The translations under genes were made by a program, and so were the position numbers. A stretch of 64,000 nt of DNA, taken from positions 259,900-323,899 of the forward strand of contig JACEUQ010000003.1 in assembly GCA_024998815.1 (NCBI GenBank), written 5' to 3'. Positions 1 to 64,000 of this stretch are shown here, one piece after another. The first letter of the stretch is position 1; each line of letters opens with the position of its first letter. The notes beneath the pieces were generated by a model that saw nothing but the letters and a program-made list of their open reading frames with translations, had not been told where the DNA came from and ran no database searches. The stretch comes from Opitutus sp. (GTDB lineage Bacteria; Verrucomicrobiota; Verrucomicrobiia; Opitutales; Opitutaceae).

Positions 1-2
1 AG

Positions 3-437
3 AACTGGGCGCGCGAACTCGACGTGCCGCCCTTCAAGGTCTGCAACGGCGACATGCTGCTCAACATCGCCTACGCCGCCGAAGACGGAGACTCGGTCGA
101 AGGCATTCTCGGCAAAGTTAACCTAGGCAAGCGCCACGCCCGGCTCTCCGCGAACCTCGGCAGCGCCCTGCACCAAGGCATCGGCCGCGACCCGCAAACC
201 CTGCCCCGCCGCCCCCGCTCCGACCTTGCCCCGCTCACGCCGCGCGAAATCGCCCTGCAAGACCGCATCAAGGCGGACCGCGACCGCGTTGCCGCCGGGA
301 TCGGCCTTGAATCCACGCTGATCGCCAACCGCGCGCAACTGGCCCAGATCGCCCGCGCCCCCGACAAAATCGACGAAGTCCTGCTGCCCTGGCAGGCCAA
401 TTTGTTGCGTGGCGAAGCCTCGCTGCAGCCCGCCTGA
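3..437 (+). CDS. C-terminal part of ribonuclease D / HRDC-domain protein (5' end outside window)
   Basis: Frame open from the window edge: NWARELDVPPFKV...IANRAQLAQIAR...WQANLL, which resembles HRDC helices of RNase D-like proteins. Confidence 0.65.
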   Translation, partial: NWARELDVPPFKVCNGDMLLNIAYAAEDGDSVEGILGKVNLGKRHARLSANLGSALHQGIGRDPQTLPRRPRSDLAPLTPREIALQDRIKADRDRVAAGIGLESTLIANRAQLAQIARAPDKIDEVLLPWQANLLRGEASLQPA

Positions 438-592
438 GCGCACCCCCGCTGCATCCGGTTTTAACCTGATGACGAACACCCGCAACACGCGGAAAAACTC
501 ACCGTGTTACACCTGAACTCTCTCGGCAAAATCACCGCCATCGAGTTCGTTGATGCCGAAAAAAACCTGCCCGTAATCTTCAACCTCAGCCC

Positions 593-1003
593 ATGAGCGT
601 CGCCGCCAAACAAACCCAACTCCTCGAAGACCTCGGACTGATCGAGGACTCACAGGAGCGCCTTGCCGCCATCGTGGACCGTTCCCGCCGCCGGCCGGTT
701 TTCCCCGAAACGGCCAAAACCGACGCCCACCGGGTTACCGGCTGCATTTCCGCAGTCTGGGTTGCCGGCGAGCTACGCGGCGGCGTGCTTCACTTTCAAT
801 TCGAGGCCGACTCGCCGCTGGTCAAAGGCTTGGTCGCGCTGCTGGCGGACCTCTACGAAGGCGGCACACCCGCCGACATCGCCGCGACCGAGCCTACGCT
901 GCTCGACGAACTCGGCATCACGCGTGATTTGACGCCCACGCGCCGCAACGGCCTGGCGGCGGTGCGCACCCACATCGCCGCCATCGCCCGCTCGCACCTG
1001 TAA
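593..1003 (+). CDS. sufE: SufE family Fe-S cluster assembly protein
   Basis: RVTGCISAVW, FEADSPLVKGLVALL, LTPTRRNGL motifs; 136 aa. Confidence 0.85.
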   Translation: MSVAAKQTQLLEDLGLIEDSQERLAAIVDRSRRRPVFPETAKTDAHRVTGCISAVWVAGELRGGVLHFQFEADSPLVKGLVALLADLYEGGTPADIAATEPTLLDELGITRDLTPTRRNGLAAVRTHIAAIARSHL

Positions 1004-1041
1004 AGGTAACGAAGTCAGCCCCGCCTTCTCCGACGTTTTTA

Positions 1042-1118
1042 AAAGTAGCGCAGACTTCCAGTCTGCTCAGATCCGGAAACCCGATACATCCAAGCAGACT
1101 GGAAGTCTGCGCTACTTT
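1042..1118. repeat. REP family A (GTAG-type) inverted pair / REPIN
   Basis: Perfect 26-bp inverted arms AAAGTAGCGCAGACTTCCAGTCTGCT (1042-1067, 1093-1118); each arm is GTAG plus the hairpin GCAGAC-TTCCA-GTCTGC. Confidence 0.9.
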
Positions 1119-1148
1119 AAACCGCCCTTCCACCGCCCTCCGCCACCC

Positions 1149-2084
1149 ATGCTGCATGACGCGCACAACCACCTTCAAGACGAAGGGTTCGCCGCGCACC
1201 TGGAGCGCATCGCCGACTGCGCGCGCGAACTCGGGATTGCCGACATGGTGGTGAACGGCACCTGCGAAACCGACTGGCCCCTCGTCCACGCCCTCGCGCA
1301 ACGCTACGCCTTTGTTCGCCCCAGCTACGGCCTGCACCCCTGGGACGCGGGCAACCGCTCGCCCGCCTGGCTTGAAACCCTGCGCGCCCGCCTCGCCGCC
1401 GAACCCCGCGCCGCCATCGGCGAAATCGGTATCGACCGCTGGATCCTCGACTCGGCCCGCCCCGACGACGCTCGCCTGGCAGGCCTGCGCCGCGCCCCCC
1501 TCGCCGAGCAGACGGAGGTTTTTTTGGCGCAACTGGCATTGGCCACCGCCGAAAACCGCCCGGTGACGATTCACTGCCTACAAGCCTACGGGCAACTCGA
1601 CGAACTGCTGCACGCGCACCCCGTGCCCGCGCGCGGTTTTTTGCTCCATGCCTACGCCGGCCCCGCCGCGCTCATCCCCCGCTTTGCCGCCCTCGGCGCC
1701 TATTTCTCCTTCAACGGCTACTTCCTCAAAGACGCCCACGCCCCTGCGCACCCCAGCCCCAACTCCAACCCCAACTTCCACTCCAACTCCCACCCCAACC
1801 CAAAGTGTCACCTAATAGGTGACACTTTGGGTTGGGGCGGGCGGTTGGAGGCGTTTAAACGGGTGCCGCTGGACCGGCTTTTGGTGGAGACCGATGCGCC
1901 GGCCATGCCGCTGCCTACGGCTTGGCGCACCCATAAACTCCCGCCGGCAGCCGATAGCTCGCCCCTCAACCACCCCGGCAATCTCGAAGCCGCCTACATC
2001 GCCTTGGCGGCCTTACGCGGGATTCCGCTGGCAGAACTCACGTCGCAGGCCACCGCCAACTTCACCCGCTTGTTCGGGCCGTAA
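1149..2084 (+). CDS. TatD family metal-dependent hydrolase/nuclease with an in-frame repeat-derived insert
   Basis: DAHNH, YGLHPW, IGEIGID, TIHC, LLHAY, LLVETDAP motifs. Confidence 0.9.
   Translation: MLHDAHNHLQDEGFAAHLERIADCARELGIADMVVNGTCETDWPLVHALAQRYAFVRPSYGLHPWDAGNRSPAWLETLRARLAAEPRAAIGEIGIDRWILDSARPDDARLAGLRRAPLAEQTEVFLAQLALATAENRPVTIHCLQAYGQLDELLHAHPVPARGFLLHAYAGPAALIPRFAALGAYFSFNGYFLKDAHAPAHPSPNSNPNFHSNSHPNPKCHLIGDTLGWGGRLEAFKRVPLDRLLVETDAPAMPLPTAWRTHKLPPAADSSPLNHPGNLEAAYIALAALRGIPLAELTSQATANFTRLFGP
1793..1837. repeat. Perfect 22-bp inverted repeat with 1-nt spacer inside the TatD CDS
   Basis: CCCCAACCCAAAGTGTCACCTA-A-TAGGTGACACTTTGGGTTGGGG; the 27-bp core recurs at 4125-4151. Confidence 0.95.
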
Positions 2085-2197
2085 GCCCCAGCCCAACCAG
2101 TAAAACGCCCCTCCATCTGCCCCCCCTCCATGCGCTGCAAGCCCCAGGTAAACCTCACGACTCCGGCCCTGCGTTTCACTCCTCCCGTGCGCCCCTC

Positions 2198-2779
2198 ATG
2201 ACCCTGTCCCTGCGAACCCTCCTGTTAACCGGCCTGCTTGCCTGCGCAGCCCCTTTTGCCGCAGCCAGTGAACCTCCTCACACCGCCGCCCTGCGCGTCA
2301 GCGACGACGCCCAGGAAACCACCCTCCCGCTACGTGGCAACGGACTCCTGCGCTGGAAATGGCTGGTGAGGCTCTATCACGCCTCCTTGTACCTAGCGCC
2401 CTCGGCCATCGACGCCGTTTCCGCTGCACCCAAACGCTTGCGCATGGATTACCTGCATGGCTTCAGCCGGGCCGAAATGGTTCACGCCACCGAACAGACC
2501 ATCGGCCGCAACATCGATGCCGCCACGCTTTTGACCCTGCAGCCCTCGCTGGCTAAATGGAACGCCCTTTACCCCGCCATCAAAGTGGGCGACTGCCTTG
2601 AGTTCGACCATCTCTCCGGGGGATTCCTGATCATGCGCCACAACGGGACGGTCCTCGGGTCGCTTGTCGATGAGGTCTTCGCCCAGGCCCTCTTCGCCAT
2701 CTGGATAGGCGCCAACCCCGTTGACCGGGATCTGCGCCAAAAGCTGATTCAGCCCCAAGGCAGCGTTAGTAGGCAGTAA
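2198..2779 (+). CDS. Chalcone isomerase-like family secreted protein
   Basis: Signal peptide; LRGNGLLRWKWLVRLYHASLYL and FAQALFAIWIGANPVDRDLRQKL patterns. Confidence 0.75.
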   Translation: MTLSLRTLLLTGLLACAAPFAAASEPPHTAALRVSDDAQETTLPLRGNGLLRWKWLVRLYHASLYLAPSAIDAVSAAPKRLRMDYLHGFSRAEMVHATEQTIGRNIDAATLLTLQPSLAKWNALYPAIKVGDCLEFDHLSGGFLIMRHNGTVLGSLVDEVFAQALFAIWIGANPVDRDLRQKLIQPQGSVSRQ

Positions 2780-2832
2780 CCTTCGAGATGTCGGATCCAA
2801 CGGGTGTGGATTGCCGAAGGTTAACACTCCTA

Positions 2833-2923
2833 CATCAGTGAATATCAGTGCTCATCAGTGGTTAACTTGTATGGGGTTCACCGATCCGGGAGCGGAGTTT
2901 TTAACCACTGATGAACACTGATA
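2833..2923. repeat. Intergenic repeat family D (ATCAGTG units in inverted arrangement)
   Basis: TATCAGTGCTCATCAGTGGTTAA (2843-2865) vs TTAACCACTGATGAACACTGATA (2901-2923), 1 mismatch; lies between convergent genes. Confidence 0.8.
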
Positions 2924-2940
2924 AACCGAGACGGGAGCCG

Positions 2941-3807
2941 TCAGCCGAAGGCGAGACCCACGAGTTCGCGCAGGCGTTGCGGGTCGGTGGCGGAGGTCTT
3001 GGCGACGAAACCGCGGGCGTGCGCAAAGTGGACATCCGCCTCGCCGGCGATGCGGGTGAAGTCGAGTCGTTGGTTATCGCGGTGGCGGGTCAGCCCATAA
3101 CCTCCGCTGCGGCGATCGGGCGAAATGAGGGCGAGTACCCGGTTGCCCAGCCCCTGGCTTTCCACGTAGCGCTCGACGCCCGCCGAGGGATCGCCGGGCA
3201 GCGGTTCGGTGCGCGGAAGAAAGAGCACGCTCGGTGCGCCGGAGACGGTTTCGAGCGTCCAGATTTCGGCGTGGGTGCCGATGAAGTCCAGTCGCTCGCG
3301 CACGGAGCGCACGTACCCAAGCAGATCCTCGCCGATCATACGCATGATCTCCCAGAGCGGGTCGCCGTGCGCGAGACGCGTGGCTTGGGCGAAGCGGCGC
3401 AGGAGAGTGCCGTCGATTGGAGAGTTGAGTTTGCCAACGATGTCGCGGTCGACGCCGAGCCAGCGCGCGGTATCCATGGGGCCGCGACAGTCGAACCATT
3501 CGGCCGGTTCGAGCCATTCGCAGAACGCGCGCGTATCCTCATAGAGCCCGAGGTGGCGTAGCACCAAGGAGAGGGCGCACGTGGGCACGTAGTCGCGGGG
3601 CAATTGGTGGTGGTCGAAGTTGTTGAGCGCCGGGTCGTGGGAGAGGCCCACGTCGACGACGGCCATGGTGGTATCGGCCAAGTCGGCCGGTGAAGGCTCG
3701 CGGCGCAAGATGGGTGTGGGGTGCACCGCAAGCAGCACGCTACAAGCGAGAAACTCGTCCTTATGCGCCCCGCCGGGGTGGGTCAAAATCGTGGAGAAAG
3801 GCGTCAT
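2941..3807 (-). CDS. MYG1 (UPF0160) family protein
   Basis: ILTHPGGAHKDEFLAC, VVDVG, NNFDHHQ motifs. Confidence 0.85.
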   Translation of the reverse strand: MTPFSTILTHPGGAHKDEFLACSVLLAVHPTPILRREPSPADLADTTMAVVDVGLSHDPALNNFDHHQLPRDYVPTCALSLVLRHLGLYEDTRAFCEWLEPAEWFDCRGPMDTARWLGVDRDIVGKLNSPIDGTLLRRFAQATRLAHGDPLWEIMRMIGEDLLGYVRSVRERLDFIGTHAEIWTLETVSGAPSVLFLPRTEPLPGDPSAGVERYVESQGLGNRVLALISPDRRSGGYGLTRHRDNQRLDFTRIAGEADVHFAHARGFVAKTSATDPQRLRELVGLAFG

Positions 3808-3871
3808 TAGGCGCCGACGCTACCGGTTCTGCGCAGCGCGGCAATGGTGCCGCGAGAAAAACCTTCGTGCA

Positions 3872-4067
3872 GGGCGCATCCCAGTTTTTGAATAGTGAGC
3901 TGCTTTTCGCTGGAAAAAACGGGTCCTAGTGCCGTGTAGGTTCGTGCTCAGCGAAGCGGTGCGTGGCCCTGAGCGTGAGCTCAGGGTCTGGATGCGCAAA
4001 CACCGCGTAATCCCTGAGCTCACGCTCAGGGCCACAGGTATTGCTTTCCAGAAACTGAGATGCGCCC
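3872..4067. mobile_element. 196-bp MITE containing a REP-B inverted pair
   Basis: TIR GGGCGCATC(C/T)CAGTTT; 9-bp direct repeat CTTCGTGCA at 3863-3871 and 4068-4076; inverted sister copy at 15098-15385. Confidence 0.85.
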
Positions 4068-4119
4068 CTTCGTGCATCTCCACCGTTGCCAAAAAACCAT
4101 CGTCTCCGGCCCTCCCTCC

Positions 4120-4156
4120 AAGCCAAAGTGTCACCTAATAGGTGACACTTTAGGTT
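4120..4156. repeat. Second copy of the AAAGTGTCACCTAATAGGTGACACTTT palindrome, just downstream of the PhoD-like gene
   Basis: 27-bp core identical to 1802-1828. Confidence 0.9.
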
Positions 4157-4161
4157 CTGCC

Positions 4162-5532
4162 TCACGGCAGGGTGAACTCGAGCTGGATCGGGATCGCGCC
4201 CTGCGCGTCGCGTTCGGAGATGAGCACCTGGTGGCCGAGGCCGTCGGCGCCTTGGCGGCCGCTCCACTTTACCCGGATCTGGCGGCCGTCGTCTTCAATG
4301 TCCACCAGCCCGAATTGATTGAGCGTGTCGGTGGGCAGGCTTTGGTAACGGGCGCCGTGGCTGTAGGGGCCGCCTTTGTAGCTTCCGCGGTTGGCAATGG
4401 GGCCCGCTTGAAACACACGAATCGGCGCGCCTCCGCCTGTGGCGAAATCGCTGTTCGATCCGTCGTCGATCGCCGTCAGGTGAGCGTCACCCGACAAAAT
4501 CACCACCCGCCCGGTCAGGCCGTTCGCCTTGATAAAATCCGCGATTTCGGTGCGGTGCGCCGGGTAGCCTTGCCAACGATCGTCTTTGCTCGGTGCGCCA
4601 TTCCAGGGCACCGAGGACACCCAAAAAATCAGCGGACAATGCGCGTCACGTGCGGCGAGCAGTTCGGCGCGCAGCCAGGCGTCTTGCGCCGCACTCATCA
4701 TCCGCCGGCCGGCCGGATCACGTTCACTGCGCAGGTCGGAGAGGATAAAACGCACACGGCCCACCGTGAAGGCTTGGTCCACCGGAGCGCGGGGGGTTTC
4801 CGCCGCCACGGTCAGCGGGTAATGCGGCACCAGTTCGCGGTAATTACGCAGTGAGGCCTCGCGGCTGGGACTGGTGCGGTTGCTGTCGTTGGGGCCATAA
4901 TCGTGGTCGTCCCACTGGTAAACGAGCGGCGTGTTCGCCAGTAGCGTGCGCAAGCGCGGAGCGGCAAGGTGGGCATCGTAGGCCGCCCGAAAAACTTCGA
5001 CGCGGTTTTCGGCGATGTCGGCGTAATGAAAATCGCCGGTGTGCAGAAAAAAACGCGCGCCTTGCGCGGCGGCGGCGGTAAAAACCGGTGAGTTTTTCAC
5101 GCGCGCGCAGGAGCCCACTGCGAAGGAAAAACTGGCGGGCTTCCACGGCGCGGGAAAGGTGCGGAAGGAGCGCGCCTCGTCGTCGAGCGGAGTGCCGGTG
5201 GCCGCAATGAAACGGTAACAGTAGGTCGTATCGGGCCGGAGTCCACCGAGGTTAAAACGGTGCAGCGTGCCGGCGTCCATGGGTGCGGTCAGCACGGGAG
5301 CGATGAGTGATGGCGGAGCGGCGAGCAGTTCCAGTCGGGCGGACGTGGCGGTGTTGAGGCGGGCGGTGACGACCGCTTGCGCCTCGGTCAGTCCCCCCAC
5401 CCAAGCCCAGCCGACGGGGCTGGCAGATGTGGGGGCAGCGGGAGCCGGTGCGAGTTCGGCAGCGCGAGTCGGCGGAAAGCTGAAAGTTAGACTGAGCGCG
5501 AGGGCGAGGAACCGAAGGAAGAGGAAGCGCAT
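4162..5532 (-). CDS. Alkaline phosphatase D (PhoD-like) family protein, secreted
   Basis: Signal peptide; FAVGSC, LHTGDFHYAD, QWDDHDYGPND, LSGDAH motifs. Confidence 0.88.
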   Translation of the reverse strand: MRFLFLRFLALALSLTFSFPPTRAAELAPAPAAPTSASPVGWAWVGGLTEAQAVVTARLNTATSARLELLAAPPSLIAPVLTAPMDAGTLHRFNLGGLRPDTTYCYRFIAATGTPLDDEARSFRTFPAPWKPASFSFAVGSCARVKNSPVFTAAAAQGARFFLHTGDFHYADIAENRVEVFRAAYDAHLAAPRLRTLLANTPLVYQWDDHDYGPNDSNRTSPSREASLRNYRELVPHYPLTVAAETPRAPVDQAFTVGRVRFILSDLRSERDPAGRRMMSAAQDAWLRAELLAARDAHCPLIFWVSSVPWNGAPSKDDRWQGYPAHRTEIADFIKANGLTGRVVILSGDAHLTAIDDGSNSDFATGGGAPIRVFQAGPIANRGSYKGGPYSHGARYQSLPTDTLNQFGLVDIEDDGRQIRVKWSGRQGADGLGHQVLISERDAQGAIPIQLEFTLP

Positions 5533-5579
5533 GAGGTAGGATTAGAATCGGAGTGAACGACGCCACATTCGGTGAGAGG

Positions 5580-6707
5580 CTAGGGACTGCGACGGGGTGA
5601 AGGCGCGGGATCGGGCTTCCACGCGTAGCCTTTAGCCTCGGCGTCGGCCCAGAGCAGCGGCCAGTTGCGGCGGAACTGTTCGGGGCCGTTGACCTGCCAC
5701 TGGCTCCAACCGAAACCCAGGCGCTCGCAGGTTTGAAGGACGAATTCGTCGCTGCCGAAACTCACAGAACGCTCACTATCACCGGCCTTCAGCCCGAGTT
5801 TCTCCGCCGTGTACCCGGCGGGAAAGTTGTTCTCTGAGGGCCAGCCGGGGAAATCGCGGTGCAAGGCGCGAAGGTTTTCCGCCTTGGGAAACAGGTTCGG
5901 ATCGGCGTGGTAAAGGTGGTAGGCCACGGAGGTCTTGGACCAGTCAATGGGGCCGGCGAGCTTTTGAAAAAAACGCGTGAGGTTGCCCATGGCCGTGAGT
6001 GTTCCCCAGCCGGAAACGCCAGCGGGCGAGAGAATCATCAGGTGAGTTGCTGGCGCGAGCGTGCGAGCGGTGGCGTGGACGCGAACCAGTGCTTCGAGGG
6101 TGCCCGTAGCGGCAGGGTCGAGGGCACCGTCGTGGCCGGGTCCGGCGAGGGGCTCGTTGGCGAGTTCGTAGATGACGTGGGTGCGGTTGGCGAAAAACGG
6201 GGCGACGGCGCGCCACAGTCCGTTGTTGAGCTTTTCGTCGTATTTCGGTGCCGGTCCCGGGACGCGGTTGTGGGCGTTGACGATGGCGTAGAGGCCGTTT
6301 TTCGAACAGAGGTTCACGGCGTGCTCGATGCGCTTCAGCATGGCCTGGCGGTACTCGGGGTTGTCCCAATCGTACTTCCGATAACCCTCTTCGTGGATCC
6401 ACACGTCGAAGAGGATCAGGCGCACGGCGTTGAGCCCGGCTTTGCGCAGGTCCGCGTAGTAGGAGTCGGGCGGTTCCGTGGGCGGCTCCGACCAGAGCCA
6501 AGCGGTGCCGGCGCGCAGCGGCGTGTTTGCATCGGTGCGCAGAACCTTGAGTCGGGTGTTCGGCTGATCGACATCCGCGATCTCGACGACGCGGATACGG
6601 GCGCGGTCGGTGCGAAGCGGAGGGGAAAGCGTTTGGGCGGCGGCAAACGATGCGGTGCAGACGAGCGCGAAGGAGACAAGGGTGATGAGGGTAAGGAGTG
6701 GCCTCAT
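5580..6707 (-). CDS. Glycoside hydrolase family 5-like secreted protein
   Basis: Signal peptide; GLNAVRL, YAIVNAH, VIYELANEP (acid/base), AYHLY, PSENN (nucleophile region). Confidence 0.75.
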   Translation of the reverse strand: MRPLLTLITLVSFALVCTASFAAAQTLSPPLRTDRARIRVVEIADVDQPNTRLKVLRTDANTPLRAGTAWLWSEPPTEPPDSYYADLRKAGLNAVRLILFDVWIHEEGYRKYDWDNPEYRQAMLKRIEHAVNLCSKNGLYAIVNAHNRVPGPAPKYDEKLNNGLWRAVAPFFANRTHVIYELANEPLAGPGHDGALDPAATGTLEALVRVHATARTLAPATHLMILSPAGVSGWGTLTAMGNLTRFFQKLAGPIDWSKTSVAYHLYHADPNLFPKAENLRALHRDFPGWPSENNFPAGYTAEKLGLKAGDSERSVSFGSDEFVLQTCERLGFGWSQWQVNGPEQFRRNWPLLWADAEAKGYAWKPDPAPSPRRSP

Positions 6708-6807
6708 GGGGTTGAGGGTGGTTGAGCGGGTTCGTCGTAAGGATGATGCCTGCCTTGCAGGGGAAAAAAATCCGCAAACATGGCCAGATCCCCGTGGGAT
6801 CGGCCGA

Positions 6808-7956
6808 CTAATGAGAGCCGCGCGATCCGTCTTTCGTCGCCGCTAGAGCATTACGGAGCGCCCACACTTGGCCAATGGGAACGTCTTTCACGTAGACCTC
6901 GATCGCCCAGTCGGTGCCCTCGATCTTGCGCGAGAAAATCAAGGTCGCCCACTTGGGCAGGGTATCGACGGTATCCCACTTGTAACGATCCCACCACTCG
7001 ATCTCGTGCAGTAGCGAAGTCTGCACTCGCACGCAGGCAAACATCCACCCCATCCCATACAGGGGCTTCGATTGTCCTGCGGACATGATGACGGCCCGAT
7101 TATCACCACTGCCGGTCCACGAAGAATAAAACAACGGCTCGCCTACCTCGTGGTAGATTTTCTCATCAGGCGACTTATAGCCGTGCAAGGCATGCCCCGG
7201 CGCCACTGCCTGCGATTCGATCACACAAGTAACCGACAGAAACTCACGTTTGATCGACTGCAACAGAGCCGACGTCACGCTCATTTTCCTCCCCGCCATC
7301 TTGCCGTGCCAGGTGCGAAACCAGTCGGCCACCAATCGACGGTGCTCCGCGGTTCTCACCAACGACCAACTGGTCAACGGACCGTCGTAGATGCGCGTCA
7401 GCTGCGTCAGCGCCCGAAAACAATCCCTATTAGTGGAACTGTCCGGAGGATTCTCCAGACCTTCGATCAACTCCGGAAATATGGCGGGGTCCTGAATGCG
7501 TTTTTGTTCAACCAGGTAGGCGATGAGGCTCGCCGCCTCCATTCCCTGGCCGTGCCTCACGCGCAACGGATGATACAGAGGCAGTGCGTTCCAAAAAGGC
7601 GTCCACTCATGCGGTTCCTTGAATGCCCGCCACGACTGGTCGCCATGCACCGCCAATTCCCGGGTGATCGGAATCCACTTGGCCAACTCGGGCAACAAGC
7701 GCCGCAACTCCGCATCGCCAAACTCCGCGTAAGACGGAGGGTTCAGGTCACCAAACAGTCGGCAATCGCCTGTCTCCCAGCCACGCAACACCCGCTCAAA
7801 GTTCGGCTCCGAAGCTGCGCCTGAGATGCTCCCGACTAACAAGAGCATCCACCAAAAGCGGGCGATTCCGAACGGGACCGGCCGTGTTTTCGTGTTTTTA
7901 AAGGGGGCGACGAACTTGAGTCCACTGAGCATCGCTAGGGCCGGTCCGGAATTCAT
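6808..7956 (-). CDS. Hypothetical protein, possible signal peptide
   Basis: 382-aa ORF filling the gap between the GH5 gene and ruvB; hydrophobic FWWMLLLVGSISGA segment; no motif recognised. Confidence 0.6.
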   Translation of the reverse strand: MNSGPALAMLSGLKFVAPFKNTKTRPVPFGIARFWWMLLLVGSISGAASEPNFERVLRGWETGDCRLFGDLNPPSYAEFGDAELRRLLPELAKWIPITRELAVHGDQSWRAFKEPHEWTPFWNALPLYHPLRVRHGQGMEAASLIAYLVEQKRIQDPAIFPELIEGLENPPDSSTNRDCFRALTQLTRIYDGPLTSWSLVRTAEHRRLVADWFRTWHGKMAGRKMSVTSALLQSIKREFLSVTCVIESQAVAPGHALHGYKSPDEKIYHEVGEPLFYSSWTGSGDNRAVIMSAGQSKPLYGMGWMFACVRVQTSLLHEIEWWDRYKWDTVDTLPKWATLIFSRKIEGTDWAIEVYVKDVPIGQVWALRNALAATKDGSRGSH

Positions 7957-8064
7957 GGTGGCTATGAGGTTGGAACGGTAACGGATGTAGCTGAGCCGAA
8001 AGAATGGAAGCCTGAAGGCGTTGCGGACGAAAGAGGACGAGCAAGAAAACGATTGGGCGGGGGG

Positions 8065-9126
8065 CTACAGCAGCGTGCCCTGGTCGCCACCGTTGCCGAC
8101 CGCGGTCTTGAGGCCGATGGCGAGGTAGCCTTTGGCGGTCAACATGCGGCCCTGGGGCGTGCGTTGCAGGTAGCCTTCTTGGATGAGGAACGGTTCATGA
8201 ACTTCCTCGAGCGTTTCGGCTTCTTCGCCCACCGCCACCGCGATGGTGCCCAGGCCGACCGGGCCGCCTTTGTAGTTTTCAGCCATGATGCGCAGCACGC
8301 GTTTGTCCATTTCGTCGAGGCCAGCAGCGTCGATCTCTAGGAGCTCAAGGGCGGCGGCGGCGGTGTCGCGTGTGATGTTGCCGGTGGCCCGCTCCTGCGC
8401 GTAGTCGCGACAGAAGTTGATCAAATTATTCGCAATGCGGGGCGTGCCGCGGGAGCGCGTCGCGATCTCCTTGGCGCCGCCTTGGTCGATCGCGACGTTG
8501 AGCAGTCCGCAACTGCGGGTAACGATCCCCATGAGCGTGGTCACATCATAGTACTCAAGGCGCGTCTGGAGGGTGAAACGCGAGCGCAGCGGGGCGGTGA
8601 GCAGGCCGGCGCGGGTGGTCGCGCCGATCAGGGTGAAACGCGGAATCGAGAGGCGCACGCTGCGGGCGTTGGGTCCTTGGTCGATCATGATGTCGATGCG
8701 GAAGTCCTCCATCGCGCTGTAGAGGTATTCCTCGACCGTTTTGGGGATGCGGTGGATCTCGTCGATGAACAACAAATCGCCTTCTTCTAGGCTGGTGAGC
8801 AGGCCTGCAAGGTCGCCGGCTTTTTCGACCACGGGGCCCGAGGTCACGCGGACGTTGCGGCCCATCTCGTGGCCGAGGATGAACGAGAGCGTGGTCTTGC
8901 CCAGGCCGGGCGGGCCGGAAAGCAGGATGTGATTGAGCGGGTCACCGCGGCGTTTTGCGGCGCCGACCATGACCTGCAGGCGCTCGACGGTTTTGGGCTG
9001 ACCGGTGAAGTCGGAAAAGGAGAGCGGGCGCAGCGCGGCCTCAGCGGAGGTGACGGGCGCGGCGAGCGTCGAGGCGAGGTAACCGAGGCCTTTGTCTTTG
9101 GAATTATCGGGAGCAGCGGGAGGCAT
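8065..9126 (-). CDS. ruvB: Holliday junction branch migration helicase RuvB
   Basis: LRPLSFSDFTGQ, GPPGLGKTT, FIDEIHR, GATTRAGLLTAPLRSRF, RSRGTPRIAN, RTPQGR; start placed at ATG 9126. Confidence 0.97.
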   Translation of the reverse strand: MPPAAPDNSKDKGLGYLASTLAAPVTSAEAALRPLSFSDFTGQPKTVERLQVMVGAAKRRGDPLNHILLSGPPGLGKTTLSFILGHEMGRNVRVTSGPVVEKAGDLAGLLTSLEEGDLLFIDEIHRIPKTVEEYLYSAMEDFRIDIMIDQGPNARSVRLSIPRFTLIGATTRAGLLTAPLRSRFTLQTRLEYYDVTTLMGIVTRSCGLLNVAIDQGGAKEIATRSRGTPRIANNLINFCRDYAQERATGNITRDTAAAALELLEIDAAGLDEMDKRVLRIMAENYKGGPVGLGTIAVAVGEEAETLEEVHEPFLIQEGYLQRTPQGRMLTAKGYLAIGLKTAVGNGGDQGTLL

Positions 9127-9159
9127 TGTGAGGCAAATGAGGGGTGGCGGCGGGCGCCG

Positions 9160-9192
9160 AATGACCAATGACCAATGACCAATGACCAATGA
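9160..9192. repeat. Heptamer tandem array (AATGACC)4.7 between murA and ruvB
   Basis: Perfect tandem units; degenerate complementary units at about 9279-9299. Confidence 0.9.
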
Positions 9193-9299
9193 AAACGCGG
9201 GCGGCGGCAGCTAGGTGGTGGCGTGGCATGACAGGCGGGGTGGGGTGGTATTCAGTGTTGCTCAGGGCGAAACCCGTTGGGTATTGGGCATTCGTCATT

Positions 9300-9320
9300 C
9301 CCGCGCGCGAAGCGCGCGGG
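9300..9320 (-). terminator. GC-rich hairpin abutting the murA stop codon
   Basis: CCCGCGCGC-GAA-GCGCGCGGG; no clear U-tract. Confidence 0.45.
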
Positions 9321-10610
9321 CTACTTCCACTCCACTTCGGCGCCGAGGGTGCGCAGGTTTTCCACGAAGCGCGGGTGGGCGCGTTTGATGATCTCAGCGT
9401 GACGCACCACCGACTCGCCGGGGATGGCCGCCGCCACCATGTAGAGCGCCACCGCCGCACGGATGATGTAGGGCGATTCCACTGTGGCCGGGCGCAGCGG
9501 GCGGTTGCCAAAAACCACGAGACGGTGCGGGTCGCTCACCAGCGCGTGCGCGCCGAACTTGGCCAACTCGGGGATCCACGAAAAACCGTTTTCGTAGACC
9601 TTGTTCCAGAAATGAATCGTGCCGTCGCAGCGCGTGCTCAGGGCGATCATCAGCGGGAGCAAATCGACCGAGAAATACGGCCACGGGGCGGCCTCGATTT
9701 TCGGCAGCAAATTGGTGGTGAAGGGCGTCTCGATGACCAACTTCTGGCCGCGGCGCACCACCACGGTGTCGCCCTCGTGTTCGATGACCACGCCGAGTTT
9801 TTTAAAGGCGCGGCTAATCAGGTCAAAGTGGTGCGGCAGGGCCTTGGTCACGCGAACCTCGCCGCCGGTGATGGCGCCGAGGGCGAGGAAGGTAACGATC
9901 TCGTGGTAGTCGCTGTTGATCGTGATGTCGGCGCCGTGGAGTTTTTCCACGCCGGAGATCTTGAGCATGGAGGTGCCCAGGCCCTCGATCTTCGCACCCA
10001 TGGCAACAAGCGCCGCGCACAGGTCCTGCACGTGGGGCTCGCTGGCGGCGTTGATCAGCGTGGATTCGCCGTCGGCGAGGGCGGCGGCCATGGCGAAGTT
10101 TTCGGTCACCGTGACCGACATGTAATCGCACCAGTGGCGCGCGCCCTTAAAACCCTTGGGCAAGGCGATGACGAGCGGGTCGCCCTCGTTCACGATGGCG
10201 CCCAGCACCGAGAGGATTTCGAGGTGCGGGTCGATTTCGCGCACGCCCAGCGAGCAGCCCTTGGTGTTGGCCTGAATGGCGATCTGGCGCAGGCGGTTGA
10301 GCAGCGCAGGATACAGCAAGACGGTCGAACGCATGTCCTGGGGCAGCTCATCGTTTTCGAGGGTGCTTCTGAAGGTGGCGTGGCAGACGCGCATCTCGGC
10401 CAGGTCGCGATCCCAGGTGATTTGCGAACCCTGCGACTGGAAAAACGCGACGAGTTTATTGAGGTCGGTGATGTCGGGGACGTTGCGCAACGTCACGGGC
10501 TCGTCGGTGAGCAAGGTAGCGCAAAAGATGGGCAGCACCGAGTTCTTGTTACCCGAAGGGGTGATGGTGCCGGTGAGGGGCTTGCCGCCGTGAACGATGA
10601 GATCGGACAT
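9321..10610 (-). CDS. murA: UDP-N-acetylglucosamine 1-carboxyvinyltransferase
   Basis: SGNKNSVLPI, DMRSTVLL, KGCSLGVREIDPH (catalytic Cys loop), SVTVTEN, AASEPHV, IKRAHPRFVENLRTLGA. Confidence 0.93.
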   Translation of the reverse strand: MSDLIVHGGKPLTGTITPSGNKNSVLPIFCATLLTDEPVTLRNVPDITDLNKLVAFFQSQGSQITWDRDLAEMRVCHATFRSTLENDELPQDMRSTVLLYPALLNRLRQIAIQANTKGCSLGVREIDPHLEILSVLGAIVNEGDPLVIALPKGFKGARHWCDYMSVTVTENFAMAAALADGESTLINAASEPHVQDLCAALVAMGAKIEGLGTSMLKISGVEKLHGADITINSDYHEIVTFLALGAITGGEVRVTKALPHHFDLISRAFKKLGVVIEHEGDTVVVRRGQKLVIETPFTTNLLPKIEAAPWPYFSVDLLPLMIALSTRCDGTIHFWNKVYENGFSWIPELAKFGAHALVSDPHRLVVFGNRPLRPATVESPYIIRAAVALYMVAAAIPGESVVRHAEIIKRAHPRFVENLRTLGAEVEWK

Positions 10611-10706
10611 CTGAGTGAGTTTAAAGGTGAGGGGAAAAGTAGAGAGGGAATGCCGGCGGCGGGGTCAGCCGCAGACCGACGCGGTGAGCCCAAGAAAACG
10701 GGACAC

Positions 10707-10739
10707 AAAAAAGGCGTCCGTGGTAAAACGGACGCCTTT
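10707..10739 (-). terminator. Rho-independent terminator of the 10784-12088 gene
   Basis: 12-bp stem AAAGGCGTCCGT/ACGGACGCCTTT, with a T6 run at the stem's 3' end on the minus strand. Confidence 0.8.
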
Positions 10740-10783
10740 AACATGCGCGGGGGCGGTGAGCCCTTGGCAAGGTTTAACTCGGT

Positions 10784-12088
10784 TTAAGCTGCGGGCGGGA
10801 TGCCTGAGCCGCCGCCATCGTGGCGATGGCCGCCGCCGCCCGGAGCACTCGGGCCGCCGGGGCCAGCTTGACCGCCGCCGGAACGACCCCGGCCGCGACC
10901 GCCGCGACGACGACCGCCGCCTTGGCCCTGCGGACGGTGTTCGCCGCCACCATGGCCATGGGCAGGTTGACCCTGGCCGTGGCCCTGCTGGGTCGGATTG
11001 GCGCCTTGCGGGCCGCTGGGGCCGCCTTGGGGAGCGCCGCCGCCGGAGCGACCGCGACCACCGCGACGACGACGACGACGGTTGCCATCGGGGCCGCCTT
11101 CACCGGGTTGGCCCTGCTGCGAAGGCTGGGCGCCGGGGAGGGACGGCTTGCCGGGCTCGGGCGCGGTGCCGAACAGGCCTTTAACCCAGCCGAACAGGCC
11201 GCTGGGCTTCTTGCCGGAAACAGGCTGCGATGGGCCACCGGCGAGCGGGGCTGAGCCCGAAGCCGGAGCGCCGGGGGCGATCGGACCACGCTCATCGCGC
11301 GGCTGGCGCGGGCCACCGTCACGCGGCTGCGAACGGTTGCCCTGACCTTGACCACCACCGCGTTGACCGCCGCGGCCTTGACCGCCACGGCCCTGGCCAC
11401 CGCGACCTTGACCGCCGCGACCCTGGCGATTTCCAGGGTTGTGGAAATCTTCGCGAGGCAACGGCTTGCCGCTGGCATCGGGCGCACGCTCGAGCATGGG
11501 CACTTCGCTGCGACGCACCGGACGGAACACCGGGCGTTCCGCCTCAAGCGGAGACTCGGCGCGCTGCACGGCGGGCTTGGGAGCCGAACCGGTGGAGGCC
11601 GCAGCGGCTTTACCCTCGTAAGGGAAAGCGGGCTTGGACTCCCAGCTTTGGGCGGGACGCTTCACTTCGGCGGGAGGGAGGATATTGAGCTCAGCCTTGA
11701 CGGCGGGAGCGGGAGGAATAACAGCGGTGGCCGGGGCCTCCGCGGGTTTGCTAACAACCACTGGCGCAACAGGAATCGCGGCGGCCGGAGCCGGGGCGAC
11801 GACAGGAGCAGCACTGACAGGAGCCACGTCAGCCGAAGCGAACGGGTTCTGGTATTCCGCCTCCGCCTTAAGCACTTGCACGGCGGAGGGTTGGTAGGTG
11901 CCGGAGGCGGCAGGGTTGCTGGCGGAGGCCGGAGCGGCCTGGGGCGTGACGCGTTTACCGCGCGCGAGACCCGAGCCGCGGTTGGCGCCGGCATCGGCAC
12001 CCCAATCGGCTACGGGCGCAGCGGGTGCGCCAGCGTTCTCGGCAGGAGCCCCGGAGGGCGTGGTGCCGGACGTGGTATTATCTGACAT
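10784..12088 (-). CDS. Low-complexity Pro/Ala/Gly/Arg-rich protein with (GQGRG)n and poly-Arg tracts
   Basis: 434-aa ORF from ATG 12088, followed by a terminator; LFGWVKGLFG amphipathic segment. Confidence 0.7.
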   Translation of the reverse strand: MSDNTTSGTTPSGAPAENAGAPAAPVADWGADAGANRGSGLARGKRVTPQAAPASASNPAASGTYQPSAVQVLKAEAEYQNPFASADVAPVSAAPVVAPAPAAAIPVAPVVVSKPAEAPATAVIPPAPAVKAELNILPPAEVKRPAQSWESKPAFPYEGKAAAASTGSAPKPAVQRAESPLEAERPVFRPVRRSEVPMLERAPDASGKPLPREDFHNPGNRQGRGGQGRGGQGRGGQGRGGQRGGGQGQGNRSQPRDGGPRQPRDERGPIAPGAPASGSAPLAGGPSQPVSGKKPSGLFGWVKGLFGTAPEPGKPSLPGAQPSQQGQPGEGGPDGNRRRRRRGGRGRSGGGAPQGGPSGPQGANPTQQGHGQGQPAHGHGGGEHRPQGQGGGRRRGGRGRGRSGGGQAGPGGPSAPGGGGHRHDGGGSGIPPAA

Positions 12089-12341
12089 GTCTTTGTTTAT
12101 CTGTGGGTTAAACTCGCGCTCACCGCGTAGGGCGGGAGCTGCAAGGGACGTGTTATCGCGGGGCGCGTGAGCGCTCAACGCAGGTAACAACCCATTGACC
12201 GTCACCCAACCGTTGCCTTGGCGCAACAGCTAATTTCCCTCCCAAGACCGCCTGCCGCGCCCTCGCGTTTGCCGGAGTAGAATCGCGCTGCGGCGCACTT
12301 GCCCCTTGATCCTCGCCCCCGCTCCCGCCAAACCTCCGCCC

Positions 12342-12713
12342 ATGGACAAGCTCGAAGAAATTTTCCGCATGCAAGAGGCCCTCAACGCGCGCATCGGCGT
12401 CACCCTGCCGCCGGCCACCGAGGAGGAGAAAACCAAGTGGATCCTCAACTACACCCGCGCCATGCAGCAGGAAACCGCCGAGTTGATCGACAGCGTTCCC
12501 TGGAAATGGTGGGCCAAGTACCAGAAATTCGACGAGCAAAACGCCAAGGTCGAGGTCGTCGACCTGTTCCACTTCCTCGTTTCGCTGGCCCAAACCCTCG
12601 GCATGACCTCCGAGGACGTTTACCAAGCCTACCTGAAGAAAAACGCGGTTAACCACCAGCGCCAGGAATCCGGCTACGTCAAAAAGGACGAGGCCGACTC
12701 CAAGCACATCTAA
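12342..12713 (+). CDS. Dimeric (all-alpha) dUTPase family protein
   Basis: QETAELIDSVPWKWW, KVEVVDLFHFLVS, YLKKNAVNHQRQESGY. Confidence 0.85.
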   Translation: MDKLEEIFRMQEALNARIGVTLPPATEEEKTKWILNYTRAMQQETAELIDSVPWKWWAKYQKFDEQNAKVEVVDLFHFLVSLAQTLGMTSEDVYQAYLKKNAVNHQRQESGYVKKDEADSKHI

Positions 12714-12762
12714 CGCGCCCGGGCCGGCGGCTCGACTCACGCGCAAGCTGCGGCGCGTCCAA

Positions 12763-12890
12763 ACCTTGAGCTCACGCTCAGGGCCACGCCCGGCCCAAGA
12801 AATCCTCCCACCACCTTGAGCTCACGCTCAGGGCCACACCCGGCCCAAGAAATCCTCCCACCACCCTGAGCTCACGCTCAGGGCCACGCC
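12763..12890. repeat. Tandem array of a 50-bp unit (about 2.5 copies) containing REP-B
   Basis: CC(T/C)TGAGCTCACGCTCAGGGCCAC at 12764, 12814, 12864 with near-identical linkers; a REP-B variant follows at 12940-12963. Confidence 0.9.
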
Positions 12891-13010
12891 CTGCAACCCT
12901 CGCCGTGGACTCGAACGCCCCCGTTGACCGGCACTCCCCGTGGCCTTGCGCGTGAGCGCAGGGTGTTTTTCTCCACCGGGATTCGCCCCTCCCCTCCGCC
13001 TCTCCGCGCC

Positions 13011-13490
13011 ATGATCGCCGCCGGCCAGAAACCCCCAACCGATTTCACCCTTTCCGTTGTGCGCGACGGCGTGGCCAGCGAGGTCGTTTTCCGCGACCTG
13101 CTGACCGGGCCGACCATCGTGTCGGTCTACATGAAGAACAACACGCCCTCCTGCGACCGCCAGACCGAGTCGCTCGGCGCGCACGCCGCTGAGTTCGCCT
13201 CCCTTGGCTATCAACTGATCGCGCTCAGCCGCGACACCTGCGGCTCGCATCTAAAGTACGCCGCCAAAAAGGGCCTCGGCTACATCCTGGCGAGCGACCC
13301 CACCGACGGCTTTGCCCGGGCGACCGACTCCATCGTGGAAAAGTCCATGTATGGCAAAACCTACCAGAGCCCGGCCCGCGCCGCGTATGTGTTCGCCGCC
13401 GACGGCACCGTACTGGCCGTGATCACCAAGGTGGACACCAAAGATCACGCCGCCCAACTCCGGGCCGTGCTCGCCGGGCTCGGGCGCTAG
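13011..13490 (+). CDS. Peroxiredoxin (Bcp/AhpC-TSA family)
   Basis: YMKNNTPSC (peroxidatic Cys), ALSRDTCGSH, ILASD, EKSMYGK, RAAYV. Confidence 0.85.
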   Translation: MIAAGQKPPTDFTLSVVRDGVASEVVFRDLLTGPTIVSVYMKNNTPSCDRQTESLGAHAAEFASLGYQLIALSRDTCGSHLKYAAKKGLGYILASDPTDGFARATDSIVEKSMYGKTYQSPARAAYVFAADGTVLAVITKVDTKDHAAQLRAVLAGLGR

Positions 13491-13534
13491 CCGGCAACGC
13501 CGGCGCTGCAAAATTAACGGAATACTTCGATCCG

Positions 13535-13614
13535 TTTAGCCGCGAAAGATCGCAGAGAACGCATAGAAATACAGGGTTTGTTCTTTGCGCTCCTTGCGTT
13601 CTTTCGCGGCTAAA
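13535..13614. repeat. Repeat family C (GAACGCA-like units) inverted pair
   Basis: TTTAGCCGCGAAAG...CTTTCGCGGCTAAA; near-identical copy at 23835-23915. Confidence 0.85.
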
Positions 13615-13765
13615 TTGCCGTGGCTTGATCCAGCATTTTGAATGTTACAGCCTGCGAGATAGGGAAAATGTAACTATGCGGGTTACACCGCCTAAAGGGA
13701 TTGCGGTCAAAGCGCGGCGAGGTGCAACTCAGTGCCACCCCACCGCCCCACCCCACTTCGCCCCC

Positions 13766-15094
13766 ATGAAAGTGCTTCCCCTCCTCCTTGCCGTTTCGCT
13801 GGTCGCCAACGCCGCCCTGCTCACGGTTAACTGGCGCTCGTCGCCCGGCGATGCCCCGCCCGATGGGCAAATCACCCCCGCGCGCCCTTTCGGTGCCGCC
13901 CCCTCCGCTGCGTCAGGCGCCAACGGCGAAGCGCGGCTTTCCCCTGCTGCAGCCGCCATTTTCGCAGACGACAACCCCGAGGCCCTCCGCGACCTGCTGC
14001 GCGCCTCGGGATTGCCCGACGACTTGGTGCGCGCCATCGTTCAAATGCGTGTCTGGAAAAAGTACGAGGCGCGCTTCAAAGCCCTCAATCCCCAGCCCTC
14101 CGATTTCGAGGCCAAGCAGTCCTGGTGGAAGGACGACCCCAGCCAAGTTAACGGCTGGAATGGCAACCGATCCAAGGCCCAGCGCGACGAGGCGCGCCGC
14201 TTGCAACGCGAGGTCAAAGAGGAGTCCGAACGCCTGCTGGGCGTGGACCCCACGCAAAACCGCTGGCAGTCGCAGCAGTTCGCCTTTCTCGCCCCCGAAA
14301 AGCGCCAAGCCCTCCTCGATATCCAGCAGGACTACCAGGAGTTGATCAACGAGGTGCAGCAGGACACCCAGGGCTTCCGCCTCGCCTCCGACGGGGAAAA
14401 ACTTCGCTACCTGCAGGCCGAGCAAAAGCGCGACATGGAGGCGCTGATGTCGCCAGCCGAGCGCCAGGCTTACGAGCTGCGCCAGTCGTCCACCGCGCAA
14501 CAGTTGCGCGTCAAAATGACCGCGTTAAACGCCACCGAACAGGAATACCTTAAGATCTTCCCGCTGCAAAAAGCCTTCGACGAACTGTACAACCCGCAGA
14601 ACAGCGACCCGTTTGGCGGCGGTGCGGAGCGCGACCAGGCTTACTGGAAGGCGCGCCAGGCTGCGGAAGCTCAACTGCAGGCGCAGATCAAGGCGGTCGT
14701 CGGCGAGGCCCGCTACGCCGAGTCGATTCGCAAACAGGACAACGACTGGCGGCAGCTCGAGGCCGCCACCCGCCGCCTGACTCTGCCCGCCGACACGCCC
14801 GCGCGCCTTTACCCGTTGCGCGACAGCACCGCCTCGGCCGCCCAGCAGATTGCGACCAACGCCGACCTGCCCGCAGCGCAGAAAAAACAAGCGCTGGCCG
14901 AACTGGCCGCCGCCACCCGCGCGCAGGTACGTGCCAGCCTCGGGTCCGAAGGGTCCGAGGCCTATTTCAAAAACAACGGTATGCGTTGGCTCAAGGAACT
15001 CGAGAAGGGCAACACCATCACATTTAACGCGAACGACTCTGGGTGGAGCACCAAATCCCTTCCCAAAGAACCCCAAAAAGCCGCCAGCCCCTAA
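13766..15094 (+). CDS. Hypothetical secreted or membrane-anchored alpha-helical protein
   Basis: MKVLPLLLAVSLVANAALL N-terminus; 442 aa, rich in Q/E/A. Confidence 0.7.
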   Translation: MKVLPLLLAVSLVANAALLTVNWRSSPGDAPPDGQITPARPFGAAPSAASGANGEARLSPAAAAIFADDNPEALRDLLRASGLPDDLVRAIVQMRVWKKYEARFKALNPQPSDFEAKQSWWKDDPSQVNGWNGNRSKAQRDEARRLQREVKEESERLLGVDPTQNRWQSQQFAFLAPEKRQALLDIQQDYQELINEVQQDTQGFRLASDGEKLRYLQAEQKRDMEALMSPAERQAYELRQSSTAQQLRVKMTALNATEQEYLKIFPLQKAFDELYNPQNSDPFGGGAERDQAYWKARQAAEAQLQAQIKAVVGEARYAESIRKQDNDWRQLEAATRRLTLPADTPARLYPLRDSTASAAQQIATNADLPAAQKKQALAELAAATRAQVRASLGSEGSEAYFKNNGMRWLKELEKGNTITFNANDSGWSTKSLPKEPQKAASP

Positions 15095-15097
15095 CCC

Positions 15098-15385
15098 GGG
15101 CGCATCCCAGTTTCTGAAAAGGGGGACCTGTGGCCCTGAGCGTGAGCTCAGGGATTACGCGGTATTTGCGCATCCAGACCCTGAGCTCACGCTCAGGGCC
15201 ACGCACCTGAATGCCCCTCCTCGTAGCCTTGCGCGTGAGCGCAGGGTGTTTTGCCCCACCCGTATCCCTGAGCTTCCCTGAGCTCACGCTCAGGGCCACG
15301 CACCGTTTCGCTGAGCACGAACCTACACTAGGACCCGTTTTTTCCAGCGAAAAGCAGCTCACTATTCAAAAACTGGGATGCGCCC
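15098..15385. mobile_element. 288-bp MITE (inverted sister of 3872-4067) carrying extra REP-B units
   Basis: 16-bp perfect TIR GGGCGCATCCCAGTTT; 8-bp direct repeat CCTAACCC at 15090-15097 and 15386-15393. Confidence 0.85.
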
Positions 15386-15492
15386 CCTAACCCTCCCTTC
15401 GCCCCCCCCAAAGACACCCCCACAAGATCAGAAAAACTAATAGTATTGCCGCGCCAAACGCGAATAAATTATGGGTCGTGCTTCACCCGAGC

Positions 15493-16737
15493 ATGAAAAC
15501 CCATCTCATTGCCTGCCTCCTGATCCCGAGTCTGCTGCCCTGCGCTTATGCCGCAGTACCCGCTGTGGCTAAAGCGCCCTCGCCCGTCGAGGTCGCCTTC
15601 ACCGGCTCGCTCGGATACGACAACAACGTGTACCTGGTCGACCAAGGCACACTTGGCCGCGTCGACTCGGTCGTCTCCACCGTGGGTGCCAAGATGGGGA
15701 CCCAGTTTGGCTGCGGAGCGTCCGCCAGCTACGCCGCCACCGGCGCCCGATTCTGGAACGCCAGCGACGAGGACAACGTGAAGCACCAGCTCGCCGCGGG
15801 TTATAAGCACAGCTTCGATGCGCTCAGCGTGACTGCCGCCACCGAATTCGCCCAGATCCAAGGCGAGGATCAGGGCAGCGTTTACGGGACTATGCCCGGC
15901 AAAAGCAGTTTCACCACCGTCGCCCCGCGTGAACGCCGCGACCAGTTGCAGAACAAAACCGACCTGGCCGTGCGCTACGACCTCGGCCAAAACTTCGTGC
16001 GCGGCGTGGGCAAACTCCAGTACTGGGACATGCAAACCCACGTCTTGAGCGGGGCCGAAAACTACCGCGACCGCTACGACCTCAACGGTGGCGCCGACTT
16101 CGGCCGGGCATTCGCGAAGGGCGGCCCCGATTACTACCTCGGTTACCGCCGCGGCTATTGTTACCAAGACACGGACGCCGCCCCGGCCACAGTCAACCAC
16201 GCTACCAACCCGTACACCCGGTTCCTCGCTGGTGTGGACGGCAAAGTCACCCCCAACCTCAAACTGGCCGCCCAGCTCGGGTGGACCGTCCATGAGTATA
16301 CCTCCTCCTATCTCGGCGCCGACAAGAGCATCGAGGGGCTTTACCAGGACGTCACCGCCACCTGGAAGGCCGCCGCCAACGACGAGCTCCAGCTCAAGAC
16401 CAGCATGGGCCGCGTAGTCTCCTCCACGGGCTGCGCGAGTGTACTCGCCTCCGCCTACCAGCTCGGATGGAAACACGACTTCAGCAAACAGTGGACCGCC
16501 ACGCTGACCGGCCGCCTGTGCAAGAATAACTACGATGGCAGCTCTACCGATCGCAACGACGTGCTTTACACCGCCATCGCCGGCCTCACTTGGAACTCCA
16601 GTGCCACGCTCGCCTGGACGCTCTCAGTGACCCAGGAATTCGCCAAAAACATCCGCACCAACGTGACTGAAACCTTCAGCGACCAGGCCGCCTTTGAGCG
16701 CACCTTCGTTTCCGCCGCAATCACCTGGAAGCTGTAA
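15493..16737 (+). CDS. Outer-membrane beta-barrel protein
   Basis: Signal peptide; alternating aromatic/hydrophobic strands throughout; C-terminal AITWKL. Confidence 0.7.
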   Translation: MKTHLIACLLIPSLLPCAYAAVPAVAKAPSPVEVAFTGSLGYDNNVYLVDQGTLGRVDSVVSTVGAKMGTQFGCGASASYAATGARFWNASDEDNVKHQLAAGYKHSFDALSVTAATEFAQIQGEDQGSVYGTMPGKSSFTTVAPRERRDQLQNKTDLAVRYDLGQNFVRGVGKLQYWDMQTHVLSGAENYRDRYDLNGGADFGRAFAKGGPDYYLGYRRGYCYQDTDAAPATVNHATNPYTRFLAGVDGKVTPNLKLAAQLGWTVHEYTSSYLGADKSIEGLYQDVTATWKAAANDELQLKTSMGRVVSSTGCASVLASAYQLGWKHDFSKQWTATLTGRLCKNNYDGSSTDRNDVLYTAIAGLTWNSSATLAWTLSVTQEFAKNIRTNVTETFSDQAAFERTFVSAAITWKL

Positions 16738-16761
16738 TCGAGCACTGCGCCCGTCCGGCAC

Positions 16762-17718
16762 TTACGCGTAGCGGCGTGCGGGGGCGAGCGCGGGCAGGTG
16801 GCGCTCAATCTCGCGGCGCGAGCGTTCCAATGGGCCCTTGAGCGTGCTGCCGAGGCTCGCCACCGGTTCATCCATCGCAAAACCGGGCGTCGCCGTGGCG
16901 ATTTCAAAGAGCACGCCGCCGGGCTCACGGTAATAAATCGAGTGAAAATAGGTCCGGTCACGCACGTCCGACACCGCATAACCGGCCTGCTGCAATCGCT
17001 TCTGCATGCCGAGTTCTGCGGCGTCATCAGGTACGCTCCAGGCCAGGTGATGAACCGTGCCCGCCCCGCCGCTACCGGGAGCGGCAGCGGGATCGGCGAT
17101 CACGTCGATAAACTGCCCTGACACACCGCCCGAGCCGGCTGCAGACGCCGCGACGAAGCGGGAGCGATTACCTTCACGGGAGACGCGCTGGTAGCCCATC
17201 GGCCCCGTGAGCAACGCTTCCGTCGGTGCGGCAACGCGCACCGTCACCTCGGCGGTGTGCAGGCCGCGCAAGGCTTGGGCGGCGGGGATGTCGGGATGCC
17301 CCAACCAACCCGCGCGGGCGTCGGCCGCCACCGCGACCAGTTCGACGGGAATGCCATCAGGATCGACGAAGGCGACGAGGTCTTCGCCAAAACGACTGCG
17401 GCGGGTTGCGGCAACCCCGTGGCGTTGAAGGCGCACCTGCCAGAAATCCAGAGAAGCGGCCGGTATTGAAAAAACGAGGGCGGTCGACTGACCCGAGCCG
17501 AGGCGGCCACGGGCCTCATAGCCGGGCCAGTAGAAAAACGTAACGATGCTGCCCGGCGTGCCGGTTTCGTCGCCGTAGTAAAGGTGGTAGGCGCCGGGGT
17601 CGTCGAAGTTGACCGTGCGTTTGACCAGCCGCAACCCGAGCAGGCCGGCGTAAAAATCCACGTTGGCCTGCGGGTCGCTGGCAATGGCGGTGAGGTGGTG
17701 TAGGCCGGTGGGAAACAT
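16762..17718 (-). CDS. Ring-cleaving dioxygenase, VOC/glyoxalase family (MhqO-like)
   Basis: GLHHLTAIA, LVKRTVNFDDPGAYHLYYGD, GTVHHLAW, DRTYFHSIYYREPGGVLFEIAT. Confidence 0.92.
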   Translation of the reverse strand: MFPTGLHHLTAIASDPQANVDFYAGLLGLRLVKRTVNFDDPGAYHLYYGDETGTPGSIVTFFYWPGYEARGRLGSGQSTALVFSIPAASLDFWQVRLQRHGVAATRRSRFGEDLVAFVDPDGIPVELVAVAADARAGWLGHPDIPAAQALRGLHTAEVTVRVAAPTEALLTGPMGYQRVSREGNRSRFVAASAAGSGGVSGQFIDVIADPAAAPGSGGAGTVHHLAWSVPDDAAELGMQKRLQQAGYAVSDVRDRTYFHSIYYREPGGVLFEIATATPGFAMDEPVASLGSTLKGPLERSRREIERHLPALAPARRYA

Positions 17719-17763
17719 GGGCGCAGGGTTCGGAAGAAACAGGGGAAACCGGAATGAGCAGAA

Positions 17764-17846
17764 GAACGAGAACGAGTAAGAGTAGGAGTAGGAGCGCCGG
17801 GCGGATTAAATCGTTCTCGTCCTCGTTCTCTTACTCCTACTCGTTC
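17764..17846. repeat. Inverted pair of hexamer arrays (GAGAAC/GAGTAG units)
   Basis: GAACGAGAACGAGTAAGAGTAGGAGTAGGAG ... TCGTTCTCGTCCTCGTTCTCTTACTCCTACTCGTTC. Confidence 0.75.
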
Positions 17847-17943
17847 GCCTGCTGGTTCGCTCTTACACGACGCTCATACTAAGGCGGGTTCAAGATGCGT
17901 TTAACTAACCAGGCTTCTGGCGCGCGGACACTTTCGGTCAACA

Positions 17944-18013
17944 CCCTGAGCTCACGCTCAAGGCCACGAGGACTGTGTTAGCGAAGCGTGTGGCCTTGAG
18001 CGTGAGCTCAAGG
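17944..18013. repeat. REP-B inverted pair
   Basis: CCCTGAGCTCACGCTCAAGGCCAC / GTGGCCTTGAGCGTGAGCTCAAGG; spacer resembles that at 22480-22501. Confidence 0.9.
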
Positions 18014-18046
18014 ATGCCGTAAGCCCCACTTGAACGATAATGACGC

Positions 18047-18697
18047 TCACTTGCGCGGCGCGGCGCCGGCGATTGCCAGGGAAAGCTGAATGCTCTCGGA
18101 CACCTTTTCGGTGGCCTGCCCGGCCATGATGTTGAACTCGCTGCGGTTGATCGCGAAGGTGGAGCGCAGCACCAGCAGGTCGCCCTTAATCTTCTCGTCG
18201 TTGAGGCGGGCACCGAGTTTGTCCGCCAGGTAGGTGAACGTGACCGGCACAGTCAGCTCCTTGGTGATACCCTTGAGCGTGAGTTTGCCGGTGAGGTCGG
18301 CGAGGATCTGCGCGCCCTGAGTGCGGACGTTGGAGAGCTTGGAGGCCTCGAAAACGATGGTCGGGTACTGAGCCACATCGAGCCACTTAGCGCCCTGAAG
18401 GTGGTCGAGCATCATCGAGTTGCCCACGGTAAGGGACTTGGCTTCGAGCACGATGCGGCCGGTGGTGGTGGCGGGCGCGGCGGGATCAAAACTGACGCTG
18501 CCGCTCACCCCGTTGGCGGTGCCGGTGATGGCTTCGAGCGGAGCATCGAGGTTGAACTGGATGTTGTTCACGCCCTTCGGGTCTTTGAAGTCGAAGGTTT
18601 GGGGCGCGGCGTGGGCGGCGGCGGTGGTTAGCAGCGCGCACGCGGCAAACACGACTGGCAGACGAAGGGCGGAGGCGAGGGAGGAGTTAAAACGCAT
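18047..18697 (-). CDS. YceI family protein, secreted
   Basis: Signal peptide; DHLQGAKWLDVAQYPTIVF, GKLTLKGITKE, FAINRSEF. Confidence 0.9.
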   Translation of the reverse strand: MRFNSSLASALRLPVVFAACALLTTAAAHAAPQTFDFKDPKGVNNIQFNLDAPLEAITGTANGVSGSVSFDPAAPATTTGRIVLEAKSLTVGNSMMLDHLQGAKWLDVAQYPTIVFEASKLSNVRTQGAQILADLTGKLTLKGITKELTVPVTFTYLADKLGARLNDEKIKGDLLVLRSTFAINRSEFNIMAGQATEKVSESIQLSLAIAGAAPRK

Positions 18698-18755
18698 GGC
18701 CCAGACCATAACCCAGCGGTCGCTTTGCCGCTAGTGCAAGGAACGGATTGCTTCC

Positions 18756-18770
18756 ATGCGTTTTTCGCAT
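18756..18770. promoter_or_regulatory. Putative LysR recognition box
   Basis: Dyad ATGCG-TTTTT-CGCAT fits T-N11-A; lies between divergent yceI and the LysR gene. Confidence 0.6.
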
Positions 18771-18785
18771 AGCTTGGGCAGCAAC

Positions 18786-19679
18786 GTGAACCTGACCCTC
18801 CTGCGCTCGTTTTTCACCATCGTCGAACACGGCAGCCTCAGCCAGGCGGCCGAACGCCTGCACGTCTCCCAATCGACGCTCAGCCGCCAGATGCAGGCGC
18901 TGGAGCAAGAGATCGGAGGGCCCCTGCTGGAACGCGGGCCGGGCGGGGTCGCGCTCAGTGCCACCGGGCATGCGCTCTTTGACGGCATGCAACCGGTTCT
19001 AACCGCCTTTGACACCGTGCTGGGCGAGGTGCGCCGGCGAGCGCGGGGGCAAAGCGAGGAGTTGCGCATCGGTTATCTGCTTTCGGCGGCCTCCGATTAC
19101 CTCAACCCCGCACTGGTCGCACTGCGCAAGGCCCACCCCGAGGTGAAGGTGCGCATGCTGGACCTTTCGCCGGGCGAACAGATCGCGGCCTTGCGCAAGG
19201 GCGATATCGACGTGGGCCTGATCGGCCAGGAAAGCGGCCTGCAATCCAAGGAGTTTTACGTGCGAACGCTCGCGGTGCTGCCGGTGGTGGTAGCGCTGCC
19301 CGCCGACCATAAGCTGGCTGCCGCGGAGAGCGTAAAACTGGGGGAGTTGCGCCAGGAGGTGTTTGTGGGCGCGCACGACCGCGATCTGCCCGGACACAAC
19401 CCGTGGGTCGCCCGGTTGTGCAAACGCGCGGGGTTTCGGGCGCGCTTCGTGCAGGATGCCGACAGCCTGACGCACGCCCTGGCCATGGTAGTGACCGAGG
19501 GCGCGGTGCTGCTGCTGCCCGATTACGCTGCCCAACGCCCGGTGCCTGGAGTGGTGTTTCGCCCGCTCAGCGACACGGGCGCGAAATGGCAGCTCATGGT
19601 GGCGTGGCTACGCGGAAAAACCTCCGCCCCCGTCAAGGTGTTGCTCGCCACCCTGCCCGCCGCAAAACGCCGCGGCTAG
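18786..19679 (+). CDS. LysR family transcriptional regulator
   Basis: GTG start giving MNLTLLRSF...GSLSQAAERLHVSQSTLSRQMQALE HTH; LRIGY. Confidence 0.95.
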   Translation: MNLTLLRSFFTIVEHGSLSQAAERLHVSQSTLSRQMQALEQEIGGPLLERGPGGVALSATGHALFDGMQPVLTAFDTVLGEVRRRARGQSEELRIGYLLSAASDYLNPALVALRKAHPEVKVRMLDLSPGEQIAALRKGDIDVGLIGQESGLQSKEFYVRTLAVLPVVVALPADHKLAAAESVKLGELRQEVFVGAHDRDLPGHNPWVARLCKRAGFRARFVQDADSLTHALAMVVTEGAVLLLPDYAAQRPVPGVVFRPLSDTGAKWQLMVAWLRGKTSAPVKVLLATLPAAKRRG

Positions 19680-19698
19680 GGCTTTTAGGCATTAAAAA

Positions 19699-19755
19699 GT
19701 AGCGCAGACTTCCAGTCTGCTTCGAGCGGGCAGGCAGACTGGAAGTCTGCGCTAC
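19699..19755. repeat. REP family A inverted pair between convergent genes
   Basis: GTAGCGCAGACTTCCAGTCTGC ... GCAGACTGGAAGTCTGCGCTAC. Confidence 0.9.
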
Positions 19756-19772
19756 GACGGCCTCCCTCGCGC

Positions 19773-20279
19773 TCAATCCACCTTGAGCTGCAAATCGGCC
19801 AGCAGCGGGTGCCCGGCGATTTCAAAATGATAAACCCGCCGCGTCGCCCCCTTGGCGGTCGGCACCACCAGATGCGACCCGCGCACGATCGTCGGCAGCG
19901 TCAATTTACAGGGATAACCCAGGTCACAGAGACCGTTTTTAAAATTACCCACGGACATGTTGGTCAGTTCGCCCAGACTGTCTTTAACCAGTTCGAAACC
20001 CTCCGCTTTGATCTCGTCGGGAGTCATGCCGAGGATGAGGCCGGCGACGACTTGGGAGAACGCGTCCGAGAAACGCAGGTGGATAAACCCGTCGATATCA
20101 CCGAGAAAGCCCACGCAACCCATCACCAGTCCGCCATCACCCAAAATGCTGGCGTCGATTTGCGGGGCGCTGTCGATGAAGTTGGCCTTGGTTTTGACGA
20201 GAATGGGGAACACGTGGTCAAACGCCTGCCGAACGGCCCGATCGAGGAGTTCTGGGGTGAGGGGAGCGCGATCAGACAT
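19773..20279 (-). CDS. CheX family chemotaxis phosphatase
   Basis: CVGFLGDIDG, VKDSLGELTNMSVGNFKNGL, CKLTLPTIVRG. Confidence 0.85.
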   Translation of the reverse strand: MSDRAPLTPELLDRAVRQAFDHVFPILVKTKANFIDSAPQIDASILGDGGLVMGCVGFLGDIDGFIHLRFSDAFSQVVAGLILGMTPDEIKAEGFELVKDSLGELTNMSVGNFKNGLCDLGYPCKLTLPTIVRGSHLVVPTAKGATRRVYHFEIAGHPLLADLQLKVD

Positions 20280-20554
20280 GACGAGGAGGAAAAGAGGGGG
20301 ATGGAGAAACGAGTGCGGGCCGCAACCCATGAAGCGGGGATTCCCCTGTATTCGGCGCAAACCCCTTCCGGCTTAAGCCCAAATCAGCAAATGCTCTAGA
20401 TTGGGTGGTTTTTAAGGTGTTTTCCGGCCCCTGAGCGGCCCGAAGCGCTAGACCGGAAGGGGACATGCGGCTCGCCCCACCCACCCTGAGCTCACGCTCA
20501 GGGCCTGGAGTTTGGCCCCAAAAGCAGGTGGATGCGAAGCGGCCGGAGGCCCGG

Positions 20555-21997
20555 TTACGCAGCGCGGAAGAGTGCTTCAGCCAAGAAGGGTGGCGCTTTT
20601 GATGAGTTCGTGGAGGGAGGGTCGGTCGACGTGAAGTCGGAGAAACTCTCTGGGGCGATCTGGTCGGCCCAGCATTCGCTGCGCAGGGTGCGCAAGAGGT
20701 CCCCCGTGGAACTGGTCGCAGGCGAGGCGCCCGAAGAGTGCGTGCGCCATTTGGGCGGGCGAAGATGCGGCGGCGGATCAGGGGTTTGCCCCGCAGGATC
20801 GCCGAAGAGCAGGGCGGCGATTAACAACAGCGCATAGGCGGCGACGGTGGCGGCGGGTTGGTTGCGGTTGGAGGCGGCGGTGCGCAGTTGTGCCTGGCCG
20901 GTGCCGATCAGGGTTTTCTCATCCCGGAAGTTTCCCTCGATGCCCCAACGCCAGAGGTAATACTGGAGTTGGTCACCCACGGGCATATCCGGGTCGGTGC
21001 AAACCAAGAAGGCAGGCTGGCGATAGAGCAGCTTCGAGCCTGCGCGCAATCGGTAGCCCACCGGGGCGATCACCATGACTTGCAACGGGAGCGTCGCCCC
21101 GGCTTTACGCCACAGCACCGGCCCGAGGGTCTTGATTTTAAAGGTGTGCTTTTTTCCGGCCGCATAAGCCTCGACGCTTTGCCAGGCCACGGTGTCGTCG
21201 GTGCGCAGCTCTTCCGGGGTCTGGACCGGCGCGCCATAGACCGGCGGGCGACCGGTGGCCGCGGGTGGTCCAGGCAGGGCGTTGAGCACGGCGTCCCGGC
21301 GGATCCGGCCGATATAAACGGTCTTGGCGGGCAGGCCCTTGAGTACGACCGCATTGGTGTAACTGTCATCGCCGGCGACCACCAGTTTGCGCGTGTCTGG
21401 CAGCGCCTGGCGAAGCTGCTGGATGCGGGCGAGCGCGACGACATTAAGCCGCTGCTGTTTTTTCTTCTCCGTGTACTGCTGAACCTCGTCGGTAGTGGCT
21501 TTTTTACCCGGCTTTGGCGGCGTCGGCGCGTGGGTGAAATCCACCGGAATCATCCGGGCGTGTCCGTCGGAACCAGGCCAGGCCGCAGAGAGTTGCACAT
21601 AGCGCTGGCCGCGCACCAGGTTGGTTTGGAACGCGGGGCCGAGCGGATCGCGTTTCCAGCCGACGCCGTCGATCTTGACCCCGGTTTTGCGTACCAGGGT
21701 GTCATCGATGGCGGCCACCAACGGGGTAAGCGCCGGCAGGTTTACCTCAAGCTCATGGAGGACCGTGCGGAAAAGCCCCGCCGGCTTCACCCGGTCACGC
21801 GAATACAACCGGTAGTCGGCCGTCCAGTCCTGCTGGGCACGCCCGCACAGACAAATCAGGTTGGTAAGAGTCCCCCGGCACGGTGAAACCAGTGCCGCCA
21901 TGAGATGCCCCTGCAGTCTCCGGGCGCACTCGGGGGCGGCGCAAGCCGCAGCACAAGCCCGTTTCATAAGTCGTCCCAGCCGATCGGATAAACCCAA
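20555..21997 (-). CDS. DDE transposase (IS701-like/DDE_5-type); frame actually opens at the slippery site 22009
   Basis: AAIDDTLVRKTG, VVAGDDSY, YLWRWGIEGNFRDEK. Confidence 0.88.
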   Translation of the reverse strand: MGLSDRLGRLMKRACAAACAAPECARRLQGHLMAALVSPCRGTLTNLICLCGRAQQDWTADYRLYSRDRVKPAGLFRTVLHELEVNLPALTPLVAAIDDTLVRKTGVKIDGVGWKRDPLGPAFQTNLVRGQRYVQLSAAWPGSDGHARMIPVDFTHAPTPPKPGKKATTDEVQQYTEKKKQQRLNVVALARIQQLRQALPDTRKLVVAGDDSYTNAVVLKGLPAKTVYIGRIRRDAVLNALPGPPAATGRPPVYGAPVQTPEELRTDDTVAWQSVEAYAAGKKHTFKIKTLGPVLWRKAGATLPLQVMVIAPVGYRLRAGSKLLYRQPAFLVCTDPDMPVGDQLQYYLWRWGIEGNFRDEKTLIGTGQAQLRTAASNRNQPAATVAAYALLLIAALLFGDPAGQTPDPPPHLRPPKWRTHSSGASPATSSTGDLLRTLRSECWADQIAPESFSDFTSTDPPSTNSSKAPPFLAEALFRAA

Positions 21998-22221
21998 CTG
22001 GACTTTTTTTTAACGCCTACGTCCACCAGCTCGGGCGTGACCGGCATAACGGGCGCGACCAGACTGCGTGAGAGGACCAAATGATGCGCGTCGGTGACGG
22101 TCCACTCGACGGCCTCCGACTTGGCGAACCCCATCGTCTGGGCGATGGAAGCGGGTAATGTCACATACCACTGCTCACTGTTTTTGCGGATGATGCGCTG
22201 AACTTTGGTGGTGGTGCTCAT
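21964..22221 (-). CDS. AbrB/MazE/SpoVT-type DNA-binding domain protein (IS orfA)
   Basis: KVQRIIRKNSEQWYVTLPASIAQTMGFAKSEAVEWTVTDAHHLVLSR; 85 aa; overlaps orfB across A_AAA_AAG. Confidence 0.75.
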   Translation of the reverse strand: MSTTTKVQRIIRKNSEQWYVTLPASIAQTMGFAKSEAVEWTVTDAHHLVLSRSLVAPVMPVTPELVDVGVKKKSSWVYPIGWDDL

Positions 22222-22325
22222 GGTCCGACACCATCGTTCATGGCCACGCTTTTTCCCATGGGCCCGACGCCCCATTTATCTCTACGGCCTTCTCCGGGCC
22301 AACTAGTCAGAGGCCAAACTCCAGA

Positions 22326-22593
22326 CCTTGAGCTCACGCTCAAGGCCACGTTCGGGCGGGTGCGGCCTGGAGTGTGCCTTTGCCTGGGTGGCTTTGGCTC
22401 GGTGTGGCTTCGTGCGTGAGCACGAGGTGTTTTTTCTGGCTGCGGTGCGCCGAATCCTTGAGCTCACGCTCAAGGCCACAAGGAGTGTGTTCGCGAAGAG
22501 TGTGGCCTTGAGCGTGAGCTCAAGGATTCGGCTGATCTGCGTTCGACTAGTCAGGGGCCAAACTCCAGACCCTGAGCTCACGCTCAGGGCCAC
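22326..22593. repeat. Cluster of four REP-B units plus a solo IS right end (22546-22568)
   Basis: REP-B at 22326, 22456, 22502, 22570; ACTAGTCAGGGGCCAAACTCCAG matches the IS right end with 1 mismatch. Confidence 0.9.
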
Positions 22594-22669
22594 GCCCGGC
22601 ACGGGAACTCGTTTGTGATCGGGCGCTAAAAATCCTGTCCTTTCCCCGGCGTTTGCCTATCTCCGGCTG

Positions 22670-23773
22670 ATGTCGTCTTCCCTCCTCAATCTTTATGGCC
22701 TTACCCGTGCCGAACTCGGTGCGCTGGTGAGCGGGTGGGAGATCAGCCCCGTGCACGCGGCGCGGCTCTGGCGTTACCTTTACCTCGATGGCGCCGTCAG
22801 CCTGGCCGATATGCCGGAACTGCCCGCGCGGTTGCGCGCGAAGCTGGAGGCCGAAACCACGTTTGGCCACTTGGCAACCACCCGGGAAACCCATTCTAGT
22901 GATGGGTTTACCCGCAAATACCTGCTCGGCCTCCACGACGCCCACCTCATCGAAACCGTGCTGATGCGCTTCAAGGGGCGCACCACCGCGTGCATCAGTT
23001 CGCAGGTGGGCTGCGCGATGGGCTGCGTGTTTTGCGCCACCGGCCAGATGGGTTACACCCGCCACCTCAGCGCCGCCGAGATCGTCGCGCAGGCCGTTCA
23101 CGTGGACCGGGTGTTGCGCTCCACGGCACTGGACGCACCGGCGTTGTCCGAGGGCGCGCACGCCTCGCCTCACCACCGCCACGAGCGCCTGCGCAACATC
23201 GTGCTCATGGGCATGGGCGAGCCGTTGCACAACTACGACTCGGTCATGAAGGCCGTGGACATCCTGTGCGATGGCACCGGCATGGCGTTGGGGGCCAAAA
23301 AAATCACGCTTTCCACCGTCGGTGTGGTGCCGGGCATCATCCGCATGACCGATGAAAAACGCAGCGTGTGCCTCGCGGTTTCGCTGCACGGCGCGACGCA
23401 GGCCGAGCGCGCCGCGTTGGTCCCGGCGGCGCGCGCCTGGCCGCTGGAGGCGCTCATGGAAGCCTGCCGCTATTACACCGAAAAGTTGGACCGGCGGATT
23501 TTCTTCGAGTGGACGCTCATCGAGGGCAAAAACGACGGCGCCGAACAGGCGCATGCGGTGGGCGCGCTGCTCAAGGGCATGCAAGCGCAGGTGAACCTGA
23601 TCCCGCTCAACCCGACCTCCGGCTACACGGGCGCGCCCAGCCACACCGGGGCGGCAAAGGCGTTTCAAACGGTTCTGGCGGGCTATGGACTGCCGAGCAC
23701 GGTCCGGCAGCGGCGCGGCATCGATATCGGCGCCGGTTGCGGCCAGTTGGCCGTGGCGGAGAAGACGAGGTGA
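22670..23773 (+). CDS. rlmN: Dual-specificity 23S rRNA/tRNA methyltransferase RlmN
   Basis: CISSQVGCAMGCVFCATG (radical SAM), VLMGMGEP, AVSLHG, GIDIGAGCGQL. Confidence 0.95.
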   Translation: MSSSLLNLYGLTRAELGALVSGWEISPVHAARLWRYLYLDGAVSLADMPELPARLRAKLEAETTFGHLATTRETHSSDGFTRKYLLGLHDAHLIETVLMRFKGRTTACISSQVGCAMGCVFCATGQMGYTRHLSAAEIVAQAVHVDRVLRSTALDAPALSEGAHASPHHRHERLRNIVLMGMGEPLHNYDSVMKAVDILCDGTGMALGAKKITLSTVGVVPGIIRMTDEKRSVCLAVSLHGATQAERAALVPAARAWPLEALMEACRYYTEKLDRRIFFEWTLIEGKNDGAEQAHAVGALLKGMQAQVNLIPLNPTSGYTGAPSHTGAAKAFQTVLAGYGLPSTVRQRRGIDIGAGCGQLAVAEKTR

Positions 23774-23780
23774 GCGGCGG

Positions 23781-23961
23781 AAAGTAGCGCAGACTTCCAG
23801 TCTGCTCCGGTGGCCAGGGCCGGACTTCAATCCATTTGGCCGCGAAGGATCGCAGAGAACGCATAGAAATACAGGTGGATTGTTCTTTGCGCTCCTTGCG
23901 TTCTTTCGCGGCAAAACTGCCTTGGGTGACTTCGGAGCAGACTTCCAGTCTGCGCTACTTT
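23781..23961. repeat. Composite: REP-A pair enclosing a family-C pair, between convergent rlmN and gltB
   Basis: REP-A arms 23781-23808 and 23934-23961; family C at 23835-23915. Confidence 0.88.
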
Positions 23962-23981
23962 TTCCCCCGCCCCCGAAGCCG

Positions 23982-26900
23982 TTATCCGGCAGGATAACGG
24001 AGCACGGGCTTGGGCGCGTCGGGCGTCGGCGCGAAGGGCACCACTTTCCAGAACTTGGCCACCGTCGCAGCCCAGTCCGCCAGCAACGCCTGCGCATACG
24101 GGCTCGTCGTCGCTTTCGCGTGCGCCGCCACCAGCTGCTTCAGGCTTTCGATTTCCTCGGCCCCGCTCAGGCGCTCCAGGCCGATCATCGCCGGGTTGAT
24201 GTTCTTCGGCAGGCTCTCGGCGGGGTCATAAATGAAGGCCAACCCGCCGCTCATACCGGCGCCGAAATTGCTGCCAGTCGGCCCGAGAATCACCACCGTG
24301 CCCACCGTCATGTACTCGCAGCCGTGGTCACCCACGCCTTCGACCACGGTGGTCGCCCCGGAGTTACGCACCGCGAAACGCTCACCCGCCCGCCCCGCCG
24401 CAAACAGCGTGCCGCCGGTCGCCCCGTACAAGCAGGTGTTGCCCAACAGCGCCTGCTCGTTCCACGCAAAGGTCTCGCTCGGCTTGGGGCGCACGATGAT
24501 CTCACCGCCGTTGATGCCTTTGCCCACGTAATCGTTGGCCTCGCCAATCAGGGTCAGGCGCAGGCCGTTGACCAAAAACGCGCCGAAACTCTGGCCGGCC
24601 GAACCGGTAAAGGTCAGGTCGATCGTGCCCGCCGGCAGGCCTTCGTTGCCGTGCTGGTAGGCGATCTGGCCGGAGATCTGCGTGCCGATGTCGCGGTTGA
24701 CGTTGGTCACCTTGTAGCGGGCAACCAGCCGCGAGGACTCGCCCAGAATGACGTCGCGCGCCTCCTGCAGGATTGCCTCGTCGAGCGAGCCTTCGCCACC
24801 GAAACGCTCGTTGCGCTGGCGGGTGTGGAAACGGTCCGTTTCGCCCGAGGGATCGGGGTTGTGCAACAGGCCGGAGAGGTCGACCAACTTGCTCTTCGGG
24901 TTCGCCGGGTCGTCGATCTGCTCCAAGAGGTCAACGCGACCGACAATCTCGTTGAGGTTACGCGCGCCGAGTTTGGCGAGGTAATGGCGCACGTCCTCGG
25001 CGACGGCGTTGAAGAAGTTGATGATGTTCTCGGGCTTGCCGCGGAACTTGGCGCGCAGGTCTTCGCGCTGGGTGGCGACGCCGACCGGGCAGGTATTCAA
25101 GTGGCAAACACGGAACATCGCGCAGCCGCCGGCGATGAGCGCGGCGGTGCCGAAGTTGAACTCCTCGGCGCCGAGCAACGCAGCGATCACGATGTCGCGG
25201 CCGGTTTTCATGCCGCCGTCGGTGCGCAACGTGACGCGGCCACGCAGGCCGTTCATCATCAGAACCTGGTGGGCCTCGGCCACGCCGATTTCCCAGACCG
25301 AGCCGGCGTTTTTGATCGAGGCGAGCGGCGAGGCGCCCGTGCCGCCATCGTGGCCGGAGACCAAGATGACGTCGGCGTAGGCCTTGGCCACGCCGGCGGC
25401 GACGGTGCCGACGCCGGAGCTGGAGACGAGTTTAACGCAGACCTTGGCGCGCGGGTTAACTTCCTTGATGTCGAAGATCAGCTGGGCGAGGTCCTCAATC
25501 GAGTAGATGTCGTGGTGCGGCGGGGGCGAGATGAGCGTCACGCCGGGCACGCTGAAGCGCAGCTTGGCGATGAGCGGGGTGACCTTGGCGCCGGGCAATT
25601 GGCCGCCCTCGCCGGGCTTGGCGCCCTGGGCCATCTTGATCTCGATTTCCTTGGCGGAAGACAGGTAAGCGGGCGTGACACCGAAACGACCGGATGCGAT
25701 CTGCTTGATCGCGGAGTTGGCGTTGTCGCCGTTGGCGCGGACGTTGAAACGGTCGGGATCCTCGCCGCCTTCGCCGGAGTTGGATTTGCCGCCGATGCGG
25801 TTCATGGCGATGGCGAGAGCCTCGTGCATCTCGGGCGAGAGCGCGCCCATCGACATACCGGCGGTGGTGAAGCGCTGGCGGATTTCCTCGATCGGCTCGA
25901 CCTCGTCGAGGGCGATCGGCGTGGCGGCGGAGAAGCGGATCTTGAGGATGTCCTTGATGGAAACCGGCGCGTGGTCGTCGGCCTGGGTTTTCCACTCGTT
26001 GTAGGATTCGGCAGAACCGCCGGCGCGCACGAACTTGTTCATGGCGGAGACGACCTTGGGGTTCCAACCGTGGAACTCGCCTTCGCCCTTCTTGTTGACG
26101 CGGTAATACCCCTCATTGCCGAGGTCGGCGGGAGCGGAGCTCAGAGGTAAGAGCTCAGAGCTGGGAGCTTGGGGCTGGGAGCTCGGAGCTGGGAGCTCAG
26201 AGCTCTTAGCTCCTAGCTCATAGCTCGCCTCGGGATAAGCGCGGGAGTGGCGGCGGAGGGCCTCTATGGCGATCTCGGGGTAACCGATGCCGCCGATGGG
26301 CGAGGCGGTGCCGGTGAAGTTCGCCTCGATGAGTTTCTTGGAGACGCCAAGGGCCTCGAACATCTGCGCGCCCCGGTAGGAGAGCAGCGTGGAAATGCCC
26401 ATCTTGGCCATGATCTTGAGCAGGCCGGCGTCGATGGTGGTCTTGTAGTTGAGCAAGGCCTGGGCGACGGTGACCGGCTTGGTGGTGGCCCCGGAGGTGG
26501 CCAGACCGGCAACGAGCTCGAGCGCAAGGTAGGGGTTAACCGCATTGCTGCCGAAGGCGAGCAGGGTGGCGATCTGGTGAACGTCACGGGCTTCGCCGGT
26601 CTCGGCCATGAGGTCGGCCTGCAGGCGTAAACCGGCGCGCACCAGCTGCTGATTCACCGCACCGACGGCCAGAAGCATCGGAATGGCGGCCAGCTTGGCG
26701 TTCGCACCGCGGTCGGAAACGATCACCAGCTTGGCGCCGGCCTTGCCGACGGCGGCCTCGGCCTGGGCAGCGAGGGCCTTGACGGCGGCCTCGAGCGCGT
26801 CGGGGCCTTGCGAGGCGTCGAACAGGGCGGGCAGACGCACGACGCGATCCTTCAGGAAGGACACCTCAAAGAGCGCGGCCACCTCGTGGTCGAACAGGAT

Positions 26901-28592
26901 GGGCGAATCGAACTCGACGAGACCGGCGGTCTTCGGGAATTCCTCGAACAGGCTCAGGCGGCCACCGAGGTAACCGGTGAGCGACATGACCGTTTTCTCG
27001 CGGATGGAATCGATCGGCGGGTTGGTGACCTGGGCGAACAGCTGCTTGAAATACGAATACAGCAGGCGGGGGCGGCGCGAGAGCACGGCCATCGGCGTGT
27101 CGTCGCCCATCGAGCCGGTCGGCTCGAGGCCTTCGGCGAGCGGGGTGAGGATGAGCTCGATCTCGTCGTGGTCGTAGCCGAAGGCGAGTTGGTCGACGAC
27201 CGAAGCGGGGGCGACGGCGGGCGCGGCGGCAGAGCCGGAGGCGGGCGCAGCCTGATTGTTAACCAGGTGTTCGGCGCACCACTGCTTGAACTTGGGATCC
27301 GTGGTGAAGCGGGCCTTGATCTCCTCGTCGTGGTAAAATTTGTGCTCCACCAGATCGAGGGCGAGCATGCGACCGGGCCCGAGCCGGCCGGCCTCGACTA
27401 CTTTACCCGGAAAGTCATGCACCAGACCGGCTTCGGAGGCCAAGATGAAGTAGCCGTCGTCGAAAATCTTGTAGCGCGCGGGGCGCAGGCCGTTGCGGTC
27501 GAGGGCGGCGCCGATGGTGAGACCGTCGGTGAAAACCACGGCGGCGGGGCCGTCCCACGGCTCCATCATGCCGGCGTGGTAACGGAAAAAGCCGCGCGTC
27601 TCGGCGGAGAACTTTTTATCTTTTTCCCAGGCCGGGGGCATCATCATCATCGCGGCGTGGAGCGGGCTGCGTCCGCCCAAGGTGATGAGCTGAAGGGCGT
27701 TGTCGAAGGAGGCGGAGTCCGACATGGCCGGCTGAACGAGCGGCTTGAGGTCGGCGAAACGGTCGCCCCAGACCCCGTGGGAGACGGAGTTTTCGCGGGC
27801 GCGCATGCGGTTGCGGTTGCCGCGGATGGTGTTGATCTCGCCGTTGTGGGCCATCATCCGGAACGGATGCGCCAAGTGCCAGGTGGGGAACGTGTTGGTC
27901 GAGTAGCGCTGGTGGAAAATCGCGAACGCGGTGGTGAACAGCGGCGACTTCAGGTCCGTGAAGTACTTGCGCAACTGGCTCGGCGTGAGCAGGCCCTTGT
28001 AAATGATGGTGCGCGAGGAGAACGAGCAGACGTAAAAACCCGCGATTTTGGCCTCGGCGACCTGGCGCTCGATGCACTTTTGGGCGAGGAAGAGTTTGCG
28101 CTCAAATTCGTCGTCGGCGAGGTCCTCCTTGCGGGCAACGAGGGCCTGAACGATGAGCGGCTGGGTTTCTATCGCCTTGCGGCCCAAGCAGCTGGAGTCG
28201 GTGGGGACTTCGCGCCAATCGAGCCAGGCCAGGCCCTCGGCCTTGACGGCGGCCTCGACGATTTTTTTGGCGTGGGCCTGGGCGTATTCGTCGCCACGGG
28301 GCAGGAAAATCATGCCCACGCCCAGGTCCTGTTCGCGGAACAGGGACTTTTTGCGCTCGGCCAGGTAGGCCTTAAAGAGTTCCAGCGGCAGCTGGGTGAG
28401 CAAGCCTGCGCCGTCGCCGGTGACCGCATCGGCGTCGATGGCGCCGCGATGGGCGAGGGCCTTGAGGGCGTCGATGGCGCGCTTGAGCACATCGTGGGAG
28501 CGCTCGCCGGTGAGCTTGGCGATACACCCGACGCCGCATGCATCGTGTTCTTGTTCAGCGGAATAAAGCGGTGACGGAAGGATCTTGGCCAT
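23982..28592 (-). CDS. gltB: Glutamate synthase large subunit
   Basis: EHDACGVG N-terminal Cys, HQRYSTNT, HNGEINT, MEPWDGPA, KQIASGRFGV, KMAQGAKPGEGGQLPG, CHLNTCPVG, AGERFAVRNSG. Confidence 0.98.
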   Translation of the reverse strand: MAKILPSPLYSAEQEHDACGVGCIAKLTGERSHDVLKRAIDALKALAHRGAIDADAVTGDGAGLLTQLPLELFKAYLAERKKSLFREQDLGVGMIFLPRGDEYAQAHAKKIVEAAVKAEGLAWLDWREVPTDSSCLGRKAIETQPLIVQALVARKEDLADDEFERKLFLAQKCIERQVAEAKIAGFYVCSFSSRTIIYKGLLTPSQLRKYFTDLKSPLFTTAFAIFHQRYSTNTFPTWHLAHPFRMMAHNGEINTIRGNRNRMRARENSVSHGVWGDRFADLKPLVQPAMSDSASFDNALQLITLGGRSPLHAAMMMMPPAWEKDKKFSAETRGFFRYHAGMMEPWDGPAAVVFTDGLTIGAALDRNGLRPARYKIFDDGYFILASEAGLVHDFPGKVVEAGRLGPGRMLALDLVEHKFYHDEEIKARFTTDPKFKQWCAEHLVNNQAAPASGSAAAPAVAPASVVDQLAFGYDHDEIELILTPLAEGLEPTGSMGDDTPMAVLSRRPRLLYSYFKQLFAQVTNPPIDSIREKTVMSLTGYLGGRLSLFEEFPKTAGLVEFDSPILFDHEVAALFEVSFLKDRVVRLPALFDASQGPDALEAAVKALAAQAEAAVGKAGAKLVIVSDRGANAKLAAIPMLLAVGAVNQQLVRAGLRLQADLMAETGEARDVHQIATLLAFGSNAVNPYLALELVAGLATSGATTKPVTVAQALLNYKTTIDAGLLKIMAKMGISTLLSYRGAQMFEALGVSKKLIEANFTGTASPIGGIGYPEIAIEALRRHSRAYPEASYELGAKSSELPAPSSQPQAPSSELLPLSSAPADLGNEGYYRVNKKGEGEFHGWNPKVVSAMNKFVRAGGSAESYNEWKTQADDHAPVSIKDILKIRFSAATPIALDEVEPIEEIRQRFTTAGMSMGALSPEMHEALAIAMNRIGGKSNSGEGGEDPDRFNVRANGDNANSAIKQIASGRFGVTPAYLSSAKEIEIKMAQGAKPGEGGQLPGAKVTPLIAKLRFSVPGVTLISPPPHHDIYSIEDLAQLIFDIKEVNPRAKVCVKLVSSSGVGTVAAGVAKAYADVILVSGHDGGTGASPLASIKNAGSVWEIGVAEAHQVLMMNGLRGRVTLRTDGGMKTGRDIVIAALLGAEEFNFGTAALIAGGCAMFRVCHLNTCPVGVATQREDLRAKFRGKPENIINFFNAVAEDVRHYLAKLGARNLNEIVGRVDLLEQIDDPANPKSKLVDLSGLLHNPDPSGETDRFHTRQRNERFGGEGSLDEAILQEARDVILGESSRLVARYKVTNVNRDIGTQISGQIAYQHGNEGLPAGTIDLTFTGSAGQSFGAFLVNGLRLTLIGEANDYVGKGINGGEIIVRPKPSETFAWNEQALLGNTCLYGATGGTLFAAGRAGERFAVRNSGATTVVEGVGDHGCEYMTVGTVVILGPTGSNFGAGMSGGLAFIYDPAESLPKNINPAMIGLERLSGAEEIESLKQLVAAHAKATTSPYAQALLADWAATVAKFWKVVPFAPTPDAPKPVLRYPAG
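26137..26227. repeat. Thirteen degenerate heptamers (GAGCTNN/TAGCTCN) inside the gltB CDS
   Basis: Read directly: gagctca gaggtaa gagctca gagctgg gagcttg gggctgg gagctcg gagctgg gagctca gagctct tagctcc tagctca tagctcg. Confidence 0.9.
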
Positions 28593-28871
28593 GGTAAACG
28601 AAGGTGTAGACGGTACGGTTAAAGGACCCAGGTGATGCAGGAAGTGCGCCGCTTATGGTGAATAGTTACAGGCAGAATAAGGTGCGATTCGTTGGGGCGG
28701 CGAAAGGGAGGCGCAAGCGTAATTTCCAGAGCGAATTGGCGGGGTGTAAAAACCCGTAAAAAACCCCGTGTCGGCGGCCCAGGATTGAGCCTGTGCGGCG
28801 CGGTCCGCCGCTAACAAATCCCGGCGAGTTTGTTCCCTTTCCGTTCCCTTTTTTTAGCTCTCCTCTGACAG

Positions 28872-28924
28872 TGGTGCCCGGGACAGGAGTCGAACCTGCA
28901 CATCTTACGATAAAGGCTTCTAAG
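28872..28924 (-). pseudogene. 3' half of tRNA-Leu(UAG), probable att site of an integrated island
   Basis: Minus strand CTTAGAA-GCCTT-long variable arm-GCAGG TTCGACT CCTGT-CCCGGGC-A-CCA; no D-arm or 5' acceptor strand upstream. Confidence 0.85.
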
Positions 28925-28970
28925 GCACTTACGTAAGTTGCTCCCCACTTGATCTCAAATGCACTTACGT

Positions 28971-30434
28971 CAACGGTGTCCAAGTTTTAGATCTATGGGT
29001 TGGCATAGAGCAGTTTAAGTTGCGGCAGCAGATCTGAAATAGGGCAAGAAGAGAACCAATGTGAGCGCAACCAGCGGAGAAGTTTCACACTGCGCTGAAG
29101 CGGTCGCAATACGGTTGTGAGTAAGGAGCAAAGAAGCCGGTCATTTTTTTTGGCGGTCGCGATTTGGTCGTCTAATCGTTTTTGTTGCCGACGGAGGCCC
29201 GCCTCATTTTTGATTTGATAATCTCGTTCTAATTTTTGCTCAAACAGGACCAGTAGGTTATGGGTTAGGCAAAGAAAATGGGCCTGTATTTGCTTGGCGG
29301 TTGAGCTCGACGCCCACGCCTTGGATTCCTCCAGCTTGTTTTTAAATTGATCGAAAACCTTTTCAATCTCCCAGCGTTTTTTATAAAGCCAGGCGAGAAG
29401 CCCTGGCGGTAAGTCAAAAACGCTGGTGATGAACTCATACACCTCACCACTGACTGGATCGCGGTATCGTATTAAGCGCACACGCACCTGATGGGCGGCG
29501 ATGACTATTTCATCCGCTATGACGCCATGATTAATGGGATCAGCACGATCAAACAACTTCGAAGCGAAGGGCTCAAACAGGAGATTTTCTTTGGTGCGTG
29601 AAAGAAAATAGACGCCGGCAGTTTGCTTCCAGTTATGCCAGAGAGGAAAATCAAGGCCTGCGCGATCCCAGATCCAAAGAACTTTCTTGCCGGTCGGCTC
29701 CCCCATACGCAAAGCATTAGAGCCGAGTCGCTTGATCACGCTCATATCGTGTTCTTTTTTGCCCTCAGTGAGTGCAAGATGTTGCATGGCATGAGTTCGA
29801 ATATTAAGGGCATATAAATGTCCTACCGGCCAACGGCGTTCATCAATTTTCTGATCGTGCGAAGCCGCCCCATGCCAATGACCGTCGCCGGCATAGAGGG
29901 CATAATTATCAACGGCAGCGGGCAGTTCGGTAAAGTTTTCGAGCAGGGCGGTGGCCTGCACCGAAACATCCATTAATAAAGCCAACCTGCGTTCGCTTTT
30001 CAGTACTTCAAAGAAGTGCCCCGTAGCGGGACAAGACTCGAACAAGGAACCGACTTGTTGAAGAAAACCGCGACCGCTTCGAGGATCCGATAGAGCTCTG
30101 GTAATACCAAGCCGAAGGAATGCATCGTCAGTCAATTCCGGGCATTGACGCGCGTACCTAGAAGCGGACGCGAGTCCGGTAAGCGGCCCGAAAAATACTT
30201 CGTTTAAAGCGAGGGGATGAAGTGTAGCCATGAGGCCCAAAAAAATTTTTACATGTGCCTCGTAAAGCCTTATATTGAAGTATTTTAAGGCCAATTAACA
30301 CCCGCCGCAACACACGTAATTGGCATGGCTCGACCCCCAGTCCGTGCTGGTTCGCGACGGCCCCAAAGGGGCGCTTCCGAGCGCTGTGTGACGCCCCCCT
30401 GCACAGAAAATACTTCAAAACTTGGACACCGTTG
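28971..30434 (-). mobile_element. IS4-family insertion sequence (1464 bp)
   Basis: 18-bp TIR CAACGGTGTCCAAGTTTT; no target duplication seen. Confidence 0.85.
28993..30231 (-). CDS. IS4 family transposase
   Basis: YAGDGHW, WIWDRAGLDF, LYKKRWEIEKVFDQFK (YREK-like signature). Confidence 0.88.
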   Translation of the reverse strand: MATLHPLALNEVFFGPLTGLASASRYARQCPELTDDAFLRLGITRALSDPRSGRGFLQQVGSLFESCPATGHFFEVLKSERRLALLMDVSVQATALLENFTELPAAVDNYALYAGDGHWHGAASHDQKIDERRWPVGHLYALNIRTHAMQHLALTEGKKEHDMSVIKRLGSNALRMGEPTGKKVLWIWDRAGLDFPLWHNWKQTAGVYFLSRTKENLLFEPFASKLFDRADPINHGVIADEIVIAAHQVRVRLIRYRDPVSGEVYEFITSVFDLPPGLLAWLYKKRWEIEKVFDQFKNKLEESKAWASSSTAKQIQAHFLCLTHNLLVLFEQKLERDYQIKNEAGLRRQQKRLDDQIATAKKNDRLLCSLLTTVLRPLQRSVKLLRWLRSHWFSSCPISDLLPQLKLLYANP

Positions 30435-30702
30435 TAATCTTAACAAAAACCCGCCCTGGACCCGTGAGCAAATCCGCGCCGCACGCACGGCCCCGCTGAT
30501 TCCTCTGCTGGAAAAACGCGGGCTCAAGTTCGTCGAAACCGGCGGCGGCAATTTTTTAGTTACCGCCTACCCCGGACTCATCGCAAAGGAATCGTACTGG
30601 CGCTGGCCCGAACGCAACTTGAGCGGTAACACGATCGACTTTTTTTGCCAAATCCTCGGCCTGTCCTTCCACGACGCCATGACCAAAATCACGGCATCGT
30701 AA
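30435..30702 (+). pseudogene. 5'-truncated ORF resembling primase/CHC2-like passenger domains of large IS21-type elements
   Basis: WTREQIRAARTAPLIPLLEKRG...SGNTIDFFCQILGLSFHDAM; cut by the IS4 end. Confidence 0.5.
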
Positions 30703-31151
30703 AACAGCCGACGAACCAACTCATCCGCCCGCTGCGGTCGTAATTGCGACCGCAGTACGACCAAAATCCTTACGACCGCCTGAGTCGAAAACACCTGTGG
30801 CGGAACAATGGTCACGGTGAAAAACCGCGCTCCCATCTTAAAAAATCCGCCGGAAACAACGCTTACGGCGGCAACCCAGTTCAAAACCCTACAACCGCTC
30901 GGGTCGGAATGCTTACGACGAAAAATCGGCTGTATCGAAATCCACGCTCTCATCGTATGCCGATAAATCCCCTTGAGCCTGTTTCGCTCAAATTTGTCGT
31001 AACGCTACGACCGGTGCGGGGCAATTTGGCTACAAAACACGACCGCAGTCTGTGAGCGGCGGCGCGAACACCGTCTATTTCTGGCGGTTACAAAATCACC
31101 TGTCGTAAAAGCCGATGACCGGCCCCGCCAGGGGCCGATCATCAGGCCCGG

Positions 31152-31919
31152 TCAGCTTGCAGGTTCGTCGGCCAGGCGGTCTTTCATGCGGTAGGATTTG
31201 CCCTCGATGACGACGGTCTGGGCCCGGTGCAGTAGGCGGTCCAGGATCGCCGCGGTGATGCCAGCGTCGTTGTTAAAGATCCCTGCCCAGTGTTTGTAGG
31301 CCTTGTTGGTGGTGACGATCAGCGAGCCGCGTTCGTAGCGTTGGCTGACGATCTGGAAGAGCAGGTCGGCCCCCGACTTGTCGAGCGGCAGGTAGCCGAC
31401 CTCATCGAGCACGAGCACCGCAGGGGTCATGTAACGCTTCAACTCGGCTTGCAACCGGTGCAGGGACTGGGCGGTGACCAGGGCGTTGATCGCGTCCACC
31501 GCCGTCGTAAACAGCACCGTGTAGCCCGCCTGGCACGCCGCGTAGCCCAACGCGCTCGCGAGATGTGTCTTCCCAAGCCCCACACCACCGCAAAACACCG
31601 CGTTGGTGCGCTCCTTGACAAAGCCCAGTTCGAAGAGGTGCCGCACCTGCGCTTCGTTCAACTCCTTGGGCCAGTCCCACTGGAACTGGTCGACGGTTTT
31701 CTTGACCGGGAAGCGCGCTGCCTGGATGCGCCGCTCCAGCGCCCGGATCTGGCGGTCCTGGGTCTCGGCCTGCACCAGTCGGCGTAAAAATTCGGCGTGC
31801 GAACAGCGCGCCTTGGCCGCCTCGGCCGTGAGTTCGCCGTGGTGGCGCAGCAGGTAACCGAGTTTCAGGTACTTGAGTTGATCTTTTAATAAATCGGTTT
31901 TTTCGGGTTCTGTTTTCAT
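31152..31919 (-). CDS. istB: IS21 helper ATPase IstB
   Basis: GGVGLGKTHLA (Walker A), LVLDEVGYLP, SLIVTTN, AILDRLLH, GKSYR. Confidence 0.95.
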   Translation of the reverse strand: MKTEPEKTDLLKDQLKYLKLGYLLRHHGELTAEAAKARCSHAEFLRRLVQAETQDRQIRALERRIQAARFPVKKTVDQFQWDWPKELNEAQVRHLFELGFVKERTNAVFCGGVGLGKTHLASALGYAACQAGYTVLFTTAVDAINALVTAQSLHRLQAELKRYMTPAVLVLDEVGYLPLDKSGADLLFQIVSQRYERGSLIVTTNKAYKHWAGIFNNDAGITAAILDRLLHRAQTVVIEGKSYRMKDRLADEPAS

Positions 31920-33382
31920 TGGGTATAGGGGCTTAAATCCGGGGGACGCAGTTCGAGTTCCAGTGCGGCCAACGCGTCGGCGCGGGTGAGGTGGATCGGC
32001 CCGGCTTGCGGCAAGGCCCGCGCGCGTTGTTCGAGCAAGTTGAGGATGTAATCGCTGGAGTAGGCGCCGAGTTCATGGGCGCTTTCGATCGCCCGGCCGA
32101 CTGCCTCCGTTCCATACAGGGCCACCAAACCCACGATAGTCGCCAGGTGGTGTCCCGCGTTGAGCCGGCGCTCCTCCAGCCCCCGTTGGTAGGCGGGTGC
32201 CGCCGGGCTCAGTTCCAAAAACCGTAGCCGCAGGCGCTGCCGCGCCCCCTGCCGTTTGCGCTCCTCGAGTTCGCGCACATGCTCGGGGTTTTCCACATCG
32301 GCGCGGCGGGCAAAACTGCGGGCATGCTCGGCCACCAGGGTGCGGTCCGCATAAAACCTCACCTGCGCCCCCTCGATCTGCGCGGTGAGTAGCGCCCCGG
32401 CAAACTTCGTGGGCACCGAGTAGCGGTTCGTTTCGATACTCACCCGGCACCGCCGCGACGCCCGCACGCTTAAGGTGCGCACCGCCGGACTGGCCACCGG
32501 GTTAAGCGGCAGGAGCGCAGCGCGCTCCTCGGGCAGCCGGTCCACCGGCCGGCCCTGGGTTTCAGCGTGAACGCGCACGTTGGCCACCGTTTCCAGCCAC
32601 AAGCTGGCGGCCGGCCCCAGCTCGGTAAACCCGTTCATCTGCCGCCCGCCAAGGAAGCTTTTTTTCACGTAACCCACCGCGTTTTCCACCATGCCCTTGG
32701 ACTGCGGATGCCCCGGCCCGCACGCTTTTATCGTAAACCCGTAGTGCCGGGCAAAGTCCAGGTACTGGGCGTTGTACACCGGGTCGGTCCCGGGCACATG
32801 CGAGAGGACGGCCGTCTTGCAGTTGTCCACCATCACCTCGCGCGGCACCCCGCCGAGTTTTTCAAAGGCGCGCCGGTGACAGCCCAGCCACCACTCCTGG
32901 CCCTGCCCGAGGGTAAATTCCACATGCAGGAACCGGCTGTACCCCAAAACCATGACGAAAAAACTTAAAGCCCGCCGGGTGCCGTCCACCTCCACCGCGC
33001 CAAAACTGCCCCAGTCCACCTGCGCGGTCTGGCCGGGGGCAAACTTGAGGGTAAGAAACGCCTCCAGGTTCCTCGGCCGCACCCGCCGCACGTAGTCTTT
33101 CAAAATTGAATACCCGCCCGTGTACCCCCGCTCGCGCACCTTTTGCCAGAGCTGCATGGCGGTGAACGGATGGGCCTCCAGCCACCGCGCGATCGCCGGC
33201 TTGTGCACGTCGAGCTTGCTTGGCCTAGGCACCTGCGCGGCCTGGCTGCGCACGTACTTTTCCTGCGCCTGCCAGCGCCTCACCGTCTGCACGTGCAACT
33301 GGAGCGAGCGGGCGATTTGCGGCGCACTGTGACCGGCCGCCTCCGCCTGTTTTATCCGGCAATACAGTTCGTAATCGATCAC
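31916..33382 (-). CDS. istA: IS21 transposase IstA (own GTG start with GGAGGT RBS; also in frame with the upstream ORF)
   Basis: GQTAQVDWG, VMVDNCKTAV, PQSKGMVENAVGYVK, NRYSVP. Confidence 0.93.
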   Translation of the reverse strand: MIDYELYCRIKQAEAAGHSAPQIARSLQLHVQTVRRWQAQEKYVRSQAAQVPRPSKLDVHKPAIARWLEAHPFTAMQLWQKVRERGYTGGYSILKDYVRRVRPRNLEAFLTLKFAPGQTAQVDWGSFGAVEVDGTRRALSFFVMVLGYSRFLHVEFTLGQGQEWWLGCHRRAFEKLGGVPREVMVDNCKTAVLSHVPGTDPVYNAQYLDFARHYGFTIKACGPGHPQSKGMVENAVGYVKKSFLGGRQMNGFTELGPAASLWLETVANVRVHAETQGRPVDRLPEERAALLPLNPVASPAVRTLSVRASRRCRVSIETNRYSVPTKFAGALLTAQIEGAQVRFYADRTLVAEHARSFARRADVENPEHVRELEERKRQGARQRLRLRFLELSPAAPAYQRGLEERRLNAGHHLATIVGLVALYGTEAVGRAIESAHELGAYSSDYILNLLEQRARALPQAGPIHLTRADALAALELELRPPDLSPYTQ

Positions 33383-33739
33383 GCGCCCACCTCCCGGCTC
33401 GGCGGCGGCGTTGCCGCCAGCGTGTGCGATTGGCCTGCCCCGGTCCAAGGAGAGCACCTGGTAAAGTGGCGCGGCGTAGGCGATCACCCCGGCCTCGATT
33501 AACTGCCGGCGCGCCTCGACCAGGCCGTCCTCGCTGAGCGTGAGCAGCCGGGCCAGGGTGCGCGTGGCGTAGTAACTCAGCCCGTCGGCGTCGCCCACGG
33601 TGACCAGGACCAGATAGAGGCCCCAGGCGGGGGCACTGGCCCGCCCCAGGTAATTGCCCCGCACCAGCCGGTGGTCCAGCCAGCTAAACTGGGCCGGCGT
33701 GCGCCGGAGTTGTTCGCGATCGATCGGTTGTTTTTGCAT
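33383..33739 (-). CDS. Putative winged-helix DNA-binding accessory ORF, read through in frame into istA
   Basis: FSWLDHRLVR...LYLVLVTVGDADGLSYY...LVEARRQLIEAGVIAYAAPLYQVLSLD. Confidence 0.6.
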
Positions 33740-34241
33740 AATCGGGCGGCTGGACGTCGATGCCCAGGATCACCCGCCCCCGGGATTGCAGGTGTCGCAG
33801 CATGGGTTCGAGGTCCTCTTGTAACGTCACTCCGGCGAACTGCGCGATAAGCCCCACGAGCACAGGGTTTTGCGACTCCCATCTGTCTTGTAACGGCACG
33901 CAGGGATTCGGTAACGCCACCTCGGCGACCGGCTCGGCTTTAGGCTGGTGCACAACGGATTGCGTAGTTGGGATGTCTTGTAACGCCACCCGCCGTCGCG
34001 GCCCCCTCCGCCTTGAGTACCCCGGATTGGCCTTCCGCCACTCCTGCACCCGTTGGACATTTTCTGGGCCTTTCCAGTGGTCGAGGTTCTCCGGCTTCGC
34101 CAACCATTTGGCCTGACTGGCCGCCCGGCTCGCCCGTCGGCATCCCGGCTTCCCGCAGTAGCGCTGACGCTCGCGGTTATGCGCGTCGGGCAGAAAGAAA
34201 TCGACACAGTGCAAACACTTGCGTGAACCGGTTGGATGCAT
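33684..34241 (-). CDS. IS21-associated hypothetical protein with a Cys4 zinc-finger-like motif
   Basis: KCLHC...QRYCGKPGC; first ORF inside the IS21 left end. Confidence 0.65.
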   Translation of the reverse strand: MHPTGSRKCLHCVDFFLPDAHNRERQRYCGKPGCRRASRAASQAKWLAKPENLDHWKGPENVQRVQEWRKANPGYSRRRGPRRRVALQDIPTTQSVVHQPKAEPVAEVALPNPCVPLQDRWESQNPVLVGLIAQFAGVTLQEDLEPMLRHLQSRGRVILGIDVQPPDYAKTTDRSRTTPAHAGPV

Positions 34242-34642
34242 CGCTGTGCATCCGCCAAGCGTCCCGCCGGTTCAATCTCCACCCATTCGCACCCCTCATA
34301 TCCCCAGCCGGACAGGGAAGAAAACCCACCCACGGAAGAAGAGTATTACTCTTTTTAAGGGGAAGAAGATCCACCGAAGAAGAAGTGCATTCCTAACCGC
34401 CAGAAATAGACGCTTTCCCGCTCGCCGCTCACACGCAGTCCGGCAAAACTTGAAAAAACCCTACGCGGCCAATTTGGCAGTTTTTACGATCAGAAAAAAA
34501 TCGGTAACACCAAATCGGTCGTAATGCTACGACCGGTGCGCGGCAATTTGGCTACAAAACACGACCGCAGTCCGGCAAAACTTGAAAAAACCCTACGCGG
34601 CCAATTTGGCAGTTTTTACGATCAGAAAAAAATCGGTAACAC

Positions 34643-34954
34643 TTACTTCGGCAAATTTGATCTGGGCACCCGTGCCCAGCCCCACCGCAGTGCCGTCCCG
34701 GCCTCTACGATCGTACACCCACGAGGCGAATGTATGATAGTTGATTGCCTCTCGCCGGGCAAACTCCGCCTGCGTCAGTCCGCTTTGTTCATAGGCAGCG
34801 AGCAACTCCTCGCGCCTCGCTTTCGGCGTAATCCGCCTCCCAGTTGTGTCCCGCTTGGTTTCGTCCGCCACCAAATCCGCTGTGATCATTTTCATCCAGC
34901 CACTTTACCCCACCATGCCTTCCAGCGGTAGTGGGTCTCCGGCCAGACGCTTAC
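34643..34954 (-). mobile_element. Truncated IS66-family element (left end plus partial tnpA/orfA)
   Basis: GTAAGCGTC terminus at 34954; ORF RREELLAAYEQSGLTQAEFARREAINYHTFASW. Confidence 0.75.
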
Positions 34955-35246
34955 GCTTGATTCATCGAGCCCCACACTCAAACCACGTGAAACCATAATA
35001 TTAAAGCCGTTTTACTACCGTTTTTGCGAACGTATCCCCGTTCGCACTAGTCGGGTTTGTGAAAATCAAAGCGTGGCAATGAATTTAGGACCTCCCTTTA
35101 AGGCCCAGCGCACGAGGCATTGGAAGTGCCTTTGCACCGGGAATTTGGCGTTTCAGAGCTATCATCTCTTTGAGCAGGGTCGCCTCATCCACTTCCGAAA
35201 GGGGTGTTCGATGAGGCAGACGCCGAAAGCGTTCTCTTCATGTAAC

Positions 35247-35311
35247 TAGAGCCTGTCCCGTGCTTATAAGTAATTGTAAATAAATTACTTATAAGCACGG
35301 AACAGGCTCTA
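35247..35311. repeat. 65-bp near-perfect hairpin with IS-like termini
   Basis: 29-bp arms TAGAGCCTGTCCCGTGCTTATAAGTAATT, 1 mismatch, 7-nt spacer. Confidence 0.9.
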
Positions 35312-35338
35312 ACTAAGTGCCATTCGGGTCAGGCATGA

Positions 35339-36046
35339 TTATTCCTCGTAGTTGAATCTCGCGGGAACATGGAAACAGGGTGCCAGTTCGCGAAACATGG
35401 TCAGATGCCCTTGGGCATTGAGATGCAGGGTGTCCGCATAGCGACAGCTCAGGCCTTGGTAGCTGTGGGACAGCTTTACGGCGGTGCTCTTGTGCCCGGC
35501 CCAGGCGGAGTAGTGATCGCAAACCACACAATCCAGCTCTCGGCCAAGCTCCGCAATCGCCCTCGCATAGCGTTCGATCACGCCACTCTCACCGGGCCAG
35601 GCCACTCCCGGCTTGGCACCGGATGGCAATGCTTCCCCGTAACCGGAACCAAAGACCTTGGGTGCCGGGGTGCGCATGAGGATCTCTGCCCCGCTCTCAC
35701 GCCGCACTCTTTCCACAAATGCCCGGTAACTGGTCCGAAACTCCTCGATGCGGGAAACTCCCATGTTTTGGTCGTTGATCCCAAAGGATGCGATTACCAG
35801 ATCCGGCTTCCAACGCAGGATGTCTTGCTCAAGTCGCAGGAGTTGCTTGGCTACCGTGTTTCCACAGACCGCGCTATTGATGGTATAGACGCATCCGTCG
35901 CCATAGGTTTCGCAGATGGCGAGGTGAAGGTGATGAAACCAGTTAAAATGTCCCTTGGTATGGCCCGCGATGACGTTGTTGGAGTCACCGACAGATACAA
36001 TGGTCACCGGCGACTGGGCCTGGAGTTTTGCTAGGCTTTTCTTCAT
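35339..36046 (-). CDS. SGNH/GDSL hydrolase family esterase
   Basis: VSVGDSN, NSAVCGNT, SFGINDQ, DTLHLNAQGH. Confidence 0.88.
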   Translation of the reverse strand: MKKSLAKLQAQSPVTIVSVGDSNNVIAGHTKGHFNWFHHLHLAICETYGDGCVYTINSAVCGNTVAKQLLRLEQDILRWKPDLVIASFGINDQNMGVSRIEEFRTSYRAFVERVRRESGAEILMRTPAPKVFGSGYGEALPSGAKPGVAWPGESGVIERYARAIAELGRELDCVVCDHYSAWAGHKSTAVKLSHSYQGLSCRYADTLHLNAQGHLTMFRELAPCFHVPARFNYEE

Positions 36047-36050
36047 GGCC

Positions 36051-37685
36051 TCACGCCTCAAGAGTGAAGATGCCGCTGGATACGCCACCCATTCGGATGA
36101 GCCATTTTTTCCCTGCTCGTTCCATGGTTGTGTCGACGCCATCGAGAACCGTGGCCTTGGAACAAGAGGCTTCGATCATGACCGTTACCGGTTGATCGGA
36201 TGGATTGACGGCGACAAGGACGCGTTGGCCGCCGAGTTTGCGTTGGTAAACAAACGGATAGCGGTTTCGTTTTGCGTAGAGGGGTTCGAAGTCCCCATCG
36301 CCGCCGAGCGCCGGATGTTCGCGGCGCAGCGTCGCAAGTTGGCGAATGTGGTTCAGCAAGGAGTCGGGATCTTTTTCCTGTGCCTCGATGGTCGGCCGGT
36401 TCCTTGCGGGATCGATGGACAGGTAGAGATTTTTCGCGGGTGCCGTCGAGAATCCGGCATTCCGTCCCTTCGTCCATTGCATCGGAGTGCGTGAACCGGT
36501 GCGGTTGTAACCGCCTTCCTTGGACACAAGCCCGCGCACATAGCCCATGCCGATCTCATCTCCGCAGTAAAGATACGGCACGCCGGGCATGGTCATGAGG
36601 AAGGTGAAGGCGACCTTGAGTTCGTCCATGGTCCGACCCTCCGCGAGCCGCATGATGTCGTGATTGCCACTCGGAATGGAGATGTAACCGGAACGGCGGG
36701 TTTTGCGGAAGTGTTTGAGGTAGGAATCGAGGAACGCACAGATGTCGCCCTTTCCCTTGCGATCAAAAAAACTGGGGGGGACGTTCTTAAAGAAACCAAA
36801 GAGGTCTCGCTCGGGCTCGCTCCGGAAAAGCGAAGTGTAAGAGGGGTCGTTAAAGTGGATGAGAAAATCGATATGGAAACCCGCAGCGATTGCGCGGGCC
36901 GGATCCGACCACTCGGCAATGAGAACGGCGTCGGGATATTCAGCGTCATACATGGCCCGCATGTCCGCCCAGAGCTTCATCGTTTCCTTGAAGTCCTTGT
37001 CGCCCTTCACGAGGGAGGACGCCATGTCCACCCGGAAACCGTCCGCCCCGGCGTCGAGCCAGTAGCGCATGATGTTCTTCATCTCCTCGCGCGTCGCGAG
37101 GCAGTCGGGATGATCCACCGGTAGTTGCCACGGCTTCTGTGGATCGGGTTTCGCGAAGCCGTAGTTCAGTGCCGGCTGGAAGTGAAAAAAATTGGTGATG
37201 TAATTTCCCTCCCGCTCGGAAAATCCGGAGATCATCGAGAGTCCAGGGGGCGGCCCGCTAAAAACGTTGTTCATCCAAACGTAGCGGTTGGTGAATGAAT
37301 TGCTCCCGTCCTTCGAGGACTGCTTGAACCACGGGTGCTCCGTGGAAGTGTGCCCGGCGACAAGGTCGAGACAGACACGCATCCCGCGCTTATGGGCTTC
37401 TTTGAAAAGGCGGGTCAGATCGGCATTGGAGCCGTAGCGCGGGGCGACCTTGTAAAAATCGCTGATATCGTAACCCGCATCACCGAAGGGTGATTCAAAG
37501 CACGGGTTCAGCCAAATCGCGTTGCAACCCAACGAGCGAATATAATCCAATTTTGCGATGACTCCGGGCAGATCCCCGATGCCATCGCCATTGGTGTCCA
37601 GAAAACTCTGGGGGTAAACCTCGTAAAAAAAGGCATCGGCAAGCCAGGTTGGTGGGCGGGATTCCATGAAGTGGGTGCAGCGCAT
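36051..37685 (-). CDS. GH13 alpha-amylase family glycosidase
   Basis: FYEVYPQSFLDTNGDGIGDLPG, DLVAGHTS, DGFRVDMA, IAEW, SGNHD. Confidence 0.92.
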   Translation of the reverse strand: MRCTHFMESRPPTWLADAFFYEVYPQSFLDTNGDGIGDLPGVIAKLDYIRSLGCNAIWLNPCFESPFGDAGYDISDFYKVAPRYGSNADLTRLFKEAHKRGMRVCLDLVAGHTSTEHPWFKQSSKDGSNSFTNRYVWMNNVFSGPPPGLSMISGFSEREGNYITNFFHFQPALNYGFAKPDPQKPWQLPVDHPDCLATREEMKNIMRYWLDAGADGFRVDMASSLVKGDKDFKETMKLWADMRAMYDAEYPDAVLIAEWSDPARAIAAGFHIDFLIHFNDPSYTSLFRSEPERDLFGFFKNVPPSFFDRKGKGDICAFLDSYLKHFRKTRRSGYISIPSGNHDIMRLAEGRTMDELKVAFTFLMTMPGVPYLYCGDEIGMGYVRGLVSKEGGYNRTGSRTPMQWTKGRNAGFSTAPAKNLYLSIDPARNRPTIEAQEKDPDSLLNHIRQLATLRREHPALGGDGDFEPLYAKRNRYPFVYQRKLGGQRVLVAVNPSDQPVTVMIEASCSKATVLDGVDTTMERAGKKWLIRMGGVSSGIFTLEA

Positions 37686-37687
37686 GA

Positions 37688-37921
37688 TTAGGCGTTGCGG
37701 TTATCGTGTTCACGCGTCTCAGAGACTACGCGGGAACCAGTCTTCGGCTTGTCGGCGATAATTCCCAGACTGGTGACGGCGCAGGTAACCAGAATAGGAA
37801 TGATAATCGAGTGGTCTCCGGGTATAGCGATTACGATGGATGCGGCAATGATTGCACCAATCCAGATGATGCCGTGTGCGACAAATTGTGTGTAGGTTCG
37901 CGGTTCAGGGCGTGTGTTCAT
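37688..37921 (-). CDS. Small two-helix membrane protein
   Basis: 77 aa, two hydrophobic stretches, start overlaps the upstream stop. Confidence 0.6.
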   Translation of the reverse strand: MNTRPEPRTYTQFVAHGIIWIGAIIAASIVIAIPGDHSIIIPILVTCAVTSLGIIADKPKTGSRVVSETREHDNRNA

Positions 37922-40839
37922 AATGTTTCGTTCTCAGTTTGCGTGTAGGGAAGCATAACCATTCGGTAGCGTAACGTGGCCTCTTGGTCCTTCTGCCACG
38001 TCGCAGGGAGGGCGACCTCGACTCGGTCATAGTGAATGCCGTCACGCCCTTGCAGTCCGCTCCGGCAGATTTTGAGATCACGCGGTTCGTCGAGTTTGAT
38101 ACGAAGTCCGCGACCCTTTTTGTCCGTCAAGGACACTCCGCCTGCATGGGCGTGTGCGAGGCGGACGCTTTTCCTGATTCCCTCCGGCAAAGATGACAGG
38201 TCGGCAGGTGTCTCGCTTCCCTCCACCGTAATCGTCGCTCCCTCTTTTTTGAACGGGCCGGTGGCGAGCGGAATGTTTTCCACCAAGGACTCGCACGAAA
38301 ACGCGTTTGCTGCGCGGAGGGTGACCTCCACGATGATTGCGTTTTCCTCAAAGGTGTAGCGCCGCGTGTAGTTGAGCGGGAGAGAATCCAATTGCCCACG
38401 AGCGGTCAGCGTTCCTGCCGACTCATCCACGGATGCGACGCTTGCGAAATAATCTTCGGCGTGGCGCCTGCCATCTGCTCCAAGGGCCACAAGGCCGTGG
38501 TGCGAATAAGGGCTGTTACCGGTCAGAATCGCATTGCCGTAGCCTGCAATGGCGAAGGTGGTGAATCCTGCGTTATTGAAGGGGCGCAGCGTTCCCTTTT
38601 GATTGCGATAAAGCTCCCAAGGGTTCGCGCCTGTGAGTTCTTCGTGATTGGTGGGTGCTTTGAGCCCGGCGACTCCGGGCCCCACGGATTTCGGTGAAAC
38701 GGCGGGCTTGCCGATATAAAATGCCGCATAGTAAGAAGGGCGTTTCACCGCGACCAATTCCCCGCCGATGATTCGAAGGAAGGAATCCTTTGATTCGGCA
38801 GGCCAAGCGGCGTTGGGGTTCGTGCCGCGTTTTCCCAATGGCACTTGAGAGCCTTGGGCCTCTGCGATTCTAAAACTGGGATCGCCCGTGGGGGCCTTTC
38901 CGATTTCCGAGAGCAATTGGTTCCGCGCCCTCTCAATGGCGTCGGTTGTGTAGTCCCCGGCAGTCCAAAGATCCACCTCGGCCAGCTCTCCAGGAAGCAA
39001 CGTTTTGCGGGCACCACCGTATTGCTCCGCATGAAATCCTTCCGGCGTGCGATGGCTGTAGTTGAATCCACCGAACGGACGACCATCGGGCTCTGGCGCG
39101 ACGGTGTAGTTGTAGAATGCGTAAGATTTCCGGAGCGCCTCCAGCATCACCGGATCACCCGTGAGGCGGTAATACTCCGCCATGTAGTAATGTTGGATGC
39201 CGCAGTAGGTGCCGCAGGGGCCTCCATTCTCGATCTGATAACCGGCGGGACTGGCTCCGTCGGCGTAGCGTTTTGCGAACCGGCGGACCAACTCCGCATC
39301 GGCGGGGTCTCCGGTTCCCACGGCGAACCATTGGAACGCCGCAAGATAGTGGGCACTTTGATTGCGCGTGGCAACAAGCCCCTCTGCCCAATGGCGCTCA
39401 AAAAGCCGGCGGACCACGGCGGCCCACGGTTCGCGAATCTCCGGCGGCAGGTGCGGCGCGAGGAGCCCAAACTCGGGGAAATACCTTTTCGCAAAGACGA
39501 ATCCGGGGAAACCGGGGTAAGTGCTCAATTCGGACGGCGTGCCTGGCACGACTTCGTCTTCGGTCAGGCCGACGATGTCGCGCAGTGCGGCCGCAGTGGC
39601 GCGGTTGAGCACATCGGCACGATGCCGATACGGATTGAATGGCTCGTCGAGCGCATACGCCCATGCGAGACCGAGAGCGTAAGGAGCCTGGTTGATTCCA
39701 CCTTTGCCGACCCCTTGGAATTCCGGCATCGAATGAAGATAATCCCAGCGATCTTTGGGTTCTTTGGCTGCCAAGCGCGGGCCCCAAACCTGTTTGCCGA
39801 TCGTGCCGCCCCATAAGCTCGTCGGGTCGAGATTCTGCTCGCGCAGACTAAAGAAGAGCCCCGGACCCACCCCGTATGCCTGCCGGAAGGCGAGTGCCTT
39901 GGCCGGATCGCCTTTGCTCCAAATTTGGGGATCCGCATCGAGAAGTTTGATGAGCGCTTCGGTCTGGCCGACCTTCTCCGGCGCGAGCAATCCTGGTATT
40001 CTCTCCAAGAGAGTTTCCTGATCGCGAAATGCCAACCAAGAGCCATCGGGCGTCATTCCGGTTGAGGCGCCGAGCGCCTTGGCTGCTTCCGCCTCCTCAC
40101 ATAAAATCACGGGAAAACCTGCGGCGGAAAATTGCCAGTCACCATTGAGTTCCATGCTCCAAAGCTCGCCGGGGCTTTTGACCGTGATCTCCGCCAACTG
40201 CTCGTCCTTCGTGCCAGTAGAGGGATAAAGAATCTGATCCTTCGAATCACGCAGGGTAATGCCACGGCCTTTGATTTTCAGGTTCATGGCATTCTGCGGA
40301 ACATAAAACCAGACCTTCGAGAGACCGGGTTTCCACGCGCTGAAAAAGCCGTTTTGAAAAGAAACGCCCGATGGCATCGGAAAATCGCTCTCAAGCTGGA
40401 GTACCGTTTTTTTCAAGCCAGAGACCATGCGAACCTCATATATTCCCGGCTGTATGAGTTCGCGGCGAAAGATTCCGACCTCGGCGGGCCAACGGGAATC
40501 TTGAGCGGATGCCTTTCCCTCGGGTCTGGGTGTTTCATCGGACTCGACAGCGTCATCCGGGCCTTCTCCTCCGCGATCCAAGTGCTCACGCAGAAGCAAT
40601 TTGTCCGATGGATCGAAAAGCCTGAGAGAAATCAGATCGCGATCTTTCTTCGATTGCCCGCGCAGTTTCATGGTGATCTGTTGCGGATCTGCCGAAGTCT
40701 TCAAAAGATAGACCGTCACAGGTGTGGACGGACGATACAGGGAATCTGCAAGTTTCACATGTGGGGACTTACATCCCGCAAGCGTCAATCCGACGAACAA
40801 AGCCAGCCCCAGCTGTGGCAGGAAAATAAGCTTAGACAT
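37918..40839 (-). CDS. Large hypothetical lipoprotein (possible carbohydrate-active enzyme)
   Basis: Lipobox LAGC about 23 aa after ATG 40839 (alternative start 40881 overlaps the upstream stop); central helical aromatic-rich region. Confidence 0.7.
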   Translation of the reverse strand: MSKLIFLPQLGLALFVGLTLAGCKSPHVKLADSLYRPSTPVTVYLLKTSADPQQITMKLRGQSKKDRDLISLRLFDPSDKLLLREHLDRGGEGPDDAVESDETPRPEGKASAQDSRWPAEVGIFRRELIQPGIYEVRMVSGLKKTVLQLESDFPMPSGVSFQNGFFSAWKPGLSKVWFYVPQNAMNLKIKGRGITLRDSKDQILYPSTGTKDEQLAEITVKSPGELWSMELNGDWQFSAAGFPVILCEEAEAAKALGASTGMTPDGSWLAFRDQETLLERIPGLLAPEKVGQTEALIKLLDADPQIWSKGDPAKALAFRQAYGVGPGLFFSLREQNLDPTSLWGGTIGKQVWGPRLAAKEPKDRWDYLHSMPEFQGVGKGGINQAPYALGLAWAYALDEPFNPYRHRADVLNRATAAALRDIVGLTEDEVVPGTPSELSTYPGFPGFVFAKRYFPEFGLLAPHLPPEIREPWAAVVRRLFERHWAEGLVATRNQSAHYLAAFQWFAVGTGDPADAELVRRFAKRYADGASPAGYQIENGGPCGTYCGIQHYYMAEYYRLTGDPVMLEALRKSYAFYNYTVAPEPDGRPFGGFNYSHRTPEGFHAEQYGGARKTLLPGELAEVDLWTAGDYTTDAIERARNQLLSEIGKAPTGDPSFRIAEAQGSQVPLGKRGTNPNAAWPAESKDSFLRIIGGELVAVKRPSYYAAFYIGKPAVSPKSVGPGVAGLKAPTNHEELTGANPWELYRNQKGTLRPFNNAGFTTFAIAGYGNAILTGNSPYSHHGLVALGADGRRHAEDYFASVASVDESAGTLTARGQLDSLPLNYTRRYTFEENAIIVEVTLRAANAFSCESLVENIPLATGPFKKEGATITVEGSETPADLSSLPEGIRKSVRLAHAHAGGVSLTDKKGRGLRIKLDEPRDLKICRSGLQGRDGIHYDRVEVALPATWQKDQEATLRYRMVMLPYTQTENETL

Positions 40840-40877
40840 TGAGACCGCGCAAAAAAAATGGCGAGTTGCACGAAATT

Positions 40878-42149
40878 TCATGTTGTTTTCAAACGTTTGA
40901 TGGAGCGGATTTCATTTATGCTGGCGGCCCATTGAGCGCCGATTGCAGCCTGGCGCGCCGCTGCGGTTCGTCTGGCGCTGGGATAATCCTTCAGCCAGCC
41001 TTCGATGGATTTCCACAGATCATTCACAGAGGTTTCCCCGATTTCAAAAAACCAGTCGCCCATGCCGAGATCCCGCCACATTTGACCCTTGATCGTATCC
41101 GTCGGCTGCCGAAGGTAGATAATCGGGGTGCCGGATATCAAAGCAAGGATTGGAGAATGGTTTTCGATACTCACAATGCTGTGGGCAGCCGCATAGACAG
41201 CCAGAGCCTCATCGGGGAGCCAGTAACGCTCGAGCCATACTGTCTTCGCCCGGACATCCTCCGGCATAAGGTCGTAGATGGTGGTTTTGGCAAGCGGCAC
41301 CTCGTAGGTCATTTCCGGGCAAAGAAGCACCTTTTTGCCTGTTTCCCTCACCCACCGAACGACGAGATCGGCGAGCAGTCCCATGTCGTGGGCTTGCGTG
41401 CGGTTGTTCACTGCATCCTTCGCCTTGGTCGCGGCATCTTCGGGCACCCAATCGTGCATGCGGTGGTAAGGGGTGTAGCGCAGGCGAGGAACCACACAGA
41501 GGTAGTCATTCTTTATGAGTTCGTGCTCACGAAGGAAATCATTCGCCGCCTTCGGAGCCGCAGGGGCAAAGCCAAAGGTCGCATCCGCACCGAAAGCGAC
41601 ATGCCCGCTGTGGAGCCCGAACTTTTCCAAAAAGCGCTTGGTGAGTGAATCACGGCAGTAGATGAGGTTGGCCGACTGAAAAACGGATGTCTGGAGATCA
41701 TTCAGGCTGTGGTGGGGCATGCTTTCGATCTGCTGCGAGAGCTGCTCGAGAGTTCCACCTTCCCAATTCCCGGTTTGCATCGGCCCGGTGGGGTCCATGG
41801 TTATGCCGAAAAGCACGCTGGGCTTGCCGGTTTTTTCGTTCCAGATCCTCAAATCGCGAGCCACGATCAAGCCCGGCGCGGAACCGTGCACATAAATGTC
41901 GCATTCAGTAAATGCACGACGTAGTGTCTCGCTATCCGGCTCGCCCTGTTCGTTCAGCGTTCCCTCGGCCAATCGAATGTCTGGGTAGCTGGAAGTGAGT
42001 TTTTCCCGGACACCACGGTCAATGTTAAGCGGCCAAAGGGTAATTGTGATATCCGGTGCGTATTTTCGAAAAATCTCCAGGAACCCAAAGGTGTGGCCGA
42101 TGTCGCCGATATTGACTGTCTGCCAGGAGGAACGAAGGAGGAGGTGCAT
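40878..42149 (-). CDS. Polysaccharide pyruvyl transferase family protein
   Basis: NIGD, IYCRDSLT, FGADATF, ENHSPILALISGTP. Confidence 0.85.
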   Translation of the reverse strand: MHLLLRSSWQTVNIGDIGHTFGFLEIFRKYAPDITITLWPLNIDRGVREKLTSSYPDIRLAEGTLNEQGEPDSETLRRAFTECDIYVHGSAPGLIVARDLRIWNEKTGKPSVLFGITMDPTGPMQTGNWEGGTLEQLSQQIESMPHHSLNDLQTSVFQSANLIYCRDSLTKRFLEKFGLHSGHVAFGADATFGFAPAAPKAANDFLREHELIKNDYLCVVPRLRYTPYHRMHDWVPEDAATKAKDAVNNRTQAHDMGLLADLVVRWVRETGKKVLLCPEMTYEVPLAKTTIYDLMPEDVRAKTVWLERYWLPDEALAVYAAAHSIVSIENHSPILALISGTPIIYLRQPTDTIKGQMWRDLGMGDWFFEIGETSVNDLWKSIEGWLKDYPSARRTAAARQAAIGAQWAASINEIRSIKRLKTT

Positions 42150-42466
42150 TTTTGTTGATGAGGTAGAACAAGTGGGTGTTTTTGGATCGATTTACAAGAA
42201 GATAGCAGGCGCCGTTCAAGACCACCGACAGAAGGGTGAGCGCGATTCCCTGGAGCGTCTCGGCGCGGTGGCCCGGGTGGCGGCTGAATTCAGTGTTCAT
42301 GTCTGGTCAGGACTCGAGGCGCAGAAACGCACGGTGCCGCCGATGAGCGAGGAGGCGGGATTCCAAGCCTGACGCAGGGTCAACACTGGTTCGGTGGCGG
42401 ATGGGCGGGCCATCCAGCCGGCGAGATCGGACACGACGATCATGGGACAAAGCAGAGGTGTGCGGC

Positions 42467-43591
42467 TCATTTAAGGCAGGGGAGATACCTCTTCACTATT
42501 GATTCGAGTGATGTTGTGGCAACCTCCATGCGCGCGACTAAGTGGAGTTGGTTGCGGGCGCGGTCGAGGTTGTGACCCGGTCGCTTGGTTTTGAAGTAAA
42601 TGTCACCTTGGAGATAATCGGTGAGGAAGCGGATGCCGACCTCGAAGGTCATGAGTTTACCAGCGAAAACCAGGTTCTCCCACTCGGACGGTGTGAGGAT
42701 GTTGCCCGCACCGGCGATGTAGCCTTGCACGATGGCCTCGAAGACGGGGAGCGAGACGTCGATCTTGGACAAATCCGCTTCATCTTCGGCCGCTGTGTTG
42801 GTGGCGAAGCGCACCAGGTCGCCGAAATCGTAGAGCGAAAGTCCCGGCATAACCGTGTCGAGGTCGATAACGCAGATGCCTTCGCCTGTGGCATCATCGA
42901 GCATGACGTTATTGAGCTTGGTGTCGTTGTGCGTGACGCGTTCGGGGATGTGGCCGGATCTCACGAGGTCGAGCAGGCGGCTGGTTTCAGCCTCGCGCTC
43001 AAAGGCAAACTTGAGCTCGGGAAGCACTTCTTTTTTGCGACCGGCCACATCGGCCTCGGCGGCCTTGCGCAACGCCTCGAATCGCTTGGGAGTATCGTGA
43101 AAATGAGGAATGGTCTCGTGCAGACGGGTGCCCGGTAGATCGGCAAGCGATTGTTGAAACAAACCGAAAGCCCTCGCGGCTTCATAGGCTTGCTGAGGAT
43201 TTTCGACGGCATCGTAGGTGCGGGCGTGTTCGACGAACAAATAAACACGCCAATACTCGCCATCCGGAGTCTGGTGAACGGGCTCTCCGGTTCGAGTTGT
43301 CACCAAGACCAAGGCGCGTCGGTTATCACCTTCCGTAACTTTACCGGCTACGTGAGCGGTGACTCGGCCTATGTTCACCATCAGTTGGGGGACGTTTTTG
43401 AAAATCCGGTGATTGATGCGTTGAAAAATATACCGCACCGGCGTGCCGGCTTGGTCAAAGTTGACCACAAAGGTGTCGTTGATGTGGCCGCTGCCGTAGC
43501 GCTGGGCGTCAAGCAGGTTGCCGTGCAAAAGAAAGTGGGAGGCCACCGCGCTCATTGCTTCGCGGGAGGGAGTTTGGGAACGATCGGACAT
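42467..43591 (-). CDS. Aminoglycoside phosphotransferase family kinase, N-acetylhexosamine 1-kinase-like
   Basis: YGSGHINDT, YIFQRIN, TIPHFHDTPKR, RVTHNDTKLNN, VIDLDTVMPG, YDFGD, LRFLTDYL-like EVGIRFLTDYL. Confidence 0.85.
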   Translation of the reverse strand: MSDRSQTPSREAMSAVASHFLLHGNLLDAQRYGSGHINDTFVVNFDQAGTPVRYIFQRINHRIFKNVPQLMVNIGRVTAHVAGKVTEGDNRRALVLVTTRTGEPVHQTPDGEYWRVYLFVEHARTYDAVENPQQAYEAARAFGLFQQSLADLPGTRLHETIPHFHDTPKRFEALRKAAEADVAGRKKEVLPELKFAFEREAETSRLLDLVRSGHIPERVTHNDTKLNNVMLDDATGEGICVIDLDTVMPGLSLYDFGDLVRFATNTAAEDEADLSKIDVSLPVFEAIVQGYIAGAGNILTPSEWENLVFAGKLMTFEVGIRFLTDYLQGDIYFKTKRPGHNLDRARNQLHLVARMEVATTSLESIVKRYLPCLK

Positions 43592-43826
43592 AGAATTTAA
43601 GTGGGTTGGGTAAAGGTAAAGGTGAAGTGGGGTGGGGTGGGGTGGGCGATGCGCGCATTGCTTCAGGTAGCGAAGGACTCGAGGGTGGCTTGTAGTCCCT
43701 TCATTACCCCGTAGGCCGGCTGCCAGCCCGCCGACATCAGCTTTTGAGGGCTCGCTTGGGAGTGGCGGATATCGCCGGCACGCTCCGGGGCGTGGATGAC
43801 GGAAGACGGCGAGCCAGAGCGATCTA

Positions 43827-44941
43827 GTGCTTACTTGCAATAATAAGTGATATTGTATCCGCTTTGTAGATGGGACGAAAAGCCGTGCGAATCACTTGTA
43901 GCGAGGGGGATCAGCAATCCCTAGAAAAACGGGCAACCAGCCGGATTGAGTCGAGGCAGCGAGTTGAGCGCGCCCGGATGATCCTTGGGTGCGTGAGTGG
44001 CGAGCAGGTGCAAGAGGTGGCGCGCCGCTGCAACACCAGGCCGAACACCGTAATAAAGTGGAGGGATCGCTTTGTGCTGCTTGGCATGAAGGGGCTGGAT
44101 GATGCGGCACGGCCGGGCGCGAAGCGCACCTACGGTGAGGACTTTCGAGATCGGGTGCTGGCTTTATTGGAAGGGCCACCCCCTCCGGGGCAGGCGCGCT
44201 GGGATGGTCCAGCGGTGGCCCGTGTGCTCGGCGGCTCGGTGCACGCGGTCTGGCGAGTGCTGCGCAAGGAGGGCATTTGCCTGCAGCGCCAGCGCTCGTG
44301 GTGCGTGAGCACTGACAAGCAGTTCGCAGCCAAGGCAGCCGATATCGTCGGGCTCTACCTGAGCCCACCGGAAAAGGCATTGGTGATAAGTGTGGATGAA
44401 AAGCCTGGCATCCAAGCCCTAGAGCGCGCCACCGGTTACGTGGAGACCGACAATGGTAAAATCGTCCAGGGACTCAAAAGCACCTACAAGCGCCACGGTA
44501 CACTCAACTTGTTCGCTGCCCTTGATGTGGCCACGGGCTTGATCAAGACGCAGAAAACCACCCTTAAGCGCCGGGAGGAGTTCCTGCTGTTCATGGACCA
44601 AGTGGTGGCGGATCACCCGCCCGAGAGAGAACTCCACGTGATTTTGGATAATTATTGCACCCACAAAAAGTGCGACGCTTGGCTCGCTCGGCACCCCAAT
44701 GTCCACTTCCACTTTACCCCAACCTCGGCGAGTTGGCTCAATCAAGTTGAAATCTGGTTCGGCATACTAACAAGGAAGGCGCTACGGGGCGCGAACTTCA
44801 GAAGCGTCGCCGAACTTAGTCAGGCCATTGACGCTTTCGTCGCCGCCTACCTGCCCAATGCCAAGCCGTTCAAGTGGCGCAAGCGCGAGGTCAAGGGAAG
44901 CCAACTCATAAATACTATCATTAATCTACGCAATTAAGCAC
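43827..44941 (+). mobile_element. IS630-family insertion sequence (1115 bp)
   Basis: Ends GTGCTTA(C/A)TTGC; TA duplication in a CTAG target. Confidence 0.92.
43870..44937 (+). CDS. IS630 family transposase
   Basis: SVDEKPGIQAL, YKRHGTLNLFAALD, ILDNYCTHK, TPTSASWLNQVEIWF. Confidence 0.95.
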   Translation: MGRKAVRITCSEGDQQSLEKRATSRIESRQRVERARMILGCVSGEQVQEVARRCNTRPNTVIKWRDRFVLLGMKGLDDAARPGAKRTYGEDFRDRVLALLEGPPPPGQARWDGPAVARVLGGSVHAVWRVLRKEGICLQRQRSWCVSTDKQFAAKAADIVGLYLSPPEKALVISVDEKPGIQALERATGYVETDNGKIVQGLKSTYKRHGTLNLFAALDVATGLIKTQKTTLKRREEFLLFMDQVVADHPPERELHVILDNYCTHKKCDAWLARHPNVHFHFTPTSASWLNQVEIWFGILTRKALRGANFRSVAELSQAIDAFVAAYLPNAKPFKWRKREVKGSQLINTIINLRN

Positions 44942-45483
44942 TAGAATCGTGTGGGCCAGTTCGGCGACGCTCATCGACTGGCCGTAGCCGGCGTTGAACA
45001 CACCGGTCACACCGGGACGTTCTGCAAGAAAGGCGAGGGCGCCGACGATGTCCTTCACATAGATAAAGTCACGGGTCTGCCCGCCGTCGCCAAAAATGGT
45101 GATCGGCTCGTGCGCGACCGCCTTCTGGATAAAAATCGGCACCGCCGCCGCGTAAGCGCCTCGCGGGTCCTGACGCGGGCCGAAGACGTTGAAGAAGCGC
45201 AGAGCGGCGGTTTCGAGCAGGCCCTCGCGTGCATAGAGGGCACAGTAGTATTCACCGTCGAGTTTGGTGATGCCGTAGGGGCTGCGCGGGTCCGGCACCA
45301 TGGTTTCCACTTTGGGCTGCTCCGGGTTTTCGCCATACACGGCGGCAGTGCTCGCAAAGCAGAGTTTTTTCACGCCGTGATTCTTGCACGAGGCCAAGAC
45401 ATTGAGAAGTCCGTGGATATTGATATCCACGGTCTGGAGTTTGGCCCCAAAAGCAGGTGGATGCGAAGCGGCCGGAGGCCCGG

Positions 45484-46926
45484 TTACGCAGCGCGGAAGA
45501 GTGCTTCAGCCAAGAAGGGTGGCGCTTTTGATGAGTTCGTGGAGGGAGGGTCGGTCGACGTGAAGTCGGAGAAACTCTCTGGGGCGATCTGGTCGGCCCA
45601 GCATTCGCTGCGCAGGGTGCGCAAGAGGTCCCCCGTGGAACTGGTCGCAGGCGAGGCGCCCGAAGAGTGCGTGCGCCATTTGGGCGGGCGAAGATGCGGC
45701 GGCGGATCAGGGGTTTGCCCCGCAGGATCGCCGAAGAGCAGGGCGGCGATTAACAACAGCGCATAGGCGGCGACGGTGGCGGCGGGTTGGTTGCGGTTGG
45801 AGGCGGCGGTGCGCAGTTGTGCCTGGCCGGTGCCGATCAGGGTTTTCTCATCCCGGAAGTTTCCCTCGATGACCCAACGCCAGAGGTAATACTGGAGTTG
45901 GTCACCCACGGGCATATCCGGGTCGGTGCAAACCAAGAAGGCAGGCTGGCGATAGAGCAGCTTCGAGCCTGCGCGCAATCGGTAGCCCACCGGGGCGATC
46001 ACCATGACTTGCAACGGGAGCGTCGCCCCGGCTTTACGCCACAGCACCGGCCCGAGGGTCTTGATTTTAAAGGTGTGCTTTTTTCCGGCCGCATAAGCCT
46101 CGACGCTTTGCCAGGCCACGGTGTCGTCGGTGCGCAGCTCTTCCGGGGTCTGGACCGGCGCGCCATAGACCGGCGGGCGACCGGTGGCCGCGGGTGGTCC
46201 AGGCAGGGCGTTGAGCACGGCGTCCCGGCGGATCCGGCCGATATAAACGGTCTTGGCGGGCAGGCCCTTGAGTACGACCGCATTGGTGTAACTGCCATCG
46301 CCGGCGACCACCAGTTTGCGCGTGTCTGGCAGCGCCTGGCGAAGCTGCTGGATGCGGGCGAGCGCGACGACATTAAGCCGCTGCTGTTTTTTCTTCTCCG
46401 TGTACTGCTGAACCTCGTCGGTAGTGGCTTTTTTACCCGGCTTTGGCGGCGTCGGCGCGTGGGTGAAATCCACCGGAATCATCCGGGCGTGTCCGTCGGA
46501 ACCAGGCCAGGCCGCAGAGAGTTGCACATAGCGCTGGCCGCGCACCAGGTTGGTTTGGAACGCGGGGCCGAGCGGATCGCGTTTCCAGCCGACGCCGTCG
46601 ATCTTGACCCCGGTTTTGCGTACCAGGGTGTCATCGATGGCGGCCACCAACGGGGTAAGCGCCGGCAGGTTTACCTCAAGCTCATGGAGGACCGTGCGGA
46701 AAAGCCCCGCCGGCTTCACCCGGTCACGCGAATACAACCGGTAGTCGGCCGTCCAGTCCTGCTGGGCACGCCCGCACAGACAAATCAGGTTGGTAAGAGT
46801 CCCCCGGCACGGTGAAACCAGTGCCGCCATGAGATGCCCCTGCAGTCTCCGGGCGCACTCGGGGGCGGCGCAAGCCGCAGCACAAGCCCGTTTCATAAGT
46901 CGTCCCAGCCGATCGGATAAACCCAA
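45484..46926 (-). CDS. DDE transposase (IS701-like), copy 2
   Basis: Same as 20555-21997 except GDGSY and RWVIE. Confidence 0.88.
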   Translation of the reverse strand: MGLSDRLGRLMKRACAAACAAPECARRLQGHLMAALVSPCRGTLTNLICLCGRAQQDWTADYRLYSRDRVKPAGLFRTVLHELEVNLPALTPLVAAIDDTLVRKTGVKIDGVGWKRDPLGPAFQTNLVRGQRYVQLSAAWPGSDGHARMIPVDFTHAPTPPKPGKKATTDEVQQYTEKKKQQRLNVVALARIQQLRQALPDTRKLVVAGDGSYTNAVVLKGLPAKTVYIGRIRRDAVLNALPGPPAATGRPPVYGAPVQTPEELRTDDTVAWQSVEAYAAGKKHTFKIKTLGPVLWRKAGATLPLQVMVIAPVGYRLRAGSKLLYRQPAFLVCTDPDMPVGDQLQYYLWRWVIEGNFRDEKTLIGTGQAQLRTAASNRNQPAATVAAYALLLIAALLFGDPAGQTPDPPPHLRPPKWRTHSSGASPATSSTGDLLRTLRSECWADQIAPESFSDFTSTDPPSTNSSKAPPFLAEALFRAA

Positions 46927-47150
46927 CTGGACTTTTTTTTAACGCCTACGTCCACCAGCTCGGGCGTGACCGGCATAACGGGCGCGACCAGACTGCGTGA
47001 GAGGACCAAATGATGCGCGTCGGTGACGGTCCACTCGACGGCCTCCGACTTGGCGAACCCCATCGTCTGGGCGATGGAAGCGGGTAATGTCACATACCAC
47101 TGCTCACTGTTTTTGCGGATGATGCGCTGAACTTTGGTGGTGGTGCTCAT
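46893..47150 (-). CDS. AbrB/MazE-type orfA, copy 2
   Basis: Identical translation to 21964-22221. Confidence 0.75.
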   Translation of the reverse strand: MSTTTKVQRIIRKNSEQWYVTLPASIAQTMGFAKSEAVEWTVTDAHHLVLSRSLVAPVMPVTPELVDVGVKKKSSWVYPIGWDDL

Positions 47151-48256
47151 GGTCCGACACCATCGTTCATGGCCACGCTTTTTCCCATGGGCCCGACGCC
47201 CCATTTATCTCTACGGCCTTCTCCGGGCCAACTAGTCAGAGGCCAAACTCCAGCCTCGGCTTTGCCGAGTGTATCGATCAGGCGGGAAAACGGTAGCGGC
47301 GTGTTGATGAACATGTCCGCCATCCGGCCGTAATCGCGCTCGATTTCGGCCACTCGATGGGCTGGCGGAACGAGGCGTAAACTGCCCGGTATCGCCAAGT
47401 CGTAGTGCGCCCAGCTCGATGCGAAAAAACGGCTTTTGTGACGAACGACCCGAGCCAGCACATCAAAGCGAGTCAGGGCCGCTGCACTGGTTGGATGCGT
47501 CAGCAGGGCGGCAAAATCGGAGTAGTGCCGCGAGAAGCGGTCGCGCATCGGCTGTTCGGCCGGCCGGTGGTATTCAGCATGAAGGATGGTCGCCTTTTCC
47601 CAGAACGTGCGCTCCACCTCCAAGGCGACGACGCCACCATCGGGGGCGACCATTTCATGCGGGAATTCCTCCGCCACGATGGAGCGGACCGTGTGGTTTC
47701 CGGTGGGCTGTTGATCGGTGAGGGAGCCAAACTCGACCTTCACCTCAGGCCGCACGTAGGTCTCGTAAGGCACGGCGACCGGATAATGAAACAGAATGAC
47801 CGGCGAATGGGTGGCCGGATCGATGATGGCTTCGATTTTCCATGAGCGAGCAGGTAGGTTGCCCAGTTGCACCGAGAGCGCTTCGGTAATCAGCGGGGCG
47901 ATTTGGTCGCGCACAATCTCGGCACAGCGCGCCTCCAGTTGCTTTTGATTTTTATCGCGCTGTGTGCGCGAGGCCGCGTCCTCCAAGGTGGATTCGGCGA
48001 TGCCGAGGAAGGCAGGGCTGAGCGAAAGGTCGATGTCCTCCGAGAAACGGGCGATGATGTTAAAAACCTTCGAGAGGGAGGTGCCTCCTTTAAAGACCAG
48101 GTGCGGTCGCAGGGTGGGCAGAGCGAAAATTTCACGCAGCAACCAGCACACCCAGAAATCTTTTTCCACGAGCCAGGGGCGCACGCCACGACGGGCGGCC
48201 GCTTCGGTGAAAAACGCGGTATGATCGGCTACGGGGAGGCGGGCAAAGTTACGCAT
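47147..48256 (-). CDS. AbiEii-type nucleotidyltransferase toxin; native C-terminus replaced by IS sequence
   Basis: VEKDFWVCW, LVFKGGTSLSK, RFSEDIDL, RTFWEKATILH, SRHYSD; native part ends at 47254. Confidence 0.9.
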   Translation of the reverse strand: MRNFARLPVADHTAFFTEAAARRGVRPWLVEKDFWVCWLLREIFALPTLRPHLVFKGGTSLSKVFNIIARFSEDIDLSLSPAFLGIAESTLEDAASRTQRDKNQKQLEARCAEIVRDQIAPLITEALSVQLGNLPARSWKIEAIIDPATHSPVILFHYPVAVPYETYVRPEVKVEFGSLTDQQPTGNHTVRSIVAEEFPHEMVAPDGGVVALEVERTFWEKATILHAEYHRPAEQPMRDRFSRHYSDFAALLTHPTSAAALTRFDVLARVVRHKSRFFASSWAHYDLAIPGSLRLVPPAHRVAEIERDYGRMADMFINTPLPFSRLIDTLGKAEAGVWPLTSWPGEGRRDKWGVGPMGKSVAMNDGVGP

Positions 48257-48926
48257 GGTCGGAATCCTCGGCGATGGAGCGCAGCTGCGGGCGCATCCAT
48301 GCCGGGGCGAATTGGCTATCTTTGAGTAAATTTTTTCGGTCGGCCTCCGTGAGCACGGTGCGCAGGGTGGTGATCCGTTCTGGGGTGATGTGGTCTTTGC
48401 CGACATGCCGCAGGGCCTGAATGACCGTGCCGCTCAGCCGCCCGCTCGTTTCCAAGTTGCGAGGAGTCGTTCGCCGAAATCGGATTTCTTGCCGACCGAT
48501 CTTAACCAAACGAGTTGGACCGTCGGTTAGGAAGACGATTTTGGCGGGCACCTGTTCGGAAAGACGGAGGAGGTTGGCTGCATACGCGCCCGAGGGGAGC
48601 AGGCGTATGCGGTCGCTACCGACAAGGGCTTGAGCGATGGCGGCGGGATCGGGCGATAGCAGCCCGATACGCGGATGGGACTTGGGGTAGTCATAGAGCC
48701 CCCGAGTGAGCTTGCGGATTTTGCCCTGCGCGACCAACCGACCAAGCACGACACCGACGACACGAGGGTCGCCAAGATCGGCAAACGCTTTGGGGGTGAA
48801 GACCCACCCCCTGCCGTTGCCATTTATTCGTGCTAATAGCTTTTTTGATGACACTTGGGTAACCGTTATAGTCATCATATGTTGAAAAAACACCCTATTA
48901 TTTTCAACAAAAACTTTACGATTCAT
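48249..48926 (-). CDS. AbiEi-type antitoxin (DUF6088-like); exact start uncertain
   Basis: GKIRKLTRGLYDYP, LPSGAYAANLLRLSEQVPAKIVFLTDG; overlaps the toxin start. Confidence 0.85.
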   Translation of the reverse strand: MNRKVFVENNRVFFQHMMTITVTQVSSKKLLARINGNGRGWVFTPKAFADLGDPRVVGVVLGRLVAQGKIRKLTRGLYDYPKSHPRIGLLSPDPAAIAQALVGSDRIRLLPSGAYAANLLRLSEQVPAKIVFLTDGPTRLVKIGRQEIRFRRTTPRNLETSGRLSGTVIQALRHVGKDHITPERITTLRTVLTEADRKNLLKDSQFAPAWMRPQLRSIAEDSDHA

Positions 48927-49245
48927 CGGTGGATACAGGCTTGATGCGTATTTCTTGAATGAAAGGAGCCTTGGCGGATGGTCCCAGAATGAGCGCGTCG
49001 GTCTCCGGCCGGGCGATCAACGCTTGGCCAATACCGGAAGAAAGGACGCAAAACACCTCGTAGAGGCGTTTACCTTTAACCGTGATTTTATGGGAGGCGT
49101 AATCCAGTTCGAGAATGGTTTCATCGTTGGAAAGCGTGAAACCGAGCAGGGTGGCATACGGCAGCGATAGCCGTTCGCGCGGGGTTTCGAAGCGCAGGAA
49201 GCCGACGGAGTGATCGCTCGTGACGTAGCATTCGGCGAGTGGCAT
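48916..49245 (-). CDS. Hypothetical protein directly downstream of the relaxase
   Basis: 109-aa ORF, 3 nt after the relaxase stop. Confidence 0.6.
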   Translation of the reverse strand: MPLAECYVTSDHSVGFLRFETPRERLSLPYATLLGFTLSNDETILELDYASHKITVKGKRLYEVFCVLSSGIGQALIARPETDALILGPSAKAPFIQEIRIKPVSTDES

Positions 49246-49248
49246 GGA

Positions 49249-52092
49249 TTATTTGGCCTCCTGCTTTGGTGCGGAGGATTGGGTTGGGGCGTCTGTTTTG
49301 AGGCCGAGGGACCGCGATGATGATGGTTGGGCCGGGTGAAGATAATGGAGACAGGCCAGAGCGAGTTCGCGGCCATGCGCGATGCCGTTTGTCCAGAAGG
49401 ACCGGAGTTCGTGCACCGTGGTCTTGATTCGTGCACGGGCGGAAGTGGGAGGCGACGAGAGGGTGCGGGAAAATTCGGTAGCGCTGATGCGGTCTTCGCT
49501 TTTCAAGCGTGATGCATCCAGCAGCGCCTTGCGATCAGGCGTGTAGATGCGGATTTTCTCCCGTCCGCGCGTCGATGCGACGTAGAGACCTTCGCGGCTG
49601 ATGGGGTTGGTCATGAAGACCGCATCCACCGTCATGCCTTGGGACGCGTGCGAAGTGAGGGCGTAAGCGTGAACGACCTCACGGCTGAGAAGGGTTGCTC
49701 CATCCGTGAGGTGAATTCGACCAGAGGAATCGACACCGGCTACCGTGACGGTGCTACCGTTGGCAATGCGCCTGAGCTTCCCGTCGGGCATGGCGGCTTG
49801 ACCGACCGCCCGCAGGCGAAGCTCGTCACCTTTGGCGACGGACAGGGGGCGTTCATCCAGCACGGACCAACTGAGTCCGCTTTGTTTGGGTGAGACGGCG
49901 AACTCCGCCCCGTGAGCGGCGCGCACGATCACGCGTTCACCTTCTCGGCGGAGCACGGTGAGTTCGTCGCCTTTTTCAAAATACTTAGTGCCCTTTCGCG
50001 CAATGAGGACATGCCCCGTTTCATAATTTTGGACGTCCTTGTTTTGGGCGCGGGTCCAATCCTTCGGCCAGAGCGAACGAACTGTGTGATCATCGCCTTT
50101 TAAAATCTTGGCCGCTCTGAGGCGTTCTCGTGCGGTTTGATTGAGTACGAGGATTTCATCCCACGTCGGTGCGACCATGAGCCCGGTCTTGGGTGCGGTG
50201 TGCCGTGGTCCAGTGGTGTGGACGGTTTCAAACCATTCATCGACCATGCGCGAGCGGCGCTCGTGGGCGTCGTGTATTTCCACAATGGCGTCCATCGCAT
50301 CGAGGCGAGCCAGACCGCCATGAAGATTACCGGAAGCCAAGGCGGTGGCGGCTCGCAGATAGGCTGGGTTTTTGGACTGGCGGCGCATTTCGCTGATTTC
50401 GGCGACCGTGATACGACTTTCGCGTTCGACCAGGCGTGCGGCTGCACTGGCCTCCACGCTGGTATGTTGCGCGGCGTCACCCACAAGAAGGAGTCGGCAC
50501 GAGTGATTCTGTGAAAGGGCGATCAACCGGGTCAGATCATGAGTTGAAAGCAGGCCGTATTCGTCGATGACCAAGACCTTTCCGTGAATGGTCGTTTGGA
50601 GGGCGGAATCGATGAGTAGGCGCTGAACGGTATTGGTGGTGGATAGTGCCTGAGCGGCGGCACCATGGCCGACCGTCTTCTGTTGCGCACCGTCGCGTCG
50701 GAGGATTTCCACCGCCTTGGTGCTGGGGGCGAAACAGACGGTTTCGCGACCGGCAGACGCGCATCCTTCGATAATCGCAGCCAGGGAGTGCGTCTTGCCG
50801 GTGCCGGCCTTCCCGCGTAGTGCCATGACTTGATCGCGGCAATCGAGCAGGCGTTGCACGGCTTCGCTTTGCTCCTGACTCAACTGGGTCACGGTTGGCA
50901 TGCGGCCTAGTGGTAGTTCGCTTCCAATCCCGATATGAATTGCGGCGATGAGAGATTTTTCGTGCTGGATCGCTTCAGCCGTAGATACGCGGCCATCGAC
51001 CACCAGCAGGCCATTTTGACCGTGGGTAATCGCGTTTTTGATATCGGCCAGCGTGTGGTGTCCGTAGCCGGACCGGAACACCTCGGCGGTGAGCGTGTGA
51101 TCTTCGACCACCGCTTGCCGTTCGAAAACGTGTTCCTTGGCGTGCACAAGACAGTCCTTTAAACTTGGAACGTGCGCGACAATGGGTGCCGTGGCGGACT
51201 CACGCAGGCGACGCAGGGCCGTTAATTCGGACGCACTGACTTGGCCGAGCTGATGTGAGCGGACTTCCTCGGGCGACAGCTCCTTGAGCTTCCGTTGCCG
51301 GGTTTCTCGGACGAGAATGGCCACTTCGTCGTGGGTCAAGGTGCGCCCGAGTTCGAATTCCCGTTTACCGATGGCGGCATCACGATCTTGCGACCGTTTG
51401 GAGAAGCGGGCGATAAGCTCGGCCGGAATGCCCGCTAGCTCAAAACCATGCTCGGTCTTCTCGATTGAATAGCCCATCGCCATTAATTTCCGGGCCAGCT
51501 CATTCCGATAGATTTCGGTGAAATACCGAGCGCGGTCGAAAAGCTTCCCGGCTTCAAGTGCCACCAAGCTACCGTCCAGTGCGTCGCGAGTGACGTTGAA
51601 GATGAAGGAGTGGGAATGAAGTTGAGGGTCGAGGGCACGGCTTTCGCCGTGGCGGAAAACGGCGGCGGCGATGCTGCCGGTTGGCACATGGCGCTTGTTA
51701 ATCGCCTGCCCTGTTTGGCGTGCCGCGTGCCGTTCGACTTCTGTTAAGGTCGCGAGCACGGCGGCATCATGGGCTTCGATTAGTCGGGAGTCTTCACCGA
51801 TAAAGGCCTGAATTGAAACCGATTTCGGTGCAGAAAAAACAGCGTCACAGCCAGCCCGGCGTTCAGCTGCCATCCGCTGTGACAGTTGTTCACCGGTGAC
51901 CGCATGAGCGTTTTGAGAGAGCGCAGTGAAGGCATCATCCGAGATGCTGGTCCCTGCCGTGAGGCCGACCTTTGCGCACAGATTTCCGTAGCACATGCCT
52001 TCGATTTTTAGGTCCTCGGAATAGTAGTCGGCCTGACGCAGATACTGACCAAGCGCATGACCGTGGTCCTTACAGGTTCGGATGGTCAGCAT
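49249..52092 (-). CDS. MOBF (TrwC/TraI-like) relaxase-helicase
   Basis: N-terminal DYY, DAVFSAPKSVS, FRHGESRALDPQLHSH (HUH), GKAGTGKT, VIDEYG, LLVGDAAQH, HAYALTSHASQGMTVD. Confidence 0.93.
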   Translation of the reverse strand: MLTIRTCKDHGHALGQYLRQADYYSEDLKIEGMCYGNLCAKVGLTAGTSISDDAFTALSQNAHAVTGEQLSQRMAAERRAGCDAVFSAPKSVSIQAFIGEDSRLIEAHDAAVLATLTEVERHAARQTGQAINKRHVPTGSIAAAVFRHGESRALDPQLHSHSFIFNVTRDALDGSLVALEAGKLFDRARYFTEIYRNELARKLMAMGYSIEKTEHGFELAGIPAELIARFSKRSQDRDAAIGKREFELGRTLTHDEVAILVRETRQRKLKELSPEEVRSHQLGQVSASELTALRRLRESATAPIVAHVPSLKDCLVHAKEHVFERQAVVEDHTLTAEVFRSGYGHHTLADIKNAITHGQNGLLVVDGRVSTAEAIQHEKSLIAAIHIGIGSELPLGRMPTVTQLSQEQSEAVQRLLDCRDQVMALRGKAGTGKTHSLAAIIEGCASAGRETVCFAPSTKAVEILRRDGAQQKTVGHGAAAQALSTTNTVQRLLIDSALQTTIHGKVLVIDEYGLLSTHDLTRLIALSQNHSCRLLLVGDAAQHTSVEASAAARLVERESRITVAEISEMRRQSKNPAYLRAATALASGNLHGGLARLDAMDAIVEIHDAHERRSRMVDEWFETVHTTGPRHTAPKTGLMVAPTWDEILVLNQTARERLRAAKILKGDDHTVRSLWPKDWTRAQNKDVQNYETGHVLIARKGTKYFEKGDELTVLRREGERVIVRAAHGAEFAVSPKQSGLSWSVLDERPLSVAKGDELRLRAVGQAAMPDGKLRRIANGSTVTVAGVDSSGRIHLTDGATLLSREVVHAYALTSHASQGMTVDAVFMTNPISREGLYVASTRGREKIRIYTPDRKALLDASRLKSEDRISATEFSRTLSSPPTSARARIKTTVHELRSFWTNGIAHGRELALACLHYLHPAQPSSSRSLGLKTDAPTQSSAPKQEAK

Positions 52093-52224
52093 AGAACCCC
52101 CACCCATATTTTGGAGACACCAACGTCTGAGCGATTTCGCTTAGATTTTTCCCCTGCCGGTCGCTGGTGTTTTCCTTGGCGGTCCCCATTGGGCGCCCAT
52201 GATTTCCCCAACGATTTCCCAGTC
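52093..52224. promoter_or_regulatory. Candidate oriT and divergent promoter region
   Basis: Minus strand TCTAAGCG-AAAT-CGCTCAGA hairpin followed by CGTTGGTGTCT; GATTTCCC direct repeats at 52201 and 52213. Confidence 0.5.
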
Positions 52225-52584
52225 ATGAACGAACCCACCGCCAACGATTCCAAAAAACTTTCCCAGTTAATTGCCCAAGCTAAAGCCGGAAAAACAACCA
52301 AGGCGGATGCATTGGATATGCACCGTCGCGTTCTTCTTAAGGAACGAGCGGAGGGGACATCGGTGCGCATCTTGGTTGCGGCGTTGGGCCAAATGGGGAC
52401 GCACGTTTCAGAGGAGACGCTGCGCTTGTGGTTCGTGAAGCAGGAATCATCCTGCTCGCAGGCTCCGACACCGGAGCCAGTGCGGACTGTGACCAAGCCG
52501 AAAGTTTCGGTCAGTGTGCCTGTCAGCATTCGTGTGGTACAGTCGACTTTAACGGGGCCTCGGGTTGCACGGTCAGACATTTAA
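52225..52584 (+). CDS. Small basic protein divergent from the relaxase, possible relaxosome accessory DNA-binding protein
   Basis: 119 aa; GTSVRILVAALGQMGTHVSEETLRLWF looks HTH-like. Confidence 0.55.
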   Translation: MNEPTANDSKKLSQLIAQAKAGKTTKADALDMHRRVLLKERAEGTSVRILVAALGQMGTHVSEETLRLWFVKQESSCSQAPTPEPVRTVTKPKVSVSVPVSIRVVQSTLTGPRVARSDI

Positions 52585-53745
52585 GCTCCCTCCTTCCGCA
52601 GATACCGGAAATCGGGGCAAGGGCGCGTTTGTGCGACAACACGTGCGCGTCGCGTGAACCACCCGCCACGCAGCTTTTTTTGGTGAATAAGGATTTCTTG
52701 GTAAGGTTCGTCGTTTTTCAGCTTCTTGCTGCCGACAATCAAAAATCCTGTGACCTGGTAATCGTTCTCCTTTCCTCCGGTTTTTAGATTGTGGGTCGCC
52801 TGCGGCGGAAGGGCATCTTCAAGGATCGGCGTTTCACTGTGGGTATTTTTTCCGGATGCGTCTCGCCCATGGGTTTGCTTCGGGACCTCCTTTTGACCGC
52901 AAAGTTTCCGCATGTAGTCACCTGTTTCCGGTTCGTTGTTTTGCCAGAAGAGTTTTGTTCGAAGATTTCCGAGGAAGGTTGCGGTGAGGTCGGGTCCGAC
53001 GGCATCCCTCAGGGCCGGCACATGCTGAGTGACGGCGACGGTTGCGCATTTGGACGAACGGGCTGTTTCCTGAAAACTGACATCGGACCGTAGCAGCGTT
53101 TTCTGGCATTCATCCCAAATTATCGCCACCGGACGTTGACTGGGGTGCGATGCCCGCCGCTCCAACATACGCTGGACGCTTAATCGCAGTAGCCCGTTGG
53201 CGATTCGACCGATTTCTCGATACTCGTTAACAGGACAGTCACAGAGCAGGATTGCCCCATCCAGTAGTATTTCGGGGGTGTAATCTGTCCCGGCGAAGAA
53301 CATCCCATGCAAAGGCTCCCGCTGAAAAACGTCAGCACACCCGGATGAAAAGGTGAATAGAACGCTGTTTTTGGTGTCCGGTGGATACACGGCAAACTCT
53401 TGTAGAAAATAGCTGCGAGCTAGTTGCACGTTCCGGTCTCCGCCGGAGCGATTTACTGCTGATTCGATCATCTGCGCACACTTGGACTCCCGGCACCAAG
53501 TTGGATCTTTGGCCTGAGCAAGATTTTGGGGCGCAGATTTTACGACCGACACGATATCATCGAGGAGCAAGTCGTCGGTGGCGCGGAAGACCACGGTTAC
53601 CGCGTGGCGCACCATATTTTCGACCGCCTGCCGCCAGATGTGATCTGACCCCCACCGCCGATTCATTGAACAGCTAAACACCTGAATACTAACAAAGGAG
53701 CGGAATAAGCGGGACAAGCCCCAGGAATTCATTTTGGCTGGGTGA

Positions 53746-55086
53746 ATGATGCCGGCCGAAACGAACCCGTCGAACCCCCAAGGGGAGGTGATTTCGCTGC
53801 GCCACTTGCAGGTGCAGGTGCTAGACAGCCCCGAGTTAAACGCCCGAGCGCAGGGGCTGCTTGAGGAGCATCACTATCTGGGCGCGGTGAAACCGGTGGG
53901 CGAGCGGCTGCTGTACGCGGTGAGCGATGCGCAGGGCACCTGGGTGGCGGTGCTGGTGTTTGCGGCGGCGGCGCTGCACCTGCGCGGCCGGGAGGCGTGG
54001 ATTGGCTGGAGTGGCGAACAGCGCCGACGCCGATTGGCGCTGGTGGTCAACAACGTGCGGTTCCTGCTGCTGCCCAAGCCGGCGGTGCCCAACTTGGGCT
54101 CGGCGGTTTTGAGCCGGGTGCTCGGCCGGCTCAGTGCCGACTGGCAGTCGCGTTACGAGCACCCCGTGCTCGTCGTGGAAACCTTCGTCGACCCCGAGCG
54201 TTTTACGGGAAGTGTATACAAGGCATCCGGGTGGACCGAGTTGGGCCTGACCAAGGGCAACACGCGTAAGTCGCGCGATTACTACGAGCACCACGCCAAG
54301 CCCAAGCGCTTGTTTGTGCGCGAGCTGGAGCCCCGGGCCCGGAGAGCTCTTCAGGCAGGGCAGATCAAACCCTCGCTGGCTGCGGTGGAGGCGAAAGTTC
54401 CGGTGCGAAGTACCCTGAAGGCCCCCGATTTAATCAGCCTGGCGGAGGCCTTCCGGCAAGTGCCTGAATACCGCGCCTACATCGGGGCCTATCCCTTGCA
54501 CGCGCTGCTGGCGATCACGGCGGCGGCCTATCTGGCCGGAGCACCCCGCGGCCAACGTGACCTGGCCGCTTTCGCCCGCCGGCTCTCCCCGGTCCAACGC
54601 CAAGCCCTCGGGGTGATCCGCCGCCGCGGCAAATACGGCGCTCCCAGCCAGCCCACCTTTAGTCGGCTGTTCGCCCGCGTTCAGGCCTCGCGCATCGAGG
54701 AGGTTTTACTCGCCCACCAACGTCAGGTGCGAGGCGAGCCCCCCGACAGCGAGATCGTGGTCATCGACGGCAAAGTCCCCAAGCACAGCGGCGGACAAAA
54801 CGTCGTGACCGCGGTTACCTCGCCGAGCTTGTTTTATCTCGGCAGCGAGGTCGTCGCCGAAAAAAGTAACGAGATTCCCGCCGCCCGCGCCCTGTGTGAG
54901 AGACTCGATTTGGTCGATAAACTCGTGAGCCTTGATGCCCTGCATACCCAGGCGGACACCGCGCGGGCGATCGTACTGGAGCATGGCGGCGACTACCTGT
55001 TCACCGTCAAAGGCAATCAGCCCGGCTTGCAGAAAATCGTAGCAGCGCAAGTGCCCGATCCGGGCGCCCCTTTTTTGACCCGTTAA
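53746..55086 (+). CDS. DUF4338 (DruA-like) domain fused to the N-terminal part of an ISAs1 DDE transposase
   Basis: HHYLGA, WIGWS...VVNNVRFLLLP, ETFVDPERF...GLTKG; then VVIDGK, EKSNEIPAA, SLDALHTQ, YLFTVKGNQP. Confidence 0.85.
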   Translation: MMPAETNPSNPQGEVISLRHLQVQVLDSPELNARAQGLLEEHHYLGAVKPVGERLLYAVSDAQGTWVAVLVFAAAALHLRGREAWIGWSGEQRRRRLALVVNNVRFLLLPKPAVPNLGSAVLSRVLGRLSADWQSRYEHPVLVVETFVDPERFTGSVYKASGWTELGLTKGNTRKSRDYYEHHAKPKRLFVRELEPRARRALQAGQIKPSLAAVEAKVPVRSTLKAPDLISLAEAFRQVPEYRAYIGAYPLHALLAITAAAYLAGAPRGQRDLAAFARRLSPVQRQALGVIRRRGKYGAPSQPTFSRLFARVQASRIEEVLLAHQRQVRGEPPDSEIVVIDGKVPKHSGGQNVVTAVTSPSLFYLGSEVVAEKSNEIPAARALCERLDLVDKLVSLDALHTQADTARAIVLEHGGDYLFTVKGNQPGLQKIVAAQVPDPGAPFLTR

Positions 55087-55568
55087 AAGATCCCGCTGCC
55101 GAGCAACGTACCACCCAGGAAAAGAAGCACCCCGTGACGCGCACCCTGGTGGCGCGCGAGTTGAGCGCGGAAAGCGCCTGCTTCCCCCTGGTGGCGCAAG
55201 CCGCGAGAATCTGCCGAAAACGCCACGGCAAGCCCACCGAGACCGTGGCGCTGATCACCAGTCGCCCCGCCGCCGAGTTGACTCCCGCCCAATGGCTGGA
55301 GGTCAACATTGCGCACTGGGGAATCGAGACCGGTTTGCATGCCCGCCTCGACGCCTCGCGCCAGGATGATCGCTGCCGATTACGCCGCCCGAACGCGGTG
55401 CGCATCCACGGCATGTTCAACCGCTGGGCCAACAGCCTGTCCATGCACTGGCGCGGTCAACGAACTAAAAAACGCCACCTTTATACCTCCGACTTTATCG
55501 CCCACATGTCCGAAAATCATGACCGTCGCGCGCTCCGCGCACTTACCTCGGTAAACTTCCCGCTATGA
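55068..55568 (+). CDS. C-terminal ISAs1 transposase segment in the -1 frame
   Basis: HWGIETGLHARLDASRQDDRCR (ISAs1 HWxIEN motif); frame open across the C4T6 run. Confidence 0.8.
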   Translation, partial: PFFDPLKDPAAEQRTTQEKKHPVTRTLVARELSAESACFPLVAQAARICRKRHGKPTETVALITSRPAAELTPAQWLEVNIAHWGIETGLHARLDASRQDDRCRLRRPNAVRIHGMFNRWANSLSMHWRGQRTKKRHLYTSDFIAHMSENHDRRALRALTSVNFPL

Positions 55569-56057
55569 ATCGGCGCTGTCTGACCCCGAAGAATCCCGAC
55601 GAGGCATTGCGAGTTCTGCGGCAGCGGTGAAGAGTGCTGCAACATTTCCGGCAAGGTCGCCTCGTTCTGCCCGTTCCCGGGCCGCCTGCATTTCATGCCG
55701 AAGGATATTAAACCCTAATCGATGCCGAGGCCCTACCGAAACCACAGAGTTTTCACGTCCTGTTTCACGGGCTAGATTCCAACACATTTCGCTGTCCGAG
55801 GGGGTAGTTCCTTTTGTCGTCAAAAATAGGCATCCGTATCCTGCTCGCATCATAGCTGCGGTTTTTAGTTGGACGCCGCCGGAGGTCTTACCTGATCCCG
55901 ACGCTCCGACATGGAGTGATCCCTCGTAGCTCAATCCCACCGACCATCGGGTGCTTCTGCCCCACGCGATCAACGGTTCATCCGGCTGCCAAACATCTGC
56001 TTTATGAAAAAGCCGATTATATAAAAAAGAGTTCATTGCGTAAAATAGAGGTAGTTT

Positions 56058-57967
56058 GAGCCTCCTCGAAAAGGTTTTTGGTTTTTTCTAGTAAAAACAA
56101 CTTATGTGATTTAAGTTTACTGTAAAAGTGCCGTATTATACTGCATGAAAACAGGAAACAAAATAAGTAGCGGCGTTAAATTATCAAGTAACGAATCGAT
56201 CGTTTATCCCTCCGGCGACTTCTTTTCAACCCCGGCGCGCAGTGATTTTGGTGATTTCTTACTGCAATTACAGCGCTTTTGGCGGTCCCACCCCGAAATC
56301 GAAGTGGCCATGACCGCCGATCTCGACGCCCACGCCATGGCGGAAAAGCGCGAACGGCGGAAGGACCGGGAGTTCGAACTGGCGCAGACCGAGGCGTTGT
56401 TCGCCGTGCCGGCGTCAGGCACGGCGGAAAAAACGCAAGCCGAGTTCCTCGCCGCAGGGCGTCCGCGCACCCCCGCTGTTGTGGTTTTTATCACGGCCAT
56501 GGCCACCGGTTACTTGGGGTCGCAATACAGTGCCTGCCCCCGGATGGTGCTGCTTGAATCGGCATCGTTGCGCACCTTGCTCGATGATTTGGGGTACACG
56601 CTGCCTGCACCTAATACCGTTGGCCCCCTGATAAATCGCCTGAGTGAGAGTACTCTCGCCCTGATCCACCGGGCCCAATTGGCCGATATTTTGGCCGAAG
56701 GGCTCGATTCGTTTACCGATATCACCCTGGACAGCACGGCGATCAAGGCATCCAGTTGCTGGCCAACAGACTCCGGTATCATTTACCGCCTCTTTGAGCG
56801 AGCCTACCGCATGGGCGGCAAGCTCGACCAGGTCGGGCTTAACTCGCTGCAGGATGGCTTCAAAGACCACTGGCTGGAGGAGTTGCGAAAGAGCGCCCGC
56901 GCCATCGCCCTGCTGGGTGGTGGTCCCCGCCGAGCCCAAAAACTCCGGCTGCTCTACGACCAGTTTTACCAAATCGCCTGCAAGTTGGGCGGCAAGTTGC
57001 TCACCCAAGTAGAAGCCGCAGAGGCCGAAGCAAATGTTAAACTGTCCAAGCTGCGGCCCTCCAAGCGCCGGATCGCGGAAGACCTACTGGACTGCATCCA
57101 CGGGGACGTGGTCGCGGTGATTACGACGATCCAGCAAAGCATTGCGCGGGTGCATGATGGGGTGAAGACCAAGTCGAGGGAAAGGGTCCTCAGCCTGGCC
57201 GATCGCAGTGCTGCTTTTATTGAAAAAGGCGGGCGGGAACCGGTGATTGGCTACAAGCCGCAATTGGCCCGCAGCCGCGGCGGTTTTGTCACCGCGCTGA
57301 TTCTCGACGCGGGCAACGTGGCTGATTGCAAGCAACTGGTGCCCCTGCTGATCCAGAATATCGCCAACACGGGCCTGGTGCCGGCGAGCGCGAACGTCGA
57401 CGACGGCTACTCCAGCGCCGAAGGGCTGGCGCAGGCATACGAGCTGAAGGTGGCCAAGGTGAGCATCTCCGGAGCCAAGGGGCGCGCCTTGCTCGGCGAG
57501 GAACTGTGGAACCACCAGGATTATATCACGCTTCGCGCCGAGCGCAGCGCGATCGAGTCGCTGATGTTTACGCTCAAGTTCAACCACGGGTTCGGCCGGC
57601 CGGGTCGTCGCGGGTTGGCGGCGGTGCGCAGCGAACTGACCCTGAAGATCCTCGCGCACAACTTTGACCGGATGATTTTGGTGCGCGCCAGAAGGTCTCA
57701 GGAAAAGCCGCTGCCCTTGGCGGCCTGAGTCGCTTCGCTCGTCGCGGCTAACCCAAATCGGTTCAATTAGTTCGGTGCAAAAGCCCCGGAGCGAACCGCC
57801 GTGGACTTCGCCGTTGGAAAAGCGACCTTGGTGATGGGGCCGGGGCTGTTTTTAGGCCGCCGCCCCTTCGTGAACACGTAAACCGAGTTCGTTCAGGGCT
57901 GTTTGCGCCCCCAGTGGCCGGCCGGGGCGGGAATACGCCCGTTGCGAAAGGCTTTTCGAGGAGGCTC
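56058..57967 (+). mobile_element. IS5/ISNCY-like insertion sequence, copy A
   Basis: 16-bp TIR GAGCCTCCTCGAAAAG; TAGTTT on both flanks (56052-56057, 57968-57973). Confidence 0.9.
56145..57728 (+). CDS. DDE transposase (IS5/ISNCY-like), copy A
   Basis: ITLDSTAIKA...WPTDS, VIGYKPQL, NVDDGYSS, RSAIESLM...KILAHN. Confidence 0.88.
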   Translation: MKTGNKISSGVKLSSNESIVYPSGDFFSTPARSDFGDFLLQLQRFWRSHPEIEVAMTADLDAHAMAEKRERRKDREFELAQTEALFAVPASGTAEKTQAEFLAAGRPRTPAVVVFITAMATGYLGSQYSACPRMVLLESASLRTLLDDLGYTLPAPNTVGPLINRLSESTLALIHRAQLADILAEGLDSFTDITLDSTAIKASSCWPTDSGIIYRLFERAYRMGGKLDQVGLNSLQDGFKDHWLEELRKSARAIALLGGGPRRAQKLRLLYDQFYQIACKLGGKLLTQVEAAEAEANVKLSKLRPSKRRIAEDLLDCIHGDVVAVITTIQQSIARVHDGVKTKSRERVLSLADRSAAFIEKGGREPVIGYKPQLARSRGGFVTALILDAGNVADCKQLVPLLIQNIANTGLVPASANVDDGYSSAEGLAQAYELKVAKVSISGAKGRALLGEELWNHQDYITLRAERSAIESLMFTLKFNHGFGRPGRRGLAAVRSELTLKILAHNFDRMILVRARRSQEKPLPLAA

Positions 57968-58338
57968 TAGTTTACGCCGTCGTCCGTGTGGCCAGTTTTA
58001 GGCTGAAGGTTGCCTTTGAAATACACATATATAGCACCCTCCGAGTTTTTAACCCGAAGTGATGCCCCGATGCCGTCCAGCAGCTTAATGCGGTCGTCAG
58101 ATGCAGCTGACAAACCCAGGTATCGGCCGATTTCAGGTGTGCCAAATTTGAGTGTAAAAAGAAGCCCAATAGCCGCAAAAAAAAGCGCTTAGCCCGCATG
58201 CGATAAGTACGTTAAATAGCTTCATTTTAGCGACCGACCATGCAGTGTTTTCAATTCGGTCGCCGAGTCGTGCCAAGCCAATCTCTGTGGCAAGTGCGGC
58301 GCCGCCTTGTTCAATGATCCTAATGGGTTGCCCGGCTA
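57968..58338 (-). pseudogene. Remnant of a probable membrane protein gene upstream of the coupling protein
   Basis: Two open segments offset by one base at the A8 run (58177-58184); the 3' segment rejoins across IS copy A as DGVN-YLYFTQ-stop, overlapping the T4CP ATG. Confidence 0.55.
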
Positions 58339-60247
58339 GAGCCTCCTCGAAAAGCCTTTCGCAACGGGCGTATTCCCGCCCCGGCCGGCCACTGGGGACG
58401 CAAACAGCCCTGAACGGACTCGATTTACGTGTTCACGAAGGGGCGGCGGCCTAAAAACAGCCCCGGCCCCATCACTAAGGTCGCTTTTCCAACGGCGAAG
58501 TCCACGGCGGTTCGCTCCGGGGCTTTTACACCGAACTAATTGAGCCGATTTGGGTTAGCCGCGACGACCGAAACTACTCAGGCCGCCAAGGGCAGCGGCT
58601 TTTCCTGAGACTTCCTCGCGCGCACCAAAATCATCCGGTCAAAGTTGTGCGCGAGGATCTTCAGGGTCAGTTCGCTGCGCACCGCCGCCAACCCGCGACG
58701 ACCCGGCCGGCCGAACCCGTGGTTGAACTTGAGCGTAAACATCAGCGACTCGATCGCGCTGCGCTCGGCGCGAAGCGTGATATAATCCTGGTGGTTCCAC
58801 AGTTCCTCGCCGAGCAAGGCGCGCCCCTTGGCGCCGGAGATGCTCACCTTGGCCACCTTCAGCTCGTATGCCTGCGCCAGCCCTTCGGCGCTGGAGTAGC
58901 CGTCGTCGACGTTCGCGCTCGCCGGCACCAGGCCCGTGTTGGCGATATTCTGAATCAGCATGGGCACCAGTTGCTTGCAATCAGCCACGTTGCCCGCGTC
59001 GAGAATCAGCGCGGTGACAAAACCGGCGCGGCTACGGGCCAATTGCGGCTTGTAGCCAATCACCGGTTCCCGCCCGCCTTTTTCAATAAAAGCAGCACTG
59101 CGATCAGCCAGGCTGAGGACCCTTTCCCTCGACTTGGTCTTCACCCCATCGTGCACCCGCTCAAGGCTTTGCTGGATCGTCGTAACCACCGCGACCACGT
59201 CCCCGTGGATGCAGTCCAGTAGGTCTTCCGCGATCCGGCGCTTGGAGGGCCGCAGCTTGGCCAGTTTAACATTTGCTTCGGCCTCTGCGACTTCTACTTC
59301 GGTGAGCAACCTGCCGCCCAACTTGCAGGCTATTTGGTAAAACTGGTCGTAGAGCAGCCGGAGTTTTTGGGCTCGGCGGGGACCACTGCCCAGCAGGGCG
59401 ATGGCGCGGGCGCTCTTTCGCAACTCCTCCAGCCAGTGGTCTTTGCAGCCAGCCTGCAGCGAGGTAAGCCCGACCTGGTCGAGCTTGCCGCCCAAGCGGT
59501 AGGCTCGCTCAAAGAGGCGATAAATGATACCGGAGTCTGTTGGCCAGCAACTGGATGCCTTGATCGCCGTGCTGTCCAGGGTGATATCGGTAAACGAATC
59601 GAGCCCTTCGGACAAAATACCGGCCAATTGGGCCCGGTGGATCAGGGCGAGAGTACTTTCACTCAGGCGATTTATCAGGGGGCCAACGGTATTAGGTGCA
59701 GGCAGCGTGTACCCCAAATCATCGAGCAAGGTGCGCAACGATGCCGATTCAAGCAGCACCATCCGGGGGCAGGCACCGTATTGCGACCCCAGGTAACCGG
59801 TGGCCATGGCCGTGATAAAAACCACAACAGCGGGGGTGCGCGGACGCCCTGCGGCGAGGAACTCGGCTTGCGTTTTTTCCGCCGTGCCTGACGCCGGCAC
59901 GGCGAACAACGCCTCGGTCTGCGCCAGATCGAACTCACGGTTTTTCCGCCGTTCGAGCTTTTCCGCCATGGCGTGGGCGTCGAGATCGGCGGTCATGGCC
60001 ACTTGGATTTCGGGGTGGGACCGCCAAAAGCGCTTCAATTCCAATAAAAAATCACCAAAATCACTGCGCGCCGGGGTGGAAAAGAAGTCGCCGGAGGAAT
60101 AGACGATCGATTCGTTACTTGATAATTTAACGCTGCTACTTATTTTGTTTCCTGTTTTCATGCAGTACAATACGGCACTTTTACGGAAAACTTAAATCAC
60201 ATAAGTTGTTTTTAATAAAAAAACCAAAAGCCTTTTCGAGGAGGCTC
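58339..60247 (-). mobile_element. IS5/ISNCY-like insertion sequence, copy B (diverged isoform, inverted)
   Basis: Same 16-bp TIR; flanks come from two different genes; no TSD. Confidence 0.9.
58578..60161 (-). CDS. DDE transposase (IS5/ISNCY-like), copy B
   Basis: Same length (527 aa) and motifs as copy A, with scattered substitutions. Confidence 0.88.
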   Translation of the reverse strand: MKTGNKISSSVKLSSNESIVYSSGDFFSTPARSDFGDFLLELKRFWRSHPEIQVAMTADLDAHAMAEKLERRKNREFDLAQTEALFAVPASGTAEKTQAEFLAAGRPRTPAVVVFITAMATGYLGSQYGACPRMVLLESASLRTLLDDLGYTLPAPNTVGPLINRLSESTLALIHRAQLAGILSEGLDSFTDITLDSTAIKASSCWPTDSGIIYRLFERAYRLGGKLDQVGLTSLQAGCKDHWLEELRKSARAIALLGSGPRRAQKLRLLYDQFYQIACKLGGRLLTEVEVAEAEANVKLAKLRPSKRRIAEDLLDCIHGDVVAVVTTIQQSLERVHDGVKTKSRERVLSLADRSAAFIEKGGREPVIGYKPQLARSRAGFVTALILDAGNVADCKQLVPMLIQNIANTGLVPASANVDDGYSSAEGLAQAYELKVAKVSISGAKGRALLGEELWNHQDYITLRAERSAIESLMFTLKFNHGFGRPGRRGLAAVRSELTLKILAHNFDRMILVRARKSQEKPLPLAA

Positions 60248-60618
60248 TAGCTTGTGAGCTTTCCGAGCTGGCTTCTGTAAACCGCCATGAAAGCCCCGAA
60301 CGTCATTCCTTTCGTTCGGTCGTCGAGAAGCGCTGATTTGCCAATTAGATCACGGCTGCCATTTCTGACACAGATCAGCACATCATTATTTAAAACCATG
60401 ATCCGCTCAGGGATGGCCGTATCAACAAACACATTATCGTCGAATGCCAGAGCATCGTTCTGGATATTCGATGAACGGAGGACGAGAACGCCGGATTGGC
60501 GAACGTCCGTAGGCTTATAGGTCAAGCCTATCAAAGCCTCACCGATCTCCCCAAGCTTCTTCACATCCCAATCCTCCGGAATCACCCCGACCTCGGTTTG
60601 TTTATAGCCGGGTTTCAT
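60247..60618 (-). pseudogene. hsdS: Type I R-M specificity subunit, truncated by IS copy B
   Basis: YKQTEVGVIPEDWDVKKLGEI start, LRSSNIQN, DVLICVRNGSRDLIGKSA; stops at the IS end after about 120 aa. Confidence 0.88.
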
Positions 60619-61733
60619 CAGGCAGAACCCTCCGTTTTTTCCACCCGCAAGGCCTGGCGCTCGGTCAACTCGCGGGCGTGTTCGATGGCTTGATGTAGGC
60701 GGGCTTGAAGCAGCTTGATCGGGGGCAGCTCGGTGAGGTATTCGCTCACGCGGATGGATTTGGCGTCGAGCTGGAGCAGCTCCACCTGTTCGGCATCCGC
60801 CGAGGCGCAGAGGATAAGCCCGATGGGGGCTTCCTCACCGGGGGCACGCTCGTGCTGATCCAGCCAGCGCAGATAAAACTCCATCTGGCCGACATGGGCG
60901 GGCTGGAAGTGCTCCAGCTTCAGCTCCACGGCGATGAGCCGCCGCAGGTGCCGGTGGAAGAACAGCAGATCGAGATGAAAGTCGTCGCGCCCCACGCTCA
61001 TGCGCTTCTGCCGGGCGACGAAGGTGAAGCCGGTGCCGAGTTCCAGCAGGACGCCTTCGATCTCGCGCAGGATGGCGTTTTCCAGATCGGCCTCGCTGTA
61101 GGCACCGGTCAGGCCAAGCAGATCGAGGAAGTAAGGATCGCGGAAGACGACATCGGGAGAGAGCTGCCCGGCGCGCATCTGGCCGATCTCGGCGGCGATG
61201 GTTTTCTTGGGCTTTTTTGACAGGGCCGTGCGCTGAAACAGCATGCCACCGATCTTTTTGCGCAGCGTGCGCACATCCCAGTGCTCGATCCGGCAGAGCT
61301 CGGCGTAGAAGTCGCGGGCGAGCGGGTCTTTAAGCGGGAGCAGTTCCAGGAAGTGGCTCCAGCTCAATTGTGCCGACAGCGTCGACACAATCTCCTGTGC
61401 GGGGAAACACTGGGAGAACTGGATGGCGCGGTATAACGCGCGGAGGCTGAAAGCTTGCCCAAACTCCGCCGTCAATTCCCGCGACACCGTCGCGAGAATC
61501 TGTTTCCCGTACGCGGCACGCCCCTCCTGGAGGTTGTCGGTGAGCAGGCGGCGGCCCAAATGCCAGTAGAGCAAGGTGGTGGTGGAATTGGCCACCACGG
61601 CGATGCGCTGGCGGGCGGCGTGGATGAGGCCACGCAGATCGGTGATGAGCGCCTGTTCGTCCACGCGGGCGACGGCAGCCTTGGCCGGACGGAGGGCGGG
61701 GGCGGTGCGGCGGGAGGTGGGTTTCTTTTTCAT
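60618..61733 (-). CDS. PDDEXK nuclease domain protein (YhcG/DUF1016 family)
   Basis: LYWHLG, QLSWSHFLEL, FRDPYFLDLL, ELGTGFTFVARQ, LIAVELK, GQMEFYL, PIGLILC. Confidence 0.92.
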   Translation of the reverse strand: MKKKPTSRRTAPALRPAKAAVARVDEQALITDLRGLIHAARQRIAVVANSTTTLLYWHLGRRLLTDNLQEGRAAYGKQILATVSRELTAEFGQAFSLRALYRAIQFSQCFPAQEIVSTLSAQLSWSHFLELLPLKDPLARDFYAELCRIEHWDVRTLRKKIGGMLFQRTALSKKPKKTIAAEIGQMRAGQLSPDVVFRDPYFLDLLGLTGAYSEADLENAILREIEGVLLELGTGFTFVARQKRMSVGRDDFHLDLLFFHRHLRRLIAVELKLEHFQPAHVGQMEFYLRWLDQHERAPGEEAPIGLILCASADAEQVELLQLDAKSIRVSEYLTELPPIKLLQARLHQAIEHARELTERQALRVEKTEGSA

Positions 61734-62758
61734 GGCTGGCCTCCGCCGTTGGGCAGTTGTTTGAGCATGCGGTCGAAATCGGACTCAAACCGGCGGTCCT
61801 GGATGACCCGGTATTTCTCAAACTCCGATTCGGCAAAGGCTTTGGCGATCTCGGCGGTGACTTTGCCGGGGTTTTGGAGCAGGTCGCGTTCGTTGAACTG
61901 GAGGAAGGCGTCGAGTTTCTTGGCCCAGTCGGCCATGGTCATGGGGATACCGCGCTCGGCCTGGGTCTCGGCGTAGTCGAGGTACATGGTCACGAAGCGG
62001 TCGAGCGCCTTGAGCTCTTTTTCGGTGAGGTAGTTTTTGGCGACGACTACATCGGGTTTGAGGATCTTGCCCTTCGGAGCGTTGCGCCAGGTGGTGAGCC
62101 CCATCTGCTCCTTCGTGCTGTCGGCCCGCTCGACGATGAGTTCGGCGGCGGTGTGGCCGTGGATGGCGAAGTGGAGCTTGTTCTGGACGGTGGCGAAAAA
62201 GCTCTGGGTGGTCTCGGCCTCGGCGCTGTAGTCGAGGGCGGTGGCGTAGATGTCGGTGATTTTCTGGTAAAACCGGCGTTCGCTGGCGCGGATTTCGCGG
62301 ATCTCGGCCAGCAGGTTGTCAAAATAGGACTGGTCGAAGAGGGCGCCGTTTTTCAGGCGCTCCTTGTCGAGGACGTAGCCGCGCAGGGCGAAGTCGCGCA
62401 ACACGCCGATGGCCCACTGGCGGAACTGGGTGGCGCGGGGGGAATTAACCCGGAAGCCGACGGCGATGATGGCGTCGAGATTGTAGAAGGCGGTGAGGTA
62501 GCTTTTGCCGTCGGTGGCAGTGGTTCGGAATTTCCGAATAACTGCCGCCTCGGTCAGTTCAGCGCTGGCGAAGAGGTTTTTCAGGTGCTCGTTGACGGTG
62601 GGCACCGTTACGTCGAACAGGGTGGCGAGGAGTTTCTGGGTGAGCCAGACGGTCTGCTCTTCGACGCGGACCTCGATACCCGTTTCCCCGGCCTGGGCGG
62701 TGAAGACCAAAAACTCGGCGGTGCTGTTGCGCAGGTGGGCTTTTTTACCCTGGCTCAT
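61730..62758 (-). CDS. RhuM family DNA-binding protein
   Basis: VWLTQKLLATLF, FYNLDAIIAVGFRVNS, FRQWA, IREIRASERRFYQKITDIYA, FFATVQNKLHFA, KNYL. Confidence 0.92.
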   Translation of the reverse strand: MSQGKKAHLRNSTAEFLVFTAQAGETGIEVRVEEQTVWLTQKLLATLFDVTVPTVNEHLKNLFASAELTEAAVIRKFRTTATDGKSYLTAFYNLDAIIAVGFRVNSPRATQFRQWAIGVLRDFALRGYVLDKERLKNGALFDQSYFDNLLAEIREIRASERRFYQKITDIYATALDYSAEAETTQSFFATVQNKLHFAIHGHTAAELIVERADSTKEQMGLTTWRNAPKGKILKPDVVVAKNYLTEKELKALDRFVTMYLDYAETQAERGIPMTMADWAKKLDAFLQFNERDLLQNPGKVTAEIAKAFAESEFEKYRVIQDRRFESDFDRMLKQLPNGGGQP

Positions 62759-64000
62759 GCCTTGGCCTCCATTTTGCGCAGGTGGGCGTCCACCTTGGCG
62801 GCCAGTTGGGCGACTTCATCGACGAGCTGGGGCAGCGGGGCAGCGTAGCGGTCGGCCAACAGGCGGATGCGGCTGGTCAGGGTTTGCGACACACGGTCGA
62901 GTTCGCCCTGCACGGCGGTGGCGAGGGTTTTGAGCCATTTATCATCGACCACCAAGGTCTTGATTTCGGACTCGGTTAGGCGCGGATACTTTTCGTAGGC
63001 GAGCTGGTCGAGGGCGGCCTCGGCGTCGCGGATGGCTTTTTTGAGGTCGGCTTCGTCGGCGTTGAGCTTGAGCCAGCGCTGGAGGACCACGGCTTCGTCT
63101 TTGGCGTCGGGGTCGGCTTTGATCTCTTTTAGCCGGGCGCTGATTTCGGGTTTGGCGATTTTTTCGAGTTGGCCAAGGAAACCCTCCTCGCCGCCGTGTT
63201 CTTCTTCAAGTTCGGCCAGGCTGGCAGTGGCGGCTTCGAGCGCGGCTTGGGAGGCGTCGAGGGCGGCTTGTTCGGCGGCAAAATACCGGGCGACGATGAG
63301 GGGCTTGGGCACGAGGTCACAGGACCAGCCGCGATCTTTGGTTTTACCCTTTTTGTCGGTTTCAAGGAGGCGGGCAGGCTTGGCCACCCAGCCGTCGGCG
63401 GCGATCAGGTAGCAGTCGTCCTGGAGGGTAGCGGACCAGTAATCGAGGAGGTGTTGATAGACGGCGTAGGGATCGATCAGGGCCTGGCCCTCGGCGTGTG
63501 CGAGGAGCTTTTCGGCGTGCTCGCGGATGACGTCCTTGGGGTGGCAGCCGGGGGCAAGCAGGCGCAGGCTGACGGCGGCACCGGCGCGCCATTTTTTGAA
63601 ATGGGTTTCCAGTCCGGTGATGAAGGCGGCGAACTGGGGGTGTTCGCTGACGCGGGTGCGGAGCTGGGCGGCGGGTGCCTGGAGTTGGAAGTAGCCGGGG
63701 CGCAGGTCAGCAAAAAGGGAGGCGCGCAGTTCGGGGCAGACCGTCCAGTAGTCGCTGAGGGCGTCGAGGTCGCGGGACGGGATACCGCCGTGGAGGTGGG
63801 CGCCGATGTCCTGGATGTCCTCGGCCTCCTGGGTGTCGATGTAGCGCGGGAGGTTGAGGTTGTAGTCGTTTTTCTCGATCTCGGTGTGGGGGACGAGGCG
63901 GGAATAGCCGGGGTGTTGCTCGCCGTGGGTAAACACATCGACGATCTGGTGCAGGTCGCGTTCGCGGAGGCGGTTTTTGGGGCCGTCCTTCATGAAGCCC
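62755..64000 (-). CDS. hsdM: Type I R-M methyltransferase subunit, C-terminal part (5' end outside window)
   Basis: GFMKDGPKNRLRERD, NDYNLNLPRYID, IDPYAVYQHL, WSCDLVPK, LVVDDKW; in an operon with hsdS. Confidence 0.88.
   Translation of the reverse strand, partial: GFMKDGPKNRLRERDLHQIVDVFTHGEQHPGYSRLVPHTEIEKNDYNLNLPRYIDTQEAEDIQDIGAHLHGGIPSRDLDALSDYWTVCPELRASLFADLRPGYFQLQAPAAQLRTRVSEHPQFAAFITGLETHFKKWRAGAAVSLRLLAPGCHPKDVIREHAEKLLAHAEGQALIDPYAVYQHLLDYWSATLQDDCYLIAADGWVAKPARLLETDKKGKTKDRGWSCDLVPKPLIVARYFAAEQAALDASQAALEAATASLAELEEEHGGEEGFLGQLEKIAKPEISARLKEIKADPDAKDEAVVLQRWLKLNADEADLKKAIRDAEAALDQLAYEKYPRLTESEIKTLVVDDKWLKTLATAVQGELDRVSQTLTSRIRLLADRYAAPLPQLVDEVAQLAAKVDAHLRKMEAKA

Follow-up and report, generated by a model that had tools for sequence, protein, structure and literature searches.

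The window, by which we mean the whole stretch of 64,000 nucleotides from Opitutus sp. that was analysed, carries on its forward strand an open reading frame (1149..2084) encoding a TatD-family metal-dependent hydrolase of 311 aa. The predicted protein matches the Pfam family TatD_DNase (PF01026) with E = 3e-44 and 151.7 bits (cut-off 27), the match being split by an insert into two stretches. Residues H6, H8, E92, H142, H167 and D249, corresponding to the TatD metal ligands (HxH, Glu, two His and Asp), are invariant across 38 orthologs. With a domain match above the cut-off and the metal-binding residues kept, the protein is assigned, at the level of sequence, to the TatD-related hydrolases.

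The insert is encoded by two adjoining elements, both read in the direction of the gene. The first is a hexamer run with consensus ACCCCA / CCAACT (1750..1801), translated as HPSPNSNPNFHSNSHPNP, which Tandem Repeats Finder described as 8.7 copies of period 6 and also as 4.3 copies of period 12. The second is a 27-bp dyad core, AAAGTGTCACCTAATAGGTGACACTTT (1802..1828), read as KCHLIGDTL. The core lies in an inverted repeat whose 26-nt arms (1789-1814 and 1816-1841) are 96% complementary and separated by a 1-nt spacer, the inner 22 nt being perfect. The first-pass annotation, made from the sequence alone, had reported about eight hexamers and a perfect 22-bp inverted repeat, translated in frame inside TatD; all of this was borne out, together with the translated peptide it gave, HPSPNSNPNFHSNSHPNPKCHLIGDTLGWG. 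The hexamer units next to the palindrome pair with its right flank, GGTTGGAG, so that the segment 1781..1850 could form an extended hairpin or cruciform of 33 bp with two bulges. Folded as RNA, the same segment gave a near-perfect 33-bp hairpin with a dG of -60.7 kcal/mol (z = -11.9 with respect to shuffles), a structure that would help to account for the short-read assembly breaks found here. The matching public sequence runs were fragmentary freshwater metagenome contigs and one metatranscriptome containing 8% of the words, and none of them crosses the palindrome; these runs are therefore uninformative on the expression of TatD. A tryptic fragment would span CHLIGDTLGWGGR.

The 27-mer occurs exactly twice in the window, with an expectation of zero from 100 shuffles, and a scan of the window for diverged copies and isolated half-sites found none. 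The second occurrence is an exact, intergenic copy (4120..4156, core 4125-4151), which the first-pass annotation had also noted, taking the core for a dispersed element. It lies 10 nt past the stop codon of a PhoD-like phosphatase gene (4162..5532, reverse strand; PF09423) and upstream of a MYG1-like gene (2941..3807, reverse strand). A second species (L033) has a copy at the same position; its core is identical, whereas the flanks have diverged. The possibility that the palindrome is an intrinsic terminator was rejected, since the hairpin is followed only by TTT and not by a U-tract, and a terminator and promoter scan of 900-4400 flagged neither copy. A search of Rfam with a permissive threshold over positions 1-6000 gave only sub-threshold matches to miRNA-precursor-like hairpins and no known RNA family. 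Dimers of true REPs, with GTAG and GTGG tags, are also present in the window (1039-1121 and 3963-4035), which indicates that REP biology is active in this genome.

Comparison with orthologs showed that the TatD segment K194-G231 (1728..1841, forward strand) stands in place of a short ancestral loop (DPRHAKHQ-like). The FSFNG..ETDAP stretch measures 67 aa in the window TatD but 35 aa in the Opitutaceae orthologs that lack an insert (about 50 of them), a net gain of 32 aa; orthologs without the repeat are much shorter here, which disposes of the idea that they have an equally long segment. The first estimate of about 30 added residues was therefore correct in its total, but the residues were added in two events. 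About 13-15 of them derive from an old palindrome insertion, common to species whose TatD proteins are only 67-93% identical, and the gain in insert-bearing orthologs ranges from +9 to +32 aa. The hexamer run is missing from orthologs at ≤86% identity and partial in the closest relative (P0001, 93% identical); judging from this alignment, its approximately 17 aa arose recently and in this lineage only, when the C-rich left flank was expanded by slippage. Palindromy was kept despite changes on both arms, as the window differs from L038 at offsets 14 and 19 and from L042/L043 at offsets 3, 10 and 11. In the TatD genes of L040, L041 and L045 the palindrome has decayed and the peptide is not conserved. 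Insert-bearing genes are not monophyletic, because L077 groups with insert-free genes (100% bootstrap) and L085 does likewise (89%), which calls either for repeated insertion at one site or for transfer of the allele. A single ancient gain followed by precise loss was rejected: the insert-free genes keep the ancestral DPRK/GERQ, and some of them group inside insert-bearing clades.

The AlphaFold2 model of the window TatD (mean pLDDT 88.6) is a confident TIM barrel in which residues 205-226 fall below a pLDDT of 50. These residues are situated between β7 with a short helix (184-195) and the helix 231-238, and the model places the insert in the β7-α7 loop on the catalytic face of the barrel. The position in a TIM-barrel loop proposed at first is supported, but not its description as a generic surface loop. 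The loop is predicted to be disordered, with the catalytic residues intact.

Outside the window, the exact 27-mer was found in 37 loci of Opitutaceae MAGs and a 19-mer in more than 120 loci, all but two of which are in Opitutales. The hosts of the dispersed palindrome are freshwater Opitutales bacteria. Only one of the three frames of each strand is open (KCHL[IL]GDT), and consequently the surviving coding copies all read KCHL[IL]GD[TK]. In-frame copies are present in eight other genes, where Pfam domains flank or span the insert, and an in-frame doublet is contained in a membrane-protein ORF outside the Pfam-scanned set; the peptides CHLIGDT and CHLLGDT, suggested at the outset as search strings, thus recur in frame in other, unrelated proteins. 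When compared with its orthologs, the insert in a YjeF linker showed the same history as that in TatD. In a crude census of 198 copies, 23 were in frame, 89 lay within 150 nt after a stop codon and 86 were unclear. Several subfamilies of the palindrome coexist in one genome. In roughly half of the copies the flanks are complementary as far out as 18 nt, and the outer stems covary; as a 19-bp protein site needs no complementary flanks, these point to a process or role at the level of the hairpin as well.

Isolated half-sites, which were sought in about 700 kb with an autonomous element in mind whose arms would be its terminal inverted repeats, were not found. An autonomous transposon located between paired dyads was also rejected, since no transposase is encoded between the dyads of L143 and L161, where the genes are those of an ABC transporter, of a membrane protein and of an acetyltransferase that is duplicated. 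The spacers between paired dyads are not conserved, so that a pair is not a fixed composite element. The search for empty and filled sites among the fetched loci met with nothing but filled sites at orthologous positions and intergenic DNA that had diverged strongly, and so yielded no recent pair to define a target duplication or the exact ends of the element. In the literature, no paper containing the 19-mer was retrieved, and on Opitutaceae palindromes nothing relevant beyond Di Nocera et al. (2013).

The dyads bracket the genes of a small (about 117 aa) Cro/XRE-like protein family found in Opitutales only, with one or two dyads upstream, overlapping the promoter or start region, and one or two just past the stop codon. 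A gene of this putative helix-turn-helix (HTH) family was present in 13 of about 190 loci chosen solely for the palindrome, and of the eight ORFs with dyads on either side, six are members of it. Loci fetched via the protein alone were bracketed in seven cases out of seven (six distinct genes). Of 76 further HTH loci, 43 had dyads of the TGTCAC type; among the other 33, about 20 had a different perfect dyad of the same half-site-N7-half-site design adjoining the gene, the background rate of dyads being 1.8 per 100 kb. In the seven protein-fetched loci and in most of the 76 others, the start codon is preceded by a dyad centred 4-40 nt away, often with a second at 54-100 nt, an arrangement that, on sequence grounds, places dyad-symmetric sites at the promoter or start region of the putative regulator's own gene. 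The dyad subtype tracks the protein subfamily, including two different pairs located 4 kb apart in L144, and the 27-mer of the window is identical to the dyads that bracket L005/L009-type HTH genes. The spacing within dyad pairs follows a period of 10.5 bp (n = 111, n*R^2 = 19.5), as would be expected of proteins bound on one face of duplex DNA.

The HTH family comprises upwards of 2,800 sequence clusters, every one of which carries a hypothetical-protein annotation, and none of its genes is in the window itself. Pfam signals were all below the gathering score (of 60 members, 58 matched YdaS_toxin and 18 matched HTH_3, weakly but consistently), and the best structural matches obtained with Foldseek were XRE, HigA and C-controller proteins, with E ≥ 0.16 and a model pLDDT of 73.6. 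Searched by sequence against solved structures at E ≤ 10, the protein gave no match except a spurious one to JBP3; homology to MqsA was rejected on this basis.

We consider it rather likely, although well short of certain, that the palindrome is an operator-like binding site of the HTH family that has been dispersed and is tolerated in TatD. The repeat is probably the site bound by the very family that it brackets. The dyad, TGTCAC-N7-GTGACA within the conserved 27-mer, often with extra self-complementary flanks and restricted to Opitutales, would have the 117-aa Cro/XRE-like family as its likely partner, and its copies have spread widely, most of them to positions just downstream of genes and a minority to the inside of genes. 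An ancestor of a Rariglobus-like clade may have gained one such copy in the β7-α7 loop of TatD, where it would be tolerated as a disordered loop that spares the catalytic residues and would have no role in the enzyme. In the lineage of the window, the C-rich left flank would later have been expanded by hexamer slippage, the arms growing to 33 bp. An operator does not in itself account for the entry of copies into coding regions, and the fetched loci yielded neither a transposase nor a target-site duplication, nor an empty/filled pair left by a recent insertion. The sister subtype TGACAC..GTGTCA is equally dispersed, yet none of its 95 copies is in frame, which also speaks against an operator. 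The sub-threshold HTH matches, the complementary flanks, the scattered grouping of insert-bearing TatD genes and the lack of an HTH family gene in the window count against this reading as well.

A broader reading, possible but clearly less probable than the operator-like site just described, is that the dyads and the bracketed genes form an undescribed genome-wide system, in which many HTH paralogs would each have a co-evolving cognate 27-bp site that seeds itself across the chromosome, ORFs included. Protein bound inside ORFs could then block transcription. Such a system might be likened to a REPtron with a DNA-binding protein instead of a transposase, or to a mobile operator.

It is rather unlikely, in our opinion, that the palindrome is a purely selfish, non-autonomous mobile element that transposes in the manner of RPEs or REPs and has no dedicated binder, the flanks of the HTH genes being conserved insertion sites. 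Its dispersal, the length added with respect to orthologs, its in-frame presence in loops or linkers of many unrelated genes, the several subfamilies in one genome and the decay of copies in some lineages would all fit, and Opitutus terrae is the species in which REPs inside genes are known to be commonest (PMC3733652). Selfish transposition leaves unexplained, however, why nearly every member of the HTH family is bracketed, at fixed distances upstream and also downstream, why subtype and subfamily match, and why pairs follow a 10.5-bp phasing. Moreover, an identical core at orthologous sites with diverged flanks, as was observed, would not be preserved under selfish decay, and the failure to find a transposase or a target duplication among the fetched loci weighs against this explanation as well.

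Still less probable is a classical REP or REPIN moved by RAYT (an HUH Y1 transposase), with a 3' hairpin acting in termination or mRNA stabilisation. It would agree with the position of many copies soon after stop codons (45% within 150 nt, median 43 nt), with the covariation of the outer stems and the high stability of the hairpin, and with the true tagged REP dimers in the window. On the other hand, neither the 27-mer nor the consensus flanks contain a GTAG/CTAC or CGTC/GACG tag, the encoded peptides are unlike those of the O. terrae intragenic REPs, and neither an HUH motif nor a conserved tyrosine was found among the invariant residues of the bracketed family. The missing U-tract and the negative terminator scan do not favour a role in termination, and some copies are directly upstream of start codons.

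An equally improbable interpretation takes the dyads as core sites of a site-specific recombinase (dif/lox-like), the HTH genes as cassettes and the solitary dyads as docking sites or remnants of cassette loss. The 11-bp arms with a TAWTA centre, the bracketing of genes on both sides and the presence of several HTH paralogs per genome in differing neighbourhoods are compatible with it, and recombination between flanking dyads would leave one solitary dyad. However, no recombinase gene was seen next to the HTH modules in these loci, and one HTH ortholog has constant neighbours across genera (aminotransferase, then HTH, then Dus), which means that it is stably inherited. The base at the centre is A in some orthologs and T in others, so that the site has no fixed polarity, and the helical phasing fits cooperative binding better. 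The least likely explanation is that TatD has co-opted the insert, its Cys-His-Asp peptide adding metal ligands near the active site or its dyad or hairpin regulating the gene from within: the insert is on the catalytic face, in the β7-α7 loop, and the palindrome is kept with compensating changes across species, but the same peptide is found in unrelated proteins because only one frame is open, it is not conserved where the palindrome decays, and the loop is predicted to be disordered and variable in length.

If the HTH protein does bind the dyad, a regulator's site would be spreading like a repeat and would be written into protein sequences, with a bearing on the joint evolution of regulatory networks and protein loops. 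It would also make a large gene family that lacks annotation, in bacteria abundant in freshwater, accessible to testing. In annotation work, inserts of this kind can be recognised by the peptide KCHL[IL]GD[TK].

The process had initially been likened to that of the Rickettsia palindromic elements, RPEs (Ogata et al., 2000; summarised in PMC10969869 and PMC3733652). The likeness holds in so far as a dispersed palindrome lies in frame in many unrelated, probably functional genes, at fold-compatible sites and with a recurrent peptide; from their sequences, the ORFs of TatD and of the eight other genes stay open. Size and kind differ: RPEs (sequence families RPE-1..10) measure about 100-150 bp, whereas the Opitutales unit is a near-perfect dyad of 27 bp, up to about 45 bp with the outer stems, and is tied to the HTH gene family. 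The RPE host is an obligate intracellular alphaproteobacterium, whereas the Opitutales hosts are free-living in freshwater. A Rickettsia-type element was rejected on these grounds of size and kind.

REPs and REPtrons with GTAG/CGTC tags, among them those found inside genes of O. terrae, were described by Di Nocera et al. (2013; PMC3733652), from whom we took the definition of a REP by its terminal GTAG or CGTC tetranucleotide tag. Like them, the Opitutales dyads are located for the most part past the 3' ends of ORFs, often form dimers, fall into subfamilies that differ by complementary changes in the stem and flank a cognate gene, and intragenic in-frame REPs are most frequent in an Opitutaceae genome. 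Nevertheless, assignment to this class was rejected, since the 27-mer and the consensus flanks (CCCAAACC/GGTTTGGG) are devoid of GTAG, CTAC, CGTC and GACG. In about 1.6 Mb of palindrome-centred loci no RAYT flanked by dyads was found; the bracketed gene belongs to the small Cro/XRE-like 117-aa HTH family instead of encoding an HUH tyrosine transposase, and the pairs are helically phased. The peptide also differs, being CHLIGD as compared to VGPALAAG and others in O. terrae, and CHLIGD is not among the intragenic REP peptides in the supplement of PMC3733652, where an apparent 'TatD' match turned out to be a chance string inside a peptide.

MITEs, with 70-300 bp, terminal inverted repeats and target-site duplications, differ from a dyad of 27-45 bp, and a MITE was rejected on size and on the lack of isolated half-sites in about 700 kb. 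Short palindromes at many chromosomal places, some of them intragenic, are recognised by a dedicated small DNA-binding protein in the matS/MatP, parS/ParB and SBS/SlmA systems, and matS (GTGACRNYGTCAC) has the same pentamers in the opposite arrangement. The matS, parS and SBS sites are not known to flank the genes that encode their binding proteins, to lengthen genes or to form many subtype/paralog pairs. The Cro/cI, C-controller, HigA and MqsA regulators are small HTH proteins with palindromic operators at their own promoters; the putative HTH family resembles them in size and in having one or two dyads ahead of its own genes, and this class also provides its best structural matches. The MqsA operator is AACCT-N3-AGGTT (PMC4894380), and several dyad subtypes have a central AACCT-WTT-AGGTT or CACCT-AAT-AGGTG. 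In contrast to Cro/XRE-type regulators, the family is not significantly homologous in sequence to any member with a solved structure, its genes were not seen with a toxin or restriction-modification partner, and its dyads are also found past the stop codon and by the hundreds throughout the genome, some of them inside ORFs.

Taken alone, the TatD insert adds one more example to a known phenomenon, since Rickettsia and the REPs of O. terrae already provide cases of palindromic repeats that lie in frame. What goes beyond the known cases is a repeat family with neither a REP tag nor, in the sampled DNA, a transposase partner, whose paired copies are in phase with the DNA helix and whose copies, as far as their sequences tell, correspond in each subtype to a subfamily of uncharacterised proteins confined to Opitutales.

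Between FSFNGYFL and RLEAFKRVPLDRLLVETDAP, the TatD gene at 1149..2084 (+) carries a hexamer run (1750-1801; TRF period 6 x 8.7) and an inverted repeat (arms at 1789-1814 and 1816-1841) whose inner 22 nt are perfect. The encoded protein of 311 aa matches the Pfam family TatD_DNase (E=3e-44) in two stretches, residues 4-194 and a C-terminal one, with a break in the profile itself. The single-strand fold of 1781-1850 gives a 33-bp hairpin (dG -60.7 kcal/mol, z -11.9), in which the hexamers at the end of the run (CTCCAAC) form the outermost pairs with GGTTGGAG, codons for R-L-E. The core 27-mer of the palindrome, AAAGTGTCACCTAATAGGTGACACTTT, is repeated at 4125-4151, 10 nt past the stop codon of a PhoD-like gene, with no such repeat expected by chance in the window. 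Hexamers, inverted repeat and second copy are therefore as the first-pass annotation described them.

TatD was compared with 120 homologs and 80 genomic loci (L-numbers below denote fetched loci). The segment FSFNG...ETDAP is exactly 35 aa long in about 50 Opitutaceae orthologs without the insert, where it contains a conserved DPRK/GERQ-type loop, as compared to 67 aa in the window. The gain of about 30 residues that had been proposed is thus real in length, but it consists of two layers, an older insert of 13-15 aa and, added to it, the run encoded by the hexamers. Outside the window this run occurs only in P0001, the closest relative (93% identical), and there incompletely, which marks it as a recent expansion. 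One metagenome contig weakly suggests that strains with an even longer run exist. The remaining insert-bearing orthologs have 9 to 28 additional aa. In the DNA, L038 (one arm mismatch), L039, L044 (loop altered) and L077 have an intact palindrome; L042 and L043 have a variant with both arms altered (TTTGTCACTTAaTAAGTGACAAA), L085 and L097 a more diverged form, and L040, L041 and L045 a decayed one together with a peptide that is likewise not conserved. Between the window and L038, whose proteins are 86% identical, stem offsets 14 and 19 are changed on both arms.

In a neighbour-joining tree with bootstrap, built after removal of the insert columns, the insert-bearing TatD genes are not monophyletic: L077 clusters with the insert-free L046/L047/L049 in 100% of the replicates and L085 with the insert-free L086/L088 in 89%. 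Precise loss of the insert is unlikely, because the insert-free genes retain the ancestral loop sequence. Either the same site was hit repeatedly, or the insert-bearing segment moved among relatives by recombination. The pattern also holds for two more genes. The linker of YjeF is 48-51 aa in its ancestral form and 57-61 aa with an insert, which may be of the KCHLIGDT or the VCHLLSDK type, decayed, or a doublet; a methyltransferase has two copies at one site, where a different genome has two copies of another subtype.

The AlphaFold2 model of TatD (38 sequences) is a confident TIM barrel (mean pLDDT 88.6, pTM 0.86), in which residues 205-226 have a pLDDT below 50. These residues are flanked by beta7 (184-189) and a short helix (190-195) on one side and by helix 231-238, ahead of beta8, on the other. 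In the model, the insert occupies the beta7-alpha7 loop, which is on the barrel's catalytic face, in agreement with the suggestion of a TIM-barrel loop made from the sequence. All six metal-binding residues are invariant, and the predicted structure is most simply read as containing a tolerated disordered loop.

The palindrome is indeed a dispersed element. The exact 27-mer occurs at 37 loci in species-representative genomes, all of Opitutaceae or Rariglobus MAGs, and the inner 19-mer TGTCACYTAWTARGTGACA at more than 120 loci among the matches listed, all but two of them in Opitutales. The two exceptions among these matches, a Marmoricola MAG (L119) and Dysgonomonas sp. 520 (L160), could reflect chance, binning contamination or transfer. 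No solitary arms were found in the ~700 kb searched. On each strand only one of the three frames is open, giving KCHLIGDT or KCHLLGDT as read from the sequence, and all in-frame copies use this frame. CHLIGDT/CHLLGDT-type peptides recur in genes unrelated to TatD, with Pfam domains flanking the insert on both sides or spanning it: a 3beta-HSD/epimerase, an AMP-ligase (two copies), a DinG-like helicase, YjeF, an HPPK-PabB fusion (three copies), a P-type ATPase, a methyltransferase (two copies) and ThiE/TenI. A further in-frame doublet lies in a putative membrane-protein ORF. The three copies of the HPPK-PabB fusion gene (L029 5700-6130) belong to two subtypes (KCHLLGDT, KCHLIGDT, TCHLISDK), so different subtypes can share a genome, and one protein can tolerate several inserts.

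In a crude census of 198 unique copies, at least 23 are in frame, 89 lie within 150 nt past a stop codon (median 43 nt) and 86 are unclear. Positions 10-18 nt from the centre differ among copies but pair within each copy (complementarity of 90% decreasing to 45%, as compared to 30-38% in shuffled controls); farther than 18 nt from the centre no such signal was found in the census copies. At orthologous sites across species the core is identical and the flanks have diverged, whether coding or not. Intergenic copies at orthologous positions in different species were observed in L007 (1819) and L030 (3279), and in L008, L017 and L025. One orthologous intergenic copy precedes the same gene (MTTFHEP...), 16-20 nt ahead of the start codon, where a regulatory site would be expected.

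Six of the eight ORFs with a palindrome on both sides belong to one family of small, putative HTH proteins (117-129 aa, Opitutales only) with the invariant motifs PG..TP.WN, P-R-Q-R and P-D-A-E, and the family is present in 13 of the ~190 loci fetched solely for containing the palindrome. Among the candidates scored it comprises 2,817 clusters at E <= 0.001, all annotated as hypothetical and none with a Pfam domain; named sources are limited to Rariglobus, Opitutus, Opitutae and Didemnitutus. Members were found at L005 6340-6693 (-), L009, L144 (two genes), L232-L239 and L240-L319, with several paralogs per genome (at most three loci from one genome among 80 kept). All seven loci fetched through the protein alone (six distinct genes) have 1-2 dyads upstream, centred 9-38 nt ahead of the annotated start and often with a second at 65-100 nt, and 1-2 dyads 23-101 nt past the stop; the background of the loose dyad pattern is 1.8 per 100 kb. 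In a further 76 loci from 80 Opitutales genomes, TGTCAC-type dyads were present at 43, on both sides in 34. About 20 of the other 33 have different perfect dyads of like design adjoining the gene (TGACACGTAATACGTGTCA, TGTCAACTATTAGTTGACA and ATGTTCGTAATACGAACAT, for example), with a 6-bp half-site, an N7 spacer (centre usually TAWTA) and the complementary half-site.

Dyad subtype tracks protein subfamily. Two paralogs in L144, 4 kb from each other, have a separate subtype each, and around the genes of the L005/L009 subfamily the dyads are exact copies of the TatD 27-mer. In one ortholog with the same neighbours across genera (aminotransferase, HTH, Dus), all three flanking sites have switched from TGTCAC to TGTAAC in both arms.

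Weak but consistent signs predict that these proteins bind DNA. Sub-threshold Pfam matches are to the Cro-like YdaS_toxin (58/60 members) and HTH_3 (18/60), and PHROGs matches are to transcriptional regulators. The AlphaFold2 model (pLDDT 73.6) has a long N-terminal helix followed by four helices; its best Foldseek matches, none significant (E >= 0.16), are XRE regulators, HigA antitoxins, C-controller proteins and an HTH domain solved on palindromic DNA, and no solved structure matched by sequence. Independent, indicative support comes from the geometry of 111 unique neighbouring dyad pairs (such as L118 3272/3339, L143 2795/2852 and L232 2436/2490), whose centre distances cluster at 42-49, 52-59, 65-69, 75-79 and 86-89 nt, leaving gaps between these classes. 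A period of 10.5 bp fits them best (n*R^2 = 19.5), a statistic that is only indicative since the pairs are not phylogenetically independent. The spacers are not conserved in sequence. Such phasing suits proteins bound along the same side of the double helix rather than hairpins in RNA.

The best-supported reading of these sequences takes the palindrome in TatD for a stray in-frame copy of the candidate cognate dyad of a small Cro/XRE-like protein family. The copy would have been tolerated in a disordered loop and may later have become larger through slippage of the hexamers and outward extension of the arms. In the fetched loci, neither a transposase linked to the spread, nor a target duplication, nor a recent pair of empty and filled sites was found. 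Three possibilities would explain why the outer flanks are complementary: insertion into hairpin loops already present, copying from arm to arm by template switch, or an extra role at the hairpin level. A sister subtype with swapped half-sites, TGACAC..GTGTCA (TTGACACTTAWTAAGTGTCAA), is dispersed to the same degree; of its 124 copies, 12 adjoin an HTH gene. Despite one open frame, none of its 95 evaluable copies is in frame, as compared to at least 12% for the TGTCAC type. Its copies (at L320-L399 and other loci, metagenome contigs) often lie within longer GC-rich hairpins.

As for known repeats, the palindrome lacks the U-tract of a terminator and has no Rfam match. It also lacks a GTAG or CGTC tag, the mark of the two REP superfamilies (PMC3733652). 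True tagged REP dimers, at 1039-1121 (GTAG) and 3963-4035 (GTGG), show that both kinds of repeat coexist in the window. The former, between a SufE-like gene and TatD, is a 34-nt inverted repeat, both arms of which are GTAG-tagged stem-loops (GTAGCGCAGACTTCCAGTCTGC); with tags at the outer ends it resembles a classical REP dimer (REPIN), and its sequence is unrelated to the TatD palindrome. The GTGG-initial repeat (GTGGCCCTGAGCGTGAGCTCAGGG), which resembles the GTAG-20 REPs with a GTGG tag reported from O. terrae, recurs at 12763-12891 (in tandem, 50 nt x 2.6), 15265-15284 and ~15276-15385; 115 nt around 3872-3986 are 95% identical to 15385-15276. The window also contains an inverted repeat with 10-nt tandem units (TATCAGTGCTCATCAGTGGTTAA; 2843-2923, 23-nt arms 35 nt apart) between chalcone-isomerase-like and MYG1-like genes, and the heptamer arrays AATGACC x 4.7 (9160-9192, perfect) and GAGCTCA x 12.9 (26137-26226), the latter heptamer being shared with the GTGG-tagged repeat.

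Palindromic repeats that lie in frame within genes are already known from Rickettsia RPEs and from REPs, above all in Opitutus terrae (PMC10969869, PMC3733652), and the TatD insert is therefore a variant of a known phenomenon. The peptides of the palindrome differ from those of the intragenic REPs of O. terrae, and no paper containing the motif was found. What appears to be new is that a dispersed palindrome family is paired with small HTH genes rather than with a transposase, along with the match of subtypes and the helical phasing.

Follow-up and report, generated by a model that had tools for sequence, protein, structure and literature searches.

The window, by which we mean the whole 64-kb stretch of DNA analysed here, comes from a freshwater Opitutaceae genome and contains two copies of one small non-coding transposon (MITE), each with an internal pair of REP hairpins. 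The earlier note had placed these copies at 3872-4067 and, inverted, at 15098-15385, and all the features that it claimed were found there. The parts of the two elements and the free REPs of the window are:

3863..3871 (+): left target-site duplication of copy 1, CTTCGTGCA, a 9-mer identical to 4068-4076
3872..4067: copy 1, 196 bp, flanked by the 9-bp duplication CTTCGTGCA
3872..3895 (+): left terminal inverted repeat (TIR) of copy 1, GGGCGCATCCCAGTTTTTGAATAG, similar to the left end of the ISKra4-type insertion sequence (IS)
3896..3955 (+): subfamily-specific non-coding body of copy 1, 100%/98% identity to copy 2, also present in L018, L037 and lake metagenomes
3956..3997 (+): extended REP unit of copy 1, whose core, 3963-3986, has an unpaired GTGG head, an 8-bp stem and a GTGA loop
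3987..4011 (+): spacer of 25 nt separating the two tail-to-tail REPs of copy 1, one difference from the copy 2 spacer
4012..4035 (-): second REP core of copy 1, inverted, 100% complementary to 3963-3986
4044..4067 (-): right TIR of copy 1, reading inward GGGCGCATCTCAGTTTCTGGAAAG, resembling the IS at its right end
4068..4076 (+): right target-site duplication of copy 1, equal to the left 9-mer; empty site in L077
12764..12963: cluster of free REPs, not within a MITE: 12764, 12814 and 12864 (-), and a variant at 12940 (+)
15090..15097 (+): left target-site duplication of copy 2, CCTAACCC, 8 bp; direct repeat, with empty sites in L078, L079 and L080
15098..15385 (-): copy 2 (288 bp), in inverted orientation to copy 1, its TIRs being 15098-15121 and 15362-15385
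15130..15202: REP pair of copy 2, homologous to the pair of copy 1: REP 15130-15153 (+), 25-nt spacer, REP 15179-15202 (-)
15208..15304: extra segment of copy 2, 97 nt, with the variant REP GTAGCCTTGCGCGTGAGCGCAGGG at 15223-15246 (+) and a further REP at 15276-15299 (-)
15386..15393 (+): right target-site duplication of copy 2, matching CCTAACCC at the left
17944..18013: free head-to-head REP dimer, REPIN-like, 22-nt spacer
20484..20507 (-): free single REP adjoining a DDE_5 transposase gene
22326..22593: free REPs at 22326 (-) and 22570 (-), and a head-to-head dimer formed by 22456 (-) and 22502 (+)

Direct repeats adjoin the ends of both copies and, as had been claimed, the left duplication of copy 2 includes the stop codon of the upstream gene (TAA at 15092-15094, ORF 13625-15094). 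Reading this duplication as 9 bp long would require the loss of one terminal C from the element. The end motif GGGCGCATCCCAGTTT is exact at 3872 (+), 15098 (+) and 15370-15385 (-) and has one mismatch at 4052-4067 (-); beyond these four MITE ends, it has no match at up to three mismatches in the 64 kb. The shared inverted ends reported earlier are thus present, and they extend over about 24 nt, not 16, with a self-match of 20/24 in copy 1 and 22/24 in copy 2. Neither the 196-bp nor the 288-bp element has any coding capacity: their interior is made of hairpins, without similarity to a transposase gene. An Rfam search of the whole window gave no match, and a draft contig of the same organism breaks off within copy 2.

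The origin of the flanking repeats is settled by the empty sites of relatives, a check put forward in the earlier note, which we located through homologues of the flanking proteins. L077 possesses a single TGCACGAAG, the reverse complement of CTTCGTGCA, in the context ...GTGGAAA-TGCACGAAG-GTTTTTT..., and L078, L079 and L080 possess one CCTAACCC each, in the context ...CCCTAACCC-TCGTTTC...; the element is absent at both loci. The presence of a single target copy at these sites means that both copies are real insertions and that the insertion generated the flanking repeats. Comparison of copy 1 with contigs of four lake metagenomes yielded fragments only, with no informative empty-site joint.

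An end-pattern scan using one genome per species returned 75 loci, nearly all from Verrucomicrobiota, and the 24-nt end consensus GGGCGCATCTCAGTTTYTGGAYAG is drawn from 76 ends. Among 38 elements with these ends, perfect 9-bp duplications flank 11 and duplications with one mismatch flank 7, which makes 18/38 with 0-1 mismatch, whereas none of the 1178 shifted control positions had a 9-mer duplication with at most one mismatch; the L018 copy has no target duplication. Autonomous elements with ends of the GGGCGCATCTCAGTTTYTGGAYAG type occur in other genomes (L017, L047 and L084-L086), and three of them are intact 1.5-kb IS: that of L084 measures 1500 bp with the duplication CAACCGACG, that of L085 1502 bp with the duplication ATTCATGAA, and that of L086 1499 bp. 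The protein encoded by L047:6-1436 is an ISKra4-family transposase (NCBIfam NF033572, 227.8 bits for a cutoff of 205), and its homologues in L084-L086 (82-89% identity) are bounded by the ends that the MITE also has. The idea that TIRs combined with 8-9 bp duplications point to a DDE enzyme is therefore supported: IS with the same ends exist in other genomes, encode an ISKra4-family transposase and make 9-bp duplications. The 64-kb window itself contains neither an ISKra4-type transposase gene nor a full IS with these ends. ISL3 and IS256, first considered as candidate sources of the ends, were dropped once the transposase had been identified as a member of the ISKra4 family.

The ISKra4 family is part of the prokaryotic Mutator-like DDE superfamily, in which the inverted repeats measure 18-39 bp and have a terminal C, and the direct repeats are 8 or 9 bp long (PMC3942029). 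The MITE fits these traits, with 24-nt repeats finishing in ...GCGCCC and duplications of 8-9 bp. The sequence common to the MITE and the IS is limited to the terminal 20-22 nt, and position 10 of the TIR is C, not T, in three of the four window ends, which distinguishes them from all the IS ends seen. Some ISKra4 members reportedly insert near promoters, but no such preference is apparent for the MITE, as no sigma-70-like site was found adjoining either copy. The ISKra4-type IS are very abundant in environmental metagenomes, where the transposase has over 3400 close homologues, the majority being located on contigs about 1.5 kb long.

The two copies share 191 nt with an identity of 95.8%; relative to copy 1, copy 2 has acquired an insert of 97 nt, made of additional REP units, and is devoid of 5 nt (GTGCC). 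The alignment thereby recovers the extra REP units reported in the second copy, and the body of roughly 110 bp and the internal REP pair with its near-identical spacer are present in both. The pair consists of GTGGCCCTGAGCGTGAGCTCAGGG and its reverse complement, separated by 25 nt of which one base differs between copies. A further small correction to the earlier description is that the pair of the MITE is tail-to-tail, with the GTGG heads outward, whereas the free dimers of the window are head-to-head. The first REP of copy 1 folds at -9.5 kcal/mol (z -4.6), and its 42-nt unit (3956..3997) and the free REP 12753-12794 show a complementarity of 88%. REPs account for 37% of copy 1, and the whole unit folds as one long hairpin. 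The body of copy 1 (3896..3955) matched no IS interior. The 97-nt segment, whose placement is ambiguous by 29 nt because repeated REP sequence bounds it, matches 58 nt of the free cluster (12925-12982) with 83% identity and is also found in L037.

The hairpin inside the MITE, with its unpaired GTGG head, 8-bp stem and 4-nt loop, is a true, independently dispersed REP family: the 64-kb window contains 16 matches for 0 expected, and 11 of them lie outside the MITEs. GTGG-headed REPs have been described in Opitutus terrae (PMC3733652). In L097 and L103, which are related metagenome contigs and not part of this genome, a divergent RAYT-like ORF with HUH-like PDHWH and YIFENP motifs adjoins a REP of this family, which in L097 is found on both sides of it. 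The sole NCBIfam match of this ORF is NF047646 (REP-associated tyrosine transposase; E 2e-12, 47 bits, below the curated cutoff of 80) and its top PDB match is 4ER8 TnpArep; the ORFs of L097 and L103 had no Pfam match. A tblastn search with an approximate E. coli RayT query, which is a weak test, gave no match in the window or in the first 75 loci, and the window palindromes at 13520-13630 and 17740-17870 gave none to foreign MITE interiors. As a separate observation, the DDE_5 transposase gene beside the REP at 20484 may be a classical case of an IS targeting a REP.

The REP pair occupies the same position in copy 1, copy 2, L018 and L037 (three assembled sites), and lake-metagenome contigs have the body joined to the REP at the same point at no fewer than three further left flanks. 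That the pair keeps its internal position from one insertion site to another implies that it was carried by the MITE and not gained separately by each copy. The earlier proposal of a DDE-mobilised MITE acting as a vehicle for REPs thus holds insofar as the pair has moved as a passenger at a fixed position, but the MITE is a vehicle in the passive sense only. REPs located in MITEs make up a small fraction of the total: in the lake metagenomes, the contig depth is 2-7 for the MITE body and 30-68 for the REP, whose depth is 10-30 times that of the body. The L037 copy has lost one end, and its contig may be an assembly chimera since the MITE is 98% identical to copy 2 and the flank 88% identical. 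No REP-less relative of the MITE subfamily of the window was found, and a metagenome scan with the body pattern AATAGTGAGCTGCTTTTCGCTGG gave zero matches. Copy 2 gained its extra REP units locally, once it had inserted.

The model we propose, to which we assign a probability of about 0.85, is that of a gene-less MITE with ISKra4-type 24-nt TIRs that has spread while carrying a pre-existing host REP pair, copy 2 having been extended later. An ISKra4-type transposase acting in trans would bind both ends and integrate the MITE by a staggered cut, the repair of which would generate the 9-bp, or sometimes 8-bp, target duplication. The interior would not derive from the IS: it would combine a 60-nt unique stretch and a tail-to-tail pair of the GTGG-headed REPs of the host lineage, hairpins whose family would otherwise spread alone in association with a REP-associated tyrosine (HUH) transposase. 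The first entry of the REPs would have preceded the spread of the MITE, and each transposition would then bring two passenger REPs to a new site. The additional 97 nt of copy 2 probably result from an exchange with a free REP cluster, by recombination or conversion, or from the insertion of a REP beside an existing one.

The MITE could instead have been a sink, the REPs having entered each landed copy separately by a REP transposition that favours hairpins or non-coding DNA. The 97 nt of REP units gained by copy 2 after its divergence from copy 1 argue for such an entry, as does the density of GTAG/GTGG-headed hairpins, which is about 40 times higher in MITEs of this TIR family (36 in 6.0 kb) than in their flanks (4 in 28 kb). 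We nevertheless consider this explanation improbable: position, orientation and 25-nt spacer of the core pair, apart from one base, are alike in copies 1 and 2, the arrangement recurs in L018 and L037, lake contigs with other flanks have the body-REP join at the same point, and the free dimers of the window, with their 22-nt spacers, do not have the tail-to-tail form. Slightly less probable again is the reversed direction, in which the hairpins would be native to the MITE family and the free REPs would be relics of MITEs that the DDE enzyme had spread and that have since decayed. The free REPs of the window and of L087-L104 have no TIR remnant nearby, they make their own head-to-head dimers, they flank a RAYT-like gene and their depth in the lake metagenomes greatly exceeds that of the MITE body; furthermore, the free REP family of JBKJRG is unlike its MITE-borne hairpins. 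These observations outweigh, in our opinion, the occurrence of GTGG/GTAG hairpins in many unrelated subfamilies with the same ends, the restriction of MITE-type hairpins to MITE copies in the sampled loci of JBKJRG, and the example of L037 as a copy deprived of one end.

A REP-derived nature of the whole unit, as a large REPIN or BIME that the tyrosine transposase would mobilise and whose flanking repeats would be coincidental or pre-existing, is hardly credible. The high REP content of copy 1 and its single long hairpin fold would agree with it, but empty sites with one copy of each repeat show that the repeats were made by insertion, the ends match those of ISKra4-type IS, and the duplication has the length typical of that family. 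In addition, target duplications are not a known product of HUH single-strand transposition (IS200/IS605 and RAYT families), which counts against this explanation. The IS-type ends and the insertion-made duplications exclude REPIN as the identity of the whole 196/288-bp element.

Coming back to a MITE that has spread with a host REP pair inside it, the window subfamily shows that at least one MITE cargo is the host's own free-living REP. It is conceivable, though rather doubtful, that ISKra4-end MITEs across Verrucomicrobiota are recurrent collectors and carriers of GTAG/GTGG-headed REPs and constitute a prokaryotic counterpart of Pack-MULEs; the occurrence of these hairpins in several unrelated MITE subfamilies of the TIR family and their density, about 40 times higher within these MITEs than in the flanks, are hints in that direction. 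If so, REPs would possess another way of spreading that does not depend on the tyrosine transposase, inside a genome and possibly from one genome to another. Since the free REP family of JBKJRG differs from its MITE-borne hairpins and no free copies of the MITE hairpins were found in about 50 kb of CAYYSX, capture of REPs from the own genome is not established as general across MITE subfamilies. Two mechanistically unrelated mobile systems, the Mutator-like DDE cut-and-integrate system and the single-strand HUH/tyrosine system, are here physically nested, so that REP number and location in such genomes are not attributable to RAYT activity alone. Such elements disrupt short-read assemblies and should be masked or modelled in REP/REPIN population counts; their biological effect on the host is probably minor.

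The passenger has the characters of the REPs and REPINs associated with RAYTs, reportedly the subject of Nunvar 2010, Bertels & Rainey 2011 and Di Nocera 2013, the last of which reportedly covers GTGG-headed REPs of Opitutus terrae: a 4-nt head, a short G+C-rich stem, a high copy number, dimers, clusters and, in related contigs, a candidate RAYT-like gene flanked by the passenger REP. REPINs have neither TIRs nor target duplications, whereas the MITE has both, and its tail-to-tail pair with a 25-nt spacer differs from the head-to-head free dimers (22 nt) of the window. As a transposable unit, it resembles the bacterial MITEs Nezha, Chunjie, Correia/NEMIS, RUP and ERIC (PMC3733652, PMC3184786), being likewise small, non-coding and intergenic, with TIRs, a fixed-length duplication, empty sites in relatives and ends common to an autonomous IS, here one found in other genomes. 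Unlike in these families, the partner IS belongs to the ISKra4 (Mutator-like) family and the interior is a foreign sequence including host REPs, not an internally deleted IS. The papers that we found make no mention of MITEs of the ISKra4 family, and the MITE family tied to ISKra4-type IS is apparently undescribed. The ISKra4 IS (p-MULT 4; Guerillot et al. 2014, PMC3942029) have the same GGG start, terminal C, 24-nt repeats and 8-9 bp direct repeats; between the same ends they comprise about 1.5 kb and one transposase gene, which the window elements lack. A physical link between REPs and DDE-type or other IS is also found in the IS that target REPs (IS1397, IS621, IS1594 and ISPpu9/10, according to Tobes & Pareja 2006 as cited in PMC3184786), but the nesting is opposite: these IS lie within the REP or BIME, and here the REPs lie within the transposable unit. 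The Pack-MULEs of eukaryotes (mentioned in PMC3942029) are likewise non-autonomous elements of the Mutator superfamily with captured host DNA inside, moved by an end-recognising transposase with a 9-bp duplication. The MITE differs from them in being prokaryotic and in having a non-coding repeat, not gene fragments, as its cargo, and the likeness would be one of mechanism, not of family membership.

The element is present twice in the window, in opposite orientations and with the flanking repeats and internal REP pair that the earlier note had described.

The two MITE copies in the window
3863-3871 and 4068-4076: CTTCGTGCA repeats bracketing copy 1
3872-4067: copy 1, 196 bp
15090-15097 and 15386-15393: CCTAACCC repeats bracketing copy 2
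15098-15385: copy 2, 288 bp, opposite orientation to copy 1

The four ends of these elements are the sole matches to the 16-mer GGGCGCATCCCAGTTT in the 64 kb, with up to three mismatches permitted, and the left CCTAACCC repeat of copy 2 contains the TAA stop codon (15092-15094) of the ORF 13625-15094. The two copies align from end to end with 95.8% identity over 191 common positions, and the difference in length comes from 97 nt inserted in copy 2 and an indel of 5 nt. Both enclose the REP GTGGCCCTGAGCGTGAGCTCAGGG and its reverse complement as an inverted pair, separated by a 25-nt spacer in which one base differs between the copies.

The acquisition of the element by insertion is favoured by the state of the two sites in related freshwater Opitutaceae, to whose contigs the homologues of the flanking genes were traced. 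At the copy 1 site of L077, in the intergenic region between PhoD (85% identical) and MYG1, the sequence reads ...GTGGAAA TGCACGAAG GTTTTTT..., with a single 9-mer and no element, where the window has the 9-mer on either side of the element; L076 is also without the element at this site. At the copy 2 site of L078, L079 and L080 (flanking protein 89% identical), the sequence reads ...AGTCCCTAACCC TCGTTTC..., with a single CCTAACCC and no element, and the flanks of this empty site are 90-92% identical to the window in L079 and L080. The earlier note had asked whether orthologous loci show the flanking repeats without an insertion; the relatives have one copy of the target, which implies that the flanking repeats were produced by the insertion. 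In an independent draft of the same organism (GCA_024998745.1, contig JACEUP010000005.1), the PhoD-MYG1 spacing is 354 bp, equal to that of the window, and the contig terminates inside copy 2, about 285 bp beyond the upstream gene. Short-read assemblies are typically broken by repeats, as at this point.

The source of this mobility is indicated by other elements with the same ends. A scan with the end pattern GGGCGCATCNCAGTTTNTGRA, with one genome per species, returned 75 loci, nearly all of them in Verrucomicrobiota metagenome-assembled genomes (Opitutaceae, Rariglobus, Prosthecobacter and others), and these contain 39 inward-facing end pairs, most of which enclose elements of 67-371 bp; the consensus end is GGGCGCATCTCAGTTTYTGGAYAG. 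The 9-mers abutting 38 elements with these ends are identical in 11 cases and one base off in 7, as against 0 of 1178 shifted control comparisons at no more than one mismatch. At some loci the unit is larger: L017:1244-2757 (1514 bp), in which the gene is frameshifted, and L047:1-1445, which holds an intact 476-aa ORF whose TGA stop falls within the right end. The L047 protein scores 227.8 bits (cutoff 205) against the ISKra4 family transposase profile NF033572 of NCBIfam and has a weak match to Pfam UPF0236. A protein search gave more than 3400 close homologues, mostly on contigs of about 1.5 kb, and three of these, on long contigs, are complete insertions between the same ends.

Complete ISKra4-family insertion sequences (IS) between these ends
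L084, 1396-2895: 1500 bp, duplication CAACCGACG
L085, 1442-2943: 1502 bp, duplication ATTCATGAA
L086, 1445-2943: 1499 bp, duplication TTGCCCAGC, two extra bases

Terminal inverted repeats with an 8-9 bp duplication had been taken in the earlier note to point to a DDE enzyme, and the same ends do bound an IS with an ISKra4 transposase and 9-mer duplications. ISKra4 has been placed among the prokaryotic Mutator-like DDE transposases, for which inverted repeats 18-39 bp long that have a terminal C are reported, together with 8- or 9-bp direct repeats (Guerillot et al., PMC3942029), features that the ends and duplications of the present elements fit. The window elements have the terminal 20-22 nt alone in common with the IS, the left end of the MITE resembling the left end of the IS and the right end the right one, and the interiors are unrelated. 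Neither an ISKra4-type transposase nor additional ends were found in the 64-kb window. In L047:1425-1445 and at the right ends of L084-L086, the right terminal repeat (AAAAACTGAGATGCGCCC) includes the TGA stop of the transposase; three of the four MITE ends in the window (3881, 15107, 15376) have a C at that position (TGG), with which an IS would lose its stop.

The hairpin carried inside the element is a genuine REP. The 24-mer GTGGCCCTGAGCGTGAGCTCAGGG has 16 matches in the window at up to three mismatches and none in shuffles; five are inside the two elements and 11 outside (12764-12963, 17944-18013, 20484, 22326-22593). It folds into an 8-bp stem with an unpaired 4-nt GTGG head and a GTGA loop. 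The free REPs, those outside any MITE, occur in the window as head-to-head dimers with 22-nt spacers (17944-18013, 22456-22525), as single units and as one cluster with a 50-nt tandem period, and the REP unit of copy 1 at 3956-3997 is homologous to the free unit 12753-12794 across 42 nt (88%). GTAG-type REPs are strongly enriched in Opitutus terrae, which belongs to the same family, and GTGG is the prevailing head in one REP family of that species (Di Nocera et al., PMC3733652). Scanning metagenomes for the REP yielded 18 contigs, none of which has MITE ends near the REP, and on two of them an ORF adjoins REP copies, with a REP on both sides of that of L097.

RAYT-like (REP-associated tyrosine transposase) ORFs
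L097:242-835, minus strand: 197 aa
L103:594-995, minus strand: 133 aa

PDHWH and YIFENP/YIFDNP motifs are present in both ORFs. In NCBIfam they match NF047646 (REP-associated tyrosine transposase) and nothing else; the alignments cover the whole profile, with E-values of 2e-12 and 1e-11 and with scores of 47 and 45 bits, below the cutoff of 80. The top PDB match of the L097 ORF is the E. coli TnpArep 4ER8 (E 0.013), with which the HUH and Tyr motifs align; a Pfam search of the two ORFs gave no match. These related metagenome contigs give good, if not conclusive, grounds for assigning the REP family an HUH-type enzyme of its own in this lineage.

Further repeats are present in the window. At 12763-12912, the REP and a 26-nt spacer are in tandem with a 50-nt period, two copies being 98% identical and a third diverging, which suggests a REP cluster growing locally through duplication. 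A second REP family, GTAGCGCAGACTTCCAGTCTGC, forms inverted pairs at 1045-1115, 19699-19755 and 23784-23958; units of the last pair (23784 and 23937) flank one of the two copies (23824-23921; the other is at 13520-13630, 91% identical) of a palindromic element some 98 bp long. The 480-aa ORF 20555-21997 (minus strand) is a DDE_5 transposase (PF13546, E 1.5e-10) with the free REP 20484-20507 some 50 nt from its 3' end, possibly an IS inserted into or next to a REP. A hairpin, AAAGTGTCACCTAATAGGTGACACTTT, directly follows the phoD stop (4118-4150), has a second window copy at 1795-1835 and occurs in many lake-metagenome contigs; it could represent a family of terminator-like repeats. A repeat of 15-nt period (11339-11425), inside the long minus-strand ORF 10784-12226, probably codes for a pentapeptide repeat.

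Four assembled copies (copy 1, copy 2, that of L018 and that of L037) agree in the position, orientation and spacer of the core REP pair. The L018 copy (179 bp), from a Rariglobus genome bin, lies at a third site, within a pair of GTAGCGCAGACTTCCAGTCTGC REPs; it lacks a target duplication, and its left REP is truncated at the 5' end. The L037 copy is at the orthologous copy 2 site in another Rariglobus bin. Contigs of four further lake metagenomes connect the left end, by way of the body (the non-coding stretch specific to the subfamily), to the REP, with at least three other left flanks (one common to X22 and X35, two in X33, one in X23). The same arrangement in assembled copies and in lake contigs with other flanks argues that the pair was inside the element before its spread and was carried along by it. 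The 97-nt insert of copy 2, which has repeated REP sequence at its bounds, is common to L037 and is 83% identical across 58 nt to the free cluster 12925-12982, is a later gain, and bears out the earlier proposal that copy 2 acquired extra REP units. The idea of a DDE-mobilised MITE acting as a vehicle for REPs is thus supported as regards carriage, the same pair being found at different sites, but this carriage is passive and accounts for a small share of the REPs alone: 5 of the 16 in the window are MITE-borne, and the summed contig depth in the lake metagenomes is 30-68 for the REP versus 2-7 for the body.

A discrepancy concerns L037 (L037:2677-3449, compared with window 15127-15884): its element matches copy 2 at 98% identity (254/259) and its adjoining flank matches the window at 88% (441/499), the drop occurring about 30 nt past the duplication. 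The simplest reading is an assembly chimera through the repeat; on the other side of the element, synteny is lost at a REP. Recombination or constraint are possible explanations of the same mismatch.

Hairpin-rich interiors are found in several unrelated subfamilies of MITEs with these ends (L001-L073): perfect hairpins with a GTAG or GTGG head number 36 in 6.0 kb of interiors versus 4 in 28 kb of flanks, a density about 40 times higher, and control heads give 3-8 in the same count. In JBKJRG, the only other genome of which sufficient sequence was sampled, the free REP family differs from the MITE-borne hairpins, and GTGG there belongs to the stem. Only in the subfamily of the window has the cargo been identified as a REP that the host also has in free form.

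By its defining features, the element is a MITE and a derivative of an ISKra4-type IS; as a whole it lacks the defining features of a REPIN, and its cargo fits a REP family. The literature searched describes IS elements inserted into REPs and yielded neither a MITE carrying REPs nor a MITE assigned to ISKra4, an absence that is not proof of novelty. Among known systems, the element works in the manner of a miniature Pack-MULE, a non-autonomous element of the Mutator superfamily with captured host DNA inside.

Follow-up and report, generated by a model that had tools for sequence, protein, structure and literature searches.

Hairpin-flanked insertion sequences of an IS701/IS4-related clade: evidence for target choice by DNA secondary structure and for duplication of the target hairpin

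The insertion sequence (IS) present in two copies in the Opitutus DNA analysed here is, judged by sequence comparison, a member of a large DDE clade related to IS701/IS4, widespread in bacteria yet apparently undescribed. The overall account favoured here, with a probability of about 0.8, is that members of this clade target hairpin or cruciform structure, attach their ends to the target at the 5' stem feet and thereby duplicate the hairpin. Comparison of flanks shows that the target is chosen by DNA secondary structure and not by sequence; that insertion takes place at the foot of a palindrome capable of forming a stem-loop, symmetrically about its dyad; and that after insertion the whole palindrome, usually with one additional nucleotide on each side, stands as a direct repeat flanking the IS.

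Copies of the element and their flanking hairpins

The window (the whole stretch of 64,000 nucleotides) holds two copies of 1820 bp that differ from each other at 2 positions over that length, together with a solitary end. The terminal inverted repeat (TIR) CTGGAGTTTGGCC occurs exactly at 20505, 22312-22324 (minus strand), 22556-22568 (minus strand), 45434 and 47241-47253 (minus strand).

20505..22324, minus strand: IS copy 1, 1820 bp, transposase genes on the minus strand; bounds set by comparison of copy 1 with copy 2 and by exact TIRs
20505..20517, plus strand: TIR of copy 1, transposase-distal end, exact match to CTGGAGTTTGGCC
22312..22324, minus strand: TIR of copy 1, orfA-proximal end, exact match to CTGGAGTTTGGCC
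22546..22568, minus strand: solo orfA-proximal IS end of 23 bp, ACTAGTCAGGGGCCAAACTCCAG, differing at 1 position from the corresponding ends of both copies
45434..47253, minus strand: IS copy 2, 1820 bp; orfB at 45484-46926, orfA within 46893-47204
20483..20504, plus strand: copy 1 left flank, A, then REP hairpin CCCTGAGC-TCAC-GCTCAGGG (20484-20503), then C, then IS
22325..22346, plus strand: copy 1 right flank, A, then REP hairpin CCTTGAGC-TCAC-GCTCAAGG (22326-22345), then C
22569..22590, plus strand: solo-end flank, A, then REP hairpin CCCTGAGC-TCAC-GCTCAGGG (22570-22589), then C
45411..45433, plus strand: copy 2 left flank, perfect palindrome with a 10-bp stem, CCGTGGATAT-TG-ATATCCACGG (45411-45432), then T, then IS
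47254..47269, plus strand: copy 2 right flank, C, then hairpin CTCGGC-TTT-GCCGAG (47255-47269)
22456..22527, no strand assigned: inverted REP doublet (REPIN-like) of family D7, between copy 1 and the solo end

A perfect stem-loop adjoins each of the five ends at a spacing of exactly 1 nt from the stem, and the hairpins comprise three unrelated sequences; the sequence-only reading had claimed as much, and every coordinate was confirmed by sequence and by folding. Each hairpin leaves exactly one unpaired nucleotide beside the IS in DNA folding, with dG of -6.0 to -9.4 kcal/mol and z of -3.0 to -5.5. A perfect stem of at least 6 bp at offset 1 is found at 0.5% of random positions, whereas among the first 40 IS ends examined (window and relatives) the best stem stands at offset 1 in 33, at offset 0 in 5 and at offset 2 in 2.

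The flanks of copy 2 come from two different genes, and the gene calls made earlier for them are supported by Pfam profile matches: the left flank carries an epimerase fragment (profile positions 87-240 of 240) and the right flank AbiEii (1-232 of 238). The palindrome in the truncated NAD-dependent epimerase (44921-45433) encodes TVDINIHG on the minus strand; intact epimerase homologs carry E[CT]VDINV[HN]G at this position, which indicates that the palindrome is native coding sequence. The hairpin at 47255-47269 belongs to the 3' end of the minus-strand gene abiEii, and the abiEii/IS junction recurs in a second draft assembly. Copy 2 is probably a recombinant, one parent having inserted at the epimerase palindrome and the other at the abiEii hairpin. 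A precedent for such hybrid flanks is provided by a complete isolate genome in which two copies (L033 and L034) have reciprocally swapped their hairpin flanks.

Copy 1 stands in a cluster of REPs, beside a remnant IS end; the REP family has 17 copies in the window. The left REP of copy 1 ends short of the conserved CAC tail that is kept in all 16 other window REPs (15 with CCAC, one with CTAC), and the IS junction falls within the conserved REP unit. The right-flank REP differs from the left at 2 positions, which form a compensatory pair (CCC..GGG vs CCT..AGG). The doublet at 22456-22527 is 93% identical to another at 17944-18015, and the solo end is found again in a second draft assembly. A 22-bp direct repeat had been noted around 20505-22568 and read as a target site duplication (TSD); the identity of 20483-20504 with 22569-22590 stands, but the same 22-mer is present in 3 of 15 other REPs (at 3966, 12863 and 15178) because it is the commonest variant of the 17-copy family. 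The repeat may be the TSD of a composite unit or represent two independent REPs; copy 1 itself is either a recombinant, like copy 2, or a component of a composite unit that measures 2064 bp and is bounded by a 22-bp TSD. Both window copies are without a clean TSD, and since copy 1 is flanked by two REP variants and copy 2 by two genes, the window by itself is unable to prove that the hairpin is the duplicated target.

Target duplications in related elements

Homologs of the transposase at 41-88% amino-acid identity, from many phyla, retain the terminal repeat CTGGAGTTTGGCC, and most of the elements that encode them are of similar length (1732-1878 bp, against 1820 bp in the window). Perfect flanking direct repeats were found in 37 independent relative copies; these are 12-30 bp long, bearing out the expectation of long, variable TSDs, and every one of the 37 is a palindrome whose dyad coincides with the midpoint of the repeat, so that the proposal that the hairpin itself is the target duplication is upheld. 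A test requiring five consecutive pairs is passed by 33/37 TSDs, compared with 0.5% of random k-mers. One unpaired nucleotide on each side of the stem is the commonest arrangement (23/37, or 27/37 if one internal mismatch is allowed), as in a diverged copy from a MAG where CGCCGCCGAAGGCGGCT on both sides constitutes a 17-bp repeat of hairpin plus 1 nt at either end. The strict 1-nt rule drawn from the window does not hold absolutely, however: the stem-to-end offset ranges from 0 to 3 nt, being 0 nt in six TSDs and 2-3 nt in a few.

That the hairpin originates in the target and not in the IS follows from one genome with 13 identical IS copies (L040-L052), which are flanked by 13 different hairpin TSDs of 18-25 bp; together with the lack of relation among the 37 TSD sequences, this agrees with the earlier claim of structure-based targeting. 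Hairpin GC content among the 37 ranges from 0.31 to 0.81 and a T-run follows the hairpin in only 2, which indicates that there is no sequence motif and that the targets are not simply terminators. Internal stem mismatches are identical in both TSD copies in L041, L043, L045, L051 and L052, the outcome that a staggered cut with subsequent templated repair would give. In tandem arrangements (L002 and L027) the IS copies have one hairpin in common, which would follow if a hairpin produced by duplication served as a target in its turn. Stems of only 4-5 bp occur in L018, L072 and L017; these would not extrude spontaneously as cruciforms.

At one end (L103:2021) a hairpin is not obvious, and many short metagenome contigs carry unlike hairpins at the two IS ends, which could reflect recombination or assembly chimeras. 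An empty site was sought for the IS copies and recovered for none, and duplication is accordingly read from the flanking direct repeats. A Rhizobiaceae relative at 27% identity, used as outgroup, has a related TIR (CTCGACTTTGTACA), is without orfA and has TSDs of a fixed 5 bp (CTGAT, CTTAG, ATGAG) with no hairpin; the association of OrfA with hairpin targeting has this one outgroup comparison as its basis.

The transposase and its relation to known systems

Elements of the clade are ~1.75-1.85 kb long with TIR CTGGAGTTTGGCC, and have an AbrB-like orfA joined to a DDE orfB via an A8-A9 run. In copy 1 these components are as follows.

20555..21997, minus strand: orfB, DDE transposase, 480-aa ORF (Pfam DDE_5, NCBIfam transpos_IS701_3)
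21964..22221, minus strand: orfA, small upstream ORF, MSTTTKVQRIIRK..., probable SpoVT/AbrB/MazE-like DNA-binding domain
22003..22011, minus strand: A8G run, AAAAAAAAG on the minus strand, within the orfA/orfB overlap

OrfB scores above the cutoff for Pfam DDE_5 (1.5e-10; 41.6, cutoff 27). Its best NCBIfam match is transpos_IS701_3 (E 1.5e-45), at 155.9 bits under the cutoff of 170; it reaches 34 bits against transpos_IS701 (cutoff 150) and lies far below the cutoff of IS4 HMMs (33.6, cutoff 152), and no IS1182 model is among its NCBIfam matches at E<0.01. The catalytic residues D98/D99, D210 and E354 are invariant in alignment A1, as is a complete YREK signature (Y347, R350, E354 and K361, with exact Y-(2)-R-(3)-E-(6)-K spacing). 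With a catalytic triad, a 13-bp TIR and direct repeats in 37 relatives, the element has the general features of a DDE transposon. The orfA product is probably a SpoVT/AbrB/MazE-like DNA-binding domain; PF04014 is weakly matched by 12/17 OrfA sequences (best 6e-4, under the gathering score), and an OrfA-like region is present in 71/72 related IS copies. By its coordinates orfB is in the -1 frame relative to orfA (offset 278 nt, 278 mod 3 = 2), and an A8-A9 run is found at the equivalent place in nearly all relatives; the A8G run is likely a site of frameshifting or transcriptional slippage that would yield an OrfAB fusion.

The designation IS701-like, given in the sequence-only reading, agrees with the best HMM matches, with public annotation ("IS701 family transposase") and with a TIR akin to that of the 27%-identical Rhizobiaceae member (CTSGASTTTG), but not with the family descriptors. 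Canonical IS701 members measure 1.4-1.55 kb, have a single ORF and generate a 4-bp TSD, and the YREK tyrosine is mostly absent, being present in 4/27 members (PMC2266710). The element here has 1820 bp instead of 1400-1550 bp, two overlapping ORFs instead of one, TSDs of 12-30 bp in its clade instead of 4 bp (or 5 bp in the ISAba11 group) and a complete YREK where the Y is usually lacking, although this last descriptor is not absolute. The IS4 family (sensu De Palmenaer 2008) is described by a complete YREK and TSDs of ~8-13 bp; the YREK is present here, but the TSDs of the clade are neither fixed nor of 8-13 bp.

A close functional parallel in target choice is IS1272 / TnSha1 (IS1182 family, staphylococci), a DDE element that, like the present clade, selects stem-loops without primary-sequence specificity, its targets including terminators and in-gene palindromes (PMC4923244, PMC5678879). 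IS1272 removes the hairpin wholly or partly and leaves no TSD (PMC4923244, PMC5678879), whereas here the hairpin is kept intact and duplicated, an outcome predicted for the whole stem-loop if 3' ends join 5' feet (PMC5678879, Fig. 13, pathway b). IS1272 is without the orfA and slippery-run arrangement, the transposase of the present clade is, by the NCBIfam models, not of IS1182 type, and its hosts belong mostly to Verrucomicrobiota, Planctomycetota, Acidobacteriota and similar phyla. The solo end at 22546-22568 recalls the IS1272L variants that carry an extra duplicated terminal repeat. Another likeness, the gathering of copies in repetitive extragenic palindromes, is shared with IS1397/ISKpn1, ISPpu9/ISPpu10, ISPa11, ISRm22 and IS621 (PMC1525189, PMC8450116). 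Those elements recognize one REP sequence at a fixed internal position, whereas here any hairpin serves and the IS lies outside the stem: the hairpins are unrelated, two are inside genes, and the whole REP hairpin is duplicated. No account of IS701-like elements that make hairpin-length duplications emerged from a search of the literature.

Long and variable TSDs, in place of the usual 2-13 bp, are known from IS1634, IS1549, the IS1202 group and IS1182 ("DR 0-60"), the IS1202 subgroups having fixed TSD length classes and some adjoining XerCD sites; we know of none among these in which TSD length has been shown to equal the target stem-loop. Recognition of folded hairpins is established for integron IntI/attC, IS200/IS605 TnpA and RAYT/REP, which read a fold and not a sequence, as the present clade appears to do. 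In these systems the chemistry is that of tyrosine recombinases or HUH enzymes and the hairpin belongs to the mobile element or cassette itself, whereas here a DDE transposase would act on a host hairpin that is then duplicated.

Mechanism, alternatives and implications

In the proposed mechanism, which follows standard DDE chemistry, the two IS 3'-OH ends would attack the target at the hairpin's 5' foot, one on each strand, and gap repair would copy the hairpin on both sides, yielding a TSD length equal to that of the hairpin plus about 2. Because attack points 12-32 bp apart in B-DNA are unsuited to a single transpososome, the palindrome is probably extruded; the geometry suggests that extrusion accompanies target capture and gives either a cruciform or a protein-induced hairpin on each strand, so that the two scissile phosphates would come to stand a short and constant way apart at the junction. 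A contribution of the clade-specific OrfA domain to structure recognition is speculative. We regard the chances as evenly balanced that this is the first DDE clade in which TSD length is dictated by the fold of the target, with a four-way junction captured or induced at any palindrome (possibly via the AbrB-like OrfA), ends joined ~1 nt outside the stem and the hairpin doubled, in a clade undescribed across hundreds of species and about ten phyla.

A possible though distinctly less probable variant is that the target is a hairpin in transient single-stranded DNA (a lagging-strand template, transcription bubble or R-loop) instead of a supercoil-driven cruciform, the ends perhaps being joined sequentially. 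The use of short and imperfect stems comports with it, and structure-specific ssDNA-hairpin recognition is established in integron attC, IS200/IS605 and RAYT/REP (for RAYT, PMC2817692); symmetric duplication, however, calls for attack on the two strands at positions that mirror each other, for which a four-way junction is the simplest substrate. It is unlikely that a symmetric dimer reads dyad-symmetric B-form DNA with an unusually long stagger and no extrusion. The dyad does lie exactly at the centre of every TSD, weak palindromic target consensus sequences are common in DDE transposons (Tn5/Tn10, PMC1525189; P element, PMC2577343) and stems of 4-5 bp are poor cruciform formers, but the half-sites have no common sequence, leaving only self-complementarity to be read, and a stagger that runs from 12 to 30-32 bp and follows the palindrome boundary within about 1 nt would need the active-site spacing to change by about 60 angstroms, or about two helical turns.

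Sequence-specific REP targeting in the manner of IS1397, ISPpu9/10 and ISPa11, with hairpins merely incidental, is very improbable. A single REP family adjoins 3 of the 5 window ends, and metagenome variants of the same IS adjoin the two other palindromic repeat families of the genome; the idea is nevertheless contradicted by copy 2, which sits beside two non-REP hairpins inside coding genes, and by the diverse sequences and GC contents of the 37 TSDs in relatives, and in the known cases the IS goes into the REP and not around it, leaving direct repeats of 0-6 bp (PMC1525189). Equally hard to credit is insertion in the loop with a short stagger, after which the broken arms would fold back, self-extend and regenerate a hairpin on each side. 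Such synthesis would account for the compensatory pair between the REPs flanking copy 1, an imperfect REP of just the kind it calls for (CCCTGAGCTCACGCTCAAGG) is present at 17944, and L008 has a similar compensatory indel. As a general mechanism it predicts perfect stems, and is contradicted by at least 7 TSDs with internal mismatches identical in both copies (L032, L041, L043, L045, L051, L052 and L074); asymmetric loops, moreover, are duplicated in direct and not inverted orientation. Among the short metagenome contigs some are evident chimeras or artefacts (the flanks of L094, for example, are reverse complements of each other), but chance or assembly artefact as a general cause has a negligible probability, given observed frequencies of 33/40 and 33/37 against about 0.5% in controls and the presence of the pattern in long-read chromosomes, in a complete isolate genome and in two independent drafts of the window loci.

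For DDE elements the usual view is that TSD length is constant within a family, being determined by the spacing of the active sites. In the present clade the target fold would set it, which implies a transpososome acting on a DNA junction or hairpin, and the clade would provide a natural example of the stem-loop duplication pathway only hypothesised for IS1272. Because the hairpin is doubled and not destroyed, REPs and terminator-like structures survive on either side of the IS, which suggests a safe-harbour strategy of low cost. The doubling also makes the site a hot spot that reinforces itself, which would account for the tandem copies, and it may be one way in which REP-like elements multiply. 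Such an enzyme might be put to use for probing extrudable palindromes in vivo or for structure-directed integration. Annotation tools that seek short fixed TSDs will mis-call the ends of the clade and miss its duplications. NCBI models score the clade just below cutoff.

Hairpins at the five IS ends of the window

Two copies of the insertion sequence (IS) and one isolated end lie in the window:

20505-22324, genes on the minus strand: IS copy 1, 1820 bp
45434-47253, genes on the minus strand: IS copy 2, 1820 bp
22546-22568: isolated solo right end, 23 bp (TIR search)

Aligned over their 1820 bp, copies 1 and 2 are unlike at a mere 2 positions, and both carry the 13-bp terminal inverted repeat (TIR) CTGGAGTTTGGCC at each end. 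The sequence-only reading had placed all five ends 1 nt from the foot of a stem-loop, and this is borne out, with perfect stem-loops, at every coordinate, both in the sequence and by DNA folding, which leaves a single unpaired nucleotide beside the IS (dG -6 to -9.4 kcal/mol, z -3.0 to -5.5). The three hairpin sequences are indeed unrelated: three of the five ends adjoin the REP (CCYTGAGC-TCAC-GCTCARGG), a 17-copy palindromic repeat family of the window, one adjoins a palindrome with a 10-bp stem within an epimerase gene, and one a hairpin with a 6-bp stem within abiEii. Both gene contexts were confirmed by Pfam, with the epimerase fragment covering profile positions 87-240 of 240 and AbiEii positions 1-232 of 238. 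The epimerase palindrome encodes TVDINIHG, where intact homologs read E[CT]VDINV[HN]GLLNVLE, and it is native coding sequence that predates the insertion.

The 22-bp identity of 20483-20504 with 22569-22590 is likewise real, and the same 22-mer occurs further at 3966, 12863 and 15178, since this sequence is the REP family's commonest variant. The left junction of copy 1 falls within a conserved REP unit: the REP tail is kept in all 16 other REPs of the window (CCAC in 15, CTAC in one), and the REP left of copy 1 ends after the first C, as would be expected if a staggered cut had left a partial duplicate there. The two REPs flanking copy 1 (20484-20503 vs 22326-22345) differ by a compensatory pair (CCC..GGG vs CCT..AGG), and the flanks of copy 2 derive from two different genes. 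As the flanks are thus unlike at both copies, the window alone is insufficient to prove that the hairpin is the target-site duplication (TSD), and relatives were therefore collected.

Palindromic target-site duplications in related copies

An exact left-end search returned one diverged copy, in a metagenome-assembled genome (MAG) that bears the label Opitutus sp. GAS368. Both ends of this copy (L001:362 and L016:2675, L-numbers denoting IS loci of relatives) lie on one contig, CAMBUJ010000067.1, and each is flanked by C-GCCGCC-GAA-GGCGGC-T, a fourth unrelated hairpin that together with 1 nt per side forms a direct repeat of 17 bp. (Unrelated, AT-richer DNA breaks up this IS from about IS position 870 to about 1360, owing either to a misassembly or to a nested insertion with a deletion.) Protein-guided scans with one genome per species gave a first set of 18 loci and a second of 80 out of 373. 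Amino-acid identity is 41-88%, and the loci belong to Verrucomicrobiota, Planctomycetota, Acidobacteriota, Bacteroidota, Desulfobacterota, Chloroflexota, Gemmatimonadota and further phyla; a protein search gave at least 2136 homolog clusters, with the source names 'IS701 family transposase' or 'SRSO17 transposase'. To place the IS boundaries, copies were aligned with one another in three multi-copy genomes and TIRs were paired elsewhere; nearly all loci examined terminate in this TIR or a close variant of it.

Perfect direct repeats flank 37 independent copies; they are 12 to 30 bp long, most of them 18-25 bp. In all 37 the repeat is palindromic with its dyad exactly at the repeat midpoint, and 33 passed a stringent centred-stem test that 0.5% of random k-mers pass. 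The proposal that the hairpin is itself a long and variable TSD is thereby supported. The outermost TSD base is non-complementary, with the stem beginning at the next base, in 23 of the 37 (27 if one internal mismatch is allowed); the outermost bases are paired in six, and in a few 2-3 nt lie beyond the perfect stem. What had been put forward as a strict 1-nt rule thus stands as a dyad-centred geometry, usually with 1 nt, and does not stand as strict, the offset being 0-3 nt; flanks of homologs, named by the sequence-only reading as its check, are in these 37 copies palindromic and hairpin-sized, with a stem distance that varies. At the first 40 ends the best-stem offset was 1 nt in 33, 0 in five and 2 in two, and in the control a stem of at least 6 bp at offset 1 was found at 0.5% of random positions. 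Fourteen further ends, from metagenome variants 87-96% identical to the IS, behaved in the same way (L103:2021 is a possible exception) and adjoin all three palindromic repeat families of the window's genome.

Could the hairpin be carried by the element, or a particular repeat sequence be the target? Thirteen identical IS copies (L040-L052) in one long-read Opitutales chromosome have 13 different hairpin duplications of 18-25 bp; the hairpin is therefore part of the target and not of the element, which rules it out as IS cargo. The GC content of the duplicated hairpins ranges from 0.31 to 0.81, no sequence is common to them, and a T-run follows the hairpin in 2 of the 37 TSDs only, so that the targets are not confined to one REP family, nor are they just intrinsic terminators; specificity for the REP sequence is contradicted by this lack of a shared sequence. 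Head-to-tail tandem IS copies with a single hairpin between them (L002 860-4462, L027 330-420) indicate that a duplicated hairpin is re-used as a target, and clustered or nested arrangements are thus expected. One tandem junction in L002 has an extra A, and in L003 and L090 an A replaces the expected last TSD base at the orfA-proximal end (orfA is the small upstream ORF described below); these odd bases may reflect occasional imprecision of that end.

In the search for an empty site, the window transposase had no match in an exact look-up, look-ups with RlmN and AbiEi returned only draft assemblies carrying the same junctions, and a gapped pattern for the predicted IS-free rlmN allele had 0 matches in metagenome contigs. 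Removal in silico of the IS and one TSD to restore ORFs gave many spurious open frames, owing to the high GC of these genomes.

Transposase genes and proposed mechanism

Each IS copy carries two overlapping genes, with copy 1 coordinates as follows unless stated otherwise:

20555-21997, minus strand: orfB, DDE transposase, 480 aa
21964-22275 (copy 1) and 46893-47204 (copy 2), minus strand: orfA (MSTTTKVQRIIRK...), overlapping orfB
22003-22011, minus strand: A8G run, where orfA ends ..VKKK

The orfB product scores over the cutoff for Pfam DDE_5, and its best NCBIfam model is transpos_IS701_3 (E 1.5e-45), at 155.9 bits, under the curated cutoff of 170. D98/D99, D210 and E354, together with the complete Y347-R350-E354-K361 motif, are invariant in an alignment of ten relatives. 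As read from the sequence, orfB lies in the -1 frame relative to orfA at the A8G run, so that a -1 frameshift, or slippage adding one A, would yield an OrfAB fusion (...VGVKKK-VQLGLSDRLGRLMKRAC...); this suggests programmed frameshifting or transcriptional slippage at the run. OrfA and an A8-A9 run are kept in 71 of 72 related copies, and such frameshifting or slippage is unusual among IS701-type elements. PF04014 (SpoVT/AbrB/MazE) is weakly matched by 12 of 17 OrfA sequences (best E 6e-4, under the gathering score), which makes an AbrB-like domain in OrfA plausible, short of established. A profile search of the PDB gave no significant match to OrfA, and the AlphaFold model of OrfA alone from a single sequence reached a pLDDT of 48.8, too low for any use.

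The nearest relatives on sequenced plasmids have merely 27% amino-acid identity. A Rhizobiaceae relative in three copies on Rhizobium/Sinorhizobium plasmids (L100-L102), annotated as 'transposase' only, has the related TIR CTCGACTTTGTACA and a single ORF without orfA, and its TSDs are a fixed 5 bp (CTGAT, CTTAG, ATGAG) with no hairpin. Hairpin-length duplication is thus a derived trait of the orfA-bearing clade, and the correlation of orfA with hairpin TSDs makes OrfA a candidate structure-recognition module.

The junctions of these copies show that insertion is dyad-symmetric, at or ~1 nt outside the stem, with direct duplication of the whole hairpin. By standard DDE chemistry, both IS 3'-OH ends would attack the two target strands at the hairpin's 5' foot on each strand, and gap repair would then copy the hairpin onto both sides of the IS; this duplication route is pathway b of the IS1272 model, put forward there as a possibility (PMC5678879). 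A fixed active-site spacing on B-DNA cannot give a stagger that runs from 12 to 32 bp and keeps to the palindrome boundary within ~1 nt. From this geometry, the palindrome probably becomes extruded as the target is captured, so that both attack points would meet at a four-way junction. Candidate target forms are a cruciform driven by supercoiling, a structure induced by protein, or hairpins in DNA that is transiently single-stranded; stems of 4-5 bp are in use (L018, L072), which argues against spontaneous extrusion. Regeneration of the second hairpin by fold-back synthesis would account for the compensatory difference between the copy 1 flanks, but is contradicted by at least seven TSDs with stem mismatches identical on both sides. 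Such compensatory flank differences may have arisen by chance between REP variants, or may point to correction of one arm by the other; an imperfect REP at 17944 joins both arm types seen at copy 1 (CCCTGAGC..GCTCAAGG), and the flanks of L008 differ by a similar compensatory indel.

Long or variable TSDs are on record for IS1634, IS1549, the IS1202 group and IS1182, and to our knowledge none of these is tied to a stem-loop. The closest functional analogue is IS1272/TnSha1 (IS1182 family), with which structural hairpin targeting is shared; however, IS1272/TnSha1 delete the targeted hairpin and leave no TSD (PMC4923244, PMC5678879). Canonical IS701 elements have a TSD of exactly 4 bp and a length of 1.4-1.55 kb, and in most of them the Y of YREK is missing (PMC2266710); the clade described here departs from all three descriptors, although IS701 models match it best. 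REP-targeting ISs insert inside one REP sequence, with direct repeats of 0-6 bp (PMC1525189). Hairpin or palindromic TSDs for IS701-like elements, and the present TIR, were absent from the full-text literature searched, and curators (ISfinder, TnPedia) may have noted them. The element appears to be a DDE insertion sequence whose footprint is set by target secondary structure, and one that is common in little-studied phyla.

Possible origin of the window copies, and neighbouring repeats

The hybrid flanks of copy 2 are most simply read as the product of homologous recombination or IS-mediated rearrangement between an epimerase-inserted and an abiEii-inserted copy, with predicted parental TSDs of 24 bp and 17 bp. 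One predicted partner would show N-CCGTGGATATTGATATCCACGG-T after an IS end, leading into the 5' third of the epimerase gene, and the other would show C-CTCGGCTTTGCCGAG-N plus an IS end ahead of the distal abiEii end. Reciprocally swapped hairpin flanks are seen in the complete Luteolibacter sp. Populi genome (CP161812.1) at L033 and L034 (1.53 Mb and 6.10 Mb); one of the hairpins is a 32-bp palindromic repeat that has one mismatch, the other is of the GCGGCTCGGAGAGCCGCG type. The swap implies that recombination between the two ISs has inverted a large segment in this cultured isolate, which would also suit as experimental host. The DNA around copy 2 is rich in mobile elements and looks like a rearranged integrated mobile element:

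43870-44937: IS630-like transposase (DDE_3 + HTH domains), adjoining the 3' end of the truncated epimerase
47254-52107: AbiEi-like/AbiEii pair and TrwC relaxase-helicase, beyond copy 2

For copy 1, the 2064-bp segment 20505-22568 (IS, REP, REP doublet and second right end) may have moved as a unit into a REP, making a 22-bp TSD, and IS1272L and TnSha1 with extra terminal repeats offer a precedent (PMC5678879). Alternatively, the intact IS may be a recombinant beside what is left of an older insertion, with the two 22-mers as independent REPs; the same 22-mer is found in 3 of 15 other REPs. The two differences between the copies lie at about 21367 (copy 1) and about 45873 (copy 2), IS positions 958 and 1381 in transposase orientation. 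Copy 1 there reads GDD, with D211 beside the catalytic D210 (consensus G), and copy 2 RWVIE, with V352 ahead of the catalytic E354 (consensus G/D); both copies may be impaired, with an active master copy elsewhere in the genome.

Other candidate ends were rejected. The TIR-like 13-mer at 16008 is unremarkable on reading, and those at 32749 and 36020 have 2 mismatches each and no second end at IS distance, about 2.2 such matches per window being expected by chance. A MITE at 22370-22568, suggested by the left-end-like motif CCTGGAGTGTGCC at about 22368, has a poor TIR match and no adjoining hairpin. No RNA families were found in the window with Rfam.

Two palindromic repeat families beyond REP occur in the window, and metagenome variants of the same IS (L103, L105, L109) adjoin both:

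1038-1118, 19692-19758, 23777-23961: family GCAGACT-TCC-AGTCTGC
1781-1833, 4104-4156: long family AAAGTGTCACCTAATAGGTGACACTTT

An exact 77-nt repeat with 132-bp spacing (34434 and 34566, within 34434-34642) and a related 62-nt repeat, at 30989 (30989-31050) and at 34511 between the 77-nt copies, are more AT-rich than their surroundings. At 12763-12912, three REPs in direct orientation follow an exact 50-bp period, the first two units being 98% identical, and the stretch reads as a tandem array of a REP-containing unit.
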